This document shows, in pieces, positions 1 to 64,000 of a DNA stretch of 64,000 nucleotides. The DNA lies in IMG/VR virus record IMGVR_UViG_3300017917_000095, positions 20,898-84,897 of that record. One strand, given 5' to 3'. The notes beneath the pieces are model-generated. The model worked only from the letters and a program-made list of their open reading frames with translations, searched no databases and was not told where the DNA came from. Positions within the stretch are counted from its first letter, which is position 1, and each line of letters opens with the position of its first letter. Position numbers and translations under genes: made by a program. This DNA comes from a virus.

Positions 1-99
1 CTAATCGAAATGGAGATCGCCGTAGCTCCATTCAACCAAGCACAATTATTAAGTGTATTCTTCAGCCAGGCAGCAAATAGAGCAAGCATTCAAGGCTAA
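1..99 (+). CDS. C-terminal fragment of a probable baseplate wedge (gp25-like) protein, truncated by the window edge
   Basis: Open frame 1 LIEMEIAVAPFNQAQLLSVFFSQAANRASIQG-TAA(97-99); identity inferred only from its position upstream of a gp6-like gene. Confidence 0.4.
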   Translation, partial: LIEMEIAVAPFNQAQLLSVFFSQAANRASIQG

Positions 100-125
100 C
101 CGAAAAAAACACGGTTTTTAGGTAT

Positions 126-133
126 GATAAATA
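126..133 (+). promoter_or_regulatory. T4-late-type promoter motif GATAAATA
   Basis: One mismatch to the T4 late consensus TATAAATA, intergenic, 18 nt upstream of the ATG at 152; the motif recurs in other gaps. Confidence 0.6.
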
Positions 134-151
134 CTATAAAGAGATATACCT

Positions 152-3100
152 ATGGCTACAAGTTCAAGACAATCAGCATTATTTGGCGTCAACGATTGGC
201 AAGCAATCTACCAAACCTTTCGTGAAGCCGATTTTAAAAGCTATGATTATGAGACTTTGCGTAAAAGTTTCATTGATTACTTGCGTGTGTATTACCCGGA
301 AACATTCAATGACTTCATTGAATCATCGGAATTTATCGCCCTACTTGACGTTATAGCCTTCATGGGTCAGGGTCTTGCTTTCCGCAATGACGTTAACACC
401 CGTGAAAACTTCATCGATACCGCTGAACGCCGCGACTCTGTTATCAAGCTAGCCAATTTAGTCAGCTACACTCCTAAGCGTAACCTAGCTGCCCAAGGAT
501 ATCTAAAAGTAGTCAATATCCAGACTACCCAAAACATTACAGACTTGAACGGTGTCAACTTAGGTAATCTTCCTATTCTTTGGAATGATCCTGCTAACCC
601 AAATTGGTTGGAACAGTTCAACACAATTATCAATGCTGCACTGGTCGATACTCAGCGTGTAGGTCGTCCTGCAAACGTAGCAGATTTGCTAGGTGTTACT
701 ACCAGCGAGTACACACTACGTATCCCAAATAACACATTGCCAATCGTTCCGTTCAACTCAACAGTTGACGGTATCAATATGAACTTTGAGCTATGCAGTG
801 TAACCAGCGTAGATGCTGATTACATGTACGAGATTCCTCCAGCTCCAAGCGGTAGATTCAACATGCTATATCGTAACGACAAATTAGGTTACGGCAGCCC
901 AAATACTGGTTTCTTCTTCTACTTCAAGCAAGGAACATTGCAGAATTATGATTTCAATTTGCAACAGCAAATCAGTAACCAAGTCATTAACATTGACATT
1001 CAAGGTGTCAACAACGAAGATACCTGGTTGTATCAACTAAACGCTAACAACGGCAATAGAACACTGTGGACAAAAGTAGATAACATCTATGCTGATGCGT
1101 ACCTACAAAACACTACTAGCAACAGAACTATTTTCTCGGTGAATTCACGATTCAACGATCAAGTAAGTTATGTGTTCGGTGACGGTGTGTTCAGTCAGAT
1201 TCCAGTAGGATCATACAGAGCTTATGTACGTGCAGGAAATGCACTAACTTACACAATCGATCCATCAGAGATGCAAGGTATCACTGTATCTTTCAGCTAT
1301 GTTAACCGTTTGGGCAAGACAGAGATTCTAACACTTGGATTAGAGCTTCAACTTCCTGTGTCAAATGCACAGGCACGTGAACCATTGGCACAAATCAAAC
1401 AGCGTGCTCCTACAAGATATTATACACAGAATCGTATGGTTAACGGTGAAGATTACAACAACTTCCCATACACCTTATATAGTTCTATTATCAAGTCAAA
1501 AGCTATCAACCGTTCAAGTATTGGTGTCAGTAAGAACCTAGATATTCTCGATCCTACAGGTAAGTATTCAAGCTTGAATTCTTTTGCGACTGACGGAGCA
1601 TTATGGCAAGATGATACTAATGGTTATGCCAACCTAACTATCAACACAGTTGGTAACATCATTACATTCTTGACAGATACGTTGGGTAGTGTGTTATCTA
1701 GTAACCGTGTCGTTCAATACTATACACAAAACTTTAACCAATACGCAATTAATAGTGCATCAGGCGATGGTACTGTTTATTGGAATGCAAGCACAGTAGA
1801 TGCCAACTCGTTGACTGGTTATTTCTTTAACATTACTGATGGTAGCAATACTTCAATTCCAATTGGCACCTATTCAACGAATAATGTCAAGTACATTACA
1901 CCGGGCGCATTGGTAAAATTCATTGCACCTAGTGGATTCTACTTTGATACTAACAATCGTTTAGTAGCTGGCATCGCAGGCCCAAGCAATCAAACATTTA
2001 TTTGGACAACAGTATTGTCAGTTATTGGTGACGGATATAACAACGGACAAGGTAACTTTGCTAACGGAACCGGTCCAGTAACCCTTAACGGTTATGTACC
2101 TGTCGGTGCAATCTTAACTACAGTTCTACCATCGTTTGATAACTCATTGTCTAACGAAATCGTACAAGAGTGTATCATTCGCATGGAGTTGCAACAGAAC
2201 TTCAGCTTAGTATTCAATAACTCATACACTGTTGCACAGGATCGCTGGTCAATCGAACAATATGATAACGCAAATTGGTTTGTTCGTTTCCAAAGTGATA
2301 GCGGCGGTCGCTATACTATTACCTATCGCTCATTGCGTTACTATTTTGGTAGTGTGTCTGATACCCGCTTTAGTTATGAGCGTGACAAGTTAGTGTACGA
2401 CCCATTCAGTGGTAAAATCTTGCAAGACTTTGTTAAAGTTCTTGCTACTAACACACAACCAAACAGCAACTATCCATTAGCTAAAGATGTTTCAGTAAAC
2501 ATCGTTGGACAGACAGTTGAGAGCGATGGATACATTAATGACTTTGAAGTTGAAGTTGCAAGTAATGACATTAACAATCGCGGTTTGATTGTAAATCCAG
2601 ACTTCTTCCAAACAGTGACTGGCTATACAACTGGCGGTGCTAACACAGGCATTTATGTATTCTTTGAATTGATTCAAGACGCTATCAGTTTGACAAGATA
2701 TCAGATTGTTCCTACTAGCGATGTGGTTCAGTATCAAACAAAGACACAGATTGAAGTTGCAAAGTATGACTACCCAGAAGGTCAGTTGTTCTATGCATAC
2801 GGAGAGAACACATTTTGGACTACAATCCAAGACGATACTGTTCAAACACCGTATTATATTTTGACAGAGCAACCACAGTATTCAATGAAGCCGGGGCGTC
2901 AAGGTCTACAATATCAATATCGTCACAATAGCAACAACACAACACGTATTGATCCTGCAACAACCAACATCATTGACTTGTACGTAGTGACACAGGCTTA
3001 CTATACACAATATCAAAACTATATTAAGGATACTACCAACACAGTACCTATGCCACCCAAGCCAACTATTAATGAGTTGTCAGAGGCATACGGTGGACTC

Positions 3101-3520
3101 AACAATTACAAAATGTTGAGTGATAGCGTGGTATTAAATAGTGTAGTGTTCAAGCCTTTGTTTGGTCCTAAAGCAGATTCTGCATTAAGAGCAACGATTA
3201 AAGTTATCAAGGCGTCCAACACGAATGCAAGTGATAGTGAAATTCGCAGTTCAGTACTAGCAGCAATGAATACATATTTTGATATTAACAATTGGAACTT
3301 TGGAGACACGTTCTACTTCTCCGAACTAAGCGCATACTTACACGATCAAGTAGGTGAGTATATTAGTTCGGCAGTACTTGTTCCAAATGATCCTACAATG
3401 AAGTTCGGAGACCTTTATGAAATAAAATGTGCACCATACGAAATTTTCGTTAATGCGGCAACTGCTAATGACGTATTAGTTATCGCATCGCTCACACCAG
3501 CAGAATTACAAATAGCATAA
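152..3520 (+). CDS. Baseplate wedge subunit (T4 gp6-like), 1122 aa
   Basis: N-terminal DFKSYDYETLRKSFIDYL...FNDFIESSEFIALLDVIAF...RENFIDTAERRDSVIKLANLVSYTPKR and internal APTRYYTQNRMVNGEDY match gp6-family motifs. Confidence 0.85.
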   Translation: MATSSRQSALFGVNDWQAIYQTFREADFKSYDYETLRKSFIDYLRVYYPETFNDFIESSEFIALLDVIAFMGQGLAFRNDVNTRENFIDTAERRDSVIKLANLVSYTPKRNLAAQGYLKVVNIQTTQNITDLNGVNLGNLPILWNDPANPNWLEQFNTIINAALVDTQRVGRPANVADLLGVTTSEYTLRIPNNTLPIVPFNSTVDGINMNFELCSVTSVDADYMYEIPPAPSGRFNMLYRNDKLGYGSPNTGFFFYFKQGTLQNYDFNLQQQISNQVINIDIQGVNNEDTWLYQLNANNGNRTLWTKVDNIYADAYLQNTTSNRTIFSVNSRFNDQVSYVFGDGVFSQIPVGSYRAYVRAGNALTYTIDPSEMQGITVSFSYVNRLGKTEILTLGLELQLPVSNAQAREPLAQIKQRAPTRYYTQNRMVNGEDYNNFPYTLYSSIIKSKAINRSSIGVSKNLDILDPTGKYSSLNSFATDGALWQDDTNGYANLTINTVGNIITFLTDTLGSVLSSNRVVQYYTQNFNQYAINSASGDGTVYWNASTVDANSLTGYFFNITDGSNTSIPIGTYSTNNVKYITPGALVKFIAPSGFYFDTNNRLVAGIAGPSNQTFIWTTVLSVIGDGYNNGQGNFANGTGPVTLNGYVPVGAILTTVLPSFDNSLSNEIVQECIIRMELQQNFSLVFNNSYTVAQDRWSIEQYDNANWFVRFQSDSGGRYTITYRSLRYYFGSVSDTRFSYERDKLVYDPFSGKILQDFVKVLATNTQPNSNYPLAKDVSVNIVGQTVESDGYINDFEVEVASNDINNRGLIVNPDFFQTVTGYTTGGANTGIYVFFELIQDAISLTRYQIVPTSDVVQYQTKTQIEVAKYDYPEGQLFYAYGENTFWTTIQDDTVQTPYYILTEQPQYSMKPGRQGLQYQYRHNSNNTTRIDPATTNIIDLYVVTQAYYTQYQNYIKDTTNTVPMPPKPTINELSEAYGGLNNYKMLSDSVVLNSVVFKPLFGPKADSALRATIKVIKASNTNASDSEIRSSVLAAMNTYFDINNWNFGDTFYFSELSAYLHDQVGEYISSAVLVPNDPTMKFGDLYEIKCAPYEIFVNAATANDVLVIASLTPAELQIA

Positions 3521-3523
3521 GTA
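3516..3523 (+). promoter_or_regulatory. Possible variant late promoter CATAAGTA
   Basis: Overlaps the gp6-like stop, 7 nt upstream of the ATG at 3531; variant of the recurring xATAAATA motif. Confidence 0.3.
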
Positions 3524-3530
3524 TTATATT

Positions 3531-6500
3531 ATGGCATCGAGAATTAGAACATTAAACTTCTTACCAGAAGTATTTCAAACTACAACTAACAGCCAGTTTT
3601 TGGGTGCAACATTAGATCAAATTGTTCAGCAGCCGGAAACTAAACGTATCGAAGGTTACGTTGGTAGTAGATTTGGTTATGGTGTAAACGCTAAGAATTA
3701 CTACGTCACTGAACCTAACAAAACAAGAACCGATTATCAATTAGATCCAGGTGTTGTCTTCACTAAGACAAACGAATCAGTCGCAAAAGACTTTATCAGC
3801 TATCCTGGTATGTTAGATGCATTGAATCTTGAAGGTGGGTTGACACAAGATAACAACCGTCTATATAACAGTCAGTTCTATTCTTGGGATTCGTTCACCG
3901 ACCTAGACAAGATTATCAACTTCAACCAATACTACTGGATCCCACAAGGTCCTGCTAGTGTTGTTGTTTCTAGTGAAACTGTGTTCTCGTCTAACGAATA
4001 TAACGTATACGATCTTCCTAGTGGTTACAATATTGTTCCTGTAACCTCTTCTGAAGGCCAAGGCACAACCAACCCAACATTAACATTGTTGCGCGGTGGT
4101 ACATATACATTTGCAGTAAACCAAGATACTCAATTCTGGATTCAAGGTCGTCCTGGCGTTACTGGTTATGATCCAACTCAACCAAACGTACAGACACGTG
4201 ATGTATTAGGTGTTGACAATAACGGAACAACGCAAGGTATTGTGACATTTACTGTTCCTCCTAAAGATGCACAAGACGACTACAACTTTCCGGGTAACAA
4301 CTTAGTGGATGTTGTTAGTACACTTCCTTTTGCACAAGTCAATGGTGCAAGATTAGCAGACTTAGGTGGCATCGATGGTGTAACATCATTAGATGGATTA
4401 ACCGTAATGTTCTACAATACAGGTATTCCAAATGAAGTTGGATATGTATCTAACTTCTTCGACTATACTCCCTTCGATTATAACGATGATCTAACTCCTC
4501 TACAGTCTATTACTGTTACTGCAACCACAGCATCAACAGATGCTATCACTTGCAGCAGTACCGCAAACTTAGCAGTAGGAAATGCTATTATTTTCAATGG
4601 TAACCCATTCGGTGGGTTAGCAGCTTATTCTACAACTCTACCAAACACAATTTATTACGTAGAGTCTATCATTAACTCTACTCAGTTCACTGTTTCTACA
4701 ACAGTCGGTGGCTCTGTATATCCATTGTCCAATGGTTCTGGTACAATGACAGCAATCTCTAACCAAGGTCTATATGAGCAAGGTTACTACACAAACGTAA
4801 ATGAAAATTTCTATACTATTCAGTACCTAGGTGATCCTTCTGATCCGGTTATACGTTTGAAGCAAGCTAACGAGATTCCTACTAACCAAAAGATTACTGC
4901 AACTTACGGTACACAGTGGGTAGCTAGGGCATTCTACAAGAATCCGTCTGGTGTTGTACTATTAATCCCTTATCTAAGCGCACAACTTGATACTTTATAC
5001 TACCAAGACGGTACATTTGCAGATAAGGTGGGTGTAATTAGACTAATCGAAAGTAACGTACTAAACACCCTAGATGTTGAGACAGACATTTTAGGTAAAG
5101 CGCAATATACTGCAACTAATGGAGTAGTATTCACTAATGGATTGAAAGTTACTTTCCAAGGTGATGTGTTCCCTGTAAAATATCTATCAGGTGAATATTA
5201 TGTTGAAGGTGTAGGTACTGCAATTGAGCTACTACCAGTAGAAGATTTTGTTGCTCCTGAAAGTTTCACAGCTAGCACTTATGTTCCATGGGATACAATT
5301 GGATGGGATGCTGCTAACTGGGAAGGTGATTCATATGTTCCAGTGAACCCTGAGTACATTACTATCGCTAGAAATTCTATGGATAAGAATGCATGGTCAC
5401 GTAGTAATCGCTGGTTCCACATTGACGTTATCAACGCAACTGCGACATACAATAACAATCCTGATTTATTGACGTTATACACCAACGAAAACTTTAAGGC
5501 TAAGCGTCCTATCATCGAATTCTATCCTAATTTGAAACTGTTCAACTCAGGTTCAGAAGGAAAGGCTCCTGTGGATTTTATTGACGTAAGAACAACTGAT
5601 GCATTCAGCTTGGTCGCAGGTAAACAAAACTACTATCCTGACGTTGAAGTATATACTGGGTATAGTGCAACAATCACATCAACTAACTACACACCTATTC
5701 GTGCCTTTACAAGCGCAAGTGCATCAACCGACATATTTACTACTACGACCGGTACTACTGGTTTCCAAGTAAATGACTTGATCGTATTTGACGGCATCAC
5801 ACTAGATCCTACCATTCAAGACGGCAAATCATATTATATTGCTGAGGTAGTTTCTGGTACTCAGTTTAAAATTTCTGCTACTAAAGGTGGAAGTGTGATC
5901 GGTCCTGATAGCAACCTAGGTGCAGGCGGCAACATCATTTGGTCTCCTTTGAGTACTACTGTAACCGTTGCAGCGGATGAAATCACTGGAACATTTACTG
6001 TAGGTCAGTATGTTAAAGATTCAACTAACGCACTTCCACGCAATGCACAGATTGCCTCAATAACCGGCACAACAAATTTAACGTTGACAGTTGAATGGGA
6101 CGAAGGTTCAAAATATTTCGCACAACAGACAAATGCATCTATCATTGGTACTGATACTACAAACGACAACTATGCTTTGTTCGATGGAGCCACTGTTATC
6201 TTTACTGCCGACACAGATGCTAACGTAAGAAACAAAGTGTATGTTTCACGTTTCTCCGCTATCACTGGATCATCAACACCGATCATTACATTGACAGAAG
6301 CTAAAGACGGTGAGGTTTATCCAAATCAACAAACAGTTGCATTGCGCGGATATTTCAATAATGGTAATGAGTTCTGGTTCGATGGAGCAGAATGGATTGA
6401 GGGTCAACAAAAGACAACATTGAATCAACCACCGTTGTTTGATATTTTTGACGAAAACCAAGTTAGCTTGGGAGACCCACTAGTCTATGTGGGAACATCG

Positions 6501-9500
6501 TTCACTGGATGTAAGTTATTCAGTTATGGAATCGGTACAGGATTAGATGATTCTGTTTTGGGATTCCCTATCAGATATAGTTCAGTAGACAACGTAGGCG
6601 ATATCAGCTTTGATGTTTCGTTGAACTCTGATACCTTTGACTATGTTAAGGGCACAGAACCAATTACACAAAATGTAAACACTGGGTACGTTTATCAGTA
6701 TCTAACTAGAGACACATACAAACGTCAAATCGGTTGGCAGACTGCTCTGTCTCCTAGTGTACAGTATCAATTGTTCTCGTTTGATTTTGATCCGTTGAAC
6801 CCTGCCACATCATATGTATGTGATATTGCTAAATCTTCTAGTACCAGTACTAACTGGCCTACAATCGATGTGTTTATTAACAACGTAGCGTTACAGCACA
6901 GCGAGTATACTGTTACCGTCGGACCAAATTCAACTACTGTTGTATTGAACGCAAATCCTGTAACAGAAACTGTAGTGCAGATTGCATTGTTGAGCAATCA
7001 AGTAAGCCCAACTGCGTACTATTCTATTCCTGTTAATTTGAATAACAACCCATTGAATGCTGACATTACAGTAGCTAACGTCGGTGACATTCGTGGTCAG
7101 TATCAGAGCGCATTCTACAACAATCCAAACACTGTTGGAAAAGCATTCGGTCCTAACAACTATCGTGACTTGGGTAACATGGTTCCATGGGGCGACAAGA
7201 TCATTCAGAATAGCGCAAGCTTGGTATTGCCTGGAGCATTCCTACGCAAACAAGAACACAACCTATTCAACGCATTGTTGTTCAATGACAGAGAATACAT
7301 AAAGTTCAAAAATTTGTTGGTCTACACTGTACAAAATAGTGACTATTCACAACGATTCAATCCATCGGTCATGCTTGACGATGCATTAGATCAGATCACT
7401 GCATCGAAAGATAACAGTCAGCCATTCTTCTGGTCTGATATGTTACCAAGCAAGTCAGCATACATTTCTAATACCTATTCATTTGCAAATAGTTTAGATG
7501 TTTCTATCTATCCATTGTCTAGAGTCTATGATTTTAAGACAGCAAACTACTACGGTGTTCTTGTTTACTTGACTAGAACAGTAAACGGTGTTACCTCAAC
7601 ACAACAGTTGATTAAGAATCAAGATTATAATGTAAGCGAAACATCACCTTCATTGACAGTTACAACTGACCTGTTACCAGGCGACGTTGTTACTATCAAA
7701 GAGTACAATCAGACATACGGATCATATGTTCCTAATACTCCTACTAAGTTAGGTCTATATCCTGCATATACTCCTGAAGTCGTATTAGATAGCGATTACA
7801 ATGAACCTACATACTTCATCAAAGGTCACGATGGTTCATACAACAAGTTATATGGTGATTATGATCCTACAACTGGTTTGCTAGTAGACTTCAGAGACCA
7901 AGTTCTGTTAGAATTTGAACTACGTGTTTATAACAACTTGAAGATTAGCTCAGAAATACCTATCAAAGAATATGAAGTATTACCTGGCTTCTTCAGAGAA
8001 ACTGACTATTCATATGCTGACTGGTTATACATCTACTCTCCTAACTTCTTAAGTTGGGTTGGTCAGAATAGACTAAACTATAAGACACAGTATTTCAATA
8101 GTGCAAACAAGTTCACTTACAACTATTCACAAAGTGGAAATGCTGTAGACAAAGCACCGATCAGTCAAGGTTATTGGAGAGGTATGTATCAGTATTTCTA
8201 CGATACCACAACTCCAAATACTACACCATGGGAAATGTTGGGCTTCACTCAAATGCCTACATGGTGGACAAATCGTTATGGTCCTGCTCCATACACTAGC
8301 GATAACTTAGTGTTGTGGAACGATCTTGCAGAAGGTATTAACTGGAATAACGGTGATCCGTTCGTTATACCTGAAGCAGTACGTGATGGATTATTAGACA
8401 TTATCCCGGTTGATACTGCGGGTAACTTGTTAGCTCCGATCGATTCAATCGTTGGCAGTTACAATCAGAAATTATTCCAACGTGATTGGAAAGTAGGTGA
8501 CGCTGGCCCGGTAGAATTTAGTTATCGCCGTAGTTCTAGTTACCCATTCGACTTGATGAAGATTATGGCTTTGATGAAGCCGGCTAAATTCTTTAACTTA
8601 GGTGTTGACGTAGACCACTACAAGTACAATGCTGAATTTAACCAATACTTGGTTAACAACAGAAGCCACTTGAAAATGAGTGACATTGATGTATATGGTT
8701 CTGGTACCGCAGTGACAAGCTATATTAACTGGGTCGTTGACTATGAAAAACAAGTAGGCATTGATGCTACAACAAACATCACTGAAATGCTAAACAACAT
8801 GGATGTACGTTTGGTATATCGTTTGGCTGGCTTCAGTGATAAGACCATGTTGAAGTTCTATGTAGAAAAGTCAACAGCAAATAGTAACAATAGCTCATTG
8901 TTGATTCCTGACGAAAGCTATCAGGTTCTTTTGTACGATAATCAACCATTCAACAGAATCAGCTATTCAGGTGTTGTCGTGCAGATAGCACCTAACGGTG
9001 GATACACTGTGTTTGGTAACTCACAAACTGTCGCATACTTCAAGACATTGAAACCTAAGTTTGGTGGAAACTATGCATCAATTGACGTAGAGAAGCTATC
9101 CGTTAAGATTACACCGGACCACTTCGATCAAATTCAACTAGTACCTTACAATACTACGTTCTATACTGTACAAGAAGTTGCACAGTTCTTGGCTGACTAC
9201 GGTGCCTATCTAGTTAGTTTGGGTATGCAGTTCCAAGACCTAGAGAACGAATTAGAAATCAACTGGAATCAGATGATTGCTGAGTTCATGTACTGGGCAC
9301 AAACTGGTTGGGCTGCCGGCAGCATCGTCACATTGAATCCTGCTGCAAAGAGCTTGGTCATTAACAAAGACAGTAATATTGTACAGCCACTAACCATTCA
9401 ACAATCTAACTTTGTGTTGAATCAAAACTTGTATCCTATTCAATTGAATGACATGTCTATTGTTCGTCAGGATACTGAGTTCAGAGTTACTGCATTGAAC

Positions 9501-12500
9501 CAAGGTGATGTAATGTCTTATGGTCAATTCAACCTAAGTAACTTTGAACATGGTATTGTTTTTGATAACGAAACATTGTTCGGTGATGTGCTTTACAACT
9601 TGACTACAGGTCTGCGTCAGAACAGAATCTCATTGAGAGGTACCAAATCCGCTAACTGGAATGGTACTGTCAATGCAGCAGGTTTCATCTACAACCAAGA
9701 CAACGTTAAGCCATGGTCTAGGACTGCAAAATATACCAAAGGTGAAATCGTAACATACAAGAACAAGTATTGGGTAGCTACTAAAATAATCCAAGCGAGT
9801 GAAACCTTTAATGAAGCAGACTGGAAGAGAACAAACTATGATGAAATTCAGAAAGGTTTGTTACCTAACGCAAGTACACGTAGCTACGAAAGCACATTGT
9901 ACTATGATTCAACACAAGCTAACCTAGAGAATGATGCTGATCTATTAAGCTATAGCTTGATTGGATACCGTCCACGTGATTATCTAGCACTTGCAGACTT
10001 GACAGACATTACACAAGTAAACGTTTACAAGAACATGATTAAGGAAAAGGGTACATTGAATGCAGCGAGTGCATTCAAAGGTGCAAACTTACCTCAAGGT
10101 GGTATTGATTATGATGTTTATGAAAACTGGGCAATTAAAGCAGGTGAGTTTGGTGGCGTATTAAACAACAACTTCATTGAATTCAAAGTCAATGAAAAAT
10201 ACATGACTGGTAATCCAGCAATTGTTGGATTGACCGATGGCATATACAACGTAGGTGTACAACAAGAAGTACCGTTGTATTCATTGTTCAATTACGGTCG
10301 TCCTATAACATCAGTGGATGCATTGCCTACTACAAGTACCAATGAACCTTCAACTGTATACCCTGATGCAGGTTATGTAAACTTCAACGATGTTAAGATG
10401 TCCGCATTCTACTATGCTCAGATGCCTTTTGCAATCAATAAGAGTGGTGTAGTAGTTCCTATCGAGAACTTCTATGTACGTGACTATGTTTGGTTGGCTA
10501 ATTACCTAGAAACATGGCAAGTATATACTACTGCGGCAATGGGTCAAGTAACTAATGCAAAGAACAACTTGAACGACACTGTTACTATTACGTTCAAGAC
10601 TCCGCACAATCTAACACAGTATCAACCATTTGCAATCGTAAACTTTGACGTTGCAATTGACGGGTACTATCTAGCAACTATTGTTATCGACCAATACAGA
10701 GTTTTAGTATCTAAGACTCTTGATTCCGGTATCAAGAACATAACAGGTGAAGGTATTGCGTTGAAATTTACCTCTCAACGTGTAGCGACACCTAATGAAA
10801 TTAACACATTACCATTGACAGATGCCGAGTTCAGAAAGAATACAGTATGGGTCGATACAGCATATGATGGCTCATGGGGTGTCTATAGAAAGTCTATAAG
10901 CTATCAACTTGAAAACCAGCTAACAAAACAATCCAGTGAATCATTTGGTAGCGCAGTAGCAATCAATGACCAAGTTGGATATTTGGTTGGTGACGCTGAT
11001 GCAGGTCAAGTATACCGTTATACTTACAATGACCTAGCACAAGAGTATCAAATAGCACAGACACTAATTGGCGGCACAAGCTTCGGCAGCACAATCACTT
11101 ATGCAGGTGATTTGTACGCTATCGCTGAAACAACAGGTTCTACTCGTAGTGTAAAATTATACCAACTACAACAGACTATTACATCCGATGATTTGATATT
11201 GATTCAAACATTGACCTATCCATCAGGTGCAACTACTTGGGGAACATCAATTGCTATATCAGGTGACCAAGATTGGATGTACATATCAGACATTGACCAA
11301 AATACTGTTCACGTATATGAAAGACTAAACGTACCGACTACTGCTGGTTACTTTGTCGTAGGACAAACTTACACAATTCAAACTGTGGGTACTACTGACT
11401 TCGTTGCAGTAGGCGCAACATCAAATGATGTTGGTGTCTCATTCATTGCTACTGGTGTGGGTTCCGGAACAGGTGTTGCTAACAAGACAACATATACAAA
11501 CGTCACATCTATAGACGGTGATGCACTAGGGTTGACAACTAGCGGTGATAACTTTGGTTACTCCGTTGCTACTGATTATGACGGTGACGAAATCATCATC
11601 GGTACTCCTAATCAAAACAACGGTGCTATTGATAACTGGGGTTACACTTATGTGTTCCAACGAATCTATCAAAATGTTGAGATTAACTACAACACAATAT
11701 CTCCTGCATTCCAAACTTTACAGTTAGCATGGACTCCTACTACTGTATCTAAGACAGTAACTTCTACAAATGCGACTGGTAACAAAGTAACATTGAACAG
11801 TGTTTCTGGAATTACAGTTAATGATCCTATCATCTTTACAGGCACATTAACTGGTACTGATATTGCATCTAACAAGGTATACTATGTTGCAAGTATCAAC
11901 GTACCTAGCACTTATATTACTCTAAAAACATCTAGAGAAAGTACATCAACAGTGACAGTTGCAACCAATGCATCTGTCAGTGCAACCGCTACGGCACAGA
12001 CAGAACCATTGATCGTTTCTAAGAACGGTACTGTGGTAACTGACAATAATTATGCAGTGATTGACGACTCAATGATTTATACTGGATCATTGAACGCCGG
12101 CGATATTGTCAATATAAGCGGACATGAGATTGTATTACTACAAACATTGACAACCGAAGAAGCACCACAGACTGGTTCTCAGTTTGGTATCTCAGTAGAC
12201 ACAAACAACAATGCAAGTGAAATTATTGTTGGTGCCCCATTCCAGTTAGATTCTCAGATGCAAGAAGGTACTGTGTATCGTTATACAGACTCTGGTGCTA
12301 AGTTTGGTATGTATATGGGAACAAGTGATTGTAACGTCACTACCACTCGCAAGATACTAATTAATGGTTTCTTGACATTCATCCCTGCAGGTGATGCAGA
12401 AGATGTTGCGAACTCTATCAAGAGTGCTAATATAACTAACGTAACTGCCGCAGCAGTTGACGGTAAGTTGGCTATCTATCTATTGAATACTGAAATTTCC

Positions 12501-15500
12501 CCTCATGACGAGAAGTTATTCTTGGGTATAGTAGACACTGCAACATTATCTGAATTAGGTCTAGAAGTGTTTGTTAAGACACAAGAAATTCTCTGCCCTC
12601 ACAAAGTAGGTCCTACTCAGTTTGGTTCGGTAGTCAAGTTCAATCAATACGGTAGCTTTGTAGCTAGCGCGCCTACTGGAACTCGCTACTCAGCAACTAC
12701 CTTCGACTTCTCAGATGATGAAAACCAAGATGATGATACTGTATTTGACAACAACGCAACACAGTGGGTAGACGAAACACCAAACTTTGGTGCTGTCTAC
12801 ATGTTTGACTACATCAGCGAATACAATGAAAGCTTGGCAGCTCCTGGCACATATGTGTATGCACAATCTGTCAACTCACCTAACTTGGTATACTCTGCAT
12901 TCAACTCATATGACCAAGCAACTGATGTAACATACAACAATCAACCTCGTTACGGTACTGCATTGGACTTCAATGACTTTAGCGTAGCTATCGGTACACC
13001 TAACGACACTGGCGCAACCAGTGGAAGTACGTATGCTGGTTCAGTTACTGCATATCGCAACGCCACTAGAGTTCAAGACTGGGCAATCTATCGTCATTCT
13101 GCACCGGTTGTAGATATCAACAAAATCTACAACATTCAGTTGTTCAGTGCTGAAACAAACAACACACTAATCAACATGGATTATATTGATCCATTACAAG
13201 GTAAGATCCTAGGTGCAGCCCGCGAGAACATTGACGTTGTTTCAAACGTTGACCCAGCAACCTACAACAATGCACCTACAGTAACAGGTGGCATTACATG
13301 GGGAGCAGCACAATTAGGCACCGTGTGGTTGAACACAAAAGGTATGCGTTATGTAAACTATCACCAGAATGATGATATTTCATACAACAGTCAATACTGG
13401 GGAACACTGTTCCCAGGTAGCGATGTTGCAGTATACAGCTGGATAGCAAGCAATGTATTGCCTGCTGAGTATAGAGGCCCCGGCACACCATTTGATGTCA
13501 ACTCTTATTCAGTACAGTATGTAATCAATGCAGCTGGTTCCTTGGTACCTACATATTATTTCTGGGCAAGAAATACTAACATGATTTTCTCTGACAATGG
13601 TAAGACATTAGCAGACTCAATCATTGCTTCTTATATTGAGAGTCCAAAAGCATCAGGTGTAAGCTACTTTACCCCATTGTTGCCTAGCGTATACGGTCTA
13701 TATAACAGCGGCGAGTACATCAACGCAAACGATAGTGTATTGCATATTGGCTTTGCTACTGGATCAAATGATGACCCTGCACACTCACAATTCAACTTGA
13801 TTCGTGATGGGTATGCTAGCGACTTCTTACCGGGCGTACCGTTAGTTTCCGGTGAATCACCTGATAGTTTGTACGACAGACTACTAGATAGTCTTTGCGG
13901 TGTTGACGAATTGGGCTCAGTTGTACCTAACCCATACTTACCAAAAGCAGTTCAAGTTGGTATTCTAGCAAGACCTCGTCAGAGCTTCTTTTTGAATAGA
14001 TTCTTGGCATTGAAGAACTATCTACAATATGCTAATACTGTGTTGGCACAATATCCTATTACAGAAATTAGATATTCTTCTTTCCTAACATCAAGCGGTG
14101 AGTTCTATGACACTGCTAATTACTGGCAGTTCATTAACTGGTGGGCTCCTGGTTACAACGACAACACTAAGGCTTCCCTACAAGTTCCTCTATACGCTGA
14201 TTTGTCTACCCTATCTGTAGTTACTGGTACAATTGTCACTGTAGCTACAAACGGTAACGGTAAGTCAGAAACTTATGTCTACGAAGCAGACGGTACATGG
14301 AAGCGTATTGGCTTAGAGAATGGTACAATCGAATTCAAATCATCACTATGGGATTACTCATCAGTGAGACTTGGTTACGGTGACAACTTCTTTGACACTG
14401 ACACATATGATGTGTATCCAAGTGAAGAAACTCGCAAGATTGTTCGTGCATTGAACGAGCAGATTTATACTGATGATCTAATGATCTATAGAAACAAGAG
14501 TTTGGTTCTATTGTTCGAATACATTCAAGCTGAAAGCACAGAGAATCAGAACTATCTACCATGGTTGAACAAGACATCCTTCATCGATGTGGCTCATACT
14601 ATTCGTGAACTACGTCCTATCGAGGTGTTCCAAAGTGACAACCAAGCATTCTTAGAAGGTTACTTGAATGAAGTAAAACCATATCACGTAGTCATCAAAG
14701 AATTCTTGTTCAAGTACACCGGCGAAGAAGTCTTTGCAGGTGACATAACTGACTTTGATTTGCCAGCAAAATACAATAGCTCAATTGGACAATTTGTAAC
14801 TCCTCAGTTAGTTTACTCTAACTCTAACGGAATCAATCAATTCACACCAGATGATCCCATCTGGCAAGAACCTGAATATTCACAATGGTTCAACAACCAC
14901 GGTGTATCACTGACTGGTCAAGATAATGTACAAATTACTACATTAGCATCTTACATTTCATTGAATGCAAACGCATTTGCAGTTGACAACGCACAGGGTT
15001 TACCAATCAACGGAGTTCTTCAAATCGGAACAGAACAGATTGGTTATGCATCAGTGGATCGTTCATTGAATGTAGTTTCGGGGTTAACTAGAGGTGTAAA
15101 TGGTACTACCGTTTCTACTCACATTCCGGGTGACTTGATTTATATTAACTTGCCGGCTGTCTTAGTACTAGACGGCGGCCGCGGATATACTGAGCCTCCT
15201 AAGGTAACAGCATATATCGATACTACGATTTATCCTGCACCAACTAGAGCAGCAGTGTTAACAGCAGTAATGAACTTGGATAGCGTATTACGTGTTGACG
15301 TAGTAGATCCGGGCCAAGGCTACGCTGTATTACCTAAGATCATTATTGATTCTGCCGTTGTAGTTCCTTTTGACGATACTAGTGTTAGCACATTGACAAA
15401 TACAGTTCAATTGTATGCACCATTGCTACAAACTGGTGACTTGATTCAATACAAAGTTGGAGCAGGTAGCACATCAGTCGGTGGTTTAGAAGATGGTCAG

Positions 15501-18500
15501 TGGTACTACATAAACGTATTAGAAACAGTACCTTCAGTGACTGTAGGTCTGTATGATAACTATGCAGATGCTATGAACAATCATGATAGATTGTCATTGT
15601 TTTCAACTGGATCAGGTTCGTTCACATTCAACGTAGGCGCAAGAGCAAGTGCTATTACAACAGCAGTTCCTGTTAGAGAAAACAACATCACTCTCCGATT
15701 CGATAGAACATCATATGGATCTGATTTGATCGAATGGGAAGCAGGACGTTACTACGGTGCATTCTATGCAGGTACATACCACAACAGCAGCCAAGTCTCT
15801 AGTTCTTCTATCACATTAGAAAGCACACAGCCACCAGTAGCTTCTATCTTAGCTAGTGCTCAAGGTGTAGCATTTGAAATCACGGATGTTCGTAATGAGC
15901 GTATCGTTGAATACAGTTCGTTCATTCGCCACGTAGGTAGCACAATTGCATCTAGTGATGCAGTTAGATTGACACTGCAAGACGATGGCTCAGGTAACCC
16001 TAACGCATCGGGTGGTACTATCGGTTTCTACATTGGCATGCCGATCAAGTTCGTCGGAGCAGTAGGTGGGTCTGGTATCGTAAATGAACAAGTTTACTAT
16101 GTAAACAGCATACTAAACCAAACTGATTTCACACTGTCGTCTGATCCTAGCGGTTCACCGATTGTTGCATTGTCAGATTGGACAATCAGCGTTGCTGGTT
16201 TAGATTGCTATGTGGGACAAGTTTCTGATGCAGCAGTTATCACAGTTGACTATCCTGGAATCCTGAATATCACTGCGACTGAGGCTGTAACAAACAATAT
16301 CACTGTGCCGTTGCACTTATCTGGTACAGGTGGCACAGCAGGTTTCTACATTAACTTGCCGATATTCTTCACTGGTACTGACTCGTCATTACCGCAGAAC
16401 GGCGTGTTTGGTGGGATCATTGAAAACCAAGTTTACTACGTAACTACTGTGGTCGATAATCAGACATTCACTATGTCTGAGAACAAAGATCCTGTATGGT
16501 TCAATGTATTGTCTACATCTGCGTCTACTGATGCAATCACAATCGACGGAGATACTCAGAAGTTATCAGTCAATGAACCTATCATCTTCAACACTATGGT
16601 GGTTGCAGGTACAGAGACAACAAGCTTTGGTGGCATAACATCTGGAACAACATACTATGTTTCAGCTATCTTGTCTACTACAGCATTCCAGATATCTGCA
16701 ACAGTTAATGGTGCAGTGCTAGCATTGTCCGATGTTGCTGCGGCATCAAATACTTCTGCACTATTGACAAGTCAGAAAGACACTGTAAAGTTGACTACAG
16801 CAACAGGTAACACTATGGTTGTGAACGTCAGCTTGCCAGTAAGTCCTGGTCAAGTCAACGGACAAAAGTTCACACTATACGAAACATCTGGTCAATACCC
16901 AGGATCAACTGGTACAGACACATCATTGATTACTAGAGGTGTCGCTGCGTTGATCGGTACAGTAAATGTAAGTGCAGGTAGCTTTGTAATAGGTGAGACT
17001 TATACTATTGCGTTTGTAGGTACAACAAACTTCACTGCAATTGGCGCATCTGCGAATACAATAGGTGTTACATTTACTGCTACAGGCGCAGGCACTGGCA
17101 CAGGTACAGCTAACTTAGAAGTCAATCAGGTTGTATTGACTAACTTCAATCCAGGTGACACTGTTGCACTATGGTTGACTAACATCTACAATAACTTACC
17201 ATTAGAAATTTCTACAACATACGGTTCTAGTTTCTTAACAGCAGGTACTCCTTATTATGTTATTGACAACGGTATTATTGAAGTAGAAGTGACATATACA
17301 TCTTCAAGCGACAATTCATTGAAGTGCGAATCTACTGCATCTCTATTCGAAGATATGCCAATCACATTCTCCGGTGCAGGTGTAGGTGGTGTGCAGATTG
17401 ATGTTGAGTACTGGGTTAAGTCTATTATTGACGACCAGCGCTTTACTATCACAAACACACCAGGTGGACTAGAAATAACAGTCACTACCGCTAGCGGATT
17501 GATGACAGGTACAGGCTTGCCGTATGTCAAGGTATCTACTTCTGTAGGTGGCTCAGTTACCAATCCAGGATCTACACAGCAGACAGCTACATTTACGATT
17601 CCATCGTCAACTATCACTGTATCTGCGGCACCTGACACTGGCACCAAAGTATTCTTTAGAACAACTGGTTCATTACCAGGTGGTGTGTCAGAGAACACAG
17701 AATATTTTGTAACCAAGACTGGTGCAACCACTTTCGAAATCTCATTGACTTCAGGTGGTTCAGCTATTACTACTTCAGGTACACAGTCTGGTACACATAC
17801 TATGATTATCGCAACAGAAGCTACAATGGATCAAACTCCATCTGCTACTGTTCCTGAATTTGATGTAAGCTATGTATTAGGTGGATACCGTGTTCTAATA
17901 ACTGAACCTAGTTCAGGTTATGCAGTTGACAACGTAATCACTATTCCAGGTACTGAAATGGGTGGAACTACACCCGAGAATGACCTAACGTTGACTGTCA
18001 ATGCAATCAGTAGCACCGGTGCAATTACTAGTGTTATCTGTGATGGTACTGTACCAGGTGCATCACAACAATACTACTTAAAGGTAATTTCTCCTACTGA
18101 GTTTGCATTGTATGAGAATCAATTGATGACTGTTCCTGCTAGTGGATTGGGTATCCCATTCGTTGGCACCACACAGAGCACCGTCACTGGTTTAACTTCA
18201 GGTACAAATGCATTAACCTTAGCAGATGCATCTGGTTTCGAGTTGAACGATTTGGTTGTATTTACGGGTGATATGACACCTACTATCGGTGCAATCACTG
18301 CGGGTCAAGGTTACTTTATCACTTCTATCACTGGTAATGATATCACTATATCAGAAGATCCAGATGGCACTGATGTAACTATTACAACTACCATTTCGGC
18401 AAACTTCACGATAGCCAAGTCAGGTTCATTTGCATTGCTACCTGAACCATTCATCTTTAATCAGAGTCTTGTTAAGTATAACAACCGTGTTTACGTCTGT

Positions 18501-21500
18501 ATCATCTCCAACAACGACAGAGAATTCGTATTTGGTAAGTGGGAACTATTGACAAGCGGTGATCGTAGACTAAACGCTATGGATCGTGTACTAGGTTACT
18601 ATCAACCTACAGATAACATGCCTGGTGTAGACTTGACACAGTTGTTTGAGGGCGTTACTTATCCAAATAGTACATACTTGGGTAATGCGTTCGAACCAGA
18701 CTTGCAATACCCAATCGACACTGTATTGCAAGATCAAGCATTCTATCCTACTGAGGTAGATATAAAAGCTATTGCTTGGGACGGTACAACTTATGTTGCG
18801 ACTGCCGATACTCCTACATATTCAGGAGTTCTTTCTAGTACTGCCGGCAGCACATGGGAAATCGACAAGCTAGCAAACACTCCGTTGAATACAACTGACA
18901 TTATCTATGCAGGTGGATACTATATCCTAACTTCTAACAACCAAGCAACTCCGTTGTTCAGAAGCGTTGATGGAATCACATGGACAACTAATGGATACTT
19001 CACACCATGGGGGTCTACCCCGTATGATGATACAAACTATGACATGACTGCATTGAGTGTAGCGTCATTGTATCTAAATTCTGTAGCATACAGAAATGGT
19101 GTTTGGGTAGCAGTTGGACAGAATATCGTTTCTAGTACAGACACATTTGTTTGGAATGAAAGATACACTTATGCTAACCCATTACTATCCAACACATTGT
19201 ATGGAGTTGACAGTATTGATATCACATCATTCACTGGCTTCATCGCTGTAGGTAAAGGTCAAGAATTCGACTACTCAGGTCCAGTGTCTGCGGTAGTAGA
19301 TATCAACTTGATTCTAACAAGCGTTGACGGTTTGACATGGACTCAATTACCTGCAGTAAGTTCTAAGGGCATGTATGCTATTGCAAACAATACAACAAAT
19401 GCTGTTGCAGTAGGCGAAGACGGCATCATCTACATCTCTAACAACGGTGCAAACTGGACAGGTGTTAATGAAGTATTTGTAATCAGTGCTAACCCTTCAA
19501 CTAATGTGTTGAGTGTTGCAAGTACTGCAGGATTTGCAGTTAATAGTGCGGTACGATTCTCTAGGGCGTTTAACGTATTTGCTGCAGGAACAACCTACTA
19601 TGTTAAGACCATTGTTAATGGTACGCAACTTCAATTGAGTGCGACACCAGGTGGTGCTGCGGTCACATTGACTGCCGCAGCTCCGACTGCAACTACATTC
19701 ATGTATGCATACCCAAGAACAGGATCATTGAGAGATGTAAGTTACGCTAACGGTACTTTCATCGCTGTAGGTGATACTGGCTTAGTAAGAACTTCTGCTA
19801 ATGGTATCACTTGGACAACAAGAACGTCCGGCACAACTCAGGATTTAAACGGCATCACATATAATGCTGATGACGCAACTTGGATTGCAGTTGGTGATAA
19901 CAATACAATCTTGATTAGCGTTAATGACGGTGTATCTTGGTCAGCTTCTTCTGTGTTTGCTCCGCAACCAACAGTATACGATGTTCAGGGTTCTACATTC
20001 GAATATGGTTATGGTCCAGAAGAATTAGTACCAGGCGTTGTTACTGACAACATTACAATGACTGTTGCTACTCGTCCTGGTACTGACTGGGATGCTACTG
20101 TATATGCTCACGTTGGTTACAATGTAGTATCCGTAGAATATCAACCAGTTTCAGCAAGTCAAACTGCGTATAGCTTTGATGTTAGAAACTTGTACAGCGT
20201 ACAAACTCCTGCTCAAATTGCAGTATTCAAGATTAACGGTACTACAGGACTAAGCACATCCTTGTATGAGACTTTGGACTACACAGTTGATTGGGTTAAC
20301 TTCGTTGTTTCGTTGAACACTCCGTTGACATTCTTACCAGTGTCAGACAAGCTACGTGTAGACGTATACGAAGTGGGTAACGGTAACCAATTAGTCAAAG
20401 CTAGTACAAATACTGACCCAATCAGAACAAATGACACAACAGGTTGGAACGAAATCTATGTTAACTGTAACTACACAGGACAAATTTATAACGGTTCCGG
20501 TGTAGTACGTCCTGACACATTCCCAGTGGATGTACTTGCTACTGAAACTGATTCAACATCTAACGCAATTACTTGTGAAAGCGTTAAGGAATTCACATTG
20601 AATGATCCAATTAGATTCCAAGGTAATGTATTCGGTGGTATACAGGAAGACACAACTTACTATATCAAGACCATTAGTTACATTACAAATAGAATCACAG
20701 TATCAGAGACAATCAACGCTGGTACCGGAACTGCTGGCCCTACATTCGCATTGACTGACGGTACTGGTTCTATGAACATAGTTATCAAGGTTGGTTATGG
20801 TGCACCTTGGACAGATCCGATCATCTATCACAATGGAACTAAGTTGTTGATGGGTACTACAAGTACAGTTACTAGAACAAAAGCAAGTAACAACGCAGTG
20901 ACAACTAACACAACTGATGGAATGGTCCCTGGTGAAGCTATTGTATTCAGTGATACTATGTTTGGTGGAATCTTGCTACCACAGACAACGTATTACATCA
21001 AGTCAATCTTTGACACTAATGAATTTACAGTTTCTGCAACACCAGGTGGTCCTGAGTTGACACTAACTGATGCAACCGGTGGCGCCGAGTTCATCACCAA
21101 TGACTATGCATTTGGTATTGCTGATAACGGCATCTCTGCATCTATCATCTTCTCAGCACAGTATGATGCAAACGTTGACTATATCACTTATACATTGTTT
21201 GGTGAAACAACACCTTCGCAGTATGGATATACTATCCCTGAAGTACAACGATTCACCGGTGATGGCACTGCAGGACCGTTTGAGTTGACTAACTTCATTG
21301 GTCAAGACAATCCTGAAAACGCTGTAGTTGAAGTTAACAGATTACGTCAGCCTAGCTCGACTTACACTATTGACTACAATACCAATGAGCTTACATTCAA
21401 TGCAGGTTATGAACCTTCAATTGGTGTACCGGTTGTCGTTACTTCGTTCAATCAAACAACTCGTCAATACTTGAATACCCAATCAGGTATTACATCTAAG

Positions 21501-23120
21501 ACAGTTTCTAAGATTACATCTATCAGTAACGCTATAACACCTTATGCTGCAATTACAAACTGTACTGCAACAGACGGAACTACCGAGTACATTACATGCT
21601 CTACAACTAGTGGATTTGTCGCAGGACAAACTGTACAGTTCAAGGGAACAACATCGTTCGGTGATATTGATATTTCTGGATTAGTGTATTATGTCAAGAC
21701 AGTAGTAGACGGAACCCACTTCACTATTTCTGCAACACCGGGTGGTTCAGCAGTTGACTTATCAACCGGGTCTGGTTTGATCGTAGCATATGTCGGTGGA
21801 CAGCCAGCAGTACGTGTAACAACATCTGCGGCGCACAACTTGACAACTAACGATGTAGTACGTATAGACGGTACATTGGGTTCATTACAATTGAACAACA
21901 ACACTTACTATGTACACGTAATAAGTCCTACTCAGGTTGACTTGTACACTGAAGCATATGATGCTGGTTTAACAGCATTGAATTATCCAGTGACTGACAT
22001 TTCTTCGTACATCTCAGGTGGTTATCTATGGGCAATAAATCAGTTCATTTTGGTTGCTGCAACAGTAACTAATACTACAACAAGTCCAACGCTAGGAAAC
22101 TATTTGACTGTTTCGGATACATCTATGTTAGTCGCAGGAACTCCTGTAATCTTTAGTGGAACAGTATTCGGTGGTGTAGTTGCAGGAACAACCTACTACA
22201 TCCGTGAAGTAATCAGTGCAACGACATTCTCTATCACCGACACACGTGATGGTAGTGAATTTACATTGTCAACTGCTAGCGGTTCAATGGGAGTTACTCA
22301 GTGGGAACAGGACAACGTAGATCGTCTATGGGTTACAGTTAACGGTTACCGAGTTCCATCAAGTAGCTTGAGATTGAATTCGGGTAACAGAGTCAGTATT
22401 TTGACCGAGATTACACCATCTGATGTAATTATTATGGAATCTATGATTCCAAGTGCTACTCCTAACGAAGAAGTATACTTGTTGAATGTTAACCAAGTTC
22501 AGGATGCTGTGGTTTACCGAGCAAATACACAAACTAGAACATGGTTAACTCAGCCGTTAAGCAGTACAGATGATACGATCCATGTATTTGACGCAACTCG
22601 CTTGACAGATACCGTAACACAAAACGTCACTACTCCTGCAGCAGTTGACGGTGTGTATAGCATCGGGTTGACTGCGGACAAGCGCATGATTTCTAACGTT
22701 GCTGTGTACAACAATACTACAGGACAAACTATCTCTAGTACAAACTATGAAATAGTTATCGAAGCATTAGCTCCGATATTGAAGATCACTTCTGGCGCAT
22801 ATATTTCTGCTGGAAATTCATTGACAATAACCATACTTGAGGGTAACTTGCTGTATGTCAACGGGGAACAAATCAAATTTACGCAGGTAGATTTGGCTAG
22901 TAATACGTTAACTGGCCTACAGCGCGGAGCGAACGGTACAGGCCAGCAGGAATACATTCCTCTATACACTGAATTGTTCGGATTATTGTCTAATAACCAG
23001 ATGACTTCTGTTCAGTATGGTGAAACTTGGAATTCTGACGTATACAATACGACTGACGGGGATCCTCTACAGATCAGTGAAACAGCGGCTGCAACATTCT
23101 TGCGAGGCGATATAAACTGA
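3531..23120 (+). CDS. Giant virion structural protein (baseplate/tail-fibre-like, 6529 aa) with repeated beta-domains, FG-GAP-like and beta-propeller segments
   Basis: Uninterrupted 19.6 kb ORF right after the gp6-like gene; T/S/G/N/V-rich; ~15-18 copies of a YY(V/I)xxIxxxTxFx(V/I)SxTxGG module; FG-GAP-like FGSAVAI/FGYSVAT/FGISVDT motifs (~10.9-13.1 kb); VAVGxxGxIxxSxDGxTWT propeller blades (~18.8-19.9 kb). Confidence 0.75.
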   Translation: MASRIRTLNFLPEVFQTTTNSQFLGATLDQIVQQPETKRIEGYVGSRFGYGVNAKNYYVTEPNKTRTDYQLDPGVVFTKTNESVAKDFISYPGMLDALNLEGGLTQDNNRLYNSQFYSWDSFTDLDKIINFNQYYWIPQGPASVVVSSETVFSSNEYNVYDLPSGYNIVPVTSSEGQGTTNPTLTLLRGGTYTFAVNQDTQFWIQGRPGVTGYDPTQPNVQTRDVLGVDNNGTTQGIVTFTVPPKDAQDDYNFPGNNLVDVVSTLPFAQVNGARLADLGGIDGVTSLDGLTVMFYNTGIPNEVGYVSNFFDYTPFDYNDDLTPLQSITVTATTASTDAITCSSTANLAVGNAIIFNGNPFGGLAAYSTTLPNTIYYVESIINSTQFTVSTTVGGSVYPLSNGSGTMTAISNQGLYEQGYYTNVNENFYTIQYLGDPSDPVIRLKQANEIPTNQKITATYGTQWVARAFYKNPSGVVLLIPYLSAQLDTLYYQDGTFADKVGVIRLIESNVLNTLDVETDILGKAQYTATNGVVFTNGLKVTFQGDVFPVKYLSGEYYVEGVGTAIELLPVEDFVAPESFTASTYVPWDTIGWDAANWEGDSYVPVNPEYITIARNSMDKNAWSRSNRWFHIDVINATATYNNNPDLLTLYTNENFKAKRPIIEFYPNLKLFNSGSEGKAPVDFIDVRTTDAFSLVAGKQNYYPDVEVYTGYSATITSTNYTPIRAFTSASASTDIFTTTTGTTGFQVNDLIVFDGITLDPTIQDGKSYYIAEVVSGTQFKISATKGGSVIGPDSNLGAGGNIIWSPLSTTVTVAADEITGTFTVGQYVKDSTNALPRNAQIASITGTTNLTLTVEWDEGSKYFAQQTNASIIGTDTTNDNYALFDGATVIFTADTDANVRNKVYVSRFSAITGSSTPIITLTEAKDGEVYPNQQTVALRGYFNNGNEFWFDGAEWIEGQQKTTLNQPPLFDIFDENQVSLGDPLVYVGTSFTGCKLFSYGIGTGLDDSVLGFPIRYSSVDNVGDISFDVSLNSDTFDYVKGTEPITQNVNTGYVYQYLTRDTYKRQIGWQTALSPSVQYQLFSFDFDPLNPATSYVCDIAKSSSTSTNWPTIDVFINNVALQHSEYTVTVGPNSTTVVLNANPVTETVVQIALLSNQVSPTAYYSIPVNLNNNPLNADITVANVGDIRGQYQSAFYNNPNTVGKAFGPNNYRDLGNMVPWGDKIIQNSASLVLPGAFLRKQEHNLFNALLFNDREYIKFKNLLVYTVQNSDYSQRFNPSVMLDDALDQITASKDNSQPFFWSDMLPSKSAYISNTYSFANSLDVSIYPLSRVYDFKTANYYGVLVYLTRTVNGVTSTQQLIKNQDYNVSETSPSLTVTTDLLPGDVVTIKEYNQTYGSYVPNTPTKLGLYPAYTPEVVLDSDYNEPTYFIKGHDGSYNKLYGDYDPTTGLLVDFRDQVLLEFELRVYNNLKISSEIPIKEYEVLPGFFRETDYSYADWLYIYSPNFLSWVGQNRLNYKTQYFNSANKFTYNYSQSGNAVDKAPISQGYWRGMYQYFYDTTTPNTTPWEMLGFTQMPTWWTNRYGPAPYTSDNLVLWNDLAEGINWNNGDPFVIPEAVRDGLLDIIPVDTAGNLLAPIDSIVGSYNQKLFQRDWKVGDAGPVEFSYRRSSSYPFDLMKIMALMKPAKFFNLGVDVDHYKYNAEFNQYLVNNRSHLKMSDIDVYGSGTAVTSYINWVVDYEKQVGIDATTNITEMLNNMDVRLVYRLAGFSDKTMLKFYVEKSTANSNNSSLLIPDESYQVLLYDNQPFNRISYSGVVVQIAPNGGYTVFGNSQTVAYFKTLKPKFGGNYASIDVEKLSVKITPDHFDQIQLVPYNTTFYTVQEVAQFLADYGAYLVSLGMQFQDLENELEINWNQMIAEFMYWAQTGWAAGSIVTLNPAAKSLVINKDSNIVQPLTIQQSNFVLNQNLYPIQLNDMSIVRQDTEFRVTALNQGDVMSYGQFNLSNFEHGIVFDNETLFGDVLYNLTTGLRQNRISLRGTKSANWNGTVNAAGFIYNQDNVKPWSRTAKYTKGEIVTYKNKYWVATKIIQASETFNEADWKRTNYDEIQKGLLPNASTRSYESTLYYDSTQANLENDADLLSYSLIGYRPRDYLALADLTDITQVNVYKNMIKEKGTLNAASAFKGANLPQGGIDYDVYENWAIKAGEFGGVLNNNFIEFKVNEKYMTGNPAIVGLTDGIYNVGVQQEVPLYSLFNYGRPITSVDALPTTSTNEPSTVYPDAGYVNFNDVKMSAFYYAQMPFAINKSGVVVPIENFYVRDYVWLANYLETWQVYTTAAMGQVTNAKNNLNDTVTITFKTPHNLTQYQPFAIVNFDVAIDGYYLATIVIDQYRVLVSKTLDSGIKNITGEGIALKFTSQRVATPNEINTLPLTDAEFRKNTVWVDTAYDGSWGVYRKSISYQLENQLTKQSSESFGSAVAINDQVGYLVGDADAGQVYRYTYNDLAQEYQIAQTLIGGTSFGSTITYAGDLYAIAETTGSTRSVKLYQLQQTITSDDLILIQTLTYPSGATTWGTSIAISGDQDWMYISDIDQNTVHVYERLNVPTTAGYFVVGQTYTIQTVGTTDFVAVGATSNDVGVSFIATGVGSGTGVANKTTYTNVTSIDGDALGLTTSGDNFGYSVATDYDGDEIIIGTPNQNNGAIDNWGYTYVFQRIYQNVEINYNTISPAFQTLQLAWTPTTVSKTVTSTNATGNKVTLNSVSGITVNDPIIFTGTLTGTDIASNKVYYVASINVPSTYITLKTSRESTSTVTVATNASVSATATAQTEPLIVSKNGTVVTDNNYAVIDDSMIYTGSLNAGDIVNISGHEIVLLQTLTTEEAPQTGSQFGISVDTNNNASEIIVGAPFQLDSQMQEGTVYRYTDSGAKFGMYMGTSDCNVTTTRKILINGFLTFIPAGDAEDVANSIKSANITNVTAAAVDGKLAIYLLNTEISPHDEKLFLGIVDTATLSELGLEVFVKTQEILCPHKVGPTQFGSVVKFNQYGSFVASAPTGTRYSATTFDFSDDENQDDDTVFDNNATQWVDETPNFGAVYMFDYISEYNESLAAPGTYVYAQSVNSPNLVYSAFNSYDQATDVTYNNQPRYGTALDFNDFSVAIGTPNDTGATSGSTYAGSVTAYRNATRVQDWAIYRHSAPVVDINKIYNIQLFSAETNNTLINMDYIDPLQGKILGAARENIDVVSNVDPATYNNAPTVTGGITWGAAQLGTVWLNTKGMRYVNYHQNDDISYNSQYWGTLFPGSDVAVYSWIASNVLPAEYRGPGTPFDVNSYSVQYVINAAGSLVPTYYFWARNTNMIFSDNGKTLADSIIASYIESPKASGVSYFTPLLPSVYGLYNSGEYINANDSVLHIGFATGSNDDPAHSQFNLIRDGYASDFLPGVPLVSGESPDSLYDRLLDSLCGVDELGSVVPNPYLPKAVQVGILARPRQSFFLNRFLALKNYLQYANTVLAQYPITEIRYSSFLTSSGEFYDTANYWQFINWWAPGYNDNTKASLQVPLYADLSTLSVVTGTIVTVATNGNGKSETYVYEADGTWKRIGLENGTIEFKSSLWDYSSVRLGYGDNFFDTDTYDVYPSEETRKIVRALNEQIYTDDLMIYRNKSLVLLFEYIQAESTENQNYLPWLNKTSFIDVAHTIRELRPIEVFQSDNQAFLEGYLNEVKPYHVVIKEFLFKYTGEEVFAGDITDFDLPAKYNSSIGQFVTPQLVYSNSNGINQFTPDDPIWQEPEYSQWFNNHGVSLTGQDNVQITTLASYISLNANAFAVDNAQGLPINGVLQIGTEQIGYASVDRSLNVVSGLTRGVNGTTVSTHIPGDLIYINLPAVLVLDGGRGYTEPPKVTAYIDTTIYPAPTRAAVLTAVMNLDSVLRVDVVDPGQGYAVLPKIIIDSAVVVPFDDTSVSTLTNTVQLYAPLLQTGDLIQYKVGAGSTSVGGLEDGQWYYINVLETVPSVTVGLYDNYADAMNNHDRLSLFSTGSGSFTFNVGARASAITTAVPVRENNITLRFDRTSYGSDLIEWEAGRYYGAFYAGTYHNSSQVSSSSITLESTQPPVASILASAQGVAFEITDVRNERIVEYSSFIRHVGSTIASSDAVRLTLQDDGSGNPNASGGTIGFYIGMPIKFVGAVGGSGIVNEQVYYVNSILNQTDFTLSSDPSGSPIVALSDWTISVAGLDCYVGQVSDAAVITVDYPGILNITATEAVTNNITVPLHLSGTGGTAGFYINLPIFFTGTDSSLPQNGVFGGIIENQVYYVTTVVDNQTFTMSENKDPVWFNVLSTSASTDAITIDGDTQKLSVNEPIIFNTMVVAGTETTSFGGITSGTTYYVSAILSTTAFQISATVNGAVLALSDVAAASNTSALLTSQKDTVKLTTATGNTMVVNVSLPVSPGQVNGQKFTLYETSGQYPGSTGTDTSLITRGVAALIGTVNVSAGSFVIGETYTIAFVGTTNFTAIGASANTIGVTFTATGAGTGTGTANLEVNQVVLTNFNPGDTVALWLTNIYNNLPLEISTTYGSSFLTAGTPYYVIDNGIIEVEVTYTSSSDNSLKCESTASLFEDMPITFSGAGVGGVQIDVEYWVKSIIDDQRFTITNTPGGLEITVTTASGLMTGTGLPYVKVSTSVGGSVTNPGSTQQTATFTIPSSTITVSAAPDTGTKVFFRTTGSLPGGVSENTEYFVTKTGATTFEISLTSGGSAITTSGTQSGTHTMIIATEATMDQTPSATVPEFDVSYVLGGYRVLITEPSSGYAVDNVITIPGTEMGGTTPENDLTLTVNAISSTGAITSVICDGTVPGASQQYYLKVISPTEFALYENQLMTVPASGLGIPFVGTTQSTVTGLTSGTNALTLADASGFELNDLVVFTGDMTPTIGAITAGQGYFITSITGNDITISEDPDGTDVTITTTISANFTIAKSGSFALLPEPFIFNQSLVKYNNRVYVCIISNNDREFVFGKWELLTSGDRRLNAMDRVLGYYQPTDNMPGVDLTQLFEGVTYPNSTYLGNAFEPDLQYPIDTVLQDQAFYPTEVDIKAIAWDGTTYVATADTPTYSGVLSSTAGSTWEIDKLANTPLNTTDIIYAGGYYILTSNNQATPLFRSVDGITWTTNGYFTPWGSTPYDDTNYDMTALSVASLYLNSVAYRNGVWVAVGQNIVSSTDTFVWNERYTYANPLLSNTLYGVDSIDITSFTGFIAVGKGQEFDYSGPVSAVVDINLILTSVDGLTWTQLPAVSSKGMYAIANNTTNAVAVGEDGIIYISNNGANWTGVNEVFVISANPSTNVLSVASTAGFAVNSAVRFSRAFNVFAAGTTYYVKTIVNGTQLQLSATPGGAAVTLTAAAPTATTFMYAYPRTGSLRDVSYANGTFIAVGDTGLVRTSANGITWTTRTSGTTQDLNGITYNADDATWIAVGDNNTILISVNDGVSWSASSVFAPQPTVYDVQGSTFEYGYGPEELVPGVVTDNITMTVATRPGTDWDATVYAHVGYNVVSVEYQPVSASQTAYSFDVRNLYSVQTPAQIAVFKINGTTGLSTSLYETLDYTVDWVNFVVSLNTPLTFLPVSDKLRVDVYEVGNGNQLVKASTNTDPIRTNDTTGWNEIYVNCNYTGQIYNGSGVVRPDTFPVDVLATETDSTSNAITCESVKEFTLNDPIRFQGNVFGGIQEDTTYYIKTISYITNRITVSETINAGTGTAGPTFALTDGTGSMNIVIKVGYGAPWTDPIIYHNGTKLLMGTTSTVTRTKASNNAVTTNTTDGMVPGEAIVFSDTMFGGILLPQTTYYIKSIFDTNEFTVSATPGGPELTLTDATGGAEFITNDYAFGIADNGISASIIFSAQYDANVDYITYTLFGETTPSQYGYTIPEVQRFTGDGTAGPFELTNFIGQDNPENAVVEVNRLRQPSSTYTIDYNTNELTFNAGYEPSIGVPVVVTSFNQTTRQYLNTQSGITSKTVSKITSISNAITPYAAITNCTATDGTTEYITCSTTSGFVAGQTVQFKGTTSFGDIDISGLVYYVKTVVDGTHFTISATPGGSAVDLSTGSGLIVAYVGGQPAVRVTTSAAHNLTTNDVVRIDGTLGSLQLNNNTYYVHVISPTQVDLYTEAYDAGLTALNYPVTDISSYISGGYLWAINQFILVAATVTNTTTSPTLGNYLTVSDTSMLVAGTPVIFSGTVFGGVVAGTTYYIREVISATTFSITDTRDGSEFTLSTASGSMGVTQWEQDNVDRLWVTVNGYRVPSSSLRLNSGNRVSILTEITPSDVIIMESMIPSATPNEEVYLLNVNQVQDAVVYRANTQTRTWLTQPLSSTDDTIHVFDATRLTDTVTQNVTTPAAVDGVYSIGLTADKRMISNVAVYNNTTGQTISSTNYEIVIEALAPILKITSGAYISAGNSLTITILEGNLLYVNGEQIKFTQVDLASNTLTGLQRGANGTGQQEYIPLYTELFGLLSNNQMTSVQYGETWNSDVYNTTDGDPLQISETAAATFLRGDIN

Positions 23121-23122
23121 AT

Positions 23123-23134
23123 GATAAATAAATA
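23123..23134 (+). promoter_or_regulatory. Late promoter motif GATAAATAAATA (overlapping pair)
   Basis: Intergenic, just upstream of the ATG at 23137. Confidence 0.55.
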
Positions 23135-23136
23135 AT

Positions 23137-23289
23137 ATGAGTGAAAATTCTTCTAAAAGTCAGGAAACTACACAAGAAAAGCCCGAACCCGTGCCAAATG
23201 AGCACGGGGGCTTTTACTTTTCTTCTTTCGTGAAGATTTTTGACCCAAACACAAAACAAGTTCTAGTACAAAAAAGAGGCGATAACTAA
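23137..23289 (+). CDS. Small 50-aa hypothetical protein (not in the ORF track)
   Basis: MSENSSKSQETTQEKPEPVPNEHGGFYFSSFVKIFDPNTKQVLVQKRGDN; fills the gap exactly, follows a late motif, and its TAA overlaps the next ATG (TAATG). Confidence 0.7.
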   Translation: MSENSSKSQETTQEKPEPVPNEHGGFYFSSFVKIFDPNTKQVLVQKRGDN

Positions 23290-23909
23290 TGTCAGCAATT
23301 ACAATTTCATATAAAGTTGAGGGCTTTTTGAAAGTCTACGACCCCAACAGTGGTGAGGTCTTTGTAGACAAGCACAATGCTATCAACTACGAAAATATGT
23401 CGGAAGCTATTGCTGACACTCTAAGCAGTCGCGGTTACGGGGAAATCTATCAAATGGCCTTTGGTAACGGTGGTGCGTCAGTAGACGAAACCGGCGTTAT
23501 TACGTATTTGCCCCCAAATACAACAGGTCAAAACGCTGCCCTATACAATCAAACGTATGAAAAAATCGTTGATGATACCAGCGTTTTCAACTTAGATCCT
23601 ACACGTAACAAGATGACAGTTTCACACACCACGGGTAAGGTTTATACTGACATTTTAGTCCAATGTTTGCTAGATTACGGTGAACCTGCAGGACAGAACG
23701 CATTCGACAACAGTACTCAAACTGACGGAGAATATGTGTTTGACGAACTAGGACTACTAGCAAATTATGGTACGGACAATGACGGTAATGTTATCACAAG
23801 ACTACTAACCCATGTCATTTTCCACCCCGTTCAAAAGAGTTTGAACAGACAGATTCAGATAGATTACACGGTTAGAATTCAAGCACTAACTAACTTGGTA
23901 ACTATATAA
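23289..23909 (+). CDS. Phage structural/baseplate-associated protein, 206 aa
   Basis: MAFGNGG...FDELGL...LLTHVIFHPVQKSLNRQIQIDYTVRI pattern typical of tail-collar/baseplate-region proteins; structural context. Confidence 0.55.
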   Translation: MSAITISYKVEGFLKVYDPNSGEVFVDKHNAINYENMSEAIADTLSSRGYGEIYQMAFGNGGASVDETGVITYLPPNTTGQNAALYNQTYEKIVDDTSVFNLDPTRNKMTVSHTTGKVYTDILVQCLLDYGEPAGQNAFDNSTQTDGEYVFDELGLLANYGTDNDGNVITRLLTHVIFHPVQKSLNRQIQIDYTVRIQALTNLVTI

Positions 23910-23917
23910 GATAAATA
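23910..23917 (+). promoter_or_regulatory. Late promoter motif GATAAATA
   Basis: Intergenic, upstream of a GGAG SD and the ATG at 23941. Confidence 0.55.
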
Positions 23918-23940
23918 AGAGAATATCGGAGTGATTTGAA

Positions 23941-25161
23941 ATGGCATATACAATTGTTAAAAGTGATGGAACAGTTTTAACAACCGTACCTGATGGTACG
24001 ATTAACACTACTAGCACATCTATTGGACTTCCCGGACGTAATTACGCCGGTTACGGTCAAACCCTAGACACGAACTTTGTTCATCAACTAGAAAATTTTG
24101 CTGATTCAACCCCTCCTGCAAATCCATTGCGCGGTCAGTTGTGGTATGATATTAACTCAAGCACCGTTAAAGTTTGTCCTACAGACGGAGAAACTAACGC
24201 ACTTGCTTGGTTATCATTGACTTCTACTAGCTCAGGTGGTACAACTACTTTCGGTCAAGTTACTGTTACAGGTACTATGCAAGCTAACAACCTAGCAGCA
24301 ACTAATAACGTAACAGGTAACGCAGCATCATTTAACTATCTAACAGTTTCTGCTAATGCAAACATTGCAAACGCAAACTTGTCTGGCACTACAACAGTTG
24401 CTAGCTTGGTCACTACATCAATCACAACCGGCGCCAATACTACTGCAGGTGGCATCACTGGTACATGGACAGTCAACGGCGGCTTGAGTGGTAACGCAAT
24501 CATATTAACAAATGGTAACTTGTTCATTGGTAACAGTTCAGGTGCCAACTTGTACGGTGTTCGTACAGACAAGTACATGTACGCTAACGGCGATCCTATC
24601 TCGTTTGCAGGTACATATTCTAACTCTAACGTAGCTGGTTATTTACCAGTGTACAACGGACAAGTTCTAGCAACTACTGTCCAAATGACAACAATCACGA
24701 CCGGCGCAAATACAACTGCTGGCACAATGACAGGTAACTGGACATTGAGTACTGGTTCTAGACTAAATGCTACATACGCTGACTTGGCCGAACGTTTCGC
24801 TGCTGATGATGTTTATAGCCCAGGCACAGTCGTTGAACTAGGTGGAGAGAAAGAAATCACTGCGGTTCAATACGAACTATCCGAAGATGTATTTGGTGTT
24901 ATTTCTGATACTGCGGGTTACTTAATGAACGCCGGCGCTGGTAATGACCAAACTCACCCACCTGTAGCTATGAGTGGTCGAGTTAAAGTTAAAGTCGTTG
25001 GACAAGTCAAAAAGCATGAGCGTTTAGTGAGTGCAGGTAACGGTATCGCACGTGCTGCAAAGCCGGGTGAAGCAACTGCATTTAATACTATCGGTAGAGC
25101 ACTTGAAAACAAGACGACCACAGAAGTAGGCACTGTAGAAGCCATTGTAATTATAAAATAA
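23941..25161 (+). CDS. Tail fibre/spike protein with C-terminal intramolecular-chaperone (autoproteolytic)-like domain, 406 aa
   Basis: N-terminal GRNYAGYGQTLDTNFVHQLENFA...P...GQLWYD fibre anchor; T/N/G-rich shaft; C-terminal YADLAERFAADDVYSPGTVVELGGEKEIT...GVIS...PVAMSGRVKVKV...IGRALE. Confidence 0.7.
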   Translation: MAYTIVKSDGTVLTTVPDGTINTTSTSIGLPGRNYAGYGQTLDTNFVHQLENFADSTPPANPLRGQLWYDINSSTVKVCPTDGETNALAWLSLTSTSSGGTTTFGQVTVTGTMQANNLAATNNVTGNAASFNYLTVSANANIANANLSGTTTVASLVTTSITTGANTTAGGITGTWTVNGGLSGNAIILTNGNLFIGNSSGANLYGVRTDKYMYANGDPISFAGTYSNSNVAGYLPVYNGQVLATTVQMTTITTGANTTAGTMTGNWTLSTGSRLNATYADLAERFAADDVYSPGTVVELGGEKEITAVQYELSEDVFGVISDTAGYLMNAGAGNDQTHPPVAMSGRVKVKVVGQVKKHERLVSAGNGIARAAKPGEATAFNTIGRALENKTTTEVGTVEAIVIIK

Positions 25162-25170
25162 GGATAAGAA

Positions 25171-26121
25171 ATGAGTTACGCACAATATGGATTAATACAG
25201 GCTACTGATTTTAATGCATTGGCTGGTGGTAACCCTACGACTTCTAGTGGTACGATTAACGCAGTTTGGGCAACTGGTGGTACAACGGCAGGTTATGGGC
25301 AAACGGCAGTAGCCAACGTTGCAGTTGGAGGCACTGTAGCTGCCACTGACTGGGCCAACTTAGTAAACAGAACAGCAAACTCTGCCTCACATCAGGGTAC
25401 AAGTATCACTTCTGTAACAGCACCTAGCGCAGGTGGCACCGTTACATACTTGTCTGCTATTCCTACAAACTTAACAACAATTTACACTAGCAGATTAAAC
25501 GCTGCTACTCAGGGTTCTACTACTTCAAACACTGCTACATATGCAAGTACATGGAGTTCTGCACTAACATTCACTCACACAGCGACATTCGCTAACGGTG
25601 ATGCAGCACGGTATTTCTTCAATTCAGGCGGACAGCTAGCAATTACTTGTACACACCCAAGTGGTACAGGTATCAACTTACTATTGAACAACTTAGCAAG
25701 TAACATCGGTACAGTCGTATTGTCAGCACCTACATCAGGTACAGTTGCAATCGCAGGAACTAACTATAACGGTATTACTAAAGTCGGTGGTGGTGGTAAT
25801 GCACCAACAACTAGCCCTAACACTGGTTACTATGCATTGACTACTGGTAATGCTACAGTCTTTACACAGACTGCAAGTACAGGTCCATCCGGATACTTAT
25901 CTACGTTCATTCGTGTAATCGTTAAGTCTAACGGTACACAAGGTTCTAACGGTGATGCAGGCTCTGTCATCACTATCTATACTATTTGGGACGAAGTTCC
26001 GGATGGTTTAACAGCAGCCGCAAACTCGGCAACGACATTAACTGTTCGTCCGCCCGAAACAACATATCTAGCAAATACCTGGGGCGCAATCAGCCTTTCT
26101 GGTACAGTCACCGGCGCATAA
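25171..26121 (+). CDS. Thr/Gly/Ala-rich virion structural protein, 316 aa
   Basis: Low-charge T/G/A/S composition, GYGQ and ARYFFNSGG motifs; follows a fibre gene. Confidence 0.55.
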   Translation: MSYAQYGLIQATDFNALAGGNPTTSSGTINAVWATGGTTAGYGQTAVANVAVGGTVAATDWANLVNRTANSASHQGTSITSVTAPSAGGTVTYLSAIPTNLTTIYTSRLNAATQGSTTSNTATYASTWSSALTFTHTATFANGDAARYFFNSGGQLAITCTHPSGTGINLLLNNLASNIGTVVLSAPTSGTVAIAGTNYNGITKVGGGGNAPTTSPNTGYYALTTGNATVFTQTASTGPSGYLSTFIRVIVKSNGTQGSNGDAGSVITIYTIWDEVPDGLTAAANSATTLTVRPPETTYLANTWGAISLSGTVTGA

Positions 26122-26146
26122 TTTTTAAAGTACAACTTGTATCCAT

Positions 26147-26153
26147 CTAAATA
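26147..26153 (+). promoter_or_regulatory. Late promoter core CTAAATA at the start of the modification cluster
   Basis: TAAATA core in the intergenic gap, upstream of an AGGAG SD and the ATG at 26170. Confidence 0.45.
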
Positions 26154-26169
26154 CTCTTAGGAGTGATCG

Positions 26170-26475
26170 ATGGATACAAAAACTTTAATAAGCGACGCCA
26201 AAGCCCGTTTTAGCCACAATGCTGCAAAAGCATACTTGAAAGAAAAGTATGAAGCACGATTAATTGTGGCTGAGCAAGGTGGTCTTTGGAGAGCTAATAC
26301 TAACACAATCAGTTTCTTAAACAGCATTCAAACCGATACAGTCGTGCTGATCGATACGTTTGAAAATCCGGTTGAAGTTAACCGTAGTGACTTGCTAGCC
26401 AAATTAACAGAAACGTATGACACTGTTATGCGTGAATGGCTCAACGATTGGGCAGAACTAGAGAAGAAGCGATGA
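26170..26475 (+). CDS. Hypothetical protein, 101 aa
   Basis: AGGAG SD; ATGA overlap with the next gene. Confidence 0.7.
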   Translation: MDTKTLISDAKARFSHNAAKAYLKEKYEARLIVAEQGGLWRANTNTISFLNSIQTDTVVLIDTFENPVEVNRSDLLAKLTETYDTVMREWLNDWAELEKKR

Positions 26476-27278
26476 GCCGAGGTGCATTACTCTTTGCATT
26501 CAACTCCCCGAAGTACAATTACTATGAAATGGCAGAGTTTGCTGCCAAGCGTATTAATCACTTCTTGGGATTGCCTGTAACGATTGTTACAGATGAAAAG
26601 AGCTTACCTGAAAATCCAACATACAAGTTCGACAATACCATTGTCGTAGAGCCTGATAAGAACAACATCAGAGACCATGTAGTTTGGATCAATAAGGGCC
26701 GCTATCAAGCTTATGCTCTAAGTCCGTATGACGAAACACTAGTGTTGGATACTGACTATGTTGTTAACAGTGATAAACTGTTAGCAACCTTCGACATGGC
26801 TGAGGATTTCTGCTGCCATGATAATACTAACTTCTTGATGTACCCTAAAGCACCTCAGGAAGTATTGAGTGCGTATAGCTTTAAGACATTGTGGGCTACC
26901 GTAATCATGTTTAAAAAGACAAACAGAGCAAGGCAAATCTTTGAATGTCTAGAAATGGTACAGAAGAATTATGACCACTATGCTAATATCCATAGTTTTA
27001 TTGCTGGTGTATATCGCAATGACTACGCCCTGACGCTAGCACTTAGAATTGCTAACGGCCACATCAACTACAAAGACGATATCATCCCGTGGAATCTAGT
27101 ACACGTGGGTAAGAATACCTCTGTATACAAGAACAACACTGACGAATTCGATACTGAATACACAGTGATGTATGATAATTGGCAACGTGGCAAGATTCGT
27201 AAAGAGTTTATGACAATCAAAGACATGGACTTTCACGTAATGAACAAAGACAATTTCATGGAGTTGATGAATGGATAA
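26472..27278 (+). CDS. GT-A fold (GT8-like) glycosyltransferase-like protein
   Basis: SPYDETLVLDTD DxD motif, WATVIMFKK, YRNDYA; start moved to ATG 26472 because of the ATGA overlap. Confidence 0.6.
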   Translation: MSRGALLFAFNSPKYNYYEMAEFAAKRINHFLGLPVTIVTDEKSLPENPTYKFDNTIVVEPDKNNIRDHVVWINKGRYQAYALSPYDETLVLDTDYVVNSDKLLATFDMAEDFCCHDNTNFLMYPKAPQEVLSAYSFKTLWATVIMFKKTNRARQIFECLEMVQKNYDHYANIHSFIAGVYRNDYALTLALRIANGHINYKDDIIPWNLVHVGKNTSVYKNNTDEFDTEYTVMYDNWQRGKIRKEFMTIKDMDFHVMNKDNFMELMNG

Positions 27279-28074
27279 GGGTTTTGTAATCATTTCCCAA
27301 GATGGGGGACATGCTGATACATATCAGAAATGTTCACATGCATTGGCTAAGAGCATCAAACGCTTTATGCCAGATGCCAAAGTGTCTATCATCACAGATA
27401 ACAAGGTCACTAACCCTGAGTTGTATGACAAGATCATTCCGTTACCCTACGGCGATCAAAGCCCTAAGAGTTTCTGGAAATTGAACAATGATTGGCAAGT
27501 CTATGAAGCTAGCCCCTACGAATATACTATCAAGCTAGAAGCTGACATTTATCTTCCACGTTCTATTGAACACTGGTGGGACGCATTGAAGCATCGTGAC
27601 TTGGTAATCGCTACAACTATACGTGACTTCAAGCAAGAAATTAGCCCTTCACGTGTGTATCGTAGACTCATTGACGAGAACTATCTACCTGATACATACA
27701 ATGCTATCACATACTTTAAGAAGTCTGAGACAGCGGAAGAGTTCTATAAGCTTGTGCGTCACATCTTTGAGAACTGGGCTGAGTTCAGAGCTATATTGAA
27801 GTGTAGCCCATATGAAGAAGCAACGACTGATTGGGTATATGCGTTAGCTACACACATTATGGGTGTAGAGAAATGCACATTGCCAGAGTTCACTGAAATG
27901 AGCATGATTCACATGAAACGATTGATTAACAATCTACCTACTGAGGATTGGACAGATGCATTAGTGTATGAGGTACTCCCTCACACATTAAGAATCAACT
28001 CTTGCCCACAGCTTTATCCGTTTCACTATCATATCAAGTCGTTTTCAAATAAAATACTAGAAGCCTATGTCTGA
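27271..28074 (+). CDS. GT-A fold (GT8-like) glycosyltransferase-like protein, paralog of the previous gene
   Basis: SPYEYTIKLEADI (ExD), YNAITYFKKS, TTDWVYA and HMK align with the upstream paralog. Confidence 0.6.
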   Translation: MDKGFVIISQDGGHADTYQKCSHALAKSIKRFMPDAKVSIITDNKVTNPELYDKIIPLPYGDQSPKSFWKLNNDWQVYEASPYEYTIKLEADIYLPRSIEHWWDALKHRDLVIATTIRDFKQEISPSRVYRRLIDENYLPDTYNAITYFKKSETAEEFYKLVRHIFENWAEFRAILKCSPYEEATTDWVYALATHIMGVEKCTLPEFTEMSMIHMKRLINNLPTEDWTDALVYEVLPHTLRINSCPQLYPFHYHIKSFSNKILEAYV

Positions 28075-28423
28075 TACAATACAACAAGAAGATGAAGTAA
28101 TCATATATTGGGAAGCACCGAAGATCGTGCCTCCCGAGTTCCGTTTGTACTATGAAGAAGAAACCGGTAAGGTTATCTGCTATACATGCGAGAAGCCCGA
28201 AGGCAAATATCTAGTCATCGATGCAGTAACCTTTGCTCAGGCTCGTCCTGATCTTAGAGTTATTGACGGAAAGATTTCTACAGCAAGCAATCATGCGATT
28301 GTTTCTAAGCTGATGCCAAACGCTACACGTGGGCAACTATGTGAAGCTGAGGACATTAGTGTTGTTGCAACAGACGGCCCAGACACAATAAGATGGAAAC
28401 TAAACACATATGAGCTTAAATGA
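28067..28423 (+). CDS. Hypothetical protein, 118 aa
   Basis: ORF overlapping both neighbours, same codon style. Confidence 0.65.
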   Translation: MSDTIQQEDEVIIYWEAPKIVPPEFRLYYEEETGKVICYTCEKPEGKYLVIDAVTFAQARPDLRVIDGKISTASNHAIVSKLMPNATRGQLCEAEDISVVATDGPDTIRWKLNTYELK

Positions 28424-29363
28424 AATTGTCGATGTTGCAGACCTTGATTGCATCTATCTCAGTTACGATGAACCCCAGAAAGAAGAATTCTGGTTAAAGA
28501 TCAAGAACATGGTGCCTTGGGCAAAGCGTGTTGATGGGGTCAAGGGTAGTGATGCTGCACACAAAGCAGCAGGGGAAGCATCAGACACAGAACGTTTCAT
28601 TCTTATTGACGGGGACAACATGCCCGATGAATCGTTCTTCAACATGCAACTAGACTTTACTGGTAAGCCCGCTAACTATCAATTAGCGCAGTTTCGTTGG
28701 AAAGCAGTCAATGCTATCAACGGTCTACGATATGGTAACGGTGGCATGAGTTCTTGGACAAAGACTTATGTTGCTAATATGAAAACCCATGAAGCACAAA
28801 CAGACGGCGACAGTTCACGTATTGCTGACTTCTGCTTAGACAGTAAAGATAATCTATACTGGGCTATGTACGATTGCTATTCAACTACATATCCAAACAT
28901 GACTCCTTTCCAAGCATGGCGTGCAGGATTCCGTGAAGGTGTCAAGATGGTTCTAGACAAGGGTGAGAAGCCCGATGCTAACGAGTTCAAAGAACGTGTA
29001 GCAAGTCGCAATCTAAACAACTTGACTATCTGGCAGAACGTAGGAGCTGACGTTGAGAACGGCATCTGGGCTATCTACGGTGCTCGTCTTGGTACATATA
29101 TGACTATGCTTACTGAGTGGGACTGTCACAATGTTCAATGGTTCGATAACTATCCGGTACTTTGGGAAGAACACGAACTCAAAGATCCAGTTAAGCAATC
29201 AGAATTAATCGGTGAGGCTCTAAGCGATAAATTAGGTCTACCCATGTGTACACTGAGCCCAGAACAAAGTAAGTTCTTTAAGCGTCACTATCAATCTGAC
29301 TATCATAACAAGGGCCCATTGGTCACTGAGATGGAAGTTATCCGACAAATCGAAGGATGGTAA
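28410..29363 (+). CDS. Phage GT-A-like glycosyltransferase, 317 aa
   Basis: DCIYLSYDEP...RVDGVKGSDAAHKAA...FILIDGDN (DxD)...NGLRYGNGG...AWRAGFREGVKM; homologous by eye to the C-terminus of the 2313-aa protein. Confidence 0.6.
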   Translation: MSLNEIVDVADLDCIYLSYDEPQKEEFWLKIKNMVPWAKRVDGVKGSDAAHKAAGEASDTERFILIDGDNMPDESFFNMQLDFTGKPANYQLAQFRWKAVNAINGLRYGNGGMSSWTKTYVANMKTHEAQTDGDSSRIADFCLDSKDNLYWAMYDCYSTTYPNMTPFQAWRAGFREGVKMVLDKGEKPDANEFKERVASRNLNNLTIWQNVGADVENGIWAIYGARLGTYMTMLTEWDCHNVQWFDNYPVLWEEHELKDPVKQSELIGEALSDKLGLPMCTLSPEQSKFFKRHYQSDYHNKGPLVTEMEVIRQIEGW

Positions 29364-30769
29364 TGTCAGAAAGCCACGAACAAAAACGAATCAAAGATAT
29401 CAAGATCAGAGTCGAAAACGAAGCTGGTCCAACGTTCTGCCTTGCTAAATGGCATCACGTTACTATGTACTTGCAAAGCGGTGAGACACACAGTTGTTAT
29501 CACCCACAGCCACATAAGATTCCATTAGAAGAACTCTATGACAATCCTAGCGCATTGCACAATACACAGCAGAAGAAAGAAGAACGCAAGCTAATGCTAG
29601 ACGGTGGCAAGCCCACAGGCTGTCAGTATTGCTGGAACATTGAAGCTATGGGTCCTGACTATATCAGTGACCGTCACATTCGTAACGCTAGTATCTTCAC
29701 AGAAGAACGTTATGAACAGACAGCTAAAGGCCCGTGGAATCAGAACATTAACCCTGAGTATATTGAAATCAACTTCGGTAACGAATGCAATTTCAAGTGC
29801 GGTTATTGTCATCCAAAGTACAGCACAAGCTTCTACAAAGAGATTGAGCAGAACGGTCCTGTCACAACTGTAAAGAATCATCGTTGCGACATTGACTGGA
29901 TGCGTTTATATCAGCGTGAAGATGATAACCCATACGTAGATGCATTCTGGGAATGGTGGCCAGAGATGCGTAAGACATTGAACATCTTACGTGTTACAGG
30001 TGGCGAACCCACGTTGCATAGAAGTACATGGACATTGCTAGAGAAGATCGACCAAGATCCAATGCCCTGGTTAGAACTAAACATCAATAGCAATCTAGGA
30101 ACAAAGCCTATTCTTATTGAACGTTTAGCTGAGAAAGTCAAAAAGCTTACTGACGAGGGTAAGATCAAGAGTTTCAAGCTATTTACTAGCTTAGACACAT
30201 GGGGCCCACGTGCTGAGTATATTCGTACAGGCCTAGACTTAGAACTATGGGAACAGAACTTCCATACATACCTAAAGGGTACAGATAGCCCAATCACGTT
30301 TATGATTACGTTCAATATCTTCTCCGTAACTACGTTCAAAAGCTTCCTAGAGAAGTTCATTGAATGGCGTAAGATTTACGGATGGTATGACGATCCTGTA
30401 AACCCACAGCATCGTGTGCGTTTTGACACACCTTATCTACGTGACCCTATTCAGTACGATATGAACATTCTTCCCAAAGAAGAATTCATGCCCTATATGT
30501 ATGAAGCACTAGCATACATGAAGGAAAACACTGACGACAAGCGCAGTGATGCCTTCAGCAGTATTGAATATGAGAAGTTCAAGCGTGTAGTTGATTACAT
30601 GGCTGAAACAAACTACCCGGAAGAGAAACTAATCGAAGGTCGCAGAGACTTCTACAATTGGTTCAATGAATTAGACGAGCGCCGCGACACAGACATGCTA
30701 AGTGTGTTCCCTGAGTACCTAAGCTTCTACCGTTTGTGTCAAGAAGCTAATCAACTCAACCCACTATGA
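29363..30769 (+). CDS. Radical SAM protein with N-terminal twitch/SPASM-like Cys cluster
   Basis: CNFKCGYC motif, TGGEP, N-terminal FCLAKW...SCYH...GCQYCW; start ATG 29363 (TAATG overlap) preferred over 29357. Confidence 0.85.
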   Translation: MSESHEQKRIKDIKIRVENEAGPTFCLAKWHHVTMYLQSGETHSCYHPQPHKIPLEELYDNPSALHNTQQKKEERKLMLDGGKPTGCQYCWNIEAMGPDYISDRHIRNASIFTEERYEQTAKGPWNQNINPEYIEINFGNECNFKCGYCHPKYSTSFYKEIEQNGPVTTVKNHRCDIDWMRLYQREDDNPYVDAFWEWWPEMRKTLNILRVTGGEPTLHRSTWTLLEKIDQDPMPWLELNINSNLGTKPILIERLAEKVKKLTDEGKIKSFKLFTSLDTWGPRAEYIRTGLDLELWEQNFHTYLKGTDSPITFMITFNIFSVTTFKSFLEKFIEWRKIYGWYDDPVNPQHRVRFDTPYLRDPIQYDMNILPKEEFMPYMYEALAYMKENTDDKRSDAFSSIEYEKFKRVVDYMAETNYPEEKLIEGRRDFYNWFNELDERRDTDMLSVFPEYLSFYRLCQEANQLNPL

Positions 30770-31998
30770 ACTCAGACAAGGAGCATAACTTAACAAAAAA
30801 CAAATCGTTCTGTATGCTTCCATGGGTTCATTTGCATATCACCCCTACGGGGCTAACTGCTCCGTGCTGTATAGCAACAACAGAGTCCGATCCTGAAATT
30901 GATAATATCAATGGAAAGACTATTCAATCGGCAGTAAACTCTGATAAGATGAATACTATTCGAAAGAATATGTTAAAAGGTGTATTGAGTAAAGAATGCA
31001 CAACTTGTCACGTGCATGAACAACAGAATGTTCATAGTACAAGGCAAGTTATGAATAAAGACCTATCAGCTTATTATGATTCAACCGTACCAAATACTAA
31101 TAGTGACGGCTCATTAGACGACTTTAAAATGCATTATTTCGATATCCGATTCAGTAATATTTGCAATTTCAAATGTCGCACATGCGGTCCGGACTACAGT
31201 AGTCAATGGGGAATAGAAAAGAATAAGCCAAAAGTCATACATATTGACAATGGTAAGGGTAAAATACTAGAAGAAGTAATTGCACAAGTACCCAATATTA
31301 AAATAGCGTACTTTGCGGGAGGGGAACCCTTGATTACCGAAGAGCATTATGTTATACTAGAAGAAATGATACGTACAGGTGCCGCCAAAGACATTCAATT
31401 AAAGTATAACACAAACGCCAGCAATCTCAAGTATAAAGACAAGGATTTACTGTCACTCTGGAAACATTTTGATAAGGGTGTGATTGTCGATGCTAGTATA
31501 GATCATTATGGTACTAGAGCCGAATATATTCGTCACGGGACTAACTGGGCTACAGTTGAAGAAAACATTAAACTCTTACGTACATTGCCTCATGTCTCAC
31601 TGAGAATGAACACAGTATTGAGTGTTTTCAATGTATTGACTATCGGTGACTTCTATGAGTATCTAATATCTAACGACCTGTACAATAACAAGGATATGGG
31701 ATATCTAGTGTATAACATGATAAGCCCTGCTTACTTAGCATGTCATATACTTCCCCCTGAGTATAAGACTATTAGTAGAGATAGCATTATGCGAGCCATA
31801 TCATTGTTGGTAACGAACAAGTTTAATATGTCAAGAATAGTGCAACTGAGACATGCCTATACATGGTCAAAGACTTATGACACGTGGGATACGCATAAGG
31901 ATGAATTTAAGAGTGAAATCAACAGACTTGATGCACTACGTAATGAAGATTTTAGAAAAACGTTTCCTGAATTAGCAGGATTATTGGATTTAGAATGA
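30766..31998 (+). CDS. Radical SAM protein with N-terminal twitch domain, 410 aa
   Basis: CNFKCRTC, FAGGEPL, N-terminal FCMLPW...PCC...ECTTC. Confidence 0.85.
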   Translation: MNSDKEHNLTKNKSFCMLPWVHLHITPTGLTAPCCIATTESDPEIDNINGKTIQSAVNSDKMNTIRKNMLKGVLSKECTTCHVHEQQNVHSTRQVMNKDLSAYYDSTVPNTNSDGSLDDFKMHYFDIRFSNICNFKCRTCGPDYSSQWGIEKNKPKVIHIDNGKGKILEEVIAQVPNIKIAYFAGGEPLITEEHYVILEEMIRTGAAKDIQLKYNTNASNLKYKDKDLLSLWKHFDKGVIVDASIDHYGTRAEYIRHGTNWATVEENIKLLRTLPHVSLRMNTVLSVFNVLTIGDFYEYLISNDLYNNKDMGYLVYNMISPAYLACHILPPEYKTISRDSIMRAISLLVTNKFNMSRIVQLRHAYTWSKTYDTWDTHKDEFKSEINRLDALRNEDFRKTFPELAGLLDLE

Positions 31999-33224
31999 AC
32001 AAAGATTATCTATTAAACGAAAGCAAGACGTTCTGCATGTTCCCGTGGGTTCACTTGAATGTAACGCCCAAAGGGGATATCTATCCTTGCTGTAGTAATG
32101 ACTACACAAAGCCCTATGGAAACACTAAGGAAATCTCACTTAAGGACGCATTCAACGGCCCTAAGATGAAAGAACTTAGATTGGACATGCTAAACGAGCG
32201 CAAGAATGAACTATGCAAGTTCTGTTATCAGCATGAAGAAGCAGGGCCACATAGCTTCCGTAACTATAGCAAAGAGCATTTCGGCAAGTACTTTGATGAA
32301 GTCGTACCCACTACACAAGAAGACGGAACCGTAGAAGAATTTAAGATGCGTTATTTCGATATTCGCTTTAGCAATATCTGTAACTTTAAATGCCGTACAT
32401 GTGGGTCAGAATTCTCTAGTCAGTGGGGACTAGAAATGAACAAGAATTACGACAAGAATCACCCAATTGTTATTCACGTAGATGACGGACAGGGCAAAGT
32501 ATTAGAAGAAGTACTTGAGCAAGTAGAACACATTGACCTAGCTTATTTCGCTGGTGGCGAGCCATTAATCACGGAAGAACATTACGTGATGCTAGAAGAA
32601 ATGATTCGCAAAGGCCGCACAGACATTACGTTGCGCTATAATACTAACGCTAGTAATATCAAGTACAAGAACCACGATGTACTAGACTTGTGGAAGCATT
32701 TCAAGAAGGTCGAACTATCTTGCAGCATAGATCATTACGGTGAACGTGCTGAACTATTACGTGCCGGAACTGATTGGGGCAAAGTCGAATCTAACTTACT
32801 GACATTCCGTGACTTAGATTATGTAAGCTTCCAAATGAACACTGTGTTCAGTATATTCAACTATTTGACTATCGGAGAGTTCTATCAGTACTTGAAAGAC
32901 AAGAATATTGTTAGAAAAGAAGACTGGTATCATAGCTTATATCTAGCGGTGCATCCATTATATTACAGTGCTAAATCATTGCCCAAAGAATTAAAGATTG
33001 AGGCAGCAGAAAAAGCACTTAAATGGGCTGAAGCAAATAATAATGACCACACTTGCATCCCGCGTTTAGTAGTAGATGCAGTGAATTTTGCTAAAGACGG
33101 AGACAGTTGGAGCGAAGTTCGCACACAGTTCTTGGGTCATACCAAATCATTAGATCGTATCAGAGATGAAAGTTTCTGGAAAACGTTCCCTGAATTAAAT
33201 AAATTATCTGAATTGTTGGAGTAA
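31995..33224 (+). CDS. Radical SAM protein with N-terminal twitch domain, 409 aa
   Basis: CNFKCRTC, FAGGEPL, N-terminal FCMFPW...PCC...CKFC. Confidence 0.85.
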   Translation: MNKDYLLNESKTFCMFPWVHLNVTPKGDIYPCCSNDYTKPYGNTKEISLKDAFNGPKMKELRLDMLNERKNELCKFCYQHEEAGPHSFRNYSKEHFGKYFDEVVPTTQEDGTVEEFKMRYFDIRFSNICNFKCRTCGSEFSSQWGLEMNKNYDKNHPIVIHVDDGQGKVLEEVLEQVEHIDLAYFAGGEPLITEEHYVMLEEMIRKGRTDITLRYNTNASNIKYKNHDVLDLWKHFKKVELSCSIDHYGERAELLRAGTDWGKVESNLLTFRDLDYVSFQMNTVFSIFNYLTIGEFYQYLKDKNIVRKEDWYHSLYLAVHPLYYSAKSLPKELKIEAAEKALKWAEANNNDHTCIPRLVVDAVNFAKDGDSWSEVRTQFLGHTKSLDRIRDESFWKTFPELNKLSELLE

Positions 33225-33226
33225 TC

Positions 33227-34498
33227 ATGGATAAAGTTACAGTAGAGAGCCTGGTAAAGCACGGCAAGCATTTTTGCGTGTTGCCCTGGGTTCATTTTCA
33301 CAGTTGGCCAGATGGCCGTGTTATGCCTTGTTGTATTGCAGACAGCAATATGCCCGTAGCCGATTTAAAGAACGGCGAGTCTATCATCAATATGATGAAC
33401 AGTGAGGACTATAAAAAGCTACGTAAGGCAATGATGAATGACGAGCCCGTTGAAGCTTGTAAGCGTTGCTATGACCTAGAACTAATGGGTACATGGACAA
33501 TGCGTCAAAGTCACAACAAGCGCAAAGGTCTAGAATATGTAGACTATATTGCAGATAGTACATTAGATGATGGAAGCTTAATTGACTTTGAAATGAAGTA
33601 CATGGACTTGCGTTTTAGCAATATATGTAACATGAAATGTCGCAGTTGCGGTCCAGGCTGCTCAAGCTTATGGGCACAAGAATTTGTTGACCGTGTAGGT
33701 GTAGACACATACAAGAAGTATTTCCACACGACCAAAGTAGTTGTCAACGAAGCAGAAGAAATGGACTTTATGAACAAATTAAAGCCATATCTCAAAGACG
33801 TTACAGAAGTATATTTCGCTGGTGGCGAGATTGTTATTACTCCTGAGCACTATGAATGCTTAGACTACTGGATCGAAAATGGAATCAACGAAACAATTGA
33901 GTTGACTTATACAACAAACTTCAGCACATTGAAGGGCTATAAGGACAATGACTTGATTGAATATTGGAAGAAATTCCCTAATCTGAAGATTTGGGCGTCA
34001 CTCGATGCACACGGTGACGTTGCTGAATGTATCAGAAAGGGTACAGATTGGGATCGTATTGTTAAAAATATCAAGTTAGTTAAAGAGCAAGTTCCTCATG
34101 CTGAATTTCAGATTACTCCAACCATCAGCATTTGGAACGTGTTCACATTCCCTGACTTCTTTGACTATATGGTTAACGAAGGGTTTATTGATACTAAGAG
34201 TAGCCCACGCTTCAACTTAGCAACTAATCCATGGTATGCTAACATTATGATCCTACCCGTTAGTGTCAAGCGCAGACTAGCAGAATTGTACCGTGTCTAT
34301 CAGAATAGATACAAAGACAACATCGATATCTATAACGGATTTAAGATGATTATCTACAATTTAACAGTAGGCGACGAGAACAAAGAGGGTATTTTAGAGT
34401 TCATTAAATTCAACGAAGAATTAGATGTACATCGTAAAGAGAAATTAGAGGAAGTAATTCCAGAACTTAAAGAGGTGTTTGATTGGGCAAGAAACTAA
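33227..34498 (+). CDS. Radical SAM protein with N-terminal twitch domain, 423 aa
   Basis: CNMKCRSC, FAGGE, N-terminal FCVLPW...PCC...CKRC. Confidence 0.85.
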   Translation: MDKVTVESLVKHGKHFCVLPWVHFHSWPDGRVMPCCIADSNMPVADLKNGESIINMMNSEDYKKLRKAMMNDEPVEACKRCYDLELMGTWTMRQSHNKRKGLEYVDYIADSTLDDGSLIDFEMKYMDLRFSNICNMKCRSCGPGCSSLWAQEFVDRVGVDTYKKYFHTTKVVVNEAEEMDFMNKLKPYLKDVTEVYFAGGEIVITPEHYECLDYWIENGINETIELTYTTNFSTLKGYKDNDLIEYWKKFPNLKIWASLDAHGDVAECIRKGTDWDRIVKNIKLVKEQVPHAEFQITPTISIWNVFTFPDFFDYMVNEGFIDTKSSPRFNLATNPWYANIMILPVSVKRRLAELYRVYQNRYKDNIDIYNGFKMIIYNLTVGDENKEGILEFIKFNEELDVHRKEKLEEVIPELKEVFDWARN

Positions 34499-35475
34499 TA
34501 GCTATCGAAGCACCCGAGAAGTATGTTGCTATCACATGGCAAGTAAACAACTTCTGTAACTTTAAGTGCAGCTACTGCAACCCGGGTAACTGGGGCGGCA
34601 GTAACCGTAACGAGGGTAATCTAGACAAGTACTTAGAGAACTTGGGAGTTATCGTCAATCGTTATCGTGCAGCTGGGTACAAGAATTTCAAATTCTTTTT
34701 CTCTGGTGGCGAACCTACAGCTTGGGAGAACTTTATCCCTATCTGTGAATGGATTCACAAGACATTACCCAAGAGTACGCTAGCAGTCAATACTAATCTA
34801 AGTCGTCCTACAGCCTGGTGGGAAAAGCACTATCATCTATTTGACGATATCGTAGCAAGCTTCCATGTAGAGTTTGCAGACAAGAAACGCTATGAAGCTA
34901 ACTCAATCTTTTTATGTGACAAGGTCAATTACTTGTCTACAAAGATGCTAATGCACGAAGAAAGATTCTGGGAAGTTGTTGAATTTGCAGAGCATTTAAA
35001 GACAGTCATGCCCAATTATTTTATTGAGTGGACTCCTCTGTATGATGAATTAAATCACGTAACAGGACCATGGCAATACCAAGACGAAGCTAAGACAGAA
35101 TTCTTTAAGACACACAATATTGAGATGCAATTTACACTGCCCAAGCCGGGTAAGCGTACGGAAAACACAGTGAGTATGAATCGCTATGACGATGATTCTA
35201 CACAAGTATGCAATGCCAATGACTTGATCGTTACAGGACAGAACTTCTACGATGGGTGGAATTGTAATGTGGGTGACTGCGTATTCATAAATACCATTGG
35301 GGATGTTAGTCTTGCAAGTTGCGGGCTAGGTGGTTACGTTGGCAATATACTAGAAGATATCAGCCGTGTAGGCCCTAAGCAAATCGTGTGCAGAAAAGAA
35401 ATGTGCATGTGCGGGACAGACATTATTATTCCTAAGTTTGATGGGGATTGGATGGAATTAAATGGAAATAAATGA
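34483..35475 (+). CDS. Radical SAM protein with C-terminal Cys-rich (twitch/SPASM-like) domain, 330 aa
   Basis: CNFKCSYC near the N-terminus, SGGEPT, C-terminal CNVG...SC...CRKEMCMCGTD. Confidence 0.85.
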   Translation: MGKKLIAIEAPEKYVAITWQVNNFCNFKCSYCNPGNWGGSNRNEGNLDKYLENLGVIVNRYRAAGYKNFKFFFSGGEPTAWENFIPICEWIHKTLPKSTLAVNTNLSRPTAWWEKHYHLFDDIVASFHVEFADKKRYEANSIFLCDKVNYLSTKMLMHEERFWEVVEFAEHLKTVMPNYFIEWTPLYDELNHVTGPWQYQDEAKTEFFKTHNIEMQFTLPKPGKRTENTVSMNRYDDDSTQVCNANDLIVTGQNFYDGWNCNVGDCVFINTIGDVSLASCGLGGYVGNILEDISRVGPKQIVCRKEMCMCGTDIIIPKFDGDWMELNGNK

Positions 35476-36784
35476 CGATACACCTATTAAGATAGTGTAC
35501 AACTGGATTGGGCCTAGAGGCCCTATCATTAATACGGAGTTACCAAACATATTGAGCTTTGCTAACGTAAGCGAAGCCGCGTCAGTCAACAGTACAAGAT
35601 TCTGGGCTGATGATATCTATTGGCGTGTATTCATGCACAACGGTAACTATCCTATCAGTCCTGCATACACTGTCAGTGATAAGGATGCGTTTGTTTATCC
35701 CTATACACTAGCTTGGAGAACACAGTTTCATAATTACTTCTTAAATGATGGGGGAATTATGGAATTTAGCCACACCCCTAATCATATTATACATCAAGTC
35801 AGACACCACAATGGTTTCTTTTTAATTGACTATAGTCCTGAGGCATGGGTGCAAGACAATCAATTGCAAGTCATGCACAGTTATTTCAGTCATTTCAACG
35901 ATATTCCAATTGGTAAAGTGATATACATCACAGGCTGTATGAATGCACAAGAGATATATGACAACTGGTGTGATCGTAACGGTATTCCAGATGATCCTAT
36001 GCATCGTATGATAATGGTTCCGTTCCCTATCAGTCAACATGCTATCTCATGTCAGTTAGATCAAGTAGAAGAACCTGTATACGATGAGAATCACTTGCCA
36101 GAAAAGCTTTTCCTATGCTGGAATAGACGTTTCCGTCCACATCGCACACAGTTAGCACTTGCACTAGATAAAGCAGGGTTAGTAGATCGTAGCTATTATA
36201 GCATGAACCTAGTAGACCCAGAGATGAACAGTCTACATTTTAAGAATACAGTAGACATATATCACAACCCAATGCTAGGATTGACAAGTCAAGACGCAGA
36301 ACAGTTTATCAATAAGCTTCCTCTAGTGATTGACGGGGAAAGCGATATTATGCGTATGTGTGGAGACTTTGACCGTGCAGCAAAAGACTTCTATGCCAAT
36401 AGCTTAGTGTCAATTATTACTGAGACTAATTTTGAATTGTCTGAGTTAACTGCTACAGAAAAGACATGGAAGCCTGCTAAAGAAAAGCACCCGTTTATCA
36501 TGGTTGGAACAGCAGGTGCATTGCGTACATTACAAGAGTTTGGCTTTCAAACCTTTGATGAATTCTGGGACGAATCATATGATGATATAGAAGATCCTAG
36601 ACAACGTATGCACAAGATTATTCAAGTGTGTAAAGATATCGGATCTTGGACTCCTGAACAAGTACTTGACTTCAAGCGTAGAGTAAAGCCTATACTAGAG
36701 CATAACTACAAGATGTTGCACACCAATACTGCTAAACGTGTAGCAGATAAAATTAGAAAAGAAATGGCAAAGAGGACAAGATGA
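35462..36784 (+). CDS. Putative GT-B glycosyltransferase with GT10-like motifs, 440 aa
   Basis: FLCWNRRFRPHR and ITETN...TEKTWKP...PF...GFQTFDEFWDESYD motifs shared with six other copies in the window. Confidence 0.5.
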   Translation: MEINDDTPIKIVYNWIGPRGPIINTELPNILSFANVSEAASVNSTRFWADDIYWRVFMHNGNYPISPAYTVSDKDAFVYPYTLAWRTQFHNYFLNDGGIMEFSHTPNHIIHQVRHHNGFFLIDYSPEAWVQDNQLQVMHSYFSHFNDIPIGKVIYITGCMNAQEIYDNWCDRNGIPDDPMHRMIMVPFPISQHAISCQLDQVEEPVYDENHLPEKLFLCWNRRFRPHRTQLALALDKAGLVDRSYYSMNLVDPEMNSLHFKNTVDIYHNPMLGLTSQDAEQFINKLPLVIDGESDIMRMCGDFDRAAKDFYANSLVSIITETNFELSELTATEKTWKPAKEKHPFIMVGTAGALRTLQEFGFQTFDEFWDESYDDIEDPRQRMHKIIQVCKDIGSWTPEQVLDFKRRVKPILEHNYKMLHTNTAKRVADKIRKEMAKRTR

Positions 36785-37758
36785 AAAAGATATTAGTCTG
36801 TGGAGCAGGTGGATTCATTGGATCCCACTTAGTCAAGAAATTAAAACAAGATGGTCACTATGTAATTGGGGTAGATTTAAAAGCCCCGTTGTACGAGAAT
36901 TCTGTAGCTGATGAATTCCATTTAATGGACTTACGTGACCAACGTAGAGTCAGTAAGTTAATTAACGGAACAATTGACGAGATTTATCAATTGGCCGCTG
37001 ACATGGGTGGCGCAGGGTATATTTTTACGGGTGAACACGATGCTGATATCATGCATAATTCAGCAATGATTAACTTAAACATCCTGGATGAAATGCGTAC
37101 TAAAGGCGTGAAGAAGATTTTCTACAGTAGTTCAGCATGTATGTACCCAAGTCATAATCAAGAGGATCCTGACAATCCGTTACTTACAGAAGATAGCGCA
37201 TACCCTGCAAACCCAGACAGTGAGTATGGATGGGAGAAACTATTCAGTGAACGTCTATACATGAGTTATGCTAGAAACTACGGCTTTGATGTACGTATAG
37301 CACGTTTCCACAATGTATTCGGACCCTATGGTTCATGGAATAATGGCAAAGAGAAAGCACCCGCGGCTCTTTGCAGAAAAGTAGCAACTGTCGAGCCCGG
37401 CGGAACAATAGATATATGGGGTCCGGGCACACAAACTCGCAGCTTCTTATACATTGATGAATGTATAGAGGGTATGCAACGTTTGATGGATAGCGACTTC
37501 ACGGGCCCGGTAAATCTGGGCAGTGAACGCATGATTTCAATAAACAATCTAGTATTCTTGATCGGTCGTCTAGTAGACAAGAATGTGTGCATACGTAACG
37601 TAGACGGTCCAATGGGTGTCATGGGTCGTAACAGTGACAACAATCTTATCAGAGAAAAGCTAGGCTGGGCTCCGCAAGAGAACTTAGAAGATGGCTTGAT
37701 TAAGACATACAATTGGATTGTTGAACAAATAGAACAAGGTAAATCGGATGAGAAATGA
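36781..37758 (+). CDS. NAD-dependent epimerase, GDP-mannose 3,5-epimerase-like, 325 aa
   Basis: GAGGFIG, LAADMGGAGYI, SSACMYP, YGWEK (YxxxK), RFHNVFGP, EKAPAALCRK are characteristic of the GME subfamily. Confidence 0.85.
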   Translation: MKKILVCGAGGFIGSHLVKKLKQDGHYVIGVDLKAPLYENSVADEFHLMDLRDQRRVSKLINGTIDEIYQLAADMGGAGYIFTGEHDADIMHNSAMINLNILDEMRTKGVKKIFYSSSACMYPSHNQEDPDNPLLTEDSAYPANPDSEYGWEKLFSERLYMSYARNYGFDVRIARFHNVFGPYGSWNNGKEKAPAALCRKVATVEPGGTIDIWGPGTQTRSFLYIDECIEGMQRLMDSDFTGPVNLGSERMISINNLVFLIGRLVDKNVCIRNVDGPMGVMGRNSDNNLIREKLGWAPQENLEDGLIKTYNWIVEQIEQGKSDEK

Positions 37759-38837
37759 CAAGAGCCTACATCCTTCAGATTTACCCCAAGCACACTCCTG
37801 AATATTACATACCAATAATCCAAGATATCAAAGACAAGAACCCTGACAAAATTCTAATATTTTCGTTGGGGGAAATCACAGTAGAATATATCTATGAATT
37901 TCTGTTCAGAGATATACAGAGTTGGCTAATTGAGAATAACAAGTATCTCCATGTTTTATGGGCCGGCCCCGACATGGAGATAAGCCCGCATATACTAGGT
38001 GTCAACACAATAGGATCAGCGTTTGGAAATGTGTCAAACGTATATGCATTGAAAGAGCAGTACGGGGAACCCGATCTGTCTACATGTACCAAGTTGTTCA
38101 CATCATACAATAACAATGCCAAGTTCGAACGCAAATACTTTGTAGACTTGTGTGCAGAGTTTGATCTAATTAAAGATGGTGTTGTCACGTACAGATATCC
38201 TAATTTAAAAGTAGTCCCTAATTATGAATGGAAATATCATGATGGCTCTGTATTATTTGACGAGCCTAATTTTGATTTAGGAGCAAGTACATCCACTCCG
38301 GGCAGCTTACCCACTCGCTATTTCGAGGGGTTTATTGACATAGTATGTGAAACAGATAGCAGAAACGGCTTTTACATACCTACTGAAAAGACAGCTAAAC
38401 CATTGGGTGCAATGAAGCCGTTCTTAGTTATCAGTAGTATGCACTATCACAAGTTCCTATATGAAGAATACGGCATAGAAATGTACGAGGAATTGTTTGA
38501 CTATACTTTTGACAACGAACCTGATCTTAGAAAGCGCATACAAGGTGTAGTTCGAAACTTAGTTAGACTACGCAATAAGTTCAATAAGAACCCAGAACTA
38601 AGACAAGAGATATATGAGTCAATAAAGCCCAAATTGTTACGCAACAGAGAAATGGCTTTAAATACACTTCATACATTGCGTAGTAAAAACAAATTGATAC
38701 CAGACTGCTTGAAATTCATAACAGAAGAAGCTGATTACGAATTATTGGGTGAGACAGTAAATGACGGTGGTGGAAAGCATTTTTACACAGATAAAGCATG
38801 GCACCTAGACTCTAGGTTTTATTGGGAAAAGAAATGA
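37755..38837 (+). CDS. Putative GT10-like domain protein, 360 aa
   Basis: FTSYNNNAKFER; IVCETD...PTEKTAKP...KPF...LFDYTFD. Confidence 0.5.
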   Translation: MTRAYILQIYPKHTPEYYIPIIQDIKDKNPDKILIFSLGEITVEYIYEFLFRDIQSWLIENNKYLHVLWAGPDMEISPHILGVNTIGSAFGNVSNVYALKEQYGEPDLSTCTKLFTSYNNNAKFERKYFVDLCAEFDLIKDGVVTYRYPNLKVVPNYEWKYHDGSVLFDEPNFDLGASTSTPGSLPTRYFEGFIDIVCETDSRNGFYIPTEKTAKPLGAMKPFLVISSMHYHKFLYEEYGIEMYEELFDYTFDNEPDLRKRIQGVVRNLVRLRNKFNKNPELRQEIYESIKPKLLRNREMALNTLHTLRSKNKLIPDCLKFITEEADYELLGETVNDGGGKHFYTDKAWHLDSRFYWEKK

Positions 38838-39721
38838 CGAAAAAGAAATACATTGTAGGATTAGGCTGTAGTTGGACACAAGGCGAAGGTGGATATCCTG
38901 AACACATCTGGAATCAACACAACGGCCGTGTACAATTGCGCGGAGTCCCTGACGAACATCTGCGTGTATACGAGCATGAAAACAGTTGGGTCAATGTACT
39001 ATGTAAAGAACACTTCCCAGACTATACTCCCATGAACTTAGGAGCACGTGGCATAGGAAATAATGCTGCGGTGCATCAATTGCATTTCTGTGATAGAATC
39101 GATTGGGATAACAGTGAGGGTTATATTGTATTACTGTTGAGTGGCTTTGAGCGTTATGACTTCTTCCATCAGACTCCTCGCTATAAGAACAATCACGATG
39201 ACGGTTACAGCAACGGGGAATATACACACTATAAGTGGCGCACAGCATGGCCTATTGCAGGGGAAGGTGGCGAAGAAGAACCCCTGTGGGCGACATACGG
39301 GAAAATGCTATGGAGCGAACAGTTTCAAGCAAGTAGTCAACTCATGGCCCTGTTAGACTTACAAACATTTGCAAAGGCACATGGGTTTAAAGTCATAGTA
39401 GCAAACGCATTTAACCAATATCCCAAGAATAATGGCGTAGACGGTGTAATTAGCTATATCGCACAAAACACGGGCAAGATGGCTACGAAATTCGATTGGT
39501 CTACGTACTTACATTCACGTGTAGACTATACAGCAATGGTGCAAAGACTTGTTGAACTAGATGGACTCATGAACCCAAAAGACTGGGGAGGACATTACGA
39601 GTTCTATCAGAAGAGGGCATGGCCAGCTAAATATCTTACTAACTGTATCCATCCGACGGTTGAGGGATACAAGTTCATTGCTAAAGAACTAGCACAGTTT
39701 ATAAAGACATACCATGCATAA
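38834..39721 (+). CDS. SGNH/GDSL-like esterase/acyltransferase-like protein
   Basis: GLGCSWTQGEG (block I), NLGARGIGN (block II), CIHPTVEGY (block V); start ATG 38834 by ATGA overlap. Confidence 0.55.
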   Translation: MTKKKYIVGLGCSWTQGEGGYPEHIWNQHNGRVQLRGVPDEHLRVYEHENSWVNVLCKEHFPDYTPMNLGARGIGNNAAVHQLHFCDRIDWDNSEGYIVLLLSGFERYDFFHQTPRYKNNHDDGYSNGEYTHYKWRTAWPIAGEGGEEEPLWATYGKMLWSEQFQASSQLMALLDLQTFAKAHGFKVIVANAFNQYPKNNGVDGVISYIAQNTGKMATKFDWSTYLHSRVDYTAMVQRLVELDGLMNPKDWGGHYEFYQKRAWPAKYLTNCIHPTVEGYKFIAKELAQFIKTYHA

Positions 39722-41645
39722 GAAGAAAAAGATCAGTTTCGTTAGTCCTAATTTTCAGCAAGGCCCGAAAGAATTAAACGCCTTCTATTTACCATATAGC
39801 ACGGGCGTATTATGGGCATACGTCAATCAATTTCCTATTGTACAAGACAACTATGAATTAGGGGAATTTATTTGGCGCAGAGAAGAAATCAGTGACGTTG
39901 TAGAACAATTAAAAGACAGCGATGTTGTCTGTTTCAGTTGTTATGTATGGAATCGTAGCTATACCAAAGAGCTTGGAAAAGCATTGAAATTAGCTAATCC
40001 AAACGTATTCATGATCGGTGGCGGCCCCGAATTTCCTATTGAAAAAGAAGATATCTTTGAACGTTATAGTTTCCTAGATATCTGTGTTAAGCTTGAGGGT
40101 GAAAAGACTTTCCGTCGCATACTAGAAGAACATGTACAAGAAACACCTGACTATAAATCAATCGCAGGCATGCTATTGAACGAGAACGGCAAGCCTTTTA
40201 ATACAGGTGACACTGTTCGTATTGACGACTTAGACACGATCCCAAGTCCTTATTTGACAGGCGTGTTTGACAAGCTTATGGCTAAGTTCCCCGAGATACG
40301 TTGGAACGGTACACTAGAAACTAACCGTGGTTGCCCTTATGCATGTACATTCTGTGACTGGGGTTCACTAACATATAACAAAGTAAAGATATTCGACCTA
40401 GAACGTGTGTTCGATGAACTAGAATGGATGGGTTCACATAACTTTGACTTTATCAGTATCACAGACGCAAACTTTGGTATCTTTGCCGAACGTGATAGCA
40501 TGATTGCTGATAAGCTTATTGAAGTACAAAAGAAGTATGGTAACCCACGTGCATACACAATCGCATGGGCAAAGAATCAAAAGAAAGAAGTTGTCGATAT
40601 TGTTAAGAAATTGATTTATGAGGGTGGCAGTAAGCTTGGCCTCAACCTATCAGTACAGACAATGGACGAGAACACACTAGAGATTATCAAGCGTAAGAAC
40701 CTAGATACAAACAAAATTGAAGATGTGTTTGCACTATGCGAAGAAAACAATATCCCATTGTACACTGAATTAATTCTAGGGTTGCCGGGTGAGACATTAA
40801 ACAGTTGGAAAGAAAACTTCTCCAGACTCTATAAAGCAGGCAATCACACAGGTATTACTGTATATCAGGCACAATTGCTTGAGAACGCTGAAATGAGTTT
40901 GACACAGCGTAAGATGTATAAGCTAGAAGGTAGTATGGTATATGACTATCTAGCCGGCTCATATAACGAATATAATCTACAAGAGGGTGTTGAGATTGTT
41001 GTTTCAACACGTGACTTGCCACCTGAGAAGATGTTGCAAGCACAATTATACAGTTGGTTTCAGAATACATTCCACATTAATGGAATTACTAATTACATTA
41101 GCCGATTACTATACAAGAAATACGGTGTTGAATACAGAGATTTCTACGATAAGCTTTACACATATGTTGAAAAAGACCCATGGTATAAGTCTGAGATTGA
41201 CAGAATTACCGAACACTATAAACACTGGGGAACACGTGGAAAGATTCATCATGATCTAGTTGAGGGTATGGAGATTCACGGTTGGAACTTGATTCACAGT
41301 ACAATCATTATCCTACAGAGTCAGGCTAAGCATAGTCATACCTTTGAATTGATTGAAGATTTCATGCGTAAAGAATACCCATTGGAAGAGTCATTGCATC
41401 AAGACTTAATGAAGTTACAGCGTAACTATCTAATTGACTATACACAAGCACAAAGCTATCCTAAGACCTTAGAGTTCAAGCATGATATCTTTGGGTATTT
41501 GCAGGACCAGAATGAATTAGAAGTTCCTTCTGTCTATGAATATGAGTTCCCGGAAGATAAAGATATGTCATTGCAAAAGTTCTGTGAACAAATCTTCTTT
41601 GCAAGACGTAGAAACTTCGGTAAAGCCTGGGTCGCTAGAAAATGA
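39714..41645 (+). CDS. B12-binding domain radical SAM protein (class B-like), 643 aa
   Basis: N-terminal cobalamin-binding-type segment (FSCYVWN...IGGGPE...EGE), ETNRGCPYACTFCDW, ELILGLPGET. Confidence 0.85.
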   Translation: MHKKKKISFVSPNFQQGPKELNAFYLPYSTGVLWAYVNQFPIVQDNYELGEFIWRREEISDVVEQLKDSDVVCFSCYVWNRSYTKELGKALKLANPNVFMIGGGPEFPIEKEDIFERYSFLDICVKLEGEKTFRRILEEHVQETPDYKSIAGMLLNENGKPFNTGDTVRIDDLDTIPSPYLTGVFDKLMAKFPEIRWNGTLETNRGCPYACTFCDWGSLTYNKVKIFDLERVFDELEWMGSHNFDFISITDANFGIFAERDSMIADKLIEVQKKYGNPRAYTIAWAKNQKKEVVDIVKKLIYEGGSKLGLNLSVQTMDENTLEIIKRKNLDTNKIEDVFALCEENNIPLYTELILGLPGETLNSWKENFSRLYKAGNHTGITVYQAQLLENAEMSLTQRKMYKLEGSMVYDYLAGSYNEYNLQEGVEIVVSTRDLPPEKMLQAQLYSWFQNTFHINGITNYISRLLYKKYGVEYRDFYDKLYTYVEKDPWYKSEIDRITEHYKHWGTRGKIHHDLVEGMEIHGWNLIHSTIIILQSQAKHSHTFELIEDFMRKEYPLEESLHQDLMKLQRNYLIDYTQAQSYPKTLEFKHDIFGYLQDQNELEVPSVYEYEFPEDKDMSLQKFCEQIFFARRRNFGKAWVARK

Positions 41646-43702
41646 AAATATGGCACAGTATAGTAGAGAGTGAATTTAATAGCGACGGGTTATTAGCTAT
41701 ACTTGATGATGCTGTTAGTAAAAACGCATCTGAAGTTGTATTACTTGCTGAGACAGAATGGCAAACGCCCGGTGTTTATGATGCTATCGTTAATAGATAC
41801 AACGAAAAGAATATTAAACTAACCATTGTCTATTGTTCTGTTCATAGTCCGTACTATGAGAAATTCGCTAGTGATTCTAAATTACCTAGCGAGAATATTC
41901 ACTACTGGCCTACATACTGGTTGTCCTGGAGTCTTGAGAACCTAACAAGCACATATACATATCAGAATAATACAGTCGATCCTAGCAAATTCAAATACCC
42001 TTTTATCTCATTGAATAACCGTAGCCATTTGCATCGTTGTGTATTCATTGACGAGATGGCTAAACAGGATTTGATTGATCGTGGAGTTGTCACGTGGGTA
42101 AAGCATTTGAGCGAGAATCCAGACTACCCATACAAACACTTTGATAACCGTCAGTTGACATTGAATGATGACTTCGAGAACAAATTGGATTCGTTTATGT
42201 TGCCCAATGAGTTCAATGAATCACTGTTTCACATGGTTACCGAAGCTACGCATCTTACTGGGTTTATATCTGAAAAGACAGCTATCCCATTGTTCATGAA
42301 GAAGCCGTTTATTGTACTGTCTGCACCCCACTATCAAAAGCATTTAGACGATCTAGGATTCTTGCGCTATGACGAAATTATCGACTATAGCTATGATGAT
42401 ATAGAGGATTTAGAGTTACGCACCGAGAAATTTGTAGCCAATATTCATAGATTCAAAGATATGAATTTAGCAGAGGTCTATGAATTATTGCGTGAAAAGA
42501 TAGAATACAATCACAATCGTGCAATAGAACTGACAAAGGATCTTAGCTATATCCCTGAGCCTATACGTGAACGCTATCAACATGTACAGACAAATGGTGT
42601 CGAATTCTTAACTGACCGTAGATATATCAAGTTCGTGAATCAAGCATCTAACCCTATAGTCTATCATATATGGGATGATCGCTTGCCTAGAGTCATTGAG
42701 AAGTTAGATACTACGTTACATGGCATAGAACACATAATTCTCAATGCTGCTATCGAATACAATTACGGTGTTATCGGTGGCAGAAAAGAATTAATGGATA
42801 AGCTTATCCAGTTGACAGATTCTGCTGGAATAAAACTTGATGTCATAACGGGAACATGCGATACCTATAATTTAATTGACACTAATATACATAAGCATGT
42901 CAGTGTATATTACTGGCCCACGTTCTGGTTAACAATGCTATTGATGCGTTTGTCAGTTAGTCCCAACTATCAGATGAATATGGCAGTTGGGCTAGATGTA
43001 TTCAAGATACGTGTAAATGAAAACACTCCGTTAAAGTATCCATATATCTCTATGAACAAGGCCCCAAAGCTTCACAGGGCAATGCTGATGGACATGCTTG
43101 CTAAGTATGAATTGATTGACAAGGGTGTAGTAATTTGGCGTGAACCCGTACAGGGCTATCAGTTTGAATACTGGACTGAAGAGATTATGCTACGTGACCA
43201 GAAAGATAAGTTTGTCAGTCAAGAGCGTGTTCCGTTAGAATATCCGTTATCATTCATTCAAGTTGTCCCTGAGTCTGACGAGGACATGTTTATACTGAGC
43301 GAAAAGACAGGCATGGCTATCTTCTTCAACAAGCCCTTTATTGTCATGGCTTGTGTCAACTATCATAAGATACTAAGTGAGCTTGGGTTTAAATTGTATG
43401 ACGAATTGTTTGACTACAGTTTTGACTGTGAACCCGATACCATGAAGCGTTGTGAAATGATCGCCCAGAATGTGCAGAAGTATGCAGAAAAGACACCGGA
43501 CGAACTAAACCAACTATACAAGTCAGTGTATGAGAAGTGTGTCTACAATAAGGAATTAGCTATTAAACTAGCTACTAGCAGTGAATTGATTCCCCCGGTT
43601 TGGCAAGACATAGTGGATAGCCAGATGAAAAATAATATAGCCGACTACCCTGTCGCTATAAATAATTTCATAAAATCCACTGAGCATGAATTTAGACTTT
43701 AA
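41642..43702 (+). CDS. Tandem two-domain GT10-like protein, 686 aa
   Basis: Two copies of YWPT(Y/F)WL...KYP(F/Y)IS(L/M)N...LHR...LID(R/K)GVV.W...SEKT...KPFIV...LGF..YDE..DYS(Y/F)D. Confidence 0.55.
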   Translation: MKIWHSIVESEFNSDGLLAILDDAVSKNASEVVLLAETEWQTPGVYDAIVNRYNEKNIKLTIVYCSVHSPYYEKFASDSKLPSENIHYWPTYWLSWSLENLTSTYTYQNNTVDPSKFKYPFISLNNRSHLHRCVFIDEMAKQDLIDRGVVTWVKHLSENPDYPYKHFDNRQLTLNDDFENKLDSFMLPNEFNESLFHMVTEATHLTGFISEKTAIPLFMKKPFIVLSAPHYQKHLDDLGFLRYDEIIDYSYDDIEDLELRTEKFVANIHRFKDMNLAEVYELLREKIEYNHNRAIELTKDLSYIPEPIRERYQHVQTNGVEFLTDRRYIKFVNQASNPIVYHIWDDRLPRVIEKLDTTLHGIEHIILNAAIEYNYGVIGGRKELMDKLIQLTDSAGIKLDVITGTCDTYNLIDTNIHKHVSVYYWPTFWLTMLLMRLSVSPNYQMNMAVGLDVFKIRVNENTPLKYPYISMNKAPKLHRAMLMDMLAKYELIDKGVVIWREPVQGYQFEYWTEEIMLRDQKDKFVSQERVPLEYPLSFIQVVPESDEDMFILSEKTGMAIFFNKPFIVMACVNYHKILSELGFKLYDELFDYSFDCEPDTMKRCEMIAQNVQKYAEKTPDELNQLYKSVYEKCVYNKELAIKLATSSELIPPVWQDIVDSQMKNNIADYPVAINNFIKSTEHEFRL

Positions 43703-44504
43703 GAAATACAAACGCATATTTGCATTTGGGTGTAGTTTCACCCAATATAGATGGCCTACATGGGCAGACTTAATTTCAATGGAGTCACCTGATGCAATCT
43801 ACCGTAATTACGGAATCTCTGGATTAGGCAATCTCGCTATATCCACACGTATTATTGAAGGAAGCAAGCGTTACCAATTCAACAGTGATGACTTGATACT
43901 AGTAATGTGGTCTACATTCTGTAGAGAAGATCGTTGGTTGCGTGGTGGATGGTTTGCTCAAGGTAGTGTTTATAACTCAACATACCCCGACGATTGGGTC
44001 AGAGAATATACTGACCCTACTGGATATCTAATTCGTGACCATGCACTCATCTACTCAACAACAAAGTATTTAAAGAGTCTAAATTGCGATTCGGTTATAT
44101 TAAGAAGCAGTCCCTTTGACTACACGGAAGAAAAACCTGACAATGAAACAAAGCAATTGCATGAGCAATTGTCATTGATATACAAGAATGATTACAATAA
44201 TTTGCCATTGGACTTGTATACTTTTAATGGTAGAAATTGGGGCAATGACAGACAAGAATTTTTAGATGACTATGGTTACCTGGATTCTAATAAAGAACCC
44301 TACATGCGTAAAGATAGTCATCCTTTTTCAGGAACATACGCAAGATACCTAGAGTTTTTAGGTATTAAGCTTAGTGACAATACAAAACAATTCGCAAATG
44401 AATTTGACGAATACATGAAGACAAAACCCAGAACAACTGAGATGATTAAGAAGATAGCATTCTTGCGTCAAAACGTTGATTTAGGAATAAACAGAATTTT
44501 TTGA
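43686..44504 (+). CDS. SGNH/GDSL-like protein, 272 aa
   Basis: FAFGCSFT, NYGISGLGN, KDSHP. Confidence 0.55.
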   Translation: MNLDFKKYKRIFAFGCSFTQYRWPTWADLISMESPDAIYRNYGISGLGNLAISTRIIEGSKRYQFNSDDLILVMWSTFCREDRWLRGGWFAQGSVYNSTYPDDWVREYTDPTGYLIRDHALIYSTTKYLKSLNCDSVILRSSPFDYTEEKPDNETKQLHEQLSLIYKNDYNNLPLDLYTFNGRNWGNDRQEFLDDYGYLDSNKEPYMRKDSHPFSGTYARYLEFLGIKLSDNTKQFANEFDEYMKTKPRTTEMIKKIAFLRQNVDLGINRIF

Positions 44505-44511
44505 GGAACAT

Positions 44512-47500
44512 ATGAAAAAAGTAGCAATGATTGGTGTAGGTAAGTTAGGACAAGACTGTGCAGAAGTAATGTCAGACGCAGGGTATGATGTAGTGGGCTA
44601 TGATGTAGCACCCCGTAGTCCTGCTTTCCCAATGCGTAACTCAATTGAGGAAGCAGTCAAAGATAGAGACATGATCTTTATCGCAGCTCCAACACCCCAT
44701 GATCCTATCTATGGTGGAGAGACACCAACAAGTCACTTGCCTAACAAGGACTTTGATTATACCATTGTTACTGAAATTCTAAAAGAAGTTAACAAATACG
44801 TTACTAAGAGTCAATTAGTTGTTCTCATCAGCACAGTGCTACCCGGAACAGTTCGCAATATCCTAGAGCCTTGTATCACTAACGCAAGATTCATTTACAA
44901 CCCTTACCTCATAGCTATGGGTACTGTAAAATGGGACATGGTAAATCCAGAAATGGTAATTATCGGTACAGAGGATGGTAGCCTCACTGGTGATGCTAGT
45001 GAACTAATTGACTTCTACAAGACCTTCATGCAGAATAATCCTCGCTATGAAGTTGGTACATGGGACGAAGCAGAATCAATTAAGATTTTCTATAATACGT
45101 TCATCAGTACAAAGCTTGCACTTGTTAACATGATTCAGGACGTTGCTGAGACTAATGGTAATATCAACGTTGATGTAGTTACAAATGCATTGAAGAAATC
45201 AACATATCGCATCATGGGTCCTGCATATATGACAGCAGCTTTCGGCGATGCAGGAGCATGTCACCCACGTGATAACATTGCACTACGATATCTAACAGAT
45301 AGACTAGACTTGGGCTATGACTTGTTTGATGCTATCATGACTGCACGTGAAGTACAAGCAGAGCGTATGGCATTGCGTTGCTTAAAGAACGGACGTAATG
45401 TTACTATCGTTGGTAAAGCATACAAGCCATGCGTTCCATACACAATCGGATCTGCATCTATGTTAGTGGGCTACTATATTGAGAAGCACGGTGGCAACTT
45501 AAACTACTATGATCCTAACACAGGTGATCTAGACTTGCGTGAAGATTGGACTCAAGTCTATCTGATCGGCTATTGGGAAGAGTGGGTCGAGAAGCTAGAG
45601 TTTAAGGATCCGGGCTGTGTAGTTATTGACCCATGGCGCAAGCTTACAAGCAAGCAACATACAGGGGAAATCATTCACTACGGTGATACACGTCCTAAGA
45701 AAACATACAGTGTTCCTGAGTCTACTATACAAACAATGCGTACTCAAGTCTATGAGATGTTCCCTGAACTAAGACAATATGATAGCGACATTCATCTAGT
45801 TGATGCAACTATCAATATGGATACAACATTTGTTATGCGCCCGACTGAGGCAGTCGTCAAAGAATTACTAGAAGCTAAGGCTAATGGGCGTAGTAAGTTT
45901 ATGTTCTTTGCACCCACAGAAGCATTCATGCCACATGTTGTTTCTAAGGTTCAACGTATTGCTAGCATCCTTGATGGAAAGATCGATGAATCTGATATCA
46001 TCGTTGTTACCGGCGTGATTGACGCCGACGAAATCTACGAGCGTCTTTTAAAAAAAAACGGTTGGAACAAGCGTCTTAACCTCTTAAACTGTCATTTCTT
46101 TAACTACATAACCACTACATATGCCCGTGGATACGAGTATATTGGTGGTTATGATGTACGCTTCCGTGGCAAAATATTCACGTGCTTTAATAAACTGAAC
46201 CGCGAACATCGTCTAGTGATGCTAGAGCGTATGCTACAAACGGGTATGATTAAGAATGGCTACTATTCATTTGAGGGTGAGGGTAATTTCAAAGATACTA
46301 TTCCATCATTGAGTGATGAAAAATTCCCTGCAATCAAGCACAATCAGGACATGTTCCCGTTGCGTTTGAACATCACACCTGATAGACACAACCCAGTTGA
46401 CATTCAACCCGATGACTTGCATTATTACAAGGACAGCTATTTCTCAATCGTAAGTGAGACATTGTTCTATGATAGCAACAGAGTAGGTCAGGCTCATCGT
46501 CCATTCGTTGAGGACTCATTGTTCTTGACAGAGAAAACATATCGTTGCTTTGCAACACTGCACCCATTCATACTGTTAGCAAGACCCCATTCATTAAAAG
46601 AATTGCGTAAGCAGGGCTTCAAGACCTTTGCACCATTCATCAATGAAGCATACGATGATATCGAGAACGATGACCAACGCTTTGAGGCTATCTTCAAAGA
46701 AATCACTAGACTGAATAACTTTACTGGCGATGATTGGACATTGTTCCAAGAAAAGATTAAGCCTATTGTAGAGTACAACAAAGACTTTTTCCATAGTAAC
46801 AAAGACTTTGCTATCACTAAAGACTATCTAAAGTTCTTTGGTCAATTGCAACCAAGAGCATACGTTGAGCCTGTTAGAATCGAATCAGTCATAGAGGCAG
46901 TTAATGAAGCACCTGTGATTCCTACATATATGCAAACTGAGTCTACTATGGGTGACGAATTGCCTACAATGGAAGATATCAGTGAGAAGCTTGACTGGAG
47001 AAACAGACAGTTAGAATATCCTAATGGTATAACACTTAACTTCCCTTGCCACATTGACGGCGGAGGTGATGATTACAAAGATGAATTGATTGCATTGATC
47101 GAACGTACCGGACAGAAAACTAATTATGAATCAGCACTTGATTGGTGTGCAGGTCACGGTCCGTTTGGCTTTGAATTGCTAGCCAACAACATAGCAGATC
47201 ATGTCACATTCCAAGATTGCTATGTTACCGCAGTCGATTCATGCATCAAAAATGGACAAGAGAATAACATAGGTGATAAGGTTACGGGTTATACTTGTGA
47301 CAAGATATCATTGATTCCCGAATCTGAAAAGTTTGATTTGGTAGTAGCAAACCCTCCCCATAGCAATACACTAGAGAATATCGAACGCAATCAATTCTTT
47401 GCCAATACTGCTAGAATGATTGTAGATGACAATTTTGTTATGCACAAAGAGTTCTTTGCAAATATCCATAAATATCTAACTGATGATGCAGATGTGTATA

Positions 47501-47631
47501 TCACAGCAGGAAACAACCTAGCACCTTTTGCTAACTGGGCTTATGCTGGCGGACTAAAGTTTATGGGCTATAGCCCATGCTCGGCAGCACAAGGTGGCAT
47601 CTATCACTTCCGAAAAATTAATCCAAACTGA
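44512..47631 (+). CDS. Fusion: UDP-glucose/GDP-mannose 6-dehydrogenase + GT10-like domain + class I SAM methyltransferase, 1039 aa
   Basis: GVGKLG Rossmann, PTP, STVLPGT, AESIKIFYN (catalytic Lys), GDAGACHPRD (catalytic Cys); middle FTCFNKLNREHR...VSET...TEKTYR...PF...GFKTF; C-terminal LDWCAGHG and DLVVANPPH. Confidence 0.8.
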   Translation: MKKVAMIGVGKLGQDCAEVMSDAGYDVVGYDVAPRSPAFPMRNSIEEAVKDRDMIFIAAPTPHDPIYGGETPTSHLPNKDFDYTIVTEILKEVNKYVTKSQLVVLISTVLPGTVRNILEPCITNARFIYNPYLIAMGTVKWDMVNPEMVIIGTEDGSLTGDASELIDFYKTFMQNNPRYEVGTWDEAESIKIFYNTFISTKLALVNMIQDVAETNGNINVDVVTNALKKSTYRIMGPAYMTAAFGDAGACHPRDNIALRYLTDRLDLGYDLFDAIMTAREVQAERMALRCLKNGRNVTIVGKAYKPCVPYTIGSASMLVGYYIEKHGGNLNYYDPNTGDLDLREDWTQVYLIGYWEEWVEKLEFKDPGCVVIDPWRKLTSKQHTGEIIHYGDTRPKKTYSVPESTIQTMRTQVYEMFPELRQYDSDIHLVDATINMDTTFVMRPTEAVVKELLEAKANGRSKFMFFAPTEAFMPHVVSKVQRIASILDGKIDESDIIVVTGVIDADEIYERLLKKNGWNKRLNLLNCHFFNYITTTYARGYEYIGGYDVRFRGKIFTCFNKLNREHRLVMLERMLQTGMIKNGYYSFEGEGNFKDTIPSLSDEKFPAIKHNQDMFPLRLNITPDRHNPVDIQPDDLHYYKDSYFSIVSETLFYDSNRVGQAHRPFVEDSLFLTEKTYRCFATLHPFILLARPHSLKELRKQGFKTFAPFINEAYDDIENDDQRFEAIFKEITRLNNFTGDDWTLFQEKIKPIVEYNKDFFHSNKDFAITKDYLKFFGQLQPRAYVEPVRIESVIEAVNEAPVIPTYMQTESTMGDELPTMEDISEKLDWRNRQLEYPNGITLNFPCHIDGGGDDYKDELIALIERTGQKTNYESALDWCAGHGPFGFELLANNIADHVTFQDCYVTAVDSCIKNGQENNIGDKVTGYTCDKISLIPESEKFDLVVANPPHSNTLENIERNQFFANTARMIVDDNFVMHKEFFANIHKYLTDDADVYITAGNNLAPFANWAYAGGLKFMGYSPCSAAQGGIYHFRKINPN

Positions 47632-47680
47632 TTGATAAGTCAGTAAGATAATAGTACAATAAACAACACAGGAGTAAATT

Positions 47681-49945
47681 TTGGATTTCACGTTAAGATC
47701 ATTGGCTGTTGATGAACTCAAGCCCAAGGAACGCCCTACAGAGGATATCGCAGATGCACGCCATCGTAGTATGATGGAAGCTATTGCGCCTTATGCTAAA
47801 ACAACAGTACAAAAGAACTTGACCCCTGTGTACGTTGACTACAAGACACGCAACACTAAGCTAGTATTGGTACTCTGCCCAGAGTGGAGTCCATATATGC
47901 CCCCATTCAGTTTAGCAAGACTCTCGGGTGTTGCTAAGAGTGCAGGATATGAGACAAACATCATGGACTTGAATGTGAAAGCATACAACAAGTTCAAGAA
48001 TGACTGGTGGCCCAAGCAACGCATACCATTCAGACTATGGGATCCTAGTAGCTCATGGCATTGGTTGGGTGATACGTACTTGAACGACATTCACCCGTTG
48101 TTAGGCCCTGAGATTCTAGGTCCAGCAGTAGATGAAATCATTGCTATGAACCCTGACGTTGTAGGCTTCAGTGTTTACTATATCAGTGAAGAACCTACTA
48201 AGTGGATGTGTCAAGAGATTAAGCGCCGTGCACCTCACATCAAGATTGCAGTCGGTGGCCCTAACGTACACAAGAGTTGGTTCGCAACACACCCATACTA
48301 TGACTATGTTGTTGTAGGTGAAGGTGAACAGAACTTGCTAGTTATGCTAGACGAGATTGAGGAGAAGAAAGAAGTAGAGTATCCTCGCTATCTTACTCAA
48401 CCCGAAGATCAGCGTATCAACATTAACGGCTTACCCATGCCTGACTATGAATCAATCGATTTCAGTCAGTATGAATTGCCCAATGGTGTGAACAGCGAGA
48501 TTAGTCGAGGCTGCACAGCTAAGTGTACATTCTGTGAAGAAACACACTTTTGGAAGTATCGTCAACGTCAAAGTGTTGACTTGATTACAGAGATTGAATG
48601 GTTGTACTACAACAAAGGTACAGACATTATTTGGTTCATTGATAGTCTTATCAATGGCAACCCCAAAGAACTACGTGCGTTTGCATTAGCTCTTAAAGAG
48701 AAAGACTTGAAGGTTAAGTGGACTGGTTATGCTCGTTGTGACGGTCGTATGGACTATGAGTATCTCAAAGACTTAGCAGACGGTGGCTGTATCATGTTCA
48801 ACTTTGGTGTTGAGTCCGGTAGTCAAAAAGTCCTAGACGATATGGCTAAGGGTGTTACTATCAAAGAGATGGAACAGAACTTTATCGACTGTAAGAAAGT
48901 TGGTATATGGGCTGCTACTAACTGGATTGTCGGCTTCCCCACAGAAGAATGGCAAGACTATGCAGACACGATGACGTTCTTGTGGCGTATGCGTAATAAC
49001 AACATCAACAACGCAGGTCTAGGTGTTGGTTATGGTATGGGCCCTGAGACTATTGTAGGTCAGAACCCGCACAAGTTTAATATCAGTTGGCACAAGTATC
49101 AAGGTCACTGGATACGTAATGACTTTACATTCGGTGGCACACACTTAATGATTCGTGTAAAGACATGGCACATGTTTGCTGACTTCTTGCGTGGCGTTAC
49201 AGAAGTACCGATCAGCTATCCTATTCGTACTGCATTAGAGAAAGATCACTATAGGATCAAACTCAATCACGATACTGTGGCAAAGGACGTTGAGTATGAG
49301 AAGTTTGATTATAATATCATTAAGCCCAATCTTAATCCTTTTGCTGATTCACTTGTTAACGAGATGTGGCCTTTTCTGAGGATGCTATGGAAGTGTCGCG
49401 GTGGTTACGAAGCTGAGATACATTTCAATCCTGAGATTGATTTGAAAGAGTTTGGTACACAGTTTGGTCCCGGTATGTTCAATGCTGTATACAAGTTTAA
49501 GATCAGCGATAGCGGTAAGTGGGAAGCAGACTTTGATATGAAGTTTGAGCAGATCGATAACCCATACGATGATCGTGAGCCTCCCCCGGCAGGACGCAAA
49601 GGTCCGTTCTATGCACAAGATTATTCACGCATGATGAGTAACACTGCATTACGTGCCCGTAAGTTAGCAAAGCCTACATGGGATACAACTGAAGGTCGTG
49701 ATGGTCAAGACTTTACTGACCTATTGAATGAAGAAGCAGAACTAAACAAGACAATTGATTTTAGTTTTGATTATCGTTACATTGGCTATGGTAACTGGGG
49801 TGACTATCAAGACTATGAAGTTGCAGTGTCTGATACTTCACGTGAAGTTATCCCTGAGAAGGAAGCAATGAGTGCGTTAGACTTTGCAAAGCAAGTACAG
49901 ACAATCAGTATTGATTCTATCAAACGTAAGAAAGATGTTGAATGA
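47681..49945 (+). CDS. B12-binding domain radical SAM protein, 754 aa (TTG start)
   Basis: AGGAG SD before TTG; DVVGFSVY...VGGP...VGEGE B12-binding segment; SRGCTAKCTFCEE; GVESGSQKVLDDMAKG; NWIVGFPTE. Confidence 0.85.
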   Translation: MDFTLRSLAVDELKPKERPTEDIADARHRSMMEAIAPYAKTTVQKNLTPVYVDYKTRNTKLVLVLCPEWSPYMPPFSLARLSGVAKSAGYETNIMDLNVKAYNKFKNDWWPKQRIPFRLWDPSSSWHWLGDTYLNDIHPLLGPEILGPAVDEIIAMNPDVVGFSVYYISEEPTKWMCQEIKRRAPHIKIAVGGPNVHKSWFATHPYYDYVVVGEGEQNLLVMLDEIEEKKEVEYPRYLTQPEDQRININGLPMPDYESIDFSQYELPNGVNSEISRGCTAKCTFCEETHFWKYRQRQSVDLITEIEWLYYNKGTDIIWFIDSLINGNPKELRAFALALKEKDLKVKWTGYARCDGRMDYEYLKDLADGGCIMFNFGVESGSQKVLDDMAKGVTIKEMEQNFIDCKKVGIWAATNWIVGFPTEEWQDYADTMTFLWRMRNNNINNAGLGVGYGMGPETIVGQNPHKFNISWHKYQGHWIRNDFTFGGTHLMIRVKTWHMFADFLRGVTEVPISYPIRTALEKDHYRIKLNHDTVAKDVEYEKFDYNIIKPNLNPFADSLVNEMWPFLRMLWKCRGGYEAEIHFNPEIDLKEFGTQFGPGMFNAVYKFKISDSGKWEADFDMKFEQIDNPYDDREPPPAGRKGPFYAQDYSRMMSNTALRARKLAKPTWDTTEGRDGQDFTDLLNEEAELNKTIDFSFDYRYIGYGNWGDYQDYEVAVSDTSREVIPEKEAMSALDFAKQVQTISIDSIKRKKDVE

Positions 49946-50544
49946 AAGAAGTCCGTGAATTTGAAGAACTGATTGCTGACTTCTATGGTGCTCCGTATGC
50001 TATCGCTACTGATTGTTGTACTCATGCACTTGAACTATGCCTACGCTTGAATCCTCCAGTCACTACTACAGCCCCGCACCATACATATCTCAGCGTGCCT
50101 ATGACATTAGAGAAGCTAGGACTAGATTGGAAATTCTACAATGCTCAGTGGAAAGACTATTACTATCTAGGCAACACAAACATCATTGACGCCGCAGTAT
50201 ACTGGAAGAAGAATGGTTACATACCCAACACGTTTATGTGTCTAAGCTTTCAGTATCGCAAGCATTTGAACGTGGGTCGCGGCGGCATGATTCTAACTGA
50301 TAACAAAGAGGCTGCACTCAAGCTAAAGAAAATGAGTTATGATGGTCGTGTGCCTGATGTACTCTGGGCTGAACAAGATGTAGATATGTTGGGTTACCAT
50401 TACTACATGACCCCAGAGGCAGCGCAACTAGGCATACAACGGTTCCATGAAATAAAAGACGCACAGCCTAAACGCTGGACATTTAATGATTATCCAGATA
50501 TCAGTAATATGAAAGTTTTTAATGAACAAGATTCAAGTAAGTAA
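49942..50544 (+). CDS. DegT/DnrJ/EryC1/StrS-family PLP aminotransferase, unusually short (200 aa)
   Basis: FEELIADFYGAPYAIATDCCTHALEL, IIDAA (PLP Asp), CLSFQYRKHL (Schiff-base Lys), GRGGMILTD, GYHYYMT. Confidence 0.75.
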   Translation: MKEVREFEELIADFYGAPYAIATDCCTHALELCLRLNPPVTTTAPHHTYLSVPMTLEKLGLDWKFYNAQWKDYYYLGNTNIIDAAVYWKKNGYIPNTFMCLSFQYRKHLNVGRGGMILTDNKEAALKLKKMSYDGRVPDVLWAEQDVDMLGYHYYMTPEAAQLGIQRFHEIKDAQPKRWTFNDYPDISNMKVFNEQDSSK

Positions 50545-51496
50545 GAACGAGTGGGATCCACTAAAGAAAGTAATTGTGGGTCTAGCAGACTTTGCACGTA
50601 TTCCTGATATGGACAAGAGTTTGCGTACTGTAAACTACAGCCATGTCAAAGATGATAGCGAACTACCCAAAGGTACATTGTACCCTGTACAAGTTATACA
50701 AGAAGCTAATGAAGACCTAGATAGACTATCAAGCGAACTAACTAAATTGGGCATTGAAGTCGTGCGCCCAATGAATCGCCCCACTGATTACTACAACTAT
50801 TGTCCACGTGACTTGGCAACAATTATTGACACGAAGGCAATTGTTGCTCCTATGAGTTTGCAATCTCGTAAGGATGATTACAAAAACATAGAGTCAGAAT
50901 TAAAGAACATCTATTATGTACCCAACGATCAGGGTGATAACAACTATAACTTAGGTAGCATTGGTAACAAAGACGTTCTAGCATTGAATGAGTTCTATCC
51001 AAAGTTTGATGCTGCTAACTTGATTCGTGCTAACGATGATATCTTATATCTTGTGAGCAATTCGGGTAATAAGAAAGGTGCATATTATTTGCAAGAGTTG
51101 CTAGGTAGTAAATACAAAGTACATATGCTTGAAGGTGTTTACAGCTACATGCATATTGATAGTACCGTAGCATTTTTGCGTGAGGGTTTGATGTTGTTGA
51201 ATCCTTCGAGGATTCCAGATAAGAGCATATTACCTGCACCCTTTAATACATGGGATGCAATCTATGCTCCTGAACCAGTTGACATTGGGTACATGGGTTA
51301 CAACAACGCAAGTCCTTGGGTAAGCATTAATCTACTGTCTATCAATCCTAACTTAGTTGTTATGGAAGAGCGTCAAGAAAACTTGGCAAGAGAATTAGAG
51401 AAGTATGGTATTGAGTCATTGATGTTGCCAATGCGCCATGCTAGAACATTGGGAGGTTGCTTCCATTGTGTTACGTTAGATTTGATAAGAGGTTGA
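50522..51496 (+). CDS. Amidinotransferase (glycine / inosamine-phosphate amidinotransferase family), 324 aa
   Basis: NEWDPLKKVIVG, YCPRD, FDAAN (Asp), HIDST (His), GGCFHCVTLD (Cys): full catalytic triad. Confidence 0.85.
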   Translation: MNKIQVSKNEWDPLKKVIVGLADFARIPDMDKSLRTVNYSHVKDDSELPKGTLYPVQVIQEANEDLDRLSSELTKLGIEVVRPMNRPTDYYNYCPRDLATIIDTKAIVAPMSLQSRKDDYKNIESELKNIYYVPNDQGDNNYNLGSIGNKDVLALNEFYPKFDAANLIRANDDILYLVSNSGNKKGAYYLQELLGSKYKVHMLEGVYSYMHIDSTVAFLREGLMLLNPSRIPDKSILPAPFNTWDAIYAPEPVDIGYMGYNNASPWVSINLLSINPNLVVMEERQENLARELEKYGIESLMLPMRHARTLGGCFHCVTLDLIRG

Positions 51497-51498
51497 GA

Positions 51499-53277
51499 AT
51501 GGCAGAAAAATGGATGCGTGGTCATGTTAGTAGATTCTGGGATCATGAAGATTACAAGAAGTTTGATTATGTAAAACAACCATTGATGGATTCAGAGATT
51601 GCTACATGGAAATCTCAAGGATACGATTACGTAAAAAGCTTTAGTGGTTCTATGTATGACAATAGAAACCCTATGCCAGAGTGGGTAAAGCGTTTTGATA
51701 AAATCTTCAACCTAAAGAACATGACCTATAATTTCTACAAGATGCAACAGTTAGAAATTATGCCAGAGCACGTAGATCACTTCCAGACATACATGAAGAT
51801 GTTTGATGCGAAGTATCAAAACGTCACTAGGATTCTAGTGATGTTGGAAGACTGGAAGCCCGGTCACTACTTAGAAATTGATGGAGTCGGTGTAGTTAAT
51901 TGGGTAGCAGGTGATTACTTCATGTGGGAAAGTGATGTTCCCCATGCTGCTGCCAACATCGGTACGGAAGATCGCTACACTTTGCAGATCACCGGTACTG
52001 TATTCAAGACAGAAGATGTATACAAGTACATACACTGGTACAACATTCCAGGGCTAGAGACAAAGAAAGAATCGTTGTTCTCACCTGAAATGGATTTCAT
52101 GTATAAGCACATGAGAAAAGAAACTCCATACTACATCTACATGTACAACAGAGAGATTGCAGAGTTAGAAACGATGAAGCATGATCCTGAAGTAGTGGAT
52201 CACTTGAACAAAACAGGTGTGGATATCTATCTGAACGAACCACTATGTTCATATCGTTTGGGTGATAAGCATGGCCCTGATGGTGGTGTTCACTCGTTGA
52301 TTTTTTACAGTGAATTCACCGATGACCAAGTTCAAGATACTCGTTTACTGAGGTCGGTCGAACTGGATAGCATAGAAAAATATGTAACAAATAACAATCT
52401 TACTAATGTCACGGTAAGAACGTGTGACTACAACATTGAGCGTTTCTATACACACTATCTTCCAAAGATGAAATTAGTAACCGACGACCTTTTCTTGAAG
52501 TATTTTGACCTCAATGAATTCGAGCCTCTCACAGAAGAGGAAGAAGACCTCAGTCATTTTACACGCAGATTTGTGTGCATGAATTGGAGATATGCACCGC
52601 ACCGTTTGATAACTGCTGCATATCTAGCCAATAAGATAGACACAGTTAACCTCACATGGTATTTCAAGTCTGATATGGGAACAGTTAGCAAAGAGCCATG
52701 GTACAGCTTCCATGAATGGATTAAGAAAAATCCATCAGCATTCTCTAAGATGATAACAGGTATCAACAAATTGAACAGTGGTTCTCCTTGGAACTTAGAC
52801 CTAGCAGTCAAAGAAGCAACATTAATAGATCAATCTTATTATAAGCGTATGTTCCCTGCAGGGGTTATATTTGACCAAAAAACTACTAAGTTTGGTGACA
52901 ATAAAGATAGACTGAAATATCTCTATCATGATTCCTTCTGTGATGTTGTTACTGAATCGCGTTTTGCACAACCAACTGCAAACTACAGCGAGAAAGTGTA
53001 TCGTCCGATGTATTACAAGAAGCCATTCATTATGGTTGGGCCCCCTCATACACTTGAACACATGAGAGAGCAAGGATTTATGACCTTCAATGACTTCTGG
53101 GATGAATCATATGATTATATCGAAGACCATGAAGAAAGAATGTTTGCAATCTTTAAAGTCATTGATAAGATCAACTCTATGCCTATTCCAGAGTTACAGA
53201 AGATGTACGCTCAGATGAAACACATCGTGGATCATAACAGAAGAACATTGTTAAAAAAATGCCCTAGCAGGTACTAA
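51499..53277 (+). CDS. Fusion: 2OG-Fe(II) oxygenase/cupin-like domain + GT10-like domain
   Basis: PEHVD...PHAAANIG..DRYTLQIT (HxD...H...R); C-terminal FVCMNWRYAPHR, VVTES...SEKVYRP...KPF...GFMTFNDFWDESYD; start ATG 51499 preferred. Confidence 0.65.
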   Translation: MAEKWMRGHVSRFWDHEDYKKFDYVKQPLMDSEIATWKSQGYDYVKSFSGSMYDNRNPMPEWVKRFDKIFNLKNMTYNFYKMQQLEIMPEHVDHFQTYMKMFDAKYQNVTRILVMLEDWKPGHYLEIDGVGVVNWVAGDYFMWESDVPHAAANIGTEDRYTLQITGTVFKTEDVYKYIHWYNIPGLETKKESLFSPEMDFMYKHMRKETPYYIYMYNREIAELETMKHDPEVVDHLNKTGVDIYLNEPLCSYRLGDKHGPDGGVHSLIFYSEFTDDQVQDTRLLRSVELDSIEKYVTNNNLTNVTVRTCDYNIERFYTHYLPKMKLVTDDLFLKYFDLNEFEPLTEEEEDLSHFTRRFVCMNWRYAPHRLITAAYLANKIDTVNLTWYFKSDMGTVSKEPWYSFHEWIKKNPSAFSKMITGINKLNSGSPWNLDLAVKEATLIDQSYYKRMFPAGVIFDQKTTKFGDNKDRLKYLYHDSFCDVVTESRFAQPTANYSEKVYRPMYYKKPFIMVGPPHTLEHMREQGFMTFNDFWDESYDYIEDHEERMFAIFKVIDKINSMPIPELQKMYAQMKHIVDHNRRTLLKKCPSRY

Positions 53278-53279
53278 GT

Positions 53280-53287
53280 TATAAATA
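53280..53287 (+). promoter_or_regulatory. Perfect T4 late promoter consensus TATAAATA
   Basis: Exact match in the short intergenic gap preceding the carbamoyltransferase unit. Confidence 0.7.
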
Positions 53288-53309
53288 CTTAGGACTTAAA
53301 GGGCAAAAC

Positions 53310-53408
53310 ATGTTCATCATCAAATTTTTCAAGAACTTAATCAAAGAGTACAAGTACCGCAAACGCATCAAAGAACTACGTAAACGTGATCCATTCATCT
53401 ATAAGTGA
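53310..53408 (+). CDS. 32-aa basic peptide (not in the ORF track)
   Basis: MFIIKFFKNLIKEYKYRKRIKELRKRDPFIYK; fills the gap between the late promoter and the carbamoyltransferase. Confidence 0.6.
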   Translation: MFIIKFFKNLIKEYKYRKRIKELRKRDPFIYK

Positions 53409-53413
53409 GTCGA

Positions 53414-54892
53414 ATGAACTACGTAGGAATCAGCAACGGTTTCCACGACGCCGGCATCTCAGTCGTGGACTCAAACGGTGACATTCTATTTGCTGGGCAC
53501 AGCGAAAGATACAGCAAACACAAACATGATAAGGACTTGTGCTTAGGTATAGCACAAGATGCCGCATCGTACATTAAGGGTGAATCAGAGATTCACTACT
53601 ACGAACGCCCATGGATGACTGGTCTAAGACAACTCAGAGCAGGCCAGCCTATCAATTTTGCTACAGCTAAAATGCGTATCGGTAAGAATGTTCTAAAAGT
53701 ATTCGGCAATCCAAACGTTACTACACATGAGCATCACCTAAGCCATGTAGCCGCCGGATTTCAAACAAGCCCATACAACGATGCAACTGTGGTAATCATT
53801 GACGCTATCGGTGAGTTTGATTGCATCTCAGTTTGGGATGCATGGTACGATGACAAGGGTTATGCACAATACAAGAAGCTGTGGAGTAAGAAGTATCCGC
53901 ACAGTATTGGTTTGTACTACAGTGCAATGACACAACGAGTGGGACTAAAGCCATTAGATGAAGAATACATTTTAATGGGCATGGCTGCTTATGGCAAGCC
54001 TATACACTTCAATCAGATTGAAGGTCAATTGTTAGAGAATAGCACAACACTAGACTTCAAAGAGAATCTACACATCGGTGTACCTGAAGGCTTTTTAGAA
54101 GGCGCCGATGAAATGGATATTGCCGCTAGCGCACAGGCACTAGTAGAATATCTAATCAAAGCTGTAATGAGCAAAGCACGTATGTTGGGCAAGAGTCGCA
54201 ACCTTGTATATGGTGGTGGTGTTGCTTTGAACTGTCTTGCTAATCGTGAGTTGGGCAAGTACTTTAATGATATGTGGATTGTGCCTAATCCAGGTGATTG
54301 TGGTTCTAGCTTAGGTGCAGCCGCATTAGGATACGGTAAAAGATTGAACTGGAAGGATGCCTTCTTAGGGCATAACATCCCCGGTGATTATCCCAGTAAT
54401 CGTATCATTGACGAGCTAGTTAAGAATAAAATAGTAGGTGTGGCCTCAGGTCGTGCAGAGTTCGGTCCACGTGCGTTGGGCAATAGATCATTGCTTGCAG
54501 ACCCCAGAGGTGATACAATCAAGGATAAAGTAAATGAAATCAAACGCAGACAAAAATTCAGACCCTTTGCGCCCGTTATTTTGGAGGAGCTGGCTCATCA
54601 CTACTTTGATATGCCTAGCAATTGGGATAACAGTCGGTATATGCAAGTCATCGCTCGTTGCAGGTATCCTGAGTTATTTCCTGCTATCGTCCACGCTGAT
54701 GGCACTAGTCGTGTACAGACTGTTCCGAAAGATGGTAGTGGAATTAGAGAACTCCTCGAAAAGTGGTACGTCTTAACTGAATGCCCGATACTGTTAAACA
54801 CCTCTCTCAATATCAGAGGGGAGCCAATGGTCAATGATAGATTCGATGCTGATAGATTCGAAAACCTATACAATGTAAAAGTGATATCGTAA
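53414..54892 (+). CDS. Carbamoyltransferase (NodU/CmcH/TobZ family)
   Basis: GFHDAG, SERYS, HEHHLSH, IDAIGE, LMGMAAYG, GGVALNC, PGDCGSSLGAA, EFGPRALGNRS, KRRQKFRPFAP, HADGTSRVQTV, LLNTSLN; start ATG 53414 (GTG 53405 possible). Confidence 0.92.
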   Translation: MNYVGISNGFHDAGISVVDSNGDILFAGHSERYSKHKHDKDLCLGIAQDAASYIKGESEIHYYERPWMTGLRQLRAGQPINFATAKMRIGKNVLKVFGNPNVTTHEHHLSHVAAGFQTSPYNDATVVIIDAIGEFDCISVWDAWYDDKGYAQYKKLWSKKYPHSIGLYYSAMTQRVGLKPLDEEYILMGMAAYGKPIHFNQIEGQLLENSTTLDFKENLHIGVPEGFLEGADEMDIAASAQALVEYLIKAVMSKARMLGKSRNLVYGGGVALNCLANRELGKYFNDMWIVPNPGDCGSSLGAAALGYGKRLNWKDAFLGHNIPGDYPSNRIIDELVKNKIVGVASGRAEFGPRALGNRSLLADPRGDTIKDKVNEIKRRQKFRPFAPVILEELAHHYFDMPSNWDNSRYMQVIARCRYPELFPAIVHADGTSRVQTVPKDGSGIRELLEKWYVLTECPILLNTSLNIRGEPMVNDRFDADRFENLYNVKVIS

Positions 54893-57800
54893 ATGTTAAG
54901 AGATGTTTTTTATTACGGAAAGAAACCGAATGTTCACCCTAAGGAGAGACCTGCAAAGAATCTAGCTGATGCTAGAAAGCAAGCTACAACTGAACATTTT
55001 TGGATCATCAACGAATTCTGTGATTATACCAATTTCGACTGGGACTTTGATTTCGAGTTCCTGCCTGACCAAGATGTATGGGCAGAAGATCATAACAACG
55101 TTTGGCCTAGCGTACATCAAAAAGACAGTGGTACTTGGTTGTGCCCTAAAACAAAGAGCGAAGTTATCGTATACCGTGCCGATGTTGATTCGTTGAAGCG
55201 TAAGAACATCATCACTGACAATTGGAAGATGCTAGATCACATTGATACTAGTAAATGGGATTTCAGTTGGCACCCTGATCCAACTGACCCTCCCTTCATT
55301 TACAAGTGGGGTTCGAAGTATGCACCTGTTGAACTAAAGACATGTTTAGAATATCATGTTGAAGGTGCCACTCTTGTCAAATACATGAACACCACTGTGG
55401 ACTTGTTACCCAATTGGGATTGCATTGTTGAGGTACAAAAAGTAGATCACAATCATTGGGATATGAGTTGGAGACCAGATCCTCTCGACCCTCCCTTCAT
55501 CTATGTATGGGGCAACAAGTACATCGATGGTCGTTTACGTGCAACATTAGAGTATCATGTTCCGGAAGCAACAGAAAAGAAATATATGCCTGAGTTAGTG
55601 CCTGTTCAACCTGAATGGGATCGTTGGGTATTCTTGCATGAGATAGATAAAACATCATTTGACTTTACTTGGAGACCGGATCCACGTGAGCCTGATTTCA
55701 TATATGTGTTTGGCAACGATCAATACGATGGCACGGTGATGCCTACGATTGAATATCGTATGCCTGGCGCCACTGTGACGAAGTACAACCTTGACAAGAA
55801 AGCCAAACTAGCCCCTCATCCTGAGAAGTTTCAGCACTTAGAAAAGGCTGATGGAATTGATTACAGTTGGGTGCCTGATCCTACATCACCACCTTACATT
55901 TATGCTTGGGGTAATCAATGGAACAAACCAGAAGATAAGGTTTCTATTCAGTATGTAGTAGAAGGCGCAACTGAATACAAGTACATGGAACAACGTGCTA
56001 AACGTAAACCATGCATGGATAACTGGGAAGTACCAGACAATATCGACACAACAGGATTTGATTTCTCATGGGAACCTAGTCCTGCTGATCCTGCATACAT
56101 CTATGAGTTCGGCACACAGTGGCAAAAGACAGGGGGACCTCGTTACGTAGTACCCGGCGCAACTGAAGTCAAGTATGTAGAATTTCAAAAAGCAAAAGCA
56201 TTAGTCAATCCTGTTGCTAAACAAAAGAACTGGTCTGTTCCTAACAATTTAGATATCACTGGATTCGATTTTAGTTGGCATCCGGATGCAACTAGCCCTC
56301 CCTACATCTATCACTTTGCTACACAATGGGCACTAACCGGCGGCCCCATCTATACATGTGATGGCGCAACAGAAGTCAAGTACTTAGAAGAGCCAAGTGC
56401 AATTGCATTACCCGATAAGACAAATTGGAAGTATGACCCTAAGCTGATTGACGAGAATTCATTTGACTTCTCATGGCACCCATACGTAGAAGATCAACCC
56501 TATGTGTATGTCTTTGGTACACAACATCAAAAAACAGGCGGCCCTGTTTATTACACTCCTGGTGCACTATCAACTAGCCCGGTGAAGTATATCGACACCC
56601 GTATCTTACGTGCAACACGATTGCCCAATCGCAAGAACTTTGCGGTGTTGAACAATTATCAAATTGATAACTTTGATTGGTCATGGCATCCAGACGAGAC
56701 AGAAGAATCGTATGTCTATGTGTTTGGTAACAATCAATACTCGGCTGAAATTATGCCTACGATTGAGTATGCAATGCCCGGCGCAAAGCAAATCAAATAC
56801 ATCAACACAGTAAAAGCCACTCTAGGTGCCGATAGAACTAACTGGGTTATCAACCAGCCTATCAATGAATCTACTTTTGATTTTAGCTGGAAGCCTAATC
56901 CCAAAGACCCTCCATACATCTATCGTTGGGGTAACAAATACATCAGCAACAAATATAAGTCTACTATAGATTACGTAGTTCCTGAAGCTACTGAAATCAA
57001 GTACATGGATGATAATGTTGAAGTGCTACCTCAAATGGATCGTTGGGAGATACCATCAGACGTAAGCACAGATGGGTTCGATTTTAGTTGGAGACCTGAC
57101 CCATTAGAGCCCGACTTGATTTGGCAGTTCGGTACTCAATGGCAGAAGACAGGTGGTCCTCGCTATGTAGTACCTGGCGCAACTGAAATCAAATACGTAG
57201 ATATCAAAGTAACTGCACTACCTCAAAAAGAAAAGTTCACTACGTTACACCCAATTGAAAACTTTGACTGGTCATGGCATCCAGATGACACAGAAGAACC
57301 TTTCATCTATGTGTTTGGCAATAATCAGTACCCAGCAGAGATCATGCCTACTGTTGAATACAGAATGCCCGGAGCAACTCAAGTAAAGTATATCAATGAT
57401 GTTAGTGCCAAGTTAGCAGTTGACATGACTAACTGGTCGATCCCTGATGACCTTGATACCTCTGGCTTTGACTTTAGTTGGAAACCTAACCCTAAAGACC
57501 CTGCTTACAATTATGAGTTCGGCACTCAATGGCAGAAGACAGGCGGCCCTCGATATGTAGTAGAAGGATCAACTGAAACAAAGTATGTTGACATGATGAA
57601 AGCAAAGAAACTCCCTAATAAGAGAAACTTTGCAGTCCTTAATAACTACCAGATCAAAGACTTTGATTGGTCATGGCATCCAGATTCAACAGATGAGCCC
57701 TTCATTTACCAATTCGGTAACAATCAGTATCCTGCTGAGATTATGCCTACTATTGAGTACATGGTTGAGGGTGCAATACAGGTCAAATACGTTCATGAAG

Positions 57801-60800
57801 CTATCGCTACGCTCGATGTAGACATGACAAATTGGGAAGTACCTGAGTCAGTCGATACCACTGGCTTTGATTTCTCATGGAAGCCTAATCCCAAAGATCC
57901 GGCTTACAATTATGAGTTCGGCACTCAATGGCAGAAGACAGGTGGGCCTCGTTACCTTGTAACAGATGCAACAGAAACAAAGTATGTTTCTACACAGAAA
58001 GTAAAAGCATTGCCAGTTAAAACTAACTGGACTATCCCTCCTCACATTGATGTTGCTGGATTCGATTTTAGTTGGCATCCAGATGCAACTAGCCCTCCAT
58101 ACGTCTATCACTTTGCTACGCAGTGGGCATTGAGCGGTGGACCTATCTATCGTGTAGATGGTGCAACAGAGGTCAAGTACATGGATGAACTATGTGCCAC
58201 TGCGTTACCTAATAAAGAAAACTGGGAAGTACCGTCAGATGTCAATGTGTCTGCGTTTGACTTCTCATGGCATCCATACGTTGAAGATCAGCCATATATC
58301 TATCAGTTCGGTACACAACATCAAAAGACAGGTGGACCACGGTACATCACGCCGGGTTCAGTCGCTAGCAGTCCGGTCAAGTATATTGACACACGTATTC
58401 TTAAGGCAGAGAAGTTGCCTAATCGCAAGAACTTCAACATTCTTAATAACTACAAGATCAAAGATTTTGATTGGTCATGGCACCCTGATACAACAGATGA
58501 ACCTTTCATCTATGTGTTCGGTAATAATCAGTATCCTGCTGAGATTATGCCTACCCTAGAGTATGCAATGCCGAATGCCAAAGAGATTAAATATGTTCAC
58601 TCAGTTGTTGCAACATTGTCAAGTGACCGCAACAACTGGGAGATTCCAGACAACATTGATGTAACTGAATTTGATTTCAGTTGGAAGCCTAATCCAAAAG
58701 ACCCACCGTACATCTATCAGTTTGGCACACAGCATCAAAAGACAGGTGGCCCTCGTTATGTTGTGCCTGATGCTACTGAGGTTAAGTACGTTGAAGGTAG
58801 CAAAGCTAAAGCATTGCCTACTACTGCGAACTGGATATTACCCAAAGACTTAGACATTGTAGATTTTGACTACTCATGGCATCCTGATAGTACAGAAGCT
58901 GCGTATGAGTACATCTTCCCCACACAATGGCAGTTGACAGGAGGCCCGCGCTACATGGTGCCAGGCTCACAAGAACTCAAGTTCATGGATGGCCCTGTTG
59001 CTACTGTTGGACCAACAACAAAGAATTGGGAAGTCCCTGCTGATATTGTTCTAAAAGATTTTGACTTTAGCTGGCATCCACACCCAGATGATCCTACGTT
59101 TATCTATGAGTTTGCAACGCAGTGGCATGATCGTGGTGGTCCACGCTATATTGCCCCGGGTGCAAACAAAGATACGCCTGTCAAATATATCGACGGTCGT
59201 ATCATTAAAGCGACACTAGGCCCTAACAAGAACAATTGGGTCGCGGCGCAGAAGATTGACGAAGATAAATTTGACTACAGCTGGGTACCTCACCCTAATG
59301 ACCCGCCTTACATATATCGTTGGGGTAACAAGTTTATTAGCGGAGTGTTCAAGCCTACAATAGAGTACCAAGCACCCGGTGCAACTGAATACAAGTACAT
59401 GGATGACAACGTTGAGGTGCTACCTCAATGGGATCGATGGGAGATTCCTGAAGGTATTGATTCAACTGGATTCGATTTTAGTTGGAGACCTGATCCATTA
59501 GAGCCTGACTTGATTTGGCAGTTCGGTACTCAATGGCAGAAGACAGGTGGCCCTCGCTATGTAGTACCTGGTGCAACTGACATTAAGTATATCGATACGA
59601 TGAAGGTCAGAAGGCTCCCTTCTAAGAAGAATTGGTTCAACCCTCAGCAATCAGATGTAACGTTGTTTGATTATAGCTGGCATCCAGACGATACTAATCC
59701 ACCGTACATTTATCAGTTCGGTACATTAGTAGATATGAACGACGGTCCTAGATACATTACTCCTGACTCTACCGGCAACGTAGTATTTTTACAACGGGTA
59801 GAAGTTGATGAAGCTGTTGAGGTTGATGAAGCTCCTTCAGAGGAAATCATTGAAAAGTATTTCATCGAAACAACGTTAGATGATTTAGTTAAGCAACATC
59901 CTAATCAGGTGTTCTGGGCAATGAATAAGAACATTGACTACAGCAAGTTTGATTTCGAATGGAGACCAGAATCATTGAGAGATATGGAATACGTACAAGT
60001 ATTCGGTTCTCCTGACTCAGCATTGACTCATACTTACTTTGTTAACTCTAAGTCTTATGCCGCAGGCAACAAGGACTTCAAGTTCATTGAGAACGCAAAC
60101 CTAGATGAATCATACTTGTCCAGTTTGTTCATTAAGTCTGACATGTTCTTTGTCGATAAAGGTAACAAAGAATCACAAGCACGTTTCGATGAACTAAAGA
60201 ATTTATTCGGTAACAGAATTCAAAAGACTCGTTACTTGAACAGCTGGGTTGATACAATCAATCGCTGTATCAACCGTAGTACTACTGACCTGTGCTGGAT
60301 ACTAAACAGTGAGTTGGATTATAGTAACTTTAACTTTGAATACTATCCTAACCCTTGGCAGATGAAGATGGTTCACGTGTTTGGTACACAGTGGAGTCAT
60401 TGGGGCACAACATTCATGGTCAATCGTGAAACGTTTGCAGCCGATACCAAGTACATCAAGATCATTGAGCACTTGAGTAACTTGAACTTTGTTAAGGATC
60501 GTATTGCAAATGCAACTAACAGAATCTACGATGTAATCTACATCGATCACGGTAACTTGGCTACAGTACCTGGAACTAGTGTCAAGTATGAAGAAAGCTA
60601 TCTAAAGACTTTCAAGAACATGCTAGCTATCTTGCCCGAGAAGAAAGAACATTACGTATGGGTATGCAGCACAGTATGTGATTACACTGGATTTGACTTC
60701 ACATACATTTGCGATCCGTTTGCACGTGACCAGTTGCATGTATTCCCTAGTGATAAGCAAAAGTTCGGAGACACCTTCTTAGTCAATGTCAATAAACTAC

Positions 60801-61834
60801 GTGAATTGATTGATAAGATGACCGTGTTACAAGAGTATGAAAAGATCAACTACAACCAGACTCAACGTGTTAAGCGTTTGCAACCTCCTACAATTGTCAC
60901 TGAGTTTGATACACATGTGGCAAGCGTGATGCAAGACTTTGACTTCCCGTATGCTGTATTTGTTACTGAAGATAACAAGGATATCGTTGCAGTTGAAGAA
61001 GAACCAATGAACTTGTGGGATAAAGAATCTAAGAACATTCTTATTACAAGTACAGGTGGCACACGCATCATTGTTCCCAAAGAAGCAAAGCAGTATGTTG
61101 AGACACAGTTATATGATTACCCGTACATCAAGACTGCATCACGCCTAGCTAAGTCTAAACCACTAGACATTGTTTACTTGAGTAACGGTGAGTCATGTGC
61201 AGAAGAAAACTATGAACACTTGTTGAAGGTGACAAAGGGCTTGCCTAATAGAATCGTTCGTGTCGATGGAATCAACGGTCGTGTTGAAGCATATCATGCT
61301 GCCGCAGAAGCAAGTGAAACACCTTGGATGTTCACTGTGTTTGCTAAGTTGAAATTGAATGCCAAGTTTGACTTTAACTGGCAACCAGATAGACTACAAA
61401 TTCCTAAACACTATATGTTCTTAGCCAAGAACCCCGTTAACGGTTTGATCTATGGCCACCAAGGTATGATTGCATACAATAAGCAAATGACATTAGACAA
61501 TCCCGGATATGGTCTAGACTTCACATTAGATAGTCCACATGAAACGATTGAATTGCTATCAGGTATCACAACGTATAACACTGACGAATGGGCTACATGG
61601 CGCACAGCGTTCCGTGAAGTCATCAAGCTAAAGAAAGAGAACTCAGAGATTAGCTTGAAGCGTTTGGATGCTTGGTTAAACAAAGCAGAAGGTAACTTTG
61701 CTGAGTATTCACTAGATGGTGCCCGTCATGGTGTCGAGTATTTTGAAGAAGTAGAAGGCAAGACAGACAAGTTGCGTTTGAGTTACGAATGGTCTTGGCT
61801 GCGTCAACGATTCGATGAAAAGTATAAGAAATGA
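54893..61834 (+). CDS. 2313-aa repeat protein: ~23 Trp/Pro-rich repeats plus degenerate C-terminal GT-A-like modules
   Basis: Repeat consensus NWxxPxxxDxxxFDFSWxPxxxxPxYIYxFGxQWxxxGGPxYxxxGATExKY; C-terminal LDIVYLSNGE...RVDGINGRVEAYHAAA...NPVNGLIYGHQG...WRTAFREVIKL resembles 28410..29363. Confidence 0.75.
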   Translation: MLRDVFYYGKKPNVHPKERPAKNLADARKQATTEHFWIINEFCDYTNFDWDFDFEFLPDQDVWAEDHNNVWPSVHQKDSGTWLCPKTKSEVIVYRADVDSLKRKNIITDNWKMLDHIDTSKWDFSWHPDPTDPPFIYKWGSKYAPVELKTCLEYHVEGATLVKYMNTTVDLLPNWDCIVEVQKVDHNHWDMSWRPDPLDPPFIYVWGNKYIDGRLRATLEYHVPEATEKKYMPELVPVQPEWDRWVFLHEIDKTSFDFTWRPDPREPDFIYVFGNDQYDGTVMPTIEYRMPGATVTKYNLDKKAKLAPHPEKFQHLEKADGIDYSWVPDPTSPPYIYAWGNQWNKPEDKVSIQYVVEGATEYKYMEQRAKRKPCMDNWEVPDNIDTTGFDFSWEPSPADPAYIYEFGTQWQKTGGPRYVVPGATEVKYVEFQKAKALVNPVAKQKNWSVPNNLDITGFDFSWHPDATSPPYIYHFATQWALTGGPIYTCDGATEVKYLEEPSAIALPDKTNWKYDPKLIDENSFDFSWHPYVEDQPYVYVFGTQHQKTGGPVYYTPGALSTSPVKYIDTRILRATRLPNRKNFAVLNNYQIDNFDWSWHPDETEESYVYVFGNNQYSAEIMPTIEYAMPGAKQIKYINTVKATLGADRTNWVINQPINESTFDFSWKPNPKDPPYIYRWGNKYISNKYKSTIDYVVPEATEIKYMDDNVEVLPQMDRWEIPSDVSTDGFDFSWRPDPLEPDLIWQFGTQWQKTGGPRYVVPGATEIKYVDIKVTALPQKEKFTTLHPIENFDWSWHPDDTEEPFIYVFGNNQYPAEIMPTVEYRMPGATQVKYINDVSAKLAVDMTNWSIPDDLDTSGFDFSWKPNPKDPAYNYEFGTQWQKTGGPRYVVEGSTETKYVDMMKAKKLPNKRNFAVLNNYQIKDFDWSWHPDSTDEPFIYQFGNNQYPAEIMPTIEYMVEGAIQVKYVHEAIATLDVDMTNWEVPESVDTTGFDFSWKPNPKDPAYNYEFGTQWQKTGGPRYLVTDATETKYVSTQKVKALPVKTNWTIPPHIDVAGFDFSWHPDATSPPYVYHFATQWALSGGPIYRVDGATEVKYMDELCATALPNKENWEVPSDVNVSAFDFSWHPYVEDQPYIYQFGTQHQKTGGPRYITPGSVASSPVKYIDTRILKAEKLPNRKNFNILNNYKIKDFDWSWHPDTTDEPFIYVFGNNQYPAEIMPTLEYAMPNAKEIKYVHSVVATLSSDRNNWEIPDNIDVTEFDFSWKPNPKDPPYIYQFGTQHQKTGGPRYVVPDATEVKYVEGSKAKALPTTANWILPKDLDIVDFDYSWHPDSTEAAYEYIFPTQWQLTGGPRYMVPGSQELKFMDGPVATVGPTTKNWEVPADIVLKDFDFSWHPHPDDPTFIYEFATQWHDRGGPRYIAPGANKDTPVKYIDGRIIKATLGPNKNNWVAAQKIDEDKFDYSWVPHPNDPPYIYRWGNKFISGVFKPTIEYQAPGATEYKYMDDNVEVLPQWDRWEIPEGIDSTGFDFSWRPDPLEPDLIWQFGTQWQKTGGPRYVVPGATDIKYIDTMKVRRLPSKKNWFNPQQSDVTLFDYSWHPDDTNPPYIYQFGTLVDMNDGPRYITPDSTGNVVFLQRVEVDEAVEVDEAPSEEIIEKYFIETTLDDLVKQHPNQVFWAMNKNIDYSKFDFEWRPESLRDMEYVQVFGSPDSALTHTYFVNSKSYAAGNKDFKFIENANLDESYLSSLFIKSDMFFVDKGNKESQARFDELKNLFGNRIQKTRYLNSWVDTINRCINRSTTDLCWILNSELDYSNFNFEYYPNPWQMKMVHVFGTQWSHWGTTFMVNRETFAADTKYIKIIEHLSNLNFVKDRIANATNRIYDVIYIDHGNLATVPGTSVKYEESYLKTFKNMLAILPEKKEHYVWVCSTVCDYTGFDFTYICDPFARDQLHVFPSDKQKFGDTFLVNVNKLRELIDKMTVLQEYEKINYNQTQRVKRLQPPTIVTEFDTHVASVMQDFDFPYAVFVTEDNKDIVAVEEEPMNLWDKESKNILITSTGGTRIIVPKEAKQYVETQLYDYPYIKTASRLAKSKPLDIVYLSNGESCAEENYEHLLKVTKGLPNRIVRVDGINGRVEAYHAAAEASETPWMFTVFAKLKLNAKFDFNWQPDRLQIPKHYMFLAKNPVNGLIYGHQGMIAYNKQMTLDNPGYGLDFTLDSPHETIELLSGITTYNTDEWATWRTAFREVIKLKKENSEISLKRLDAWLNKAEGNFAEYSLDGARHGVEYFEEVEGKTDKLRLSYEWSWLRQRFDEKYKK
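55220..59790 (+). repeat. Intragenic tandem array of ~23 units of ~200 nt (~65-70 aa)
   Basis: 23 counted (F/W/I)D(F/W/Y/M)(S/T)WxP cores; near-identical DNA blocks, e.g. 57077-57186 vs 59471-59580. Confidence 0.85.
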
Positions 61835-62853
61835 AATACGCCTGCACTAATCAATGGGACGGGCTACAGATGCCCGCCTTCAGGGATAAAGTATTGAATG
61901 GTAACTATGATAAGGTGGTTTTGTTCGGTCAGAACGAGTGGGCTTGGTATCATCAGAACCCTGAATTCTATGAGATACTTGAATACTGTAAACAACGAAA
62001 CATACCGGTTGAAATAATAACCGGTGCATGTGAAGAATTGTACCCAGCGAAGATGGACTATGTAAAGATTCATTGGTGGGACACCTATTGGATAGGAAAG
62101 ACATATCAAGATTTGATCGGTAGTATGGCACACACCGGTAAACCCCCTAGAGCAATTGATCCATACGAAACTACAAACTTTCAGCACCATTATATTTGCA
62201 TGAACAATAGACCTCACAAGCATCGATGTTTGCTCATTGACTTATTAGCAAAGAATGACTTAATGCAATACGGGGCATTGTCTATACGAGGTGAAGATCC
62301 TATACTTTACAAGTGGAGATACTTTAATTACACTCCGATGTATTTGTCAGAAGGTGTGGAGTACGATCAATACAAAATGCCAGATCAATACTATAATTCA
62401 TTCGCACAGTTGATTAGCGAAAGTTCTAGTGATGTGTTGATGATATCTGAAAAAACGGCAACACCGTTGATACTAGGCAAACCATTCTTAGTAGCAAGTC
62501 AAGTAAATTTTCATAAAACATTGAGTAGGATGGGTTTTGAGTTGTACGATGAAATCTTTGACTACGGGTTTGATAGTGAACCTGACGAAGAAAAGCGATA
62601 TGAAATGCTACTAAAAAACTTTGTTAGATTGTCTAAGATTCCACTGAAAAACTTAAATCGTTTACAGAAACAGTTGGCTCCCAAGATCATGCGTAACAGG
62701 GAACGTGCTAGGGAAATTTCGTATGATTTGAATTTGTATCCAAAGATTGCATTGGAAGCGATAGATCACTATCACAAAACGGGTGAGGAGTTGGATCACC
62801 GAATGATCCAAGTGCATTTGAATCTGGAAAGATACAGGAAAGTCAAGTTTTGA
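61831..62853 (+). CDS. Putative GT10-like domain protein, 340 aa
   Basis: WWDTYW, YICMNNRPHKHR, LISES...ISEKTATP...KPF...GFELYDEIFDYGFD. Confidence 0.5.
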   Translation: MKYACTNQWDGLQMPAFRDKVLNGNYDKVVLFGQNEWAWYHQNPEFYEILEYCKQRNIPVEIITGACEELYPAKMDYVKIHWWDTYWIGKTYQDLIGSMAHTGKPPRAIDPYETTNFQHHYICMNNRPHKHRCLLIDLLAKNDLMQYGALSIRGEDPILYKWRYFNYTPMYLSEGVEYDQYKMPDQYYNSFAQLISESSSDVLMISEKTATPLILGKPFLVASQVNFHKTLSRMGFELYDEIFDYGFDSEPDEEKRYEMLLKNFVRLSKIPLKNLNRLQKQLAPKIMRNRERAREISYDLNLYPKIALEAIDHYHKTGEELDHRMIQVHLNLERYRKVKF

Positions 62854-62859
62854 CAAGGC

Positions 62860-62888
62860 TTGACATAAATACAAGAAGGTGTTATACT
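62860..62888 (+). promoter_or_regulatory. Near-consensus sigma70 (early) promoter with extended -10
   Basis: TTGACA (62860-65), 17-nt spacer, TATACT (62883-88) preceded by TGn; CATAAATA (62864-71) is embedded in it. Confidence 0.75.
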
Positions 62889-62894
62889 ATGATT

Positions 62895-63002
62895 ATGAAT
62901 AAGGTAATGGCATTAAAGGGCACGTTAGCATTGTTGGGCTTGTACCTAGCCTACAAGCTAGGTCTTGAACTTTGGTGCATTGCTTATGGTTTACTCATGT
63001 AA
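62895..63002 (+). CDS. Small hydrophobic membrane peptide, 35 aa (not in the ORF track)
   Basis: MNKVMALKGTLALLGLYLAYKLGLELWCIAYGLLM; ATG at the predicted +1 of the sigma70 promoter; stop overlaps the AAGGAG SD of the next gene. Confidence 0.5.
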   Translation: MNKVMALKGTLALLGLYLAYKLGLELWCIAYGLLM

Positions 63003-63011
63003 GGAGCGTTT

Positions 63012-63239
63012 ATGAAACGTCTGATTGGTATTGTTGTAATTGCTGGTAGTCTTGTTGGGTGTGCTACACCTGCACAAAACGCCGCGCTAGGTGGTGCTGT
63101 TATAGGTGCTGTCATCGCAACCAGTGTCGCACAACCTCAACCACACTATCATCCTCCTGTGCGAGTGATTCACTGTCACCAGGTTGTTGCAGGGTATGAC
63201 TATTATGGTCGTCCTCTGATTCGTCAGGTGTGCAGGTAA
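63012..63239 (+). CDS. Small lipoprotein with glycine zipper, 75 aa
   Basis: AAGGAG SD; signal MKRLIGIVVIAGSLVG-C (lipobox); GGAVIGAVIA zipper. Confidence 0.7.
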   Translation: MKRLIGIVVIAGSLVGCATPAQNAALGGAVIGAVIATSVAQPQPHYHPPVRVIHCHQVVAGYDYYGRPLIRQVCR

Positions 63240-63315
63240 AAGTTATTGCTGTATGAAGCAAAGAGAAAAGTGTTCTGGACGCAAGGGTAGGACACCGTAA
63301 ATACCAATTTGAATT

Positions 63316-63579
63316 ATGATTACCTTTTATGCCAGAGATATTGGAATTTGGAGGCAAGATTTTTGCTTCACAAATGATATCACTCTAACACCAAAAGAAA
63401 AGTATCATTACAAAACATTCTATGACCGTAAAGAGTTAATAGAATTTATGAAATCTCGTGGTGTTAGGTTGGACGATCCAAAGTATCCGCTTGAATTTAT
63501 AGGACCGAAAGAACATCACGAATTTGGGTATGTATATGATGTTATTCAATGGTCTTTGCTTGGTTGGGTTAAAGAGTAA
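63316..63579 (+). CDS. Hypothetical protein, 87 aa
   Basis: ORF preceded by GTAAATA (63297-63303). Confidence 0.55.
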   Translation: MITFYARDIGIWRQDFCFTNDITLTPKEKYHYKTFYDRKELIEFMKSRGVRLDDPKYPLEFIGPKEHHEFGYVYDVIQWSLLGWVKE

Positions 63580-63609
63580 CTGACTAATCCTGGACTTTGG
63601 TTCGACAGG

Positions 63610-63617
63610 CATAAATA
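63610..63617 (+). promoter_or_regulatory. Late promoter motif CATAAATA
   Basis: 5 nt upstream of the HNH gene ATG. Confidence 0.5.
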
Positions 63618-63622
63618 CTTGT

Positions 63623-64000
63623 ATGAGCCACAAACATCATATTATTCCTAAACACGCAGGCGGAACAGACGATCCAAGCAATCTTGTAGAATTGTCTGTT
63701 GATGACCACGCAGAAGCACATCGCAAGTTATATGAAGAATATGGCCGTTGGCAAGATTATGTTGCGTGGCAGGGTTTAGCGAAGTTAAGTCCAAAAGAAG
63801 AATTAGTAAGAATAAGACAACGAGAAGCGGGAAAGTTGCGTCATCAACTACACCCAAACCCATTCACAGGTATTCGCACTGAACACAATTTTGCCGTGAA
63901 TGAAGAACATCAAAAGAAGGTATGTGCTTTGGCCAATAGTGAATCCGCAATGGAAAAGCGTAAGAAGACCTTTGCTGAAAGACAGCACCAACAGAAAGAA
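63623..64000 (+). CDS. HNH (homing-type) endonuclease, truncated by the window edge (not in the ORF track)
   Basis: MSHKHHIIPKHAGGTDDPSNLVELSVDDHAEAHRKLYEEYG: HHIIP..GG.D...NL..L...H...H motif; frame stays open to 64000. Confidence 0.8.
   Translation, partial: MSHKHHIIPKHAGGTDDPSNLVELSVDDHAEAHRKLYEEYGRWQDYVAWQGLAKLSPKEELVRIRQREAGKLRHQLHPNPFTGIRTEHNFAVNEEHQKKVCALANSESAMEKRKKTFAERQHQQKE

Follow-up and report, generated by a model that had tools for sequence, protein, structure and literature searches.

A tail-fibre-linked gene cluster of an uncultured jumbo phage that very probably encodes a pathway for a tailored glycan, with virion proteins as tentative acceptors

Eukaryotic viruses can build glycans without the host secretory machinery: PBCV-1, through A64R (a capsid-glycosylating glycosyltransferase, GT) and its partners, and Mimivirus, through its fibril clusters, use soluble viral GTs and sugar-nucleotide enzymes to make unusual methylated and aminated glycans of the capsid or fibrils. 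In pelagimyophages and cyanomyophages a “host recognition cluster” (HRC) combines GTs and UDP-glucose dehydrogenase with radical SAM cassettes in a fibre-linked island (Zaragoza-Solas et al. 2020, PMC7029224), for which its authors favoured modification of the host O-chain over decoration of the virion. O-glycosylation of mycobacteriophage virions by phage GTs has been shown experimentally (Freeman et al. 2023, as cited in PMC12619734), metavirome clusters for DNA glycans act late and multi-sugar products exist among them (Pyle et al., bioRxiv 10.1101/2023.12.21.572611; PMC13326640), and ORF301-310 of the cyanophage S-SCSM2R were read by their authors as cell-wall or antibiotic genes (PMC12801897). 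An earlier sequence-only reading of the locus described here held that it was not a characterised phage pathway. That is correct for biochemical function, which is uncharacterised for such clusters in phages, and does not hold for gene content, since fibre-linked islands of GTs and radical SAM enzymes are an already published kind in aquatic myophages (PMC7029224).

The window, i.e. the whole stretch of 64,000 nucleotides that was analysed, is a fragment of an uncultured jumbo phage in which a cluster of about 37 kb (26170-62853) lies directly behind the tail-fibre genes. Like the HRC, it is a large variable island in the structural region beside the tail fibres, with many GTs, UDP-glucose 6-dehydrogenase and radical SAM enzymes, and like the HRC it is known from sequence alone. 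Genes are named below by their start positions, and all features lie on the + strand. The cluster comprises 25 ORFs, and 19 of its 24 junctions overlap, three have a gap of 0-7 nt, and the remaining two gaps are of 49 and 127 nt, in agreement with the run of about 25 mostly overlapping genes that had been seen in the sequence. It is followed, at 62889-63239, by genes for a lipoprotein and a small membrane peptide. The late-type promoter-like motif CTAAATAC (26143-26154) stands 15 nt 5′ of the first cluster gene (26170), and a perfect motif, TATAAATAC (53280-53288), is found upstream of 53405. Nine of the 18 + strand copies of TAAATA fall within the 1107 intergenic bases (5′ of the wedge gene, 23289, 23941, 26170, 53405 and ORFs downstream of the cluster), so that TAAATA(C) is common to the baseplate and fibre genes and the start of the cluster, where the earlier reading had noted late-type TAAATA motifs. 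No terminator-like site separates fibres and cluster, the sole strong one being at 23188, after the gene for a 6529-aa protein. Judged by the promoter-like motif, the cluster is probably expressed late in infection. No membrane segments were found among its ORFs.

The genes upstream of the cluster belong to a structural operon marked by a baseplate wedge subunit (152-3520; phrog_10646, E 4e-260), which is about 34% identical to its counterparts in the GAP32, RsoM2USA-type and Atu_ph07 jumbo phages. Next comes the 6529-aa structural protein (3531-23120; fibre or baseplate-associated, 20% Ser plus Thr), a candidate acceptor that is also kept in three relatives (G001, G003 and G004) and whose homologue in the cultured Ralstonia phage RsoM2USA, ORF361, is a virion protein by mass spectrometry (PMC8504454). 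It is followed by a virion or fibre gene (23289-23909; phrog_11259), a fibre with a C-terminal Peptidase_G2 intramolecular chaperone (23941-25161) and a fibre-like protein with 28% Ser plus Thr (25171-26121), the like of which precedes the cluster head in loci L062-L078, in RsoM2USA and in the same three relatives. Ser plus Thr thus make up 20-28% of the upstream structural and fibre proteins versus 8-14% of the cluster enzymes.

About eleven GT-like domains of two folds are found in the cluster, close to the ten or so first estimated: seven copies of one unannotated GT-B domain, here domain X, and up to four GT-A-like domains. A Pfam search of the cluster ORFs returned no GT domain. Copy 1 of domain X follows an unassigned N-terminal region of about 135 aa (35462-36784), copy 2 is at 37755-38837, copies 3 and 4 are in tandem (41642-43702; an X-X architecture frequent in the database), copies 5 and 6 are fused to enzymes described below, and copy 7, which was modelled (AF2 pLDDT 94.6), stands alone (61831-62853). 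Relatives of domain X occur in 256 IMG/VR contigs, and the family includes one Mimivirus protein. The head of the cluster encodes a 101-aa protein with no family match (26170-26475; conserved at this position), two paralogous GT-A-like (GT8/Nucleotid_trans-like) proteins (26436-27278 and 27271-28074), a 118-aa protein of unassigned function (28067-28423) and a GT-A fold glycosyltransferase with a helical C-terminal domain (28410-29363). The two paralogs, homologues of RsoM2USA ORF353 and ORF352 that match phrog_1903, are putative GT-A enzymes, a lead given solely by an Atlas match to PF03407/PF01501 at 0.96 plus a conserved DxD motif (DTD in 26436, EAD in 27271). The protein 28410, from a family of 1724 representatives, has an invariant D67-x-D69, and its model (AF2 pLDDT 91.4) finds PBCV-1 A64R as best Foldseek match (E 4.3e-4) and B4GALNT1 as best VIA match (Z 9.4, rmsd 3.1, 143 aligned). 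A homologue of it lacking the DxD forms the C-terminus of 54893.

Most of the sugar-nucleotide and tailoring enzymes that had been named from the sequence (epimerase, NDP-sugar dehydrogenase, DegT aminotransferase, amidinotransferase, carbamoyltransferase and NPPH methyltransferase) are matched by family, profile or motif. An extended SDR (36781-37758; PF01370 156 bits, NF047922 123 bits and under cut-off) is a GDP-fucose-synthase-like NDP-sugar epimerase/reductase. A triple fusion (44512-47631) joins an NDP-sugar 6-dehydrogenase to domain X copy 5 and to a class I, HemK-like methyltransferase with the NPPH motif, and dehydrogenase-domain X fusions occur elsewhere in the database. A half-length DegT/PLP sugar aminotransferase of 200 aa (49942-50544; PF01041, E 1e-17) keeps the SFxxxK (SF..RK) lysine motif, and this short form is conserved, having 57% identity to S-SCSM2R ORF305. 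The StrB1-type amidinotransferase (50522-51496), with a C-terminal GGCFHC catalytic motif and 61% identity to S-SCSM2R ORF309, matches StrB1 (PDB 1bwd) over its full length with E 3.9e-104, and the parallel that had been drawn to aminoglycoside chemistry stands, the same families being present. A cupin (HxD...H, 2OG-oxygenase-like; 36% identity to S-SCSM2R ORF308) is fused to domain X copy 6 (51457-53277). A NodU/CmcH-type O-carbamoyltransferase (53405-54892; PF02543 124 bits, PF16861 160 bits) is followed by a 2313-aa protein (54893-61834) of 24-25 tandem units of about 67 aa with the motif FDFSWxP, larger degenerate modules and the C-terminal GT-A-like domain; the order carbamoyltransferase, giant repeat protein, GT-B is kept in more than 25 loci. 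Two SGNH-like proteins, at 38822-39721 (GCSWT, GxGN and HP blocks) and 43686-44504 (GCSFT, GxGN, DxHP), represent families that match each other with an hhalign probability of 93%. For these two and the cupin the assignments first made are upheld by motifs, with only weak GDSL Pfam matches in 2-3 homologues in the one case and Asp_Arg_Hydrox (E 0.007) as the only Pfam lead in the other.

All seven radical SAM enzymes previously counted have family matches and a CxxxCxxC motif. Four are tandem paralogs (29357, 30766, 31995 and 33227, together 29357-34498) with an N-terminal twitch auxiliary-cluster domain, i.e. SPASM precedes Radical_SAM in Pfam, and with a conserved Cys pattern and NF033640 scores of 313-373 bits (cut-off 170). 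A fifth (34483-35475) has the canonical order with its Cys cluster C-terminal. The other two bind B12: one (39714-41645; PF02310 and PF04055, NF033712 256 bits and under cut-off) is of the KedN5-like C-methyltransferase type, and the other (47681-49945) has 63-64% identity to genes in Halobacteriovorax MAGs.

The order of wedge, giant protein, fibres and cluster head is retained in G001, G003 and G004, in seven IMG/VR loci that belong to a different lineage, in mis-binned MAG contigs and, at 30-40% identity, in RsoM2USA (PMC8504454). This linkage, which the sequence-only reading had asked to see in every relative, is however not universal, and genes of this kind are in part placed independently of the structural module. 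In the G005 lineage the cluster body (radical SAM, domain X, dehydrogenase, amidinotransferase and carbamoyltransferase) adjoins nucleotide-metabolism genes, with the head GT-A genes absent and no fibres near, and in S-SCSM2R the DegT-cupin-amidinotransferase trio lies in a non-structural region.

With its GT-like domains, GT-fused sugar-nucleotide enzymes and amino, guanidino, carbamoyl, methyl and acyl tailoring, the cluster very probably is, as first proposed, a pathway for a heavily tailored glycan. To judge from its genes it is most likely a cytoplasmic, late-expressed glycan factory of a jumbo myovirus. Host NDP-sugars would be remodelled by the SDR epimerase/reductase, the 6-dehydrogenase, the short DegT enzyme, the amidinotransferase and the cupin, with DegT followed by the amidinotransferase converting an amine to a guanidine. 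Chains could then be initiated by the head-of-operon GT-A enzymes 26436, 27271 and 28410, and extended by the seven GT-B domains of this virus-specific family, several of which share a polypeptide with domains for donor synthesis or tailoring. The O-carbamoyltransferase, the NPPH methyltransferase and the two SGNH-type proteins, presumably acyl-handling, would decorate the sugars, as may the two B12 radical SAM enzymes of C-methyltransferase type, and the five twitch radical SAM enzymes may contribute chemistry of the oxidation, epimerisation or deoxygenation type. The likeliest acceptor would be an upstream virion protein, either one of two Ser/Thr-rich fibres (23941 and 25171) or the protein of 6529 aa. 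Glycosylation of fibres or other virion proteins is the best reading, given that several lineages, RsoM2USA among them, repeat the fibre-to-cluster order. The decoration of fibre and baseplate proteins proposed earlier thus gains from a link kept in close and distant relatives, against which stand the placements in G005 and S-SCSM2R, and these proteins are candidate acceptors. We hold the whole statement, tailored glycan plus virion-protein acceptor, only tentatively, at a little under an even chance. If true, the host-recognition apparatus would be coated with glycan.

The same soluble GTs and sugar enzymes might instead act on undecaprenyl-linked O-antigen or capsule intermediates of the host, altering its surface during a long infection, with superinfection exclusion or less re-adsorption of progeny to debris as the effect; we consider this unlikely. 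O-antigen GTs are frequently peripheral, so that the absence of membrane segments is compatible with remodelling of the envelope, and with soluble GTs just as able to work on lipid-linked intermediates of the host, the missing membrane proteins say little in favour of a virion acceptor. The GT8-like leads for 26436 and 27271, the lipoprotein and small membrane peptide 3′ of the cluster, and a porin gene in G003 point the same way, as do the published islands that combine GTs of the GT8 type with UDP-glucose dehydrogenase and radical SAM cassettes, for which O-chain modification was proposed (PMC7029224). However, the cluster encodes no initiating polyprenyl-phosphate transferase, flippase, polymerase, ligase, ABC exporter or Gtr-type membrane protein, and it is joined to the structural operon with the same promoter-like motif, which is late for surface conversion. 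Furthermore, head module and fibre genes occur together across Ralstonia and marine and freshwater bacterial hosts, which fits poorly with a need for the lipid-linked intermediate of one host.

It is distinctly improbable that the chemistry is directed mainly at protein, with the radical SAM enzymes of the twitch and B12 types, the methyltransferase (amide-type) and the cupin (Asn/Asp-hydroxylase-like) modifying residues of a fibre or of the 2313-aa protein (cross-links, epimerisation, C- or N-methylation) in a proteusin- or RiPP-like manner of which glycosylation is just a part. One relative, G002, combines 14 intact radical SAM ORFs with only about four GTs and lacks sugar-nucleotide enzymes altogether, a ratio that sugar-by-sugar tailoring explains poorly. 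Radical SAM arrays are also found together with the giant aromatic-rich repeat protein, the methyltransferase is HemK-like, and the cupin has an Asp/Asn beta-hydroxylase as its sole Pfam lead. Against this, neither a precursor-peptide-like ORF nor an RRE domain or leader peptidase occurs in the cluster, 26170 and 28067 are unlike RiPP cores, and the fibre proteins are by composition almost free of Cys. The core of the N-twitch family is closer to the nucleotide-acting MoaA and viperin than to peptide maturases, and the gene contexts of this family in bacteria are heterogeneous.

Hypermodification of DNA finds little support and is very unlikely; here the GT-B domains would glycosylate a hydroxylated base of the phage DNA late in infection, with the other enzymes building or decorating the sugar (amino, guanidino, carbamoyl, methyl). 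Among solved structures the DNA-modifying T4 glucosyltransferases come closest to domain X, which counts against the virion reading (VIA: BGT Z 11.4, rmsd 4.0, 254 aligned; AGT Z 9.7), but FUT9 (Z 9.7) and FUT11 (the two at Z 9.6-9.7, about 1.7 below BGT) are level with AGT. DNA glycan pathways are late, use GT-A and GT-B enzymes and sometimes lie near structural genes (Pyle et al.; PMC13326640), the NPPH motif is of a type found in amino-methyltransferases, and the G005 cluster body lies beside nucleotide-metabolism genes. The window, however, encodes no thymidylate-synthase-type hydroxymethylase, hydroxylase or TET/JBP protein, and the relatives (40-71% estimated completeness) yielded no Tet_JBP match, in a search run without a positive control, and a single ThyA homologue (353 bits), which is canonical as it is next to DHFR. 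The domain X copies are mostly acidic (pI 4.9-6.6, net charge -1.5 to -16), with a single copy at pI 7.8. Their fusion partners elsewhere are only domain X itself, NDP-sugar dehydrogenase and a GDP-mannose-dehydratase-type SDR, which ties the domain to sugar-nucleotide chemistry, and never, among the database architectures examined, a DNA-binding module. To our knowledge, about eleven GT domains far exceeds what any DNA glycan requires.

Least probable of all is a soluble aminoglycoside-like pseudo-oligosaccharide with guanidino and carbamoyl groups, released to act on host or competitors, for although the amidinotransferase, the NodU/TobZ-family carbamoyltransferase, the KedN5-like and AprD4-like B12 enzymes, the BtrN-like type of the twitch enzymes and the name “antibiotic synthesis genes” given to the homologous S-SCSM2R trio (PMC12801897) favour it, the cluster yielded neither a cyclitol synthase nor an exporter or self-resistance gene, so many GT domains and a 2313-aa repeat protein suit a small molecule ill, and the linkage to fibre genes is conserved.

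Read as a pathway for a virion glycan, the cluster can be set against each of the described systems. Aminoglycoside pathways share the amidinotransferase (StrB1), O-carbamoyltransferase (TobZ/NodU), twitch and B12 radical SAM enzymes (BtrN, GenK/KedN5) and DegT, whereas this cluster lacks a cyclitol core enzyme, an exporter and a resistance gene, has many more GTs and lies in a phage structural operon. T4 AGT and BGT and the DNA-glycan clusters have compact phage GT-B enzymes in common with it, the T4 pair being the top VIA matches of domain X, but such clusters are defined by an adjoining ThyA-type hydroxymethylase/hydroxylase or a methyltransferase plus TET, neither of which was found here, where the GT domains are acidic. 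The mycobacteriophage systems, as far as PMC12619734 describes them, act with two to four GTs on siphovirus capsids and tail tubes, without radical SAM, amidino or carbamoyl chemistry. S-SCSM2R ORF301-310 (PMC12801897) and the “LPS” clusters of P-SSM2 and S-SCSM1 resemble the cluster in the short DegT, cupin and amidinotransferase alongside GTs and a radical SAM enzyme; they differ in their GT families (GT2, GT25), in having neither domain X nor the N-twitch array, and in placing these genes away from structural genes. The likeness to giant-virus glycosylation clusters that had been suggested holds through the A64R match of 28410 and the Mimivirus member of the domain X family, at fold level only (8-16% identity); those systems belong to eukaryotic viruses, lack radical SAM arrays and have proven acceptors, whereas the acceptor here is a predicted one. 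In comparison with the HRC, known from T4-like phages of about 150-250 kb, the present cluster belongs to a Rak2/XacN1-type jumbo phage, forms a single coupled 37-kb operon, and adds the StrB1-type amidinotransferase, the carbamoyltransferase and B12 radical SAM enzymes, together with an unannotated GT-B family in seven copies and the 2313-aa repeat protein.

The ~37-kb block of genes lying behind the tail-fibre genes (26170-62853, hereafter the cluster) contains 25 ORFs, all on the plus strand, with 19 of the 24 junctions overlapping and 3 further ones having gaps of 0-7 nt. The sequence-only reading of an operon-like cluster of sugar-nucleotide, glycosyltransferase, tailoring and radical SAM genes is thus confirmed; its interpretation, an elaborate glycan made by the phage late in infection and most plausibly placed on the neighbouring fibre and baseplate proteins, is partly supported. 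The TAAATA hexamer occurs 18 times on the plus strand of the window, nine of these within the 1107 intergenic bases, and the intergenic sites precede the wedge gene, ORFs 23289 and 23941 (ORFs are named by their start coordinate), the first cluster gene (site at 26148), ORF 53405, where the site is a perfect TATAAATAC, and the small ORFs past the cluster. The exact 8-mer ATAAATAC is not enriched in number (5 found versus 4.1 expected), and the promoter-like signal resides in the position of the motif, not in its count. The sole strong terminator-like hairpin is found at 23188-23208, 3′ of the giant gene upstream, and a sigma-70 promoter scan of the sequence scored no higher than shuffled sequence. 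Gene coupling, TAAATA sites and terminator placement together indicate that the cluster is a real operon with a promoter-like signal in common with the structural genes. The TAAATA-type signal recalls the T4 late promoter TATAAATA and, on that analogy, may mark late transcription.

The parent IMG/VR viral contig is 84.9 kb long, and the window (20898-84897, GC content ~40%) runs to its end. CheckV completeness is ~15% for the parent contig and 40-71% for close relatives of 139-244 kb, which implies genomes of ~350 kb. The first ORF of the window encodes a baseplate wedge subunit (phrog_10646, E 4e-260) that shares ~34% identity with its counterparts in GAP32, Atu_ph07 and related jumbo myoviruses. 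It is followed by a single 6529-aa ORF (3531-23120), and behind this by a virion-type protein of 206 aa, a fibre whose C-terminus is a Peptidase_G2 chaperone and a fibre-like protein of 316 aa. The giant ORF is among the longest phage proteins, is kept at 43-71% identity in two relatives (G001 and G003), and has internal repeats, with self-matches at residues ~300-450 and ~2600-2650 in relatives. Serine plus threonine make up 16-28% of the upstream structural proteins (20-28% of the giant protein and the two fibres) versus 8-14% of the downstream enzymes. Directly 3′ of the cluster, there are two small ORFs with TAAATAC motifs ahead (62889-63239): one encodes a hydrophobic peptide of ~37 aa, the other a predicted lipoprotein of 75 aa that has the lipobox LVGC and a Gly-zipper segment. 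Both may act in the envelope, as spanin-like or exclusion-type proteins. The last ORF, HNH homing-endonuclease-like (phrog_655, 63623-64000), is truncated by the contig end.

Pfam and NCBIfam give no match for 14 of the 25 cluster ORFs, and Pfam detects no glycosyltransferase family in any of them. All-against-all comparison nevertheless reveals one domain of ~300 aa, which we call domain X, in ORFs 35462, 37755, 41642 (twice), 44512, 51457 and 61831. The model of ORF 61831, a stand-alone copy, was built from 41 homologues (pLDDT 94.6) and has a GT-B fold. Its top Foldseek matches are all GT-B enzymes, at weak E-values of ~3e-3, and an exhaustive VIA search places T4 beta-glucosyltransferase first (Z 11.4, rmsd 4.0, 254 aligned), followed by T4 alpha-glucosyltransferase (Z 9.7), FUT9 (Z 9.7) and FUT11 (Z 9.6), with Helicobacter pylori FucT at Z 8.3. 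On this modelled fold, domain X belongs to the GT-B glycosyltransferase class, with predicted catalysis. Residues N125, R132, D137, E197 and K208 are invariant, and R132 and E207-K208 (within an SEKT motif) may resemble the donor-binding Arg and Glu-Lys motif of GT10; Glyco_transf_10 (CAZy GT10) has no Pfam match at E 0.01 in the domain X ORFs. A profile search of the PDB with domain X returned only noise. Relatives occur on 256 IMG/VR contigs, whereas neither tblastn with domain X nor megablast with 20 kb matched any of 50,697 isolate phage records, and in BFVD the matches are confined to proteins of uncultured Caudovirales and a single Mimivirus protein. Longer relatives are X-X tandems or are fused to an NDP-sugar dehydrogenase or a GDP-mannose-dehydratase-type SDR, fusions that provide a Rosetta-stone link to sugar-nucleotide chemistry.

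A second fold is represented by ORF 28410, whose model (pLDDT 91.4) has an N-terminal GT-A domain with PBCV-1 A64R as the best Foldseek match (E 4.3e-4) and B4GALNT1 as the best VIA match (Z 9.4, rmsd 3.1, 143 aligned). Its D67-x-D69 is invariant in 46 sequences, and the model qualifies it as a predicted GT-A-fold, DxD-type glycosyltransferase; its family counts 1724 representatives when grouped at 50% identity. ORFs 26436 and 27271, paralogs of each other, also conserve a DxD and have no Pfam match; an Atlas feature-based lead points to Nucleotid_trans/GT8 (0.96), with PF03407 on 30-51% of protein-cluster members. Names of cluster members were uninformative. PDB sequence searches, with 28410 and 27271 as single sequences and with a 28410 profile, gave only noise. 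ORF 54893 (2313 aa) has 24-25 FDFSWxP-marked units of ~67 aa, followed by larger degenerate modules and, at the C-terminus, a 28410-like domain that has no DxD. An HMM of the 28410 family matched this C-terminal domain and not the repeats; a by-eye FDFxWxP match at residue 2159 raises the idea that the repeats might derive from a GT-A domain. Overall, the cluster holds about eleven glycosyltransferase-like domains (domain X copies and GT-A proteins) of two folds, close to the ~10 first estimated.

Among the predicted sugar-nucleotide and tailoring enzymes, ORF 36781 (plus strand) is an extended SDR epimerase/reductase, and the NDP-sugar dehydrogenase and NPPH methyltransferase recognised from sequence both stand, as parts of a single fusion, 44512 (plus strand), in which a middle domain separates them and NPPH lies at residue 947. 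The amidinotransferase likewise stands: ORF 50522 is blank in Pfam, and its homologue profile matches StrB1 (inosamine-phosphate amidinotransferase, 1bwd) at E 3.9e-104 over positions 3-322 and AGAT, SxtG and HsvA at ~1e-60. Its C-terminus, GGCFHCVTLD, bears the catalytic-Cys motif GGxFHC of StrB1/AGAT amidinotransferases. So does the carbamoyltransferase: ORF 53405 has both Carbam_trans_N (124 bits) and Carbam_trans_C (160 bits) above cut-off, as expected of a NodU/CmcH O-carbamoyltransferase, and falls below the NodU equivalog cut-off. The label of 2OG oxygenase is less secure, the N-terminus of 51457 being a cupin with HxD...H whose sole Pfam lead is an Asp/Asn hydroxylase at E 0.007. SGNH blocks are visible in ORFs 38822 and 43686, two mutually related families (probability 93%); family support is weak, with 2-3 of 30 homologues matching the GDSL Pfam at ~1e-4, and a profile search of PDB sequences with the 43686 family gave only noise. 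The DegT-type aminotransferase (49942-50544; Pfam E 1e-17) is only 200 aa long and spans profile positions ~54-244 of 360, compared with ~360 aa for the full DegT/DnrJ/EryC1 fold-type I enzyme, but it keeps the PLP-lysine motif SFQYRK. Conservation of the short form in 15 loci and in cyanophage S-SCSM2R (ORF305, 195 aa) suggests a minimal or partnered PLP enzyme, not a pseudogene.

All seven radical SAM enzymes, the number counted in the sequence-only reading, carry CxxxCxxC. Four of them (29357, 30766, 31995 and 33227) score 313-373 bits against NF033640 (cut-off 170) and belong to the N-terminal-twitch subfamily (N-twitch), with the Pfam domain order SPASM (residues 14-82) then Radical_SAM (~125-290). 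ORF 34483 (plus strand) has the usual domain order, and 39714 and 47681, with PF02310 and PF04055 both above cut-off, are of the B12-binding class; neither reaches any NCBIfam equivalog cut-off. The N-twitch family is found in 264 bacterial stretches, many in Bacteriovoracaceae and often as arrays, and its neighbourhoods in Halobacteriovorax, Reichenbachiella, Paenibacillus and Synechococcus have no common theme and so give no hint to function. On two contigs from Halobacteriovorax MAGs (L119:5526-13500 and L134:10001-17954), 33227-, 34483- and 29357-like genes adjoin a gene for a B12 radical SAM enzyme that shares 63-64% identity with 47681. Genes may have been exchanged with Bdellovibrionota, or the phage may have a host in that group.

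Relatives widely share the cluster, with its gene order kept. In relatives G001, G003 and the more distant G004, the wedge, giant protein, 23289, fibres, 25171, 26170, 26436, 27271, 28067, 28410 and the cluster follow in the same order, and the order fibre, 26436, 27271, 28410, radical SAM is kept in seven loci of another lineage and in several phage contigs that were probably mis-binned into MAGs. Six loci (L103, L106, L107, L126, L127 and L162) that carry the fibre, GT-A head and radical SAM module have MAG labels of Rickettsiales, Legionellales, Verrucomicrobia, Betaproteobacteria and Haliscomenobacter; they are probably phage sequence that was wrongly placed in bacterial bins. The attachment to structural genes proposed earlier holds in G001, G003, G004 and the cultured Ralstonia phage RsoM2USA, and fails in lineage G005 and in S-SCSM2R, where the corresponding genes lie away from structural genes. 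In G005, radical SAM, domain X, dehydrogenase, amidinotransferase and carbamoyltransferase genes are present without the head GT-A genes, next to a dehydrogenase, an endonuclease, a kinase/cytidylyltransferase, a PurA/PurZ-like gene and a ferredoxin. The last two (an adenylosuccinate-synthetase homologue, phrog_1211, L087:7307-8350, and L087:9757-10386) lie just upstream of the cluster body; the ferredoxin could reduce radical SAM clusters, and the PurZ-like gene might be a sign of 2-aminoadenine in the DNA. Since structural linkage is not universal, gene order leads us to read the locus as a putative fibre-linked head (three GT-A genes and an N-twitch gene) plus a more mobile body.

Virion proteins are the favoured candidate acceptor of the predicted glycan, given the operon fusion with fibre genes, the synteny of head and fibre across hosts, the common promoter-like motif and the precedent of giant viruses. 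One rival is radical SAM chemistry directed at proteins. In relative G002 most of the body is replaced by 14 intact radical SAM ORFs in tandem, which argues that N-twitch enzymes have a wide range of distinct sites or substrates and keeps this rival live; yet no RiPP or proteusin precursor ORF or recognition element is recognisable in the cluster, and 26170 and 28067 have no core-like repeats. The array itself (L086:3227-20059 and L024:1533-2837) shows the N-terminal twitch Cys pattern in 13 of its 14 members, is flanked by a 28410-like GT-A gene and by a trio of carbamoyltransferase, repeat protein and GT-B, and has no sugar-nucleotide enzymes at its locus.

Modification of the host envelope is the likeliest of the rivals, and is the published reading of similar islands, as host O-chain modification (PMC7029224). 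The cluster does not resemble a Wzx/Wzy or ABC locus: no ORF has a hydrophobic segment above threshold, and no initiating polyprenyl-phosphate transferase, flippase, polymerase, ligase or exporter is found by Pfam or NCBIfam. This absence of membrane proteins is only weak evidence, however, because peripheral glycosyltransferases could use host lipid-linked intermediates.

DNA hypermodification fares worse. The glycosyltransferase domains of the cluster are acidic; T4 beta-glucosyltransferase is basic. Every known DNA glycan begins with the action of either a ThyA-type hydroxymethylase or hydroxylase or a methyltransferase together with TET (Pyle et al., bioRxiv 10.1101/2023.12.21.572611; PMC13326640), and the window has neither a ThyA homologue nor a methyltransferase and TET pair. 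The incomplete contigs of relatives contain a single ThyA homologue (353 bits), 8-16 kb beyond the cluster, past a porin, a MoxR ATPase and a VWA protein, and without a match to Tet_JBP in a search run without a positive control. The ThyA lies directly after DHFR and is hence canonical, so a ThyA-type hydroxymethylase next to the cluster was rejected. The G003 region past the cluster (L006:11894-12775 and L006:14498-20310) encodes a Gram-negative porin, a MoxR-type AAA ATPase, a VWA/metallopeptidase protein, DHFR and a canonical thymidylate synthase. Weakest is a free metabolite, which the enzyme families recall through their likeness to aminoglycoside pathways but for which no cyclitol, export or resistance functions were found in the cluster.

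Returning to the virion as acceptor, a joint reading, which we offer tentatively and consider rather unlikely to hold as a whole, is that of a new virion-surface polymer: a guanidino-, carbamoyl- and C-methyl-bearing glycan on the fibre proteins, or on the 2313-aa repeat protein as scaffold, with an expandable N-twitch family (4 copies here, 14 in G002) performing undescribed radical chemistry on NDP-sugars or on a protein-glycan conjugate. In that case domain X and 28410 would each stand for a large glycosyltransferase family, centred on viruses and absent from current classifications. Should the glycan sit on the fibres, large phages of water and soil would be spending at least 10% of a 350-kb genome on a private glycocalyx of the host-recognition apparatus, with consequences for host range, for adsorption and for resistance to proteases and defence lectins. 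The cluster also brings together three large enzyme families: N-twitch radical SAM (also widespread in Bdellovibrionota), GT-B domain X and the 28410 GT-A family (~1700 cluster representatives).

Among known systems, the “host recognition clusters” (HRC) of pelagi- and cyanomyophages are fibre-linked islands with glycosyltransferases, UDP-glucose dehydrogenase and radical SAM cassettes (PMC7029224), and the present cluster is a large, unusually rich example of this phage island type, which is known from sequence. In S-SCSM2R the short DegT has a homologue at 57% identity, the cupin one at 36% and the amidinotransferase one at 61%, beside other glycosyltransferases in a non-structural region (PMC12801897). 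RsoM2USA carries a mini-version of the module at the same place, in the order wedge ORF362, structural ORF361 (a virion structural protein confirmed by MS, PMC8504454), SDR epimerase ORF358, fibre-like ORF355, two 26436/27271 homologues, a 28410 homologue (41% identical), an N-twitch enzyme (36%) and a second 28410-like gene. With the core module in this cultured phage, the question of the acceptor is directly testable.

What the first reader, a model, noticed from the sequence alone, without database searches (positions are those of the whole stretch)
35462..62853. Seven copies of an unannotated domain carrying both GT10 fucosyltransferase-type donor-binding motifs
Seen: in 35462, 37755, 41642 (twice), 44512 (middle), 51499 (C-terminal) and 61831, a motif (F/Y)x(C/S)xNxxxxx(H/E)R is followed ~100 aa later by E(T/S/A)...(T/S)EK(T/V)...PF...G(F/I)...(W/F/I)(D/N)xx(Y/F)D. 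Known: GT10 alpha-1,3-fucosyltransferases bind GDP-sugar with an F..SN....R motif and an EN....Y.TEK motif in the same order. Inference: this is an expanded, divergent GT-B family using GDP-sugars, with variable N-terminal acceptor domains, each adding a different residue or linkage.
Basis: partly seen in the sequence, partly recalled or inferred. Interest (0 to 1): 0.8.

Follow-up and report, generated by a model that had tools for sequence, protein, structure and literature searches.

The report
Seven GT10-like glycosyltransferases in jumbo phage
A jumbo phage carries seven old, diverged copies of an unnamed sugar-transferring enzyme distantly related to fucosyltransferases, set in a 36-kb operon of sugar-tailoring enzymes that probably builds an elaborate glycan inside the infected cell.

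Summary
Six ORFs hold exactly seven copies of one domain. A family HMM scores them at E 1e-60 to 1e-104, and the next-best ORF scores 0.5. Both motifs are present in every copy.

No Pfam, PHROG or NCBIfam model matches the domain. AlphaFold2 models of two divergent copies (pLDDT 94.9 and 85.8) are two-Rossmann GT-B folds, and their structural neighbours are essentially all GT-B enzymes.

Profile-profile comparison links the family specifically to bona fide GT10:
- GT10, whole length: P 2.5e-4.
- GT10, E...(S/T)EK...PF segment alone: P 1.1e-5.
- GT4 control: P 0.49.
- GT11 control: P 0.058.

The N-x6-R and E-x9-EK spacings equal those of FUT9 in three copies. However, the Asn and Tyr of the GT10 motif are not conserved, and PF00852 does not match. 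I therefore read this as a sister family, not as GT10.

The family is large and mostly viral: 13,584 clusters at 50% identity. Neither of the two copies searched matched 50,697 GenBank phage records.

A GDP-mannose 3,5-epimerase homologue (E 2e-101) is translationally coupled between two copies, which supports GDP-L-hexose donors for those two. Donors and acceptors of all copies remain untested. All 28 ORFs of the window lack membrane segments, so the acceptor is cytoplasmic. The scan noted a similar cluster on another genome.

The parts
35462..36784 (+). Copy 1: 440-aa GT10-like GT-B enzyme. HMM domain aa 104-435. N221, R228, E321, E333-K334. Candidate base E127.
36781..37758 (+). GDP-mannose 3,5-epimerase homologue. 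It overlaps both flanking GT genes by 4 nt. It is the likely source of a GDP-L-galactose/GDP-L-gulose donor.
   Evidence: 2c59 E 2e-101, full length; coordinates
37755..38837 (+). Copy 2: 360 aa. N119, R126, E199, E211-K212. Candidate base E40.
41642..42646 (+). Copy 3: first half of the 686-aa tandem protein (aa 2-335). N125, R132, E201, E211-K212. Candidate base E39.
   Evidence: a separate gene in L041/L037
42644..43702 (+). Copy 4: second half of the tandem protein (aa 335-686). N472, R479, E544, E554-K555. Candidate base E372.
44512..45702 (+). NDP-sugar 6-dehydrogenase module fused upstream of copy 5. It is a stand-alone ~397-aa gene in many related contigs.
45850..46830 (+). Copy 5: middle of the 1039-aa fusion (HMM aa 447-773). 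N560, R567, E649, E674-K675. Candidate base E470.
47026..47631 (+). Class I (HemK/MTS-like) methyltransferase module fused downstream of copy 5.
   Evidence: GT+MTase is a 628-aa protein in L041/L037
51499..52005 (+). Cupin module with a weak Asp/Asn beta-hydroxylase-like hit, fused upstream of copy 6. It is a separate 163-168-aa gene in other contigs.
52015..53277 (+). Copy 6: C-terminal GT unit (HMM aa 299-600 of the 606-aa frame). N376, R383, E500, E512-K513. Candidate base E261 (YxEP).
61831..62853 (+). Copy 7: 340-aa minimal form of the family, used as the reference model. E36, N125, H131, R132, E197, E207-K208, P218-F219, G235, D248, R256, N289.

Best explanation
The seven copies are complete catalytic units of a large, unnamed family of GT-B glycosyltransferases. 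The family is a distant sister of CAZy GT10 (alpha-1,3/4-fucosyltransferases).

Shown here:
- The fold is two-Rossmann GT-B.
- The family has a specific remote profile similarity to GT10.
- The C-terminal domain keeps an invariant Arg (R132 in copy 7) and a Glu-Lys pair (E207-K208). These sit at the sequence positions that, in FUT9 and H. pylori FucT, hold the nucleotide-sugar diphosphate and donor.
- One acidic residue in the N-terminal domain (E36) is nearly universally conserved.

Inferred:
- Each unit binds an NDP-sugar in the C-terminal domain through R, E and K.
- The N-terminal Glu deprotonates an acceptor hydroxyl.
- Transfer goes with inversion, as in GT10.
- Copies 1 and 2 flank a GDP-mannose 3,5-epimerase, so they most likely use GDP-L-galactose or GDP-L-gulose, the 6-hydroxy analogues of GDP-L-fucose. 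Donors of the other copies are open.
- The seven units act one after another. They work together with GT2-like proteins, seven radical SAM enzymes, a methyltransferase, an amidinotransferase and a carbamoyltransferase.
- The product is a heavily tailored oligosaccharide on a soluble cytoplasmic acceptor. No protein in the window has a membrane segment. My preferred acceptor is a virion protein of this Rak2/GAP32-like jumbo myovirus, because the operon directly follows the baseplate and fibre genes.
For: Paralogy and motifs.

Fold: AF2 pLDDT 94.9 and 85.8. Nearly every structural neighbour is a GT-B enzyme. GT10 structures lie within 1-2.7 Z of the top hit:
- Copy 7: FUT11 9.4, FUT9 9.3, H. pylori FucT 8.4, against a top of 11.1.
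- Copy 1: H. pylori FucT 11.1, FUT9 10.8, against a top of 11.9.

GT10 specificity:
- hhalign score 37.2 (P 2.5e-4) against 21 PF00852-positive ORFs. Forty column shuffles gave at most 19.4, the reversed alignment 13.1, GT4 13.2 and GT11 20.4.
- The EK segment alone gives P 1.1e-5, probability 82%.
- HMM-versus-sequence scores are 9-20 bits on the best six GT10 sequences and at most 3.4 bits on controls.
- ESM-Atlas and BFVD both name GT10 first.

Roles of the GT10 residues: FUT9 Arg202 and Lys256 hold the diphosphate, Asn195 and Asn246 contact the donor, and Glu137 is the base. The invariant motif is E-N-x5-Y-x-T-E-K (PMC12717137). Copy 7 has the same N-to-R (7) and E-to-E (10) spacings.

Candidate base: 99% D/E at one N-domain column across 206 domains.

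Donor: the GME homologue scores E 2e-101.

Soluble pathway: no TM-like segment in any of 28 ORFs.

Distinct roles: each copy clusters with positional orthologues at 0.17-1.44 substitutions per site. The nearest in-window paralogue is 3.8-5.4 away. The same operon, with the fusions split into separate genes, recurs on many IMG/VR contigs.
Against: - No biochemical data exist for any member.
- PF00852 does not match even at E<=10.
- The Asn and Tyr of the GT10 donor motif are replaced, and the guanine-contacting Ser is out of register. Nucleotide and sugar specificity therefore cannot be read from GT10.
- Structural Z-scores do not separate GT10 from other GT-B families. T4 beta-glucosyltransferase (copy 7) and EXT1 (copy 1) rank first.
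- The fused dehydrogenase is nearer to UDP-glucose dehydrogenases (1e-18) than to GDP-mannose dehydrogenase (1e-14).
- I could not superpose models on ligand complexes, so the residue equivalences rest on sequence alignment alone.
- The acceptor is pure inference.
Confidence: 0.75

Rival explanations
1. The enzymes build a small-molecule pseudo-oligosaccharide, aminoglycoside-like, rather than a protein-linked glycan. The GT10-like units would glycosylate a cyclitol or amino-sugar core that is then amidinated, carbamoylated and C-methylated.
For: A StrB1-like inosamine-phosphate amidinotransferase (1bwd, E 1e-64) follows a DegT-type aminotransferase fragment. The window also holds a carbamoyltransferase and two B12-radical SAM enzymes. 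Bacterial members of the family sit among radical SAM genes in a Bdellovibrionia chromosome. In a Chloroflexota contig they sit with a halogenase and an AMP-binding enzyme, which looks like natural-product context.
Against: The operon is contiguous with baseplate and fibre genes and is widespread in jumbo-phage contigs. No exporter, resistance gene or cyclitol synthase was seen in the window. Seven to ten GTs are many for one small molecule.
Confidence: 0.15
2. They are DNA glycosyltransferases that hypermodify hydroxymethylated bases of the phage genome, like T4 alpha- and beta-glucosyltransferases.
For: T4 beta-glucosyltransferase is the top structural match for copy 7 (Z 11.1) and a near-top match for copy 1 (Z 11.2). 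Phages are known to decorate DNA with several sugars (cited in PMC12619734).
Against: The Z-scores are tied with dozens of other GT-B enzymes. The sequence signal points to GT10, not to other families. Related, more complete records carry a thymidylate-synthase-family gene at about 350 bits, full length. I read that as canonical ThyA rather than a dCMP/dUMP hydroxymethylase, which is my inference from the score. Bacterial chromosomal members exist. The operon lies with late structural genes.
Confidence: 0.07
3. They remodel a host envelope glycan (LPS, capsule, S-layer glycan) during infection, as proposed for cyanophage 'LPS genes'.
For: Phage-borne GME, fucose-pathway genes and fucosyltransferases have been interpreted this way (PMC9602691).
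Against: The window has no initiating phosphoglycosyl transferase, flippase, polymerase or ABC transporter, and no membrane segment in any of 28 ORFs. Host machinery could substitute for these, so this is not excluded.
Confidence: 0.1
4. The GT-B fold is used for something other than glycosyl transfer, for example polyol-phosphate transfer (TagF-like), sugar-nucleotide 2-epimerisation or pyruvyl transfer.
For: UDP-GlcNAc 2-epimerases and one pyruvyl-transferase-like protein appear among the weak fold matches.
Against: The conserved residues align with the GT10 donor-binding Arg and Glu-Lys, not with epimerase or TagF catalytic residues. These families rank below many true GTs.
Confidence: 0.04

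Closest known systems
CAZy GT10 / Pfam PF00852 alpha-1,3/4-fucosyltransferases (H. pylori FucT 2NZW/5ZOI, human FUT9 8D0O, plant FUT11/FUT13)
   Same: GT-B fold. The order of motifs in the C-terminal domain is the same: N-x6-R, then (D/E)-x-L five residues after the Arg, then beta-strand-E, then (S/T)-E-K at a helix start, then P-(F/I) on the next strand. The spacings are identical in three of the seven copies. A single conserved Glu follows a beta-strand in the N-terminal domain. It is the only known family with significant profile similarity.
   Different: No PF00852 match. The Asn of E-N and the Tyr of Y-x-T-E-K are not conserved. There are 13-67 extra residues between the two motifs. A long helical C-terminal extension carries further invariant residues (D248, R256, N289). 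The N-domains are unrelated in sequence. The donor is probably not GDP-fucose.
T4 beta-glucosyltransferase (1C3J/1BGT) and other phage GT-B enzymes
   Same: Compact GT-B fold of phage origin. Best Z (11.1) for the 340-aa copy.
   Different: No sequence or motif similarity was detected. BGT uses UDP-glucose on hmC DNA. Its Z is tied with many other GT-B enzymes.
GT47 exostosins (EXT1/EXTL3)
   Same: Best Z (11.9) for copy 1, with a GT-B fold.
   Different: Only a fold-level match, within 1 Z of GT10 and others. No profile comparison was made because I fetched no GT47 sequences.
Virus-encoded virion glycosylation systems (mycobacteriophage capsid/tail glycosylation cited in PMC12619734; chlorovirus and mimivirus systems from my own knowledge)
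   Same: The virus carries its own soluble GTs and sugar-nucleotide enzymes next to structural genes.
   Different: Those systems use GT2/GT4-type or other enzymes and far fewer tailoring steps. No link to this family is known. Whether this operon glycosylates virions is untested.

Membership tests
GT-B fold glycosyltransferase superfamily | Two facing Rossmann-like domains with a C-terminal helix crossing back | tested here: met
   AF2 models at pLDDT 94.9 and 85.8. The Foldseek and VIA-align neighbours are almost all GT-B enzymes, with Z up to 11.1 and 11.9.
CAZy GT10 / Pfam PF00852 | Sequence match to the Glyco_transf_10 model above its gathering score | tested here: not met
   No PF00852 hit on the six proteins (E<=0.1), on 45 family members (E<=10), or in a six-frame search of the record.
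CAZy GT10 / Pfam PF00852 | Invariant donor motif E-N-x5-Y-x-T-E-K (PMC12717137) | tested here: not met
   E...(S/T)EK is invariant. The E-to-E spacing is 10 in three copies, 12 in three and 25 in one. The Asn is S/T/A and the Tyr is not conserved.
CAZy GT10 / Pfam PF00852 | Conserved Arg (SN...R motif) contacting the pyrophosphate | tested here: inconclusive
   R132 is invariant and aligns with the GT10 Arg in both global and local hhalign. The segment alone gives P 0.23, and no superposition on a ligand complex was possible.
CAZy GT10 / Pfam PF00852 | Remote homology by profile-profile comparison, specific against other GT-B families | tested here: met
   hhalign P 2.5e-4 (whole length) and 1.1e-5 (EK segment). 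Controls: GT4 0.49, GT11 0.058, shuffles at most 19.4 against 37.2. HMM scores 9-20 bits against at most 3.4 bits.
CAZy GT10 / Pfam PF00852 | Inverting transfer of L-fucose from GDP-beta-L-fucose | not testable with these tools
   The only context is a GDP-mannose 3,5-epimerase homologue between copies 1 and 2.
T4-type DNA beta-glucosyltransferase | Sequence relationship, and a hydroxymethyl-pyrimidine pathway in the phage | tested here: inconclusive
   Only a fold match (Z 11.1). Relatives carry a ~350-bit thymidylate-synthase-family gene that looks canonical. The window's own record is only 15% complete.

The most novel reading that the evidence does not exclude
This is a new glycosyltransferase family of more than 10,000 sequence clusters, almost confined to uncultured phages. 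Its members use GDP-L-hexoses and other rare donors. In jumbo phages they form a membrane-independent assembly line with radical SAM, amidino-, carbamoyl- and methyl-transferases. The line decorates giant virion fibres with a guanidinylated, carbamoylated, L-sugar-containing glycan. That would be a phage counterpart of mimivirus fibril glycosylation.
Probability: 0.25. Interest if true: 0.85.

Novelty: new variant of a known kind. Interest (0 to 1): 0.62.

Why it matters
A family of about 13,600 clusters at 50% identity has no Pfam, PHROG or NCBIfam name and no characterised member. Giving it a fold, a nearest relative (GT10), candidate catalytic residues and a candidate donor (GDP-L-galactose or GDP-L-gulose from the adjacent epimerase) makes it directly testable.

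The operon is one of the largest glycan-tailoring gene sets seen in a phage, and it is conserved across many environmental jumbo-phage contigs. If it glycosylates virions, it would change how host range, immune or defence evasion and particle stability are understood for these phages. The enzymes would also be a source of L-hexosyl transferases for glycoengineering.

Tried and rejected
- Pfam, PHROGs and NCBIfam gave no name for the domain. This includes 45 members scanned at E<=10.
- A profile search of PDB sequences gave only a spurious N-terminal hit to a dehydratase.
- tblastn of two divergent copies against 50,697 GenBank phage records found nothing. megablast of the 12-kb core also found nothing.
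- PF00852 was not found in the record or in five large related records.
- Structural Z-scores could not discriminate GT10 from other GT-B families.
- The N-terminal domain and the N...R segment alone gave no significant profile match to GT10.
- I suspected o43686 (43686-44504) of being an eighth, degenerate copy, because relatives have a GT there. It is not (E 0.68). It has an SGNH-like GCSFT start.
- A relation to 'moraphages' (PMC12619734) was not tested.
Full report
**Setting**

The window is bases 20,898-84,897 of an 84.9-kb IMG/VR virus record that CheckV rates 15% complete. Its baseplate wedge protein (152-3520) is 34% identical over its full length to those of Rak2/GAP32-type jumbo myoviruses with 355-470-kb genomes. 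It is followed by a 6529-aa ORF and a fibre-like protein with an intramolecular-chaperone domain.

From 26.4 to 62.9 kb, 23 ORFs of 120 aa or more lie on the + strand, most of them overlapping or within a few bases of each other. They include:
- five radical SAM genes, three of them with a Pfam SPASM hit placed N-terminally;
- two B12-radical SAM genes;
- a DegT-like fragment;
- an amidinotransferase (StrB1/1bwd, E 1e-64);
- a carbamoyltransferase;
- an NDP-sugar dehydrogenase;
- a methyltransferase;
- a GT2-like protein;
- a 2313-aa repeat protein.

None of the 28 ORFs has a membrane-like segment.

**The observation**

The copies are true paralogues:
- BLASTP E-values are 1e-5 to 1e-42.
- There are eleven invariant columns.
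- Seven HMM domains score E 1e-60 to 1e-104, and the next-best ORF scores 0.5.
- A six-frame search of the whole record also finds seven.

No Pfam, PHROG or NCBIfam model matches the domain.

**Fold**

I modelled the minimal 340-aa copy (61831) with a 45-sequence alignment. The model has pLDDT 94.9 and pTM 0.92. I modelled the most divergent subfamily (35462) with 24 sequences, giving pLDDT 85.8. Both are two-Rossmann GT-B folds. Foldseek and VIA-align return almost only GT-B enzymes.
- For copy 7: T4 beta-glucosyltransferase Z 11.1, FUT11 9.4, FUT9 9.3, H. pylori FucT 8.4.
- For copy 1: EXT1 11.9, H. pylori FucT 11.1, FUT9 10.8.

Z-scores alone do not single out GT10.

**Is it GT10-like?**

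I fetched 21 ORFs that pass the PF00852 cut-off from Bdellovibrionota genomes. As controls I fetched 21 GT4 ORFs (PF00534) and 12 GT11 ORFs (PF01531). I compared them with a 105-sequence family profile using hhalign.

| Target | Score | P |
|---|---|---|
| GT10 | 37.2 | 2.5e-4 |
| GT4 | 13.2 | 0.49 |
| GT11 | 20.4 | 0.058 |
| Reversed GT10 | 13.1 | 0.52 |
| 40 column shuffles of GT10 | 9.4-19.4 | not computed |

- The segment from the E197 strand to N289 alone gives P 1.1e-5 (probability 82%). It aligns ES...SEKT..P....KPF with EN...YxTEK..P....IPIYWG.
- The N...R segment alone is not significant (P 0.23). Its best local alignment still puts R132 and the following xxLIDLL on the GT10 Arg and xxFFELL, collinear with the second motif.
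- With HMMER at maximum sensitivity, the family HMM scores 9-20 bits on the best six of the 20 GT10 sequences. It scores at most 3.4 bits on the controls.
- The ESM-Atlas nearest named clusters are PF00852, at 0.79, which is a lead only.
- The first named BFVD neighbour is a Solivirus alpha(1,3)-fucosyltransferase. It comes after about 21 'uncharacterized' proteins of uncultured phages.

A recent review states that GT10-type enzymes share an invariant E-N-x5-Y-x-T-E-K. In FUT9, Arg202 and Lys256 hold the diphosphate, Asn195 and Asn246 contact the donor, and Glu137 is the base (PMC12717137).

Copy 7 has N125-x6-R132 and E197-x9-E207-K208. These are the same spacings as FUT9 N195-R202 and E245-E255-K256. 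The differences from GT10 are:
- The residue after the first Glu is S/T/A.
- The Tyr is not kept.
- Three copies have two extra residues, and one has fifteen.
- The two motifs are 76-130 residues apart, against 54-63 in GT10.

I conclude that this is a sister family of GT10, not a member of it.

**A candidate base**

Across 206 family domains, one N-domain column is 99% Asp/Glu (E36 in copy 7). It follows a hydrophobic strand. All seven window copies have it, and in copy 6 it is shifted three residues, in a YxEP context. GT10 enzymes also carry their base just after an N-domain strand (YTGE in the fetched sequences). I could not test whether the positions are spatially equivalent.

**Donors**

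ORF 36781-37758 overlaps copies 1 and 2 by 4 nt on each side. It matches Arabidopsis GDP-mannose 3,5-epimerase at E 2e-101 over its full length. The next family scores 1e-28. This makes GDP-L-galactose or GDP-L-gulose the likely donor for those two copies. The dehydrogenase fused to copy 5 is nearer to UDP-glucose dehydrogenases (1e-18) than to GDP-mannose dehydrogenase (1e-14). A uniform 'GDP-sugar family' is therefore not established.

**Architecture**

The extra modules are enzymes, not acceptor domains. In related contigs:
- the dehydrogenase is a separate ~397-aa gene followed by a 628-aa GT+methyltransferase;
- the cupin is a separate ~165-aa gene followed by a ~380-aa GT;
- the tandem protein is split into two genes.

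**Distribution**

- 289 relatives were found in IMG/VR with a single peptide pattern. There are 5-7 copies per 20 kb in many contigs, 10 in one 139-kb record, and 3 in a 333-kb record that is 92% complete.
- 13,584 representative clusters score E<=1e-3, and 10,911 score E<=1e-10.
- GenBank phage records gave no match.
- One peptide-pattern scan of the 185,579-species genome set confirmed only four loci. One is in a Bdellovibrionia MAG with three copies on a 936-kb contig, one of them among six radical SAM genes. Another is on a Chloroflexota contig with a B12-radical SAM enzyme, a 2OG oxygenase, a carbamoyltransferase and a halogenase.
- Orthologues of copy 7 lie next to a homologue of the 2313-aa repeat protein in 56 of 79 loci, and next to the carbamoyltransferase in 30.
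- In a tree of 132 domains, every window copy groups with positional orthologues at 0.17-1.44 substitutions per site, with support of at least 0.92 on enclosing clades. The nearest in-window paralogue is 3.8-5.4 substitutions per site away. The duplications are old and each copy has been kept.

**Mechanism proposed**

Each copy is an inverting NDP-sugar transferase. Arg, Glu and Lys in the C-domain hold the donor, and the N-domain Glu acts as base. The copies work sequentially in the cytoplasm with the tailoring enzymes.

The acceptor is unknown. I favour virion proteins, based on the adjacent structural genes and the soluble pathway. A small-molecule product, host glycans and DNA are the rivals.

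**Verdict**

Donor identity and the 'acceptor domain' reading are only partly supported. The scan noted a similar cluster on another genome (e1-5824211).

Noticed in passing
window 54893-61834: The 2313-aa protein contains roughly 25 tandem units with the motif FDFSW(H/K/R)PDP..PPYIY.FG(T/N)QW..GGPRY..PGATE.KY. Its C-terminus (aa 2091-2252) resembles ORF 28410-29363, whose ESM-Atlas neighbours include a 'Glycosyltransferase 2-like' cluster. A homologue lies next to copy-7 orthologues in 56 of 79 related loci.
   Followed up: partly
window 49942-51496: A 200-aa DegT-type aminotransferase fragment is followed by a 324-aa amidinotransferase. The latter matches streptomycin StrB1 (1bwd) at E 1e-64. 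This is streptidine-like aminate-then-amidinate logic inside a phage operon.
   Followed up: partly
window 23289-62853: None of the 28 ORFs of 120 aa or more in the window has a hydrophobic 19-residue stretch (KD>=1.8). The whole 36-kb glycan operon is soluble. It has no flippase, polymerase or initiating phosphoglycosyl transferase.
   Followed up: yes
L083:5227-14071 (Bdellovibrionia MAG, 936-kb contig): A 324-aa bacterial member of the family sits in a run of six radical SAM genes next to seryl-tRNA synthetase. The same genome has two more members side by side, plus a bona fide GT10.
   Followed up: partly
L082:4127-13538 (Chloroflexota MAG contig): A family member lies with a B12-radical SAM enzyme, a 2OG-Fe(II) oxygenase, a carbamoyltransferase, a tryptophan-halogenase-like protein and an AMP-binding enzyme. 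This looks like natural-product context.
   Followed up: no
window 43686-44504: This 272-aa ORF begins FAFGCSFTQ, which is SGNH/GDSL-like. It sits where related contigs carry an extra GT10-like paralogue. It is not a member of the family (E 0.68).
   Followed up: partly
window 29357-34498: Of four consecutive radical SAM paralogues (23-46% identical), three have the Pfam SPASM match at residues ~14-82, ahead of the radical SAM core instead of after it.
   Followed up: no
window 152-23120: A Rak2/GAP32-type baseplate wedge protein (34% identical, full length) is followed by a single 6529-aa ORF. The phage is a relative of 355-470-kb jumbo myoviruses.
   Followed up: partly

Follow-up and report, generated by a model that had tools for sequence, protein, structure and literature searches.

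In streptidine synthesis, the NAD dehydrogenase StrI, the DegT-family enzyme StsC and then StrB1, the L-arginine:inosamine-phosphate amidinotransferase of Streptomyces griseus, provide a precedent for oxidation, transamination and amidination in sequence. The DegT family also takes in scyllo-inosose aminotransferases, and in nucleoside antibiotics the 2-oxoglutarate (2OG) oxygenase LipL is followed by the aminotransferase LipO. To our knowledge, guanidino sugars have not been described in any glycoconjugate, which counts against the explanation favoured below. Among phages, a metagenomic enzyme of the NodU family carbamoylates 5-hydroxymethylcytosine (5hmC) in DNA, partnered by a dCMP-hydroxymethylase-type thymidylate synthase homologue (PMC8670742). 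ORF305, ORF306 and ORF309 of Synechococcus phage S-SCSM2R have been labelled 'antibiotic synthesis genes' (PMC12801897), and a host recognition cluster has been described for pelagi- and cyanomyophages (PMC7029224); neither of these two reports treats such genes as one conserved three-gene module or proposes a guanidino sugar.

The DNA analysed here, a 64-kb stretch referred to as the window, comes from an uncultured giant T4-like phage. A sequence-only reading had proposed a four-gene guanidino/carbamoyl sugar sub-pathway, a view that is partly supported. All four genes are real and intact, lie on the plus strand and are tightly coupled in the ORF layout (Table 1), but the aminotransferase has only half the usual length, the oxygenase forms part of a fusion and the carbamoyltransferase stands behind a spacer. 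The grouping is not due to chance: it recurs across dozens of diverged phage contigs. On balance, the explanation somewhat favoured is that these genes form a sugar-tailoring module, soluble and located in the cytoplasm, within an island with which the phage builds glycans; the predicted conversion runs from a sugar C–OH to a ketone, an amine and a guanidine.

Table 1. Features of the guanidino-sugar candidate region and its flanks (window coordinates)
Feature	Position	Strand	Basis or remark
NDP-sugar dehydrogenase, GT-B-like middle part and class I methyltransferase, fused	44512..47631	+	Pfam UDPG_MGDP_dh_N/central domains, MTS
B12-binding radical SAM enzyme, methyltransferase-like	47681..49945	+	Pfam B12-binding and Radical_SAM
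Mini-DegT, 200-aa PLP-dependent sugar-aminotransferase-family protein	49942..50544	+	Pfam PF01041
StrB1-like L-arginine-dependent amidinotransferase, 324 aa	50522..51496	+	phmmer 1.2e-64 to 1bwd, full length
Fe(II)/2OG oxygenase domain, N-terminal part of fusion	51499..52038	+	Invariant motif, DSBH fold
GT-B-fold glycosyltransferase-like domain, C-terminal part of fusion	52039..53277	+	AlphaFold model, fold matches
TATAAATA, T4-type late-promoter-like motif	53280..53287	+	In spacer before carbamoyltransferase; putative function
32-codon ORF, basic peptide ending ...KRDPFIYK	53310..53408	+	Directly upstream of carbamoyltransferase; conserved
NodU/CmcH/TobZ-family O-carbamoyltransferase	53414..54892	+	Pfam Carbam_trans_C 4.7e-47, Carbam_trans_N 1.4e-35
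2313-aa protein, about 22 tandem repeats of about 66 aa	54893..61834	+	Repeat listing; start abuts carbamoyltransferase stop

The amidinotransferase has no match in Pfam, yet its alignment with StrB1 (PDB 1bwd) spans the entire length, and AGAT, SxtG and HsvA enzymes match it far less well (1e-30 to 1e-38), which bears out its earlier assignment as StrB1-like and not of the glycine type. The Cys-His-Asp catalytic set is shared with StrB1, and all catalytic residues are kept (D97, D163, H211, D213, H315 and C316, invariant). In a tree with 80 bacterial StrB1-like sequences, Streptomyces among them, the phage enzymes stand apart in a phage-only clade (SH-aLRT 100), which is represented in S-SCSM2R and on at least 582 IMG/VR contigs. 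The module resembles the streptidine steps in its DegT-family partner and in the logic of its reactions, but it is set within a glycosyltransferase island with no kinase or cyclitol genes nearby, its aminotransferase is half the size, and its oxidation partner is a 2OG oxygenase. The acceptor of the phage enzyme is probably a nucleotide sugar; that StrB1 itself amidinates a phosphorylated cyclitol, and not a nucleotide sugar, counts against the favoured explanation.

Mini-DegT belongs to DegT_DnrJ_EryC1 (E 1.3e-17; 64.5 bits against a cut-off of 19.8), although it spans only about half of the 360-position profile. The DegT-type aminotransferase of the sequence-only reading therefore stands as to family and as to its overlap with the amidinotransferase gene (23 nt), but not as a full-size enzyme. 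Like the DegT/DnrJ/EryC1/StrS sugar aminotransferases (perosamine synthetase 3bn1, WbpE 3nu7), it keeps the PLP lysine and the aspartate, with Asp83 and Schiff-base Lys107 invariant in 64 homologues. All of its top 120 metagenome homologues measure 194-202 aa, as against 360-400 aa in full-size enzymes; what is missing is the C-terminal domain together with some of the large domain. The C-terminal domain of full-size enzymes helps to bind nucleotide sugars, and its absence counts against the favoured explanation. Where the amidinotransferase is missing, translational coupling links mini-DegT to an NDP-sugar 4,6-dehydratase (E 1e-110), a neighbour that classic DegT enzymes also have, and likewise to a WxcM-type cupin, a sugar C-methyltransferase, an SDR and a GT2. 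Since these are textbook NDP-deoxy-amino-sugar operons, the mini-DegT family would appear to work on nucleotide keto-sugars, and a sugar substrate with the keto, amino, guanidino order put forward earlier is the most economical reading of this gene context.

Across 85 loci, the amidinotransferase is nearly always accompanied by mini-DegT (73) and the oxygenase (77). Among 91 loci sampled by similarity to the window, the oxygenase is found in 73 of the 76 with the amidinotransferase and in 2 of the 15 without it, the 4,6-dehydratase in 2/76 and 12/15, and the carbamoyltransferase in 32/76 and 0/15, respectively. Mini-DegT pairs either with the oxygenase and amidinotransferase or with the dehydratase, a complementary pattern that fits the oxygenase either as another way of supplying the keto group or as a step linked to the guanidine. 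The mini-DegT tree traces this pattern to no more than 2-3 evolutionary switches, so that Fisher p-values overstate independence; this and the sampling by similarity count against the favoured explanation. In cyanophage-type cassettes the trio is interleaved with 3-5 glycosyltransferase-like genes; S-SCSM2R carries homologues of it in ORF305 (mini-DegT, 57% identity), ORF308 (oxygenase, 37%) and ORF309 (amidinotransferase, 61%). The window differs in carrying the oxygenase as a fusion with a GT-B domain and in its attached carbamoyltransferase.

Genes for NDP-sugar dehydrogenases, SDRs and small radical SAM enzymes often adjoin the module, and Twitch/SPASM radical SAM enzymes lie near it. The window's own dehydrogenase fusion matches NCBIfam 'nucleotide sugar dehydrogenase' (6.7e-40), a homologue lying within 6 kb in 29/76 amidinotransferase loci. 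The B12-radical SAM enzyme (NCBIfam match PhpK/RiPP C-methyltransferase-like) is 93% identical to its counterpart in the related locus L002; its gene occurs in 25/76 amidinotransferase loci and is a conserved upstream neighbour in window-type blocks. Downstream of the carbamoyltransferase, homologues of the 2313-aa repeat protein, for which a Pfam search gave no match, recur in many window-type loci. Membrane segment prediction found none in any island protein, and no initiating phosphoglycosyl transferase or Wzx-type flippase was found in three complete module-bearing genomes.

The fusion gene can be read from 51457 or 51499 to 53277; the real start is probably ATG 51499, 3 nt past the amidinotransferase stop, because the closest relative, in L002, aligns from there. 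The N-terminal 168 residues form the oxygenase domain, in which the HxD...H...R motif is invariant in 58 homologues (H105/D107/H163/R173, numbered from TTG 51457), and 19 of 22 family members match PF05118 weakly. It has a DSBH fold (Z 14.3, rmsd 2.9 Å over 149 residues), and prolyl hydroxylases and SnoN/SnoK, which act on sugars, are among its best matches. The C-terminal 410 residues (AlphaFold pLDDT 81.5, pTM 0.87) resemble GT-B glycosyltransferases, which make up all the top matches (Foldseek probability 0.99-1.0); this assignment as glycosyltransferase-like is by fold only (VIA Z 8-10). The oxygenase first noted is thus present as a domain and not as a stand-alone enzyme; elsewhere it is either fused to the GT-B-fold domain or adjoins a gene for it.

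This architecture could be that of a hydroxylase-glycosyltransferase, which would make it resemble collagen lysyl hydroxylase-glycosyltransferase fusions. The sugar could then be aminated and amidinated while the oxygenase adds a hydroxyl to the guanidino sugar or to the acceptor, which might be a protein side chain subsequently glycosylated by the fused domain, with the ketone supplied by a dehydrogenase, SDR or radical SAM dehydrogenase such as those that often adjoin the module. The prolyl hydroxylase and SnoN/SnoK fold matches agree with this, as do the P4H-like oxygenases and GT25-like genes flanking the cyanophage-type cassette. It is nevertheless unlikely: the commonest cassette (P4H, GT25 x3-4, DegT, oxygenase, amidinotransferase) holds no other candidate for the oxidation step, and the oxygenase tracks the amidinotransferase, not glycosyltransferases in general. 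One point against the favoured explanation is that the oxygenase might come into play only once amidination is done, or might work on the acceptor; its tight coupling to the amidinotransferase leaves the order unfixed.

A doubtful alternative is that the enzymes make a soluble small molecule of the aminocyclitol or aminoglycoside-like kind, for instance an inositol derivative bearing a guanidino group, that serves as antibiotic or signal. StrB1, the closest solved relative, acts on inosamine phosphate, scyllo-inosose aminotransferases are DegT enzymes, Twitch/SPASM enzymes and a TobZ-like carbamoyltransferase lie nearby, and the S-SCSM2R homologues bear their antibiotic label (PMC12801897). 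Against this, no inositol-phosphate synthase, inositol dehydrogenase or kinase was found among the conserved neighbours of the module, which sits in glycosyltransferase-rich islands with its oxygenase fused to a GT-B domain; mini-DegT otherwise occurs in nucleotide-sugar operons, and the phage amidinotransferases form a clade of their own.

The carbamoyltransferase gene is set apart by a 127-nt spacer, the only intergenic spacer of the block, containing one of just two copies of TATAAATA in the window; the motif is kept in L002, L171 and L180. The 32-codon ORF belongs to no Pfam family, but 7 of 8 substitutions relative to L002 are synonymous and the same C-terminal motif precedes the carbamoyltransferase in 8 diverged loci. 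The enzyme (495 or 492 aa, from 53405 or 53414) matches PHROG 1601 (3.3e-90) and the novobiocin, GdmN and TobZ carbamoyltransferases in the PDB (1e-35 to 1e-46). Like TobZ, NodU, NovN and GdmN it has Kae1-like and YrdC-like domains and the HHxxH...D metal motif, but those enzymes measure 570-700 aa, and its identity to other phage carbamoyltransferases is only 27-49%. The O-carbamoyltransferase noted earlier is therefore genuine, with both domains, and a recurrent accessory, but it probably belongs to a separate late transcription unit read from the promoter-like motif.

A DNA target, which the sequence-only reading had kept in view, is unlikely. The T4-like cyanophage S-SCSM2R carries the same trio, and we know of no T4-like cyanophage that contains hydroxymethylpyrimidines. 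A Tet/JBP search of the relatives gave no match, though the control also matched nowhere. Hypermodification of phage DNA, by carbamoylation or glycosylation of a 5-hydroxymethylpyrimidine or amidination of an amino-alkyl base, is very improbable, for although the 5hmC carbamoyltransferase is a phage-encoded member of the same family and the tied matches to the GT-B fold include both DNA glucosyltransferases of T4, alpha and beta (Z 9.5), the dCMP-hydroxymethylase-type partner is absent here (no PF00303 match on the window's contig; a single PF00303 homologue, a canonical thymidylate synthase (ThyA) by its Asn177/His147 signature, on each of four related contigs, a complete 364-kb genome with terminal repeats among them), no cytosine-C5 methyltransferase was found in the relatives, that genome included, and the carbamoyltransferase adjoins glycosyltransferases, as on unmodified contigs (PMC8670742).

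In the favoured sugar-tailoring explanation, the enzyme families, the intact catalytic residues, the coupling of the genes and their conservation are observations, and substrate, order and acceptor are predictions. The oxygenase domain would turn a carbinol C–H of a host- or phage-supplied nucleotide sugar, possibly a uronic acid from the neighbouring dehydrogenase, into a ketone, which mini-DegT would transaminate. The amidinotransferase would shift an amidino group from L-arginine to the amine by its covalent Cys-His-Asp mechanism, and the fused GT-B domain would hand the guanidino sugar to a growing glycan. The carbamoyltransferase, a frequent accessory that would here share a transcript with the micro-ORF and the 2313-aa repeat protein, starting from the late-promoter-like site in the spacer, may carbamoylate a free hydroxyl, and C-methylation is the probable task of the B12-radical SAM enzyme. 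The likeliest acceptor is a phage macromolecule in the cytoplasm, such as a fibre protein, with a precursor of the host envelope as the other option; the island adjoins baseplate and fibre genes, like the host recognition cluster (PMC7029224). The module recurs in hundreds of aquatic phages; its most likely role is to equip a sugar, in a glycan that the phage builds, with a guanidino group and hence a positive charge.

The 64-kb window belongs to an 84.9-kb viral contig with an estimated completeness of about 15% (CheckV), and its first genes are one for a T4-type baseplate wedge protein (PHROG 10646, E 4e-260) and an ORF of 6529 aa. Between 23.9 kb and 62.9 kb the genes run almost gap-free on the + strand and encode radical SAM enzymes, an SDR, an NDP-sugar dehydrogenase fusion, glycosyltransferase (GT)-like proteins and the four enzymes considered here (P0001 to P0004); in none of these proteins is a hydrophobic stretch strong enough for a transmembrane segment. 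A megablast search with the region found no match among cultured phages. Three radical SAM genes stand in tandem at window 30766-34498, where by Pfam coordinates the SPASM domain precedes the radical SAM core, whereas usually it follows it; the radical SAM gene at window 34483-35475 has no match in the PDB. ORF calls and domain searches agree with the identities and positions that a sequence-only reading had assigned to the four enzymes.

Features of the four-enzyme block and its downstream neighbour (window coordinates)
Feature	Position	Strand	Basis or remark
P0001, mini-DegT	49942-50544	+	Pfam PF01041
P0002, StrB1-like amidinotransferase	50522-51496	+	PDB homology
P0003, oxygenase + GT-B fusion	51499-53277	+	predicted structure, conserved motif
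Late-promoter-like motif TATAAATA	53280-53287		T4-type motif, in spacer region 53278-53408
Micro-ORF, 32 codons, basic peptide ending KRDPFIYK	53310-53408		conservation
P0004, NodU/TobZ-type O-carbamoyltransferase, complete	53414-54892	+	Pfam + PHROG
2313-aa repeat protein	54893-61834		start abuts carbamoyltransferase stop

Residues 8-323 of the amidinotransferase P0002 align with residues 7-339 of StrB1 (1bwd) at E 1.2e-64, over the whole length of P0002, and other amidinotransferases are matched at 1e-37 (HsvA) and at 1e-29 to 1e-30 (AGAT and SxtG). The catalytic Cys-His-Asp and the guanidinium-binding Asp residues are present; D97, D163, H211, D213, H315 and C316 do not vary among 14 homologues and pair with D108, D179, H227, D229, H331 and C332 in what we take to be the StrB1 numbering. 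Neither Pfam (E <= 0.01) nor NCBIfam gave a match for P0002, which is attributed to the insensitivity of these models here, the PDB match being decisive. By its sequence P0002 is a member of the StrB1 subgroup of the pentein, or guanidino-group-modifying, superfamily. Phage amidinotransferases (36 sequences) unite in one clade (SH-aLRT 100) apart from 80 bacterial StrB1-like sequences, to which identity is at most 51%. On this tree and the E-value gap, a glycine-type enzyme (AGAT, CyrA or SxtG) is rejected and the StrB1-like identity proposed earlier is upheld. A degenerate-pattern scan of IMG/VR with the amidinotransferase alignment as query confirmed at least 582 relatives.

The aminotransferase P0001 scores 64.5 bits against PF01041 (gathering cut-off 19.8), yet at 200 aa it covers only profile positions ~40-265 and lacks the two-domain architecture of ~360-400 aa that is found in DegT/DnrJ/EryC1/StrS aminotransferases. 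The best 120 metagenomic relatives are all 194-202 aa long, so this mini-DegT is a defined family and not a fragment; the corresponding alignment scan confirmed 590 relatives. The Schiff-base Lys107 (for PLP) and the pyridine-N Asp83 do not vary among 64 homologues, and in the alignment both fall on the motif of perosamine synthetase.

In the predicted model of P0003, residues 1-168 form a double-stranded beta-helix (pLDDT 89.5), for which the best fold match is 3dkq (Z 14.3, rmsd 2.9 A, 149 residues aligned), with PiuC, SnoN and P4H at Z 13-14. The HxD...H...R motif, comprising the facial triad H105, D107 and H163 and the 2OG-binding R173 (numbered from a TTG at 51457), is invariant in 58 homologues, and on the modelled structure the N-terminal part is an Fe(II)/2-oxoglutarate oxygenase domain. 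The other 410 residues are predicted to adopt a GT-B fold with two Rossmann lobes. Its top matches are all GT-B enzymes (Foldseek probability 0.99-1.0, VIA Z 8-10), the first at Z 10.0, rmsd 5.1 A and 265 aligned residues; the T4 DNA glucosyltransferases and many further GT-B families score on a par with the GT10 fucosyltransferases 5zoi (Z 9.2) and 8d0o (Z 8.4). Neither P0003 by sequence nor the oxygenase-family profile found a significant match among PDB sequences.

The partners of the amidinotransferase recur widely. Among 85 fetched amidinotransferase loci, the mini-DegT is present in 73, the oxygenase in 77, a dehydrogenase in 30 and the carbamoyltransferase in 29. Two architectures can be recognized. 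The cyanophage type consists of a P4H-like oxygenase, 3-4 GT25-like genes, mini-DegT, oxygenase and amidinotransferase, and optionally ends with a GT and a carbamoyltransferase. The window type, found in ~20 jumbo-phage contigs, one of them a complete genome of 364 kb that has terminal repeats, runs from dehydrogenase, B12-radical SAM, mini-DegT and amidinotransferase to oxygenase (GT-B fused or as the next gene), carbamoyltransferase and a giant repeat protein. The small radical SAM partner has 7wzv as its best PDB match, BtrN being matched weakly (E 0.027). Among cultured phages a close homologue occurs only in Synechococcus phage S-SCSM2R, where ORF305 is the mini-DegT, ORF308 the oxygenase and ORF309 the amidinotransferase; the authors of that genome list homologues of the trio as separate "antibiotic synthesis genes" (PMC12801897). 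The same phage carries, at L168:27354-30337 (ORF266-269), a further, distantly related 'glycine amidinotransferase' gene that has 2OG oxygenase and KdsA/KdsB genes as neighbours, and the products of ORF266 and ORF269 have been detected in purified virions (PMC12801897). A bacterial origin of the whole module was considered and rejected, as the partner genes are absent from 80 bacterial loci except for two short Pseudobdellovibrionaceae MAG contigs of 11 kb (L086) and 8 kb (L154). Both of these encode a phage-type amidinotransferase and a mini-DegT, L086 additionally has homologues of the window's radical SAM and GT-like genes, and they are probably phage contigs binned into MAGs.

The reverse comparison was based on 91 loci sampled by similarity to the window, each with a unique mini-DegT sequence and flanks of at least 4 kb per side, in which partners were counted within 6 kb. 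The oxygenase accompanies 73 of the 76 mini-DegT genes at amidinotransferase loci and 2 of the 15 at loci without one, whereas the NDP-sugar 4,6-dehydratase has the opposite distribution (2/76 versus 12/15). The carbamoyltransferase was found at 32/76 and 0/15 loci, respectively, and the earlier view that it belongs with the amidinotransferase is thereby supported. At loci lacking the amidinotransferase, the mini-DegT gene overlaps a group of classic sugar genes, which encode an enzyme of the GDP-mannose-dehydratase family (E 1e-110), a WxcM-type cupin, a TylC3-like sugar C-methyltransferase, an SDR and a GT2. Operons of this kind, which include the 4,6-dehydratase and a GT2-TPR protein, lie at L186:8407-13693, L213:8602-11577 and L219:9029-11568 of the comparison contigs. 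Judged by its genes this set is a textbook nucleotide-deoxy-amino-sugar operon, and such a context is the strongest evidence in the analysis that nucleotide keto-sugars are the substrates of the mini-DegT. Only 2-3 switches between the two contexts are required on the mini-DegT tree; the partner association is real, yet few independent events lie behind it.

A five-step scheme is the simplest that employs all conserved parts. The oxygenase would generate a keto-sugar, standing in for the dehydratase; the mini-DegT would convert the keto-sugar to an amine; the amidinotransferase would turn this into a guanidine with an amidino group from arginine; the GT-B domain would transfer the guanidino sugar; and the carbamoyltransferase and the B12-radical SAM enzyme would add optional decorations. 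Streptidine synthesis proceeds through StrI, StsC and StrB1 steps, which the phage scheme mirrors, and the proposed order of oxygenase and aminotransferase mirrors the LipL/LipO pair, in which the 2OG oxygenase LipL is followed by the aminotransferase LipO. Alternatively, the oxygenase could hydroxylate the guanidino sugar or its acceptor, the ketone then having another source; both the fusion of a hydroxylase to a GT and the prolyl-hydroxylase-like fold are compatible with this role.

The carbamoyltransferase P0004 contains Carbam_trans_N (E 1.4e-35) and Carbam_trans_C (E 4.7e-47) domains, and PHROG 1601 covers its residues 4-482. The 127 nt between it and P0003 make up the one intergenic spacer in the block and hold one of the two copies of TATAAATA in the whole window; from this motif, the carbamoyltransferase is probably part of a separate late transcription unit. 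The micro-ORF downstream of the motif shows 7/8 synonymous differences relative to the closest related contig (92%-related), and its C-terminal motif is found upstream of the carbamoyltransferase in 8 diverged loci; the peptide has no Pfam family, and the ORF may specify a small protein or serve as a regulatory leader. The repeat protein is translationally coupled to the carbamoyltransferase, and homologues come after the carbamoyltransferase in many relatives. About 22 repeats of ~66 aa in tandem (FDFSW-x-PDP...YIY-x-FG...GGP-x-Y...KY) make up the protein together with a distinct C-terminal module of 670 aa, which in the ESM Atlas matches viral hypothetical clusters only. Collagen-like repeats, sought in the giant proteins as hydroxylation targets, were not found. 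In S-SCSM2R, the carbamoyltransferase query aligns with 90% of the length of ORF235 (L168:4828-6420), which is annotated as '2OG-Fe(II) oxygenase' but probably encodes a carbamoyltransferase; the gene lies behind a wcaG RNA motif and is the first of another sugar-gene cluster.

With regard to the acceptor, no phosphoglycosyl transferases and no Wzx-type flippase were found in three complete module-bearing genomes, and the enzymes are all soluble; together these findings tilt the balance slightly towards an acceptor in the cytoplasm, such as a virion protein, and away from O-antigen synthesis de novo, although host lipid-linked intermediates could conceivably be hijacked. DNA is an unlikely target. 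The study that discovered carbamoylation of 5hmC has as its criterion a co-occurring dCMP-hydroxymethylase-type thymidylate synthase (PMC8670742), for which the signature tested was Asp at E. coli position 177. In this the phages differ from the 5hmC system: the window's contig, a fragment, has no thymidylate synthase homologue, and the closest related contig and three further relatives (one complete) have exactly one each, with canonical Asn177/His147. Searches of the window's contig and up to five relatives found no cytosine C5-methyltransferase and no Tet/JBP match, the Tet/JBP family control matching nowhere either. Canonical ThyA being all that these searches recovered, the DNA target that the sequence-only reading had kept open is not borne out; its guanidino/carbamoyl sugar pathway is retained in part, through the StrB1-like enzyme and the recurring partners.

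Taken as a whole, it is a tentative proposal, to which we give less than even chances, that aquatic T4-like and jumbo phages produce glycans with a guanidino sugar, use a self-contained set of three enzymes to turn a sugar hydroxyl into a guanidine, often with O-carbamoylation, and join the sugar in the cytoplasm to a phage structural protein, for instance one of the giant fibre or repeat proteins encoded next to the island. Both the guanidino-sugar product and its acceptor are predictions from sequence, and the presence of the trio in the cultured phage S-SCSM2R makes the question directly testable. To our knowledge, no guanidino sugar, a cationic monosaccharide, is known from any glycoconjugate. 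If the proposal is true, it would introduce to glycobiology a novel type of sugar that bears a guanidino and often also a carbamoyl group, and would provide two compact biocatalysts, a 200-aa sugar aminotransferase and an amine-to-guanidine transferase acting on sugars. It would also mean that abundant phages of lakes and oceans, in their hundreds, place a permanently cationic glycan on some target, which could influence adsorption, the range of hosts, the exclusion of superinfecting phages or resistance to host defences.
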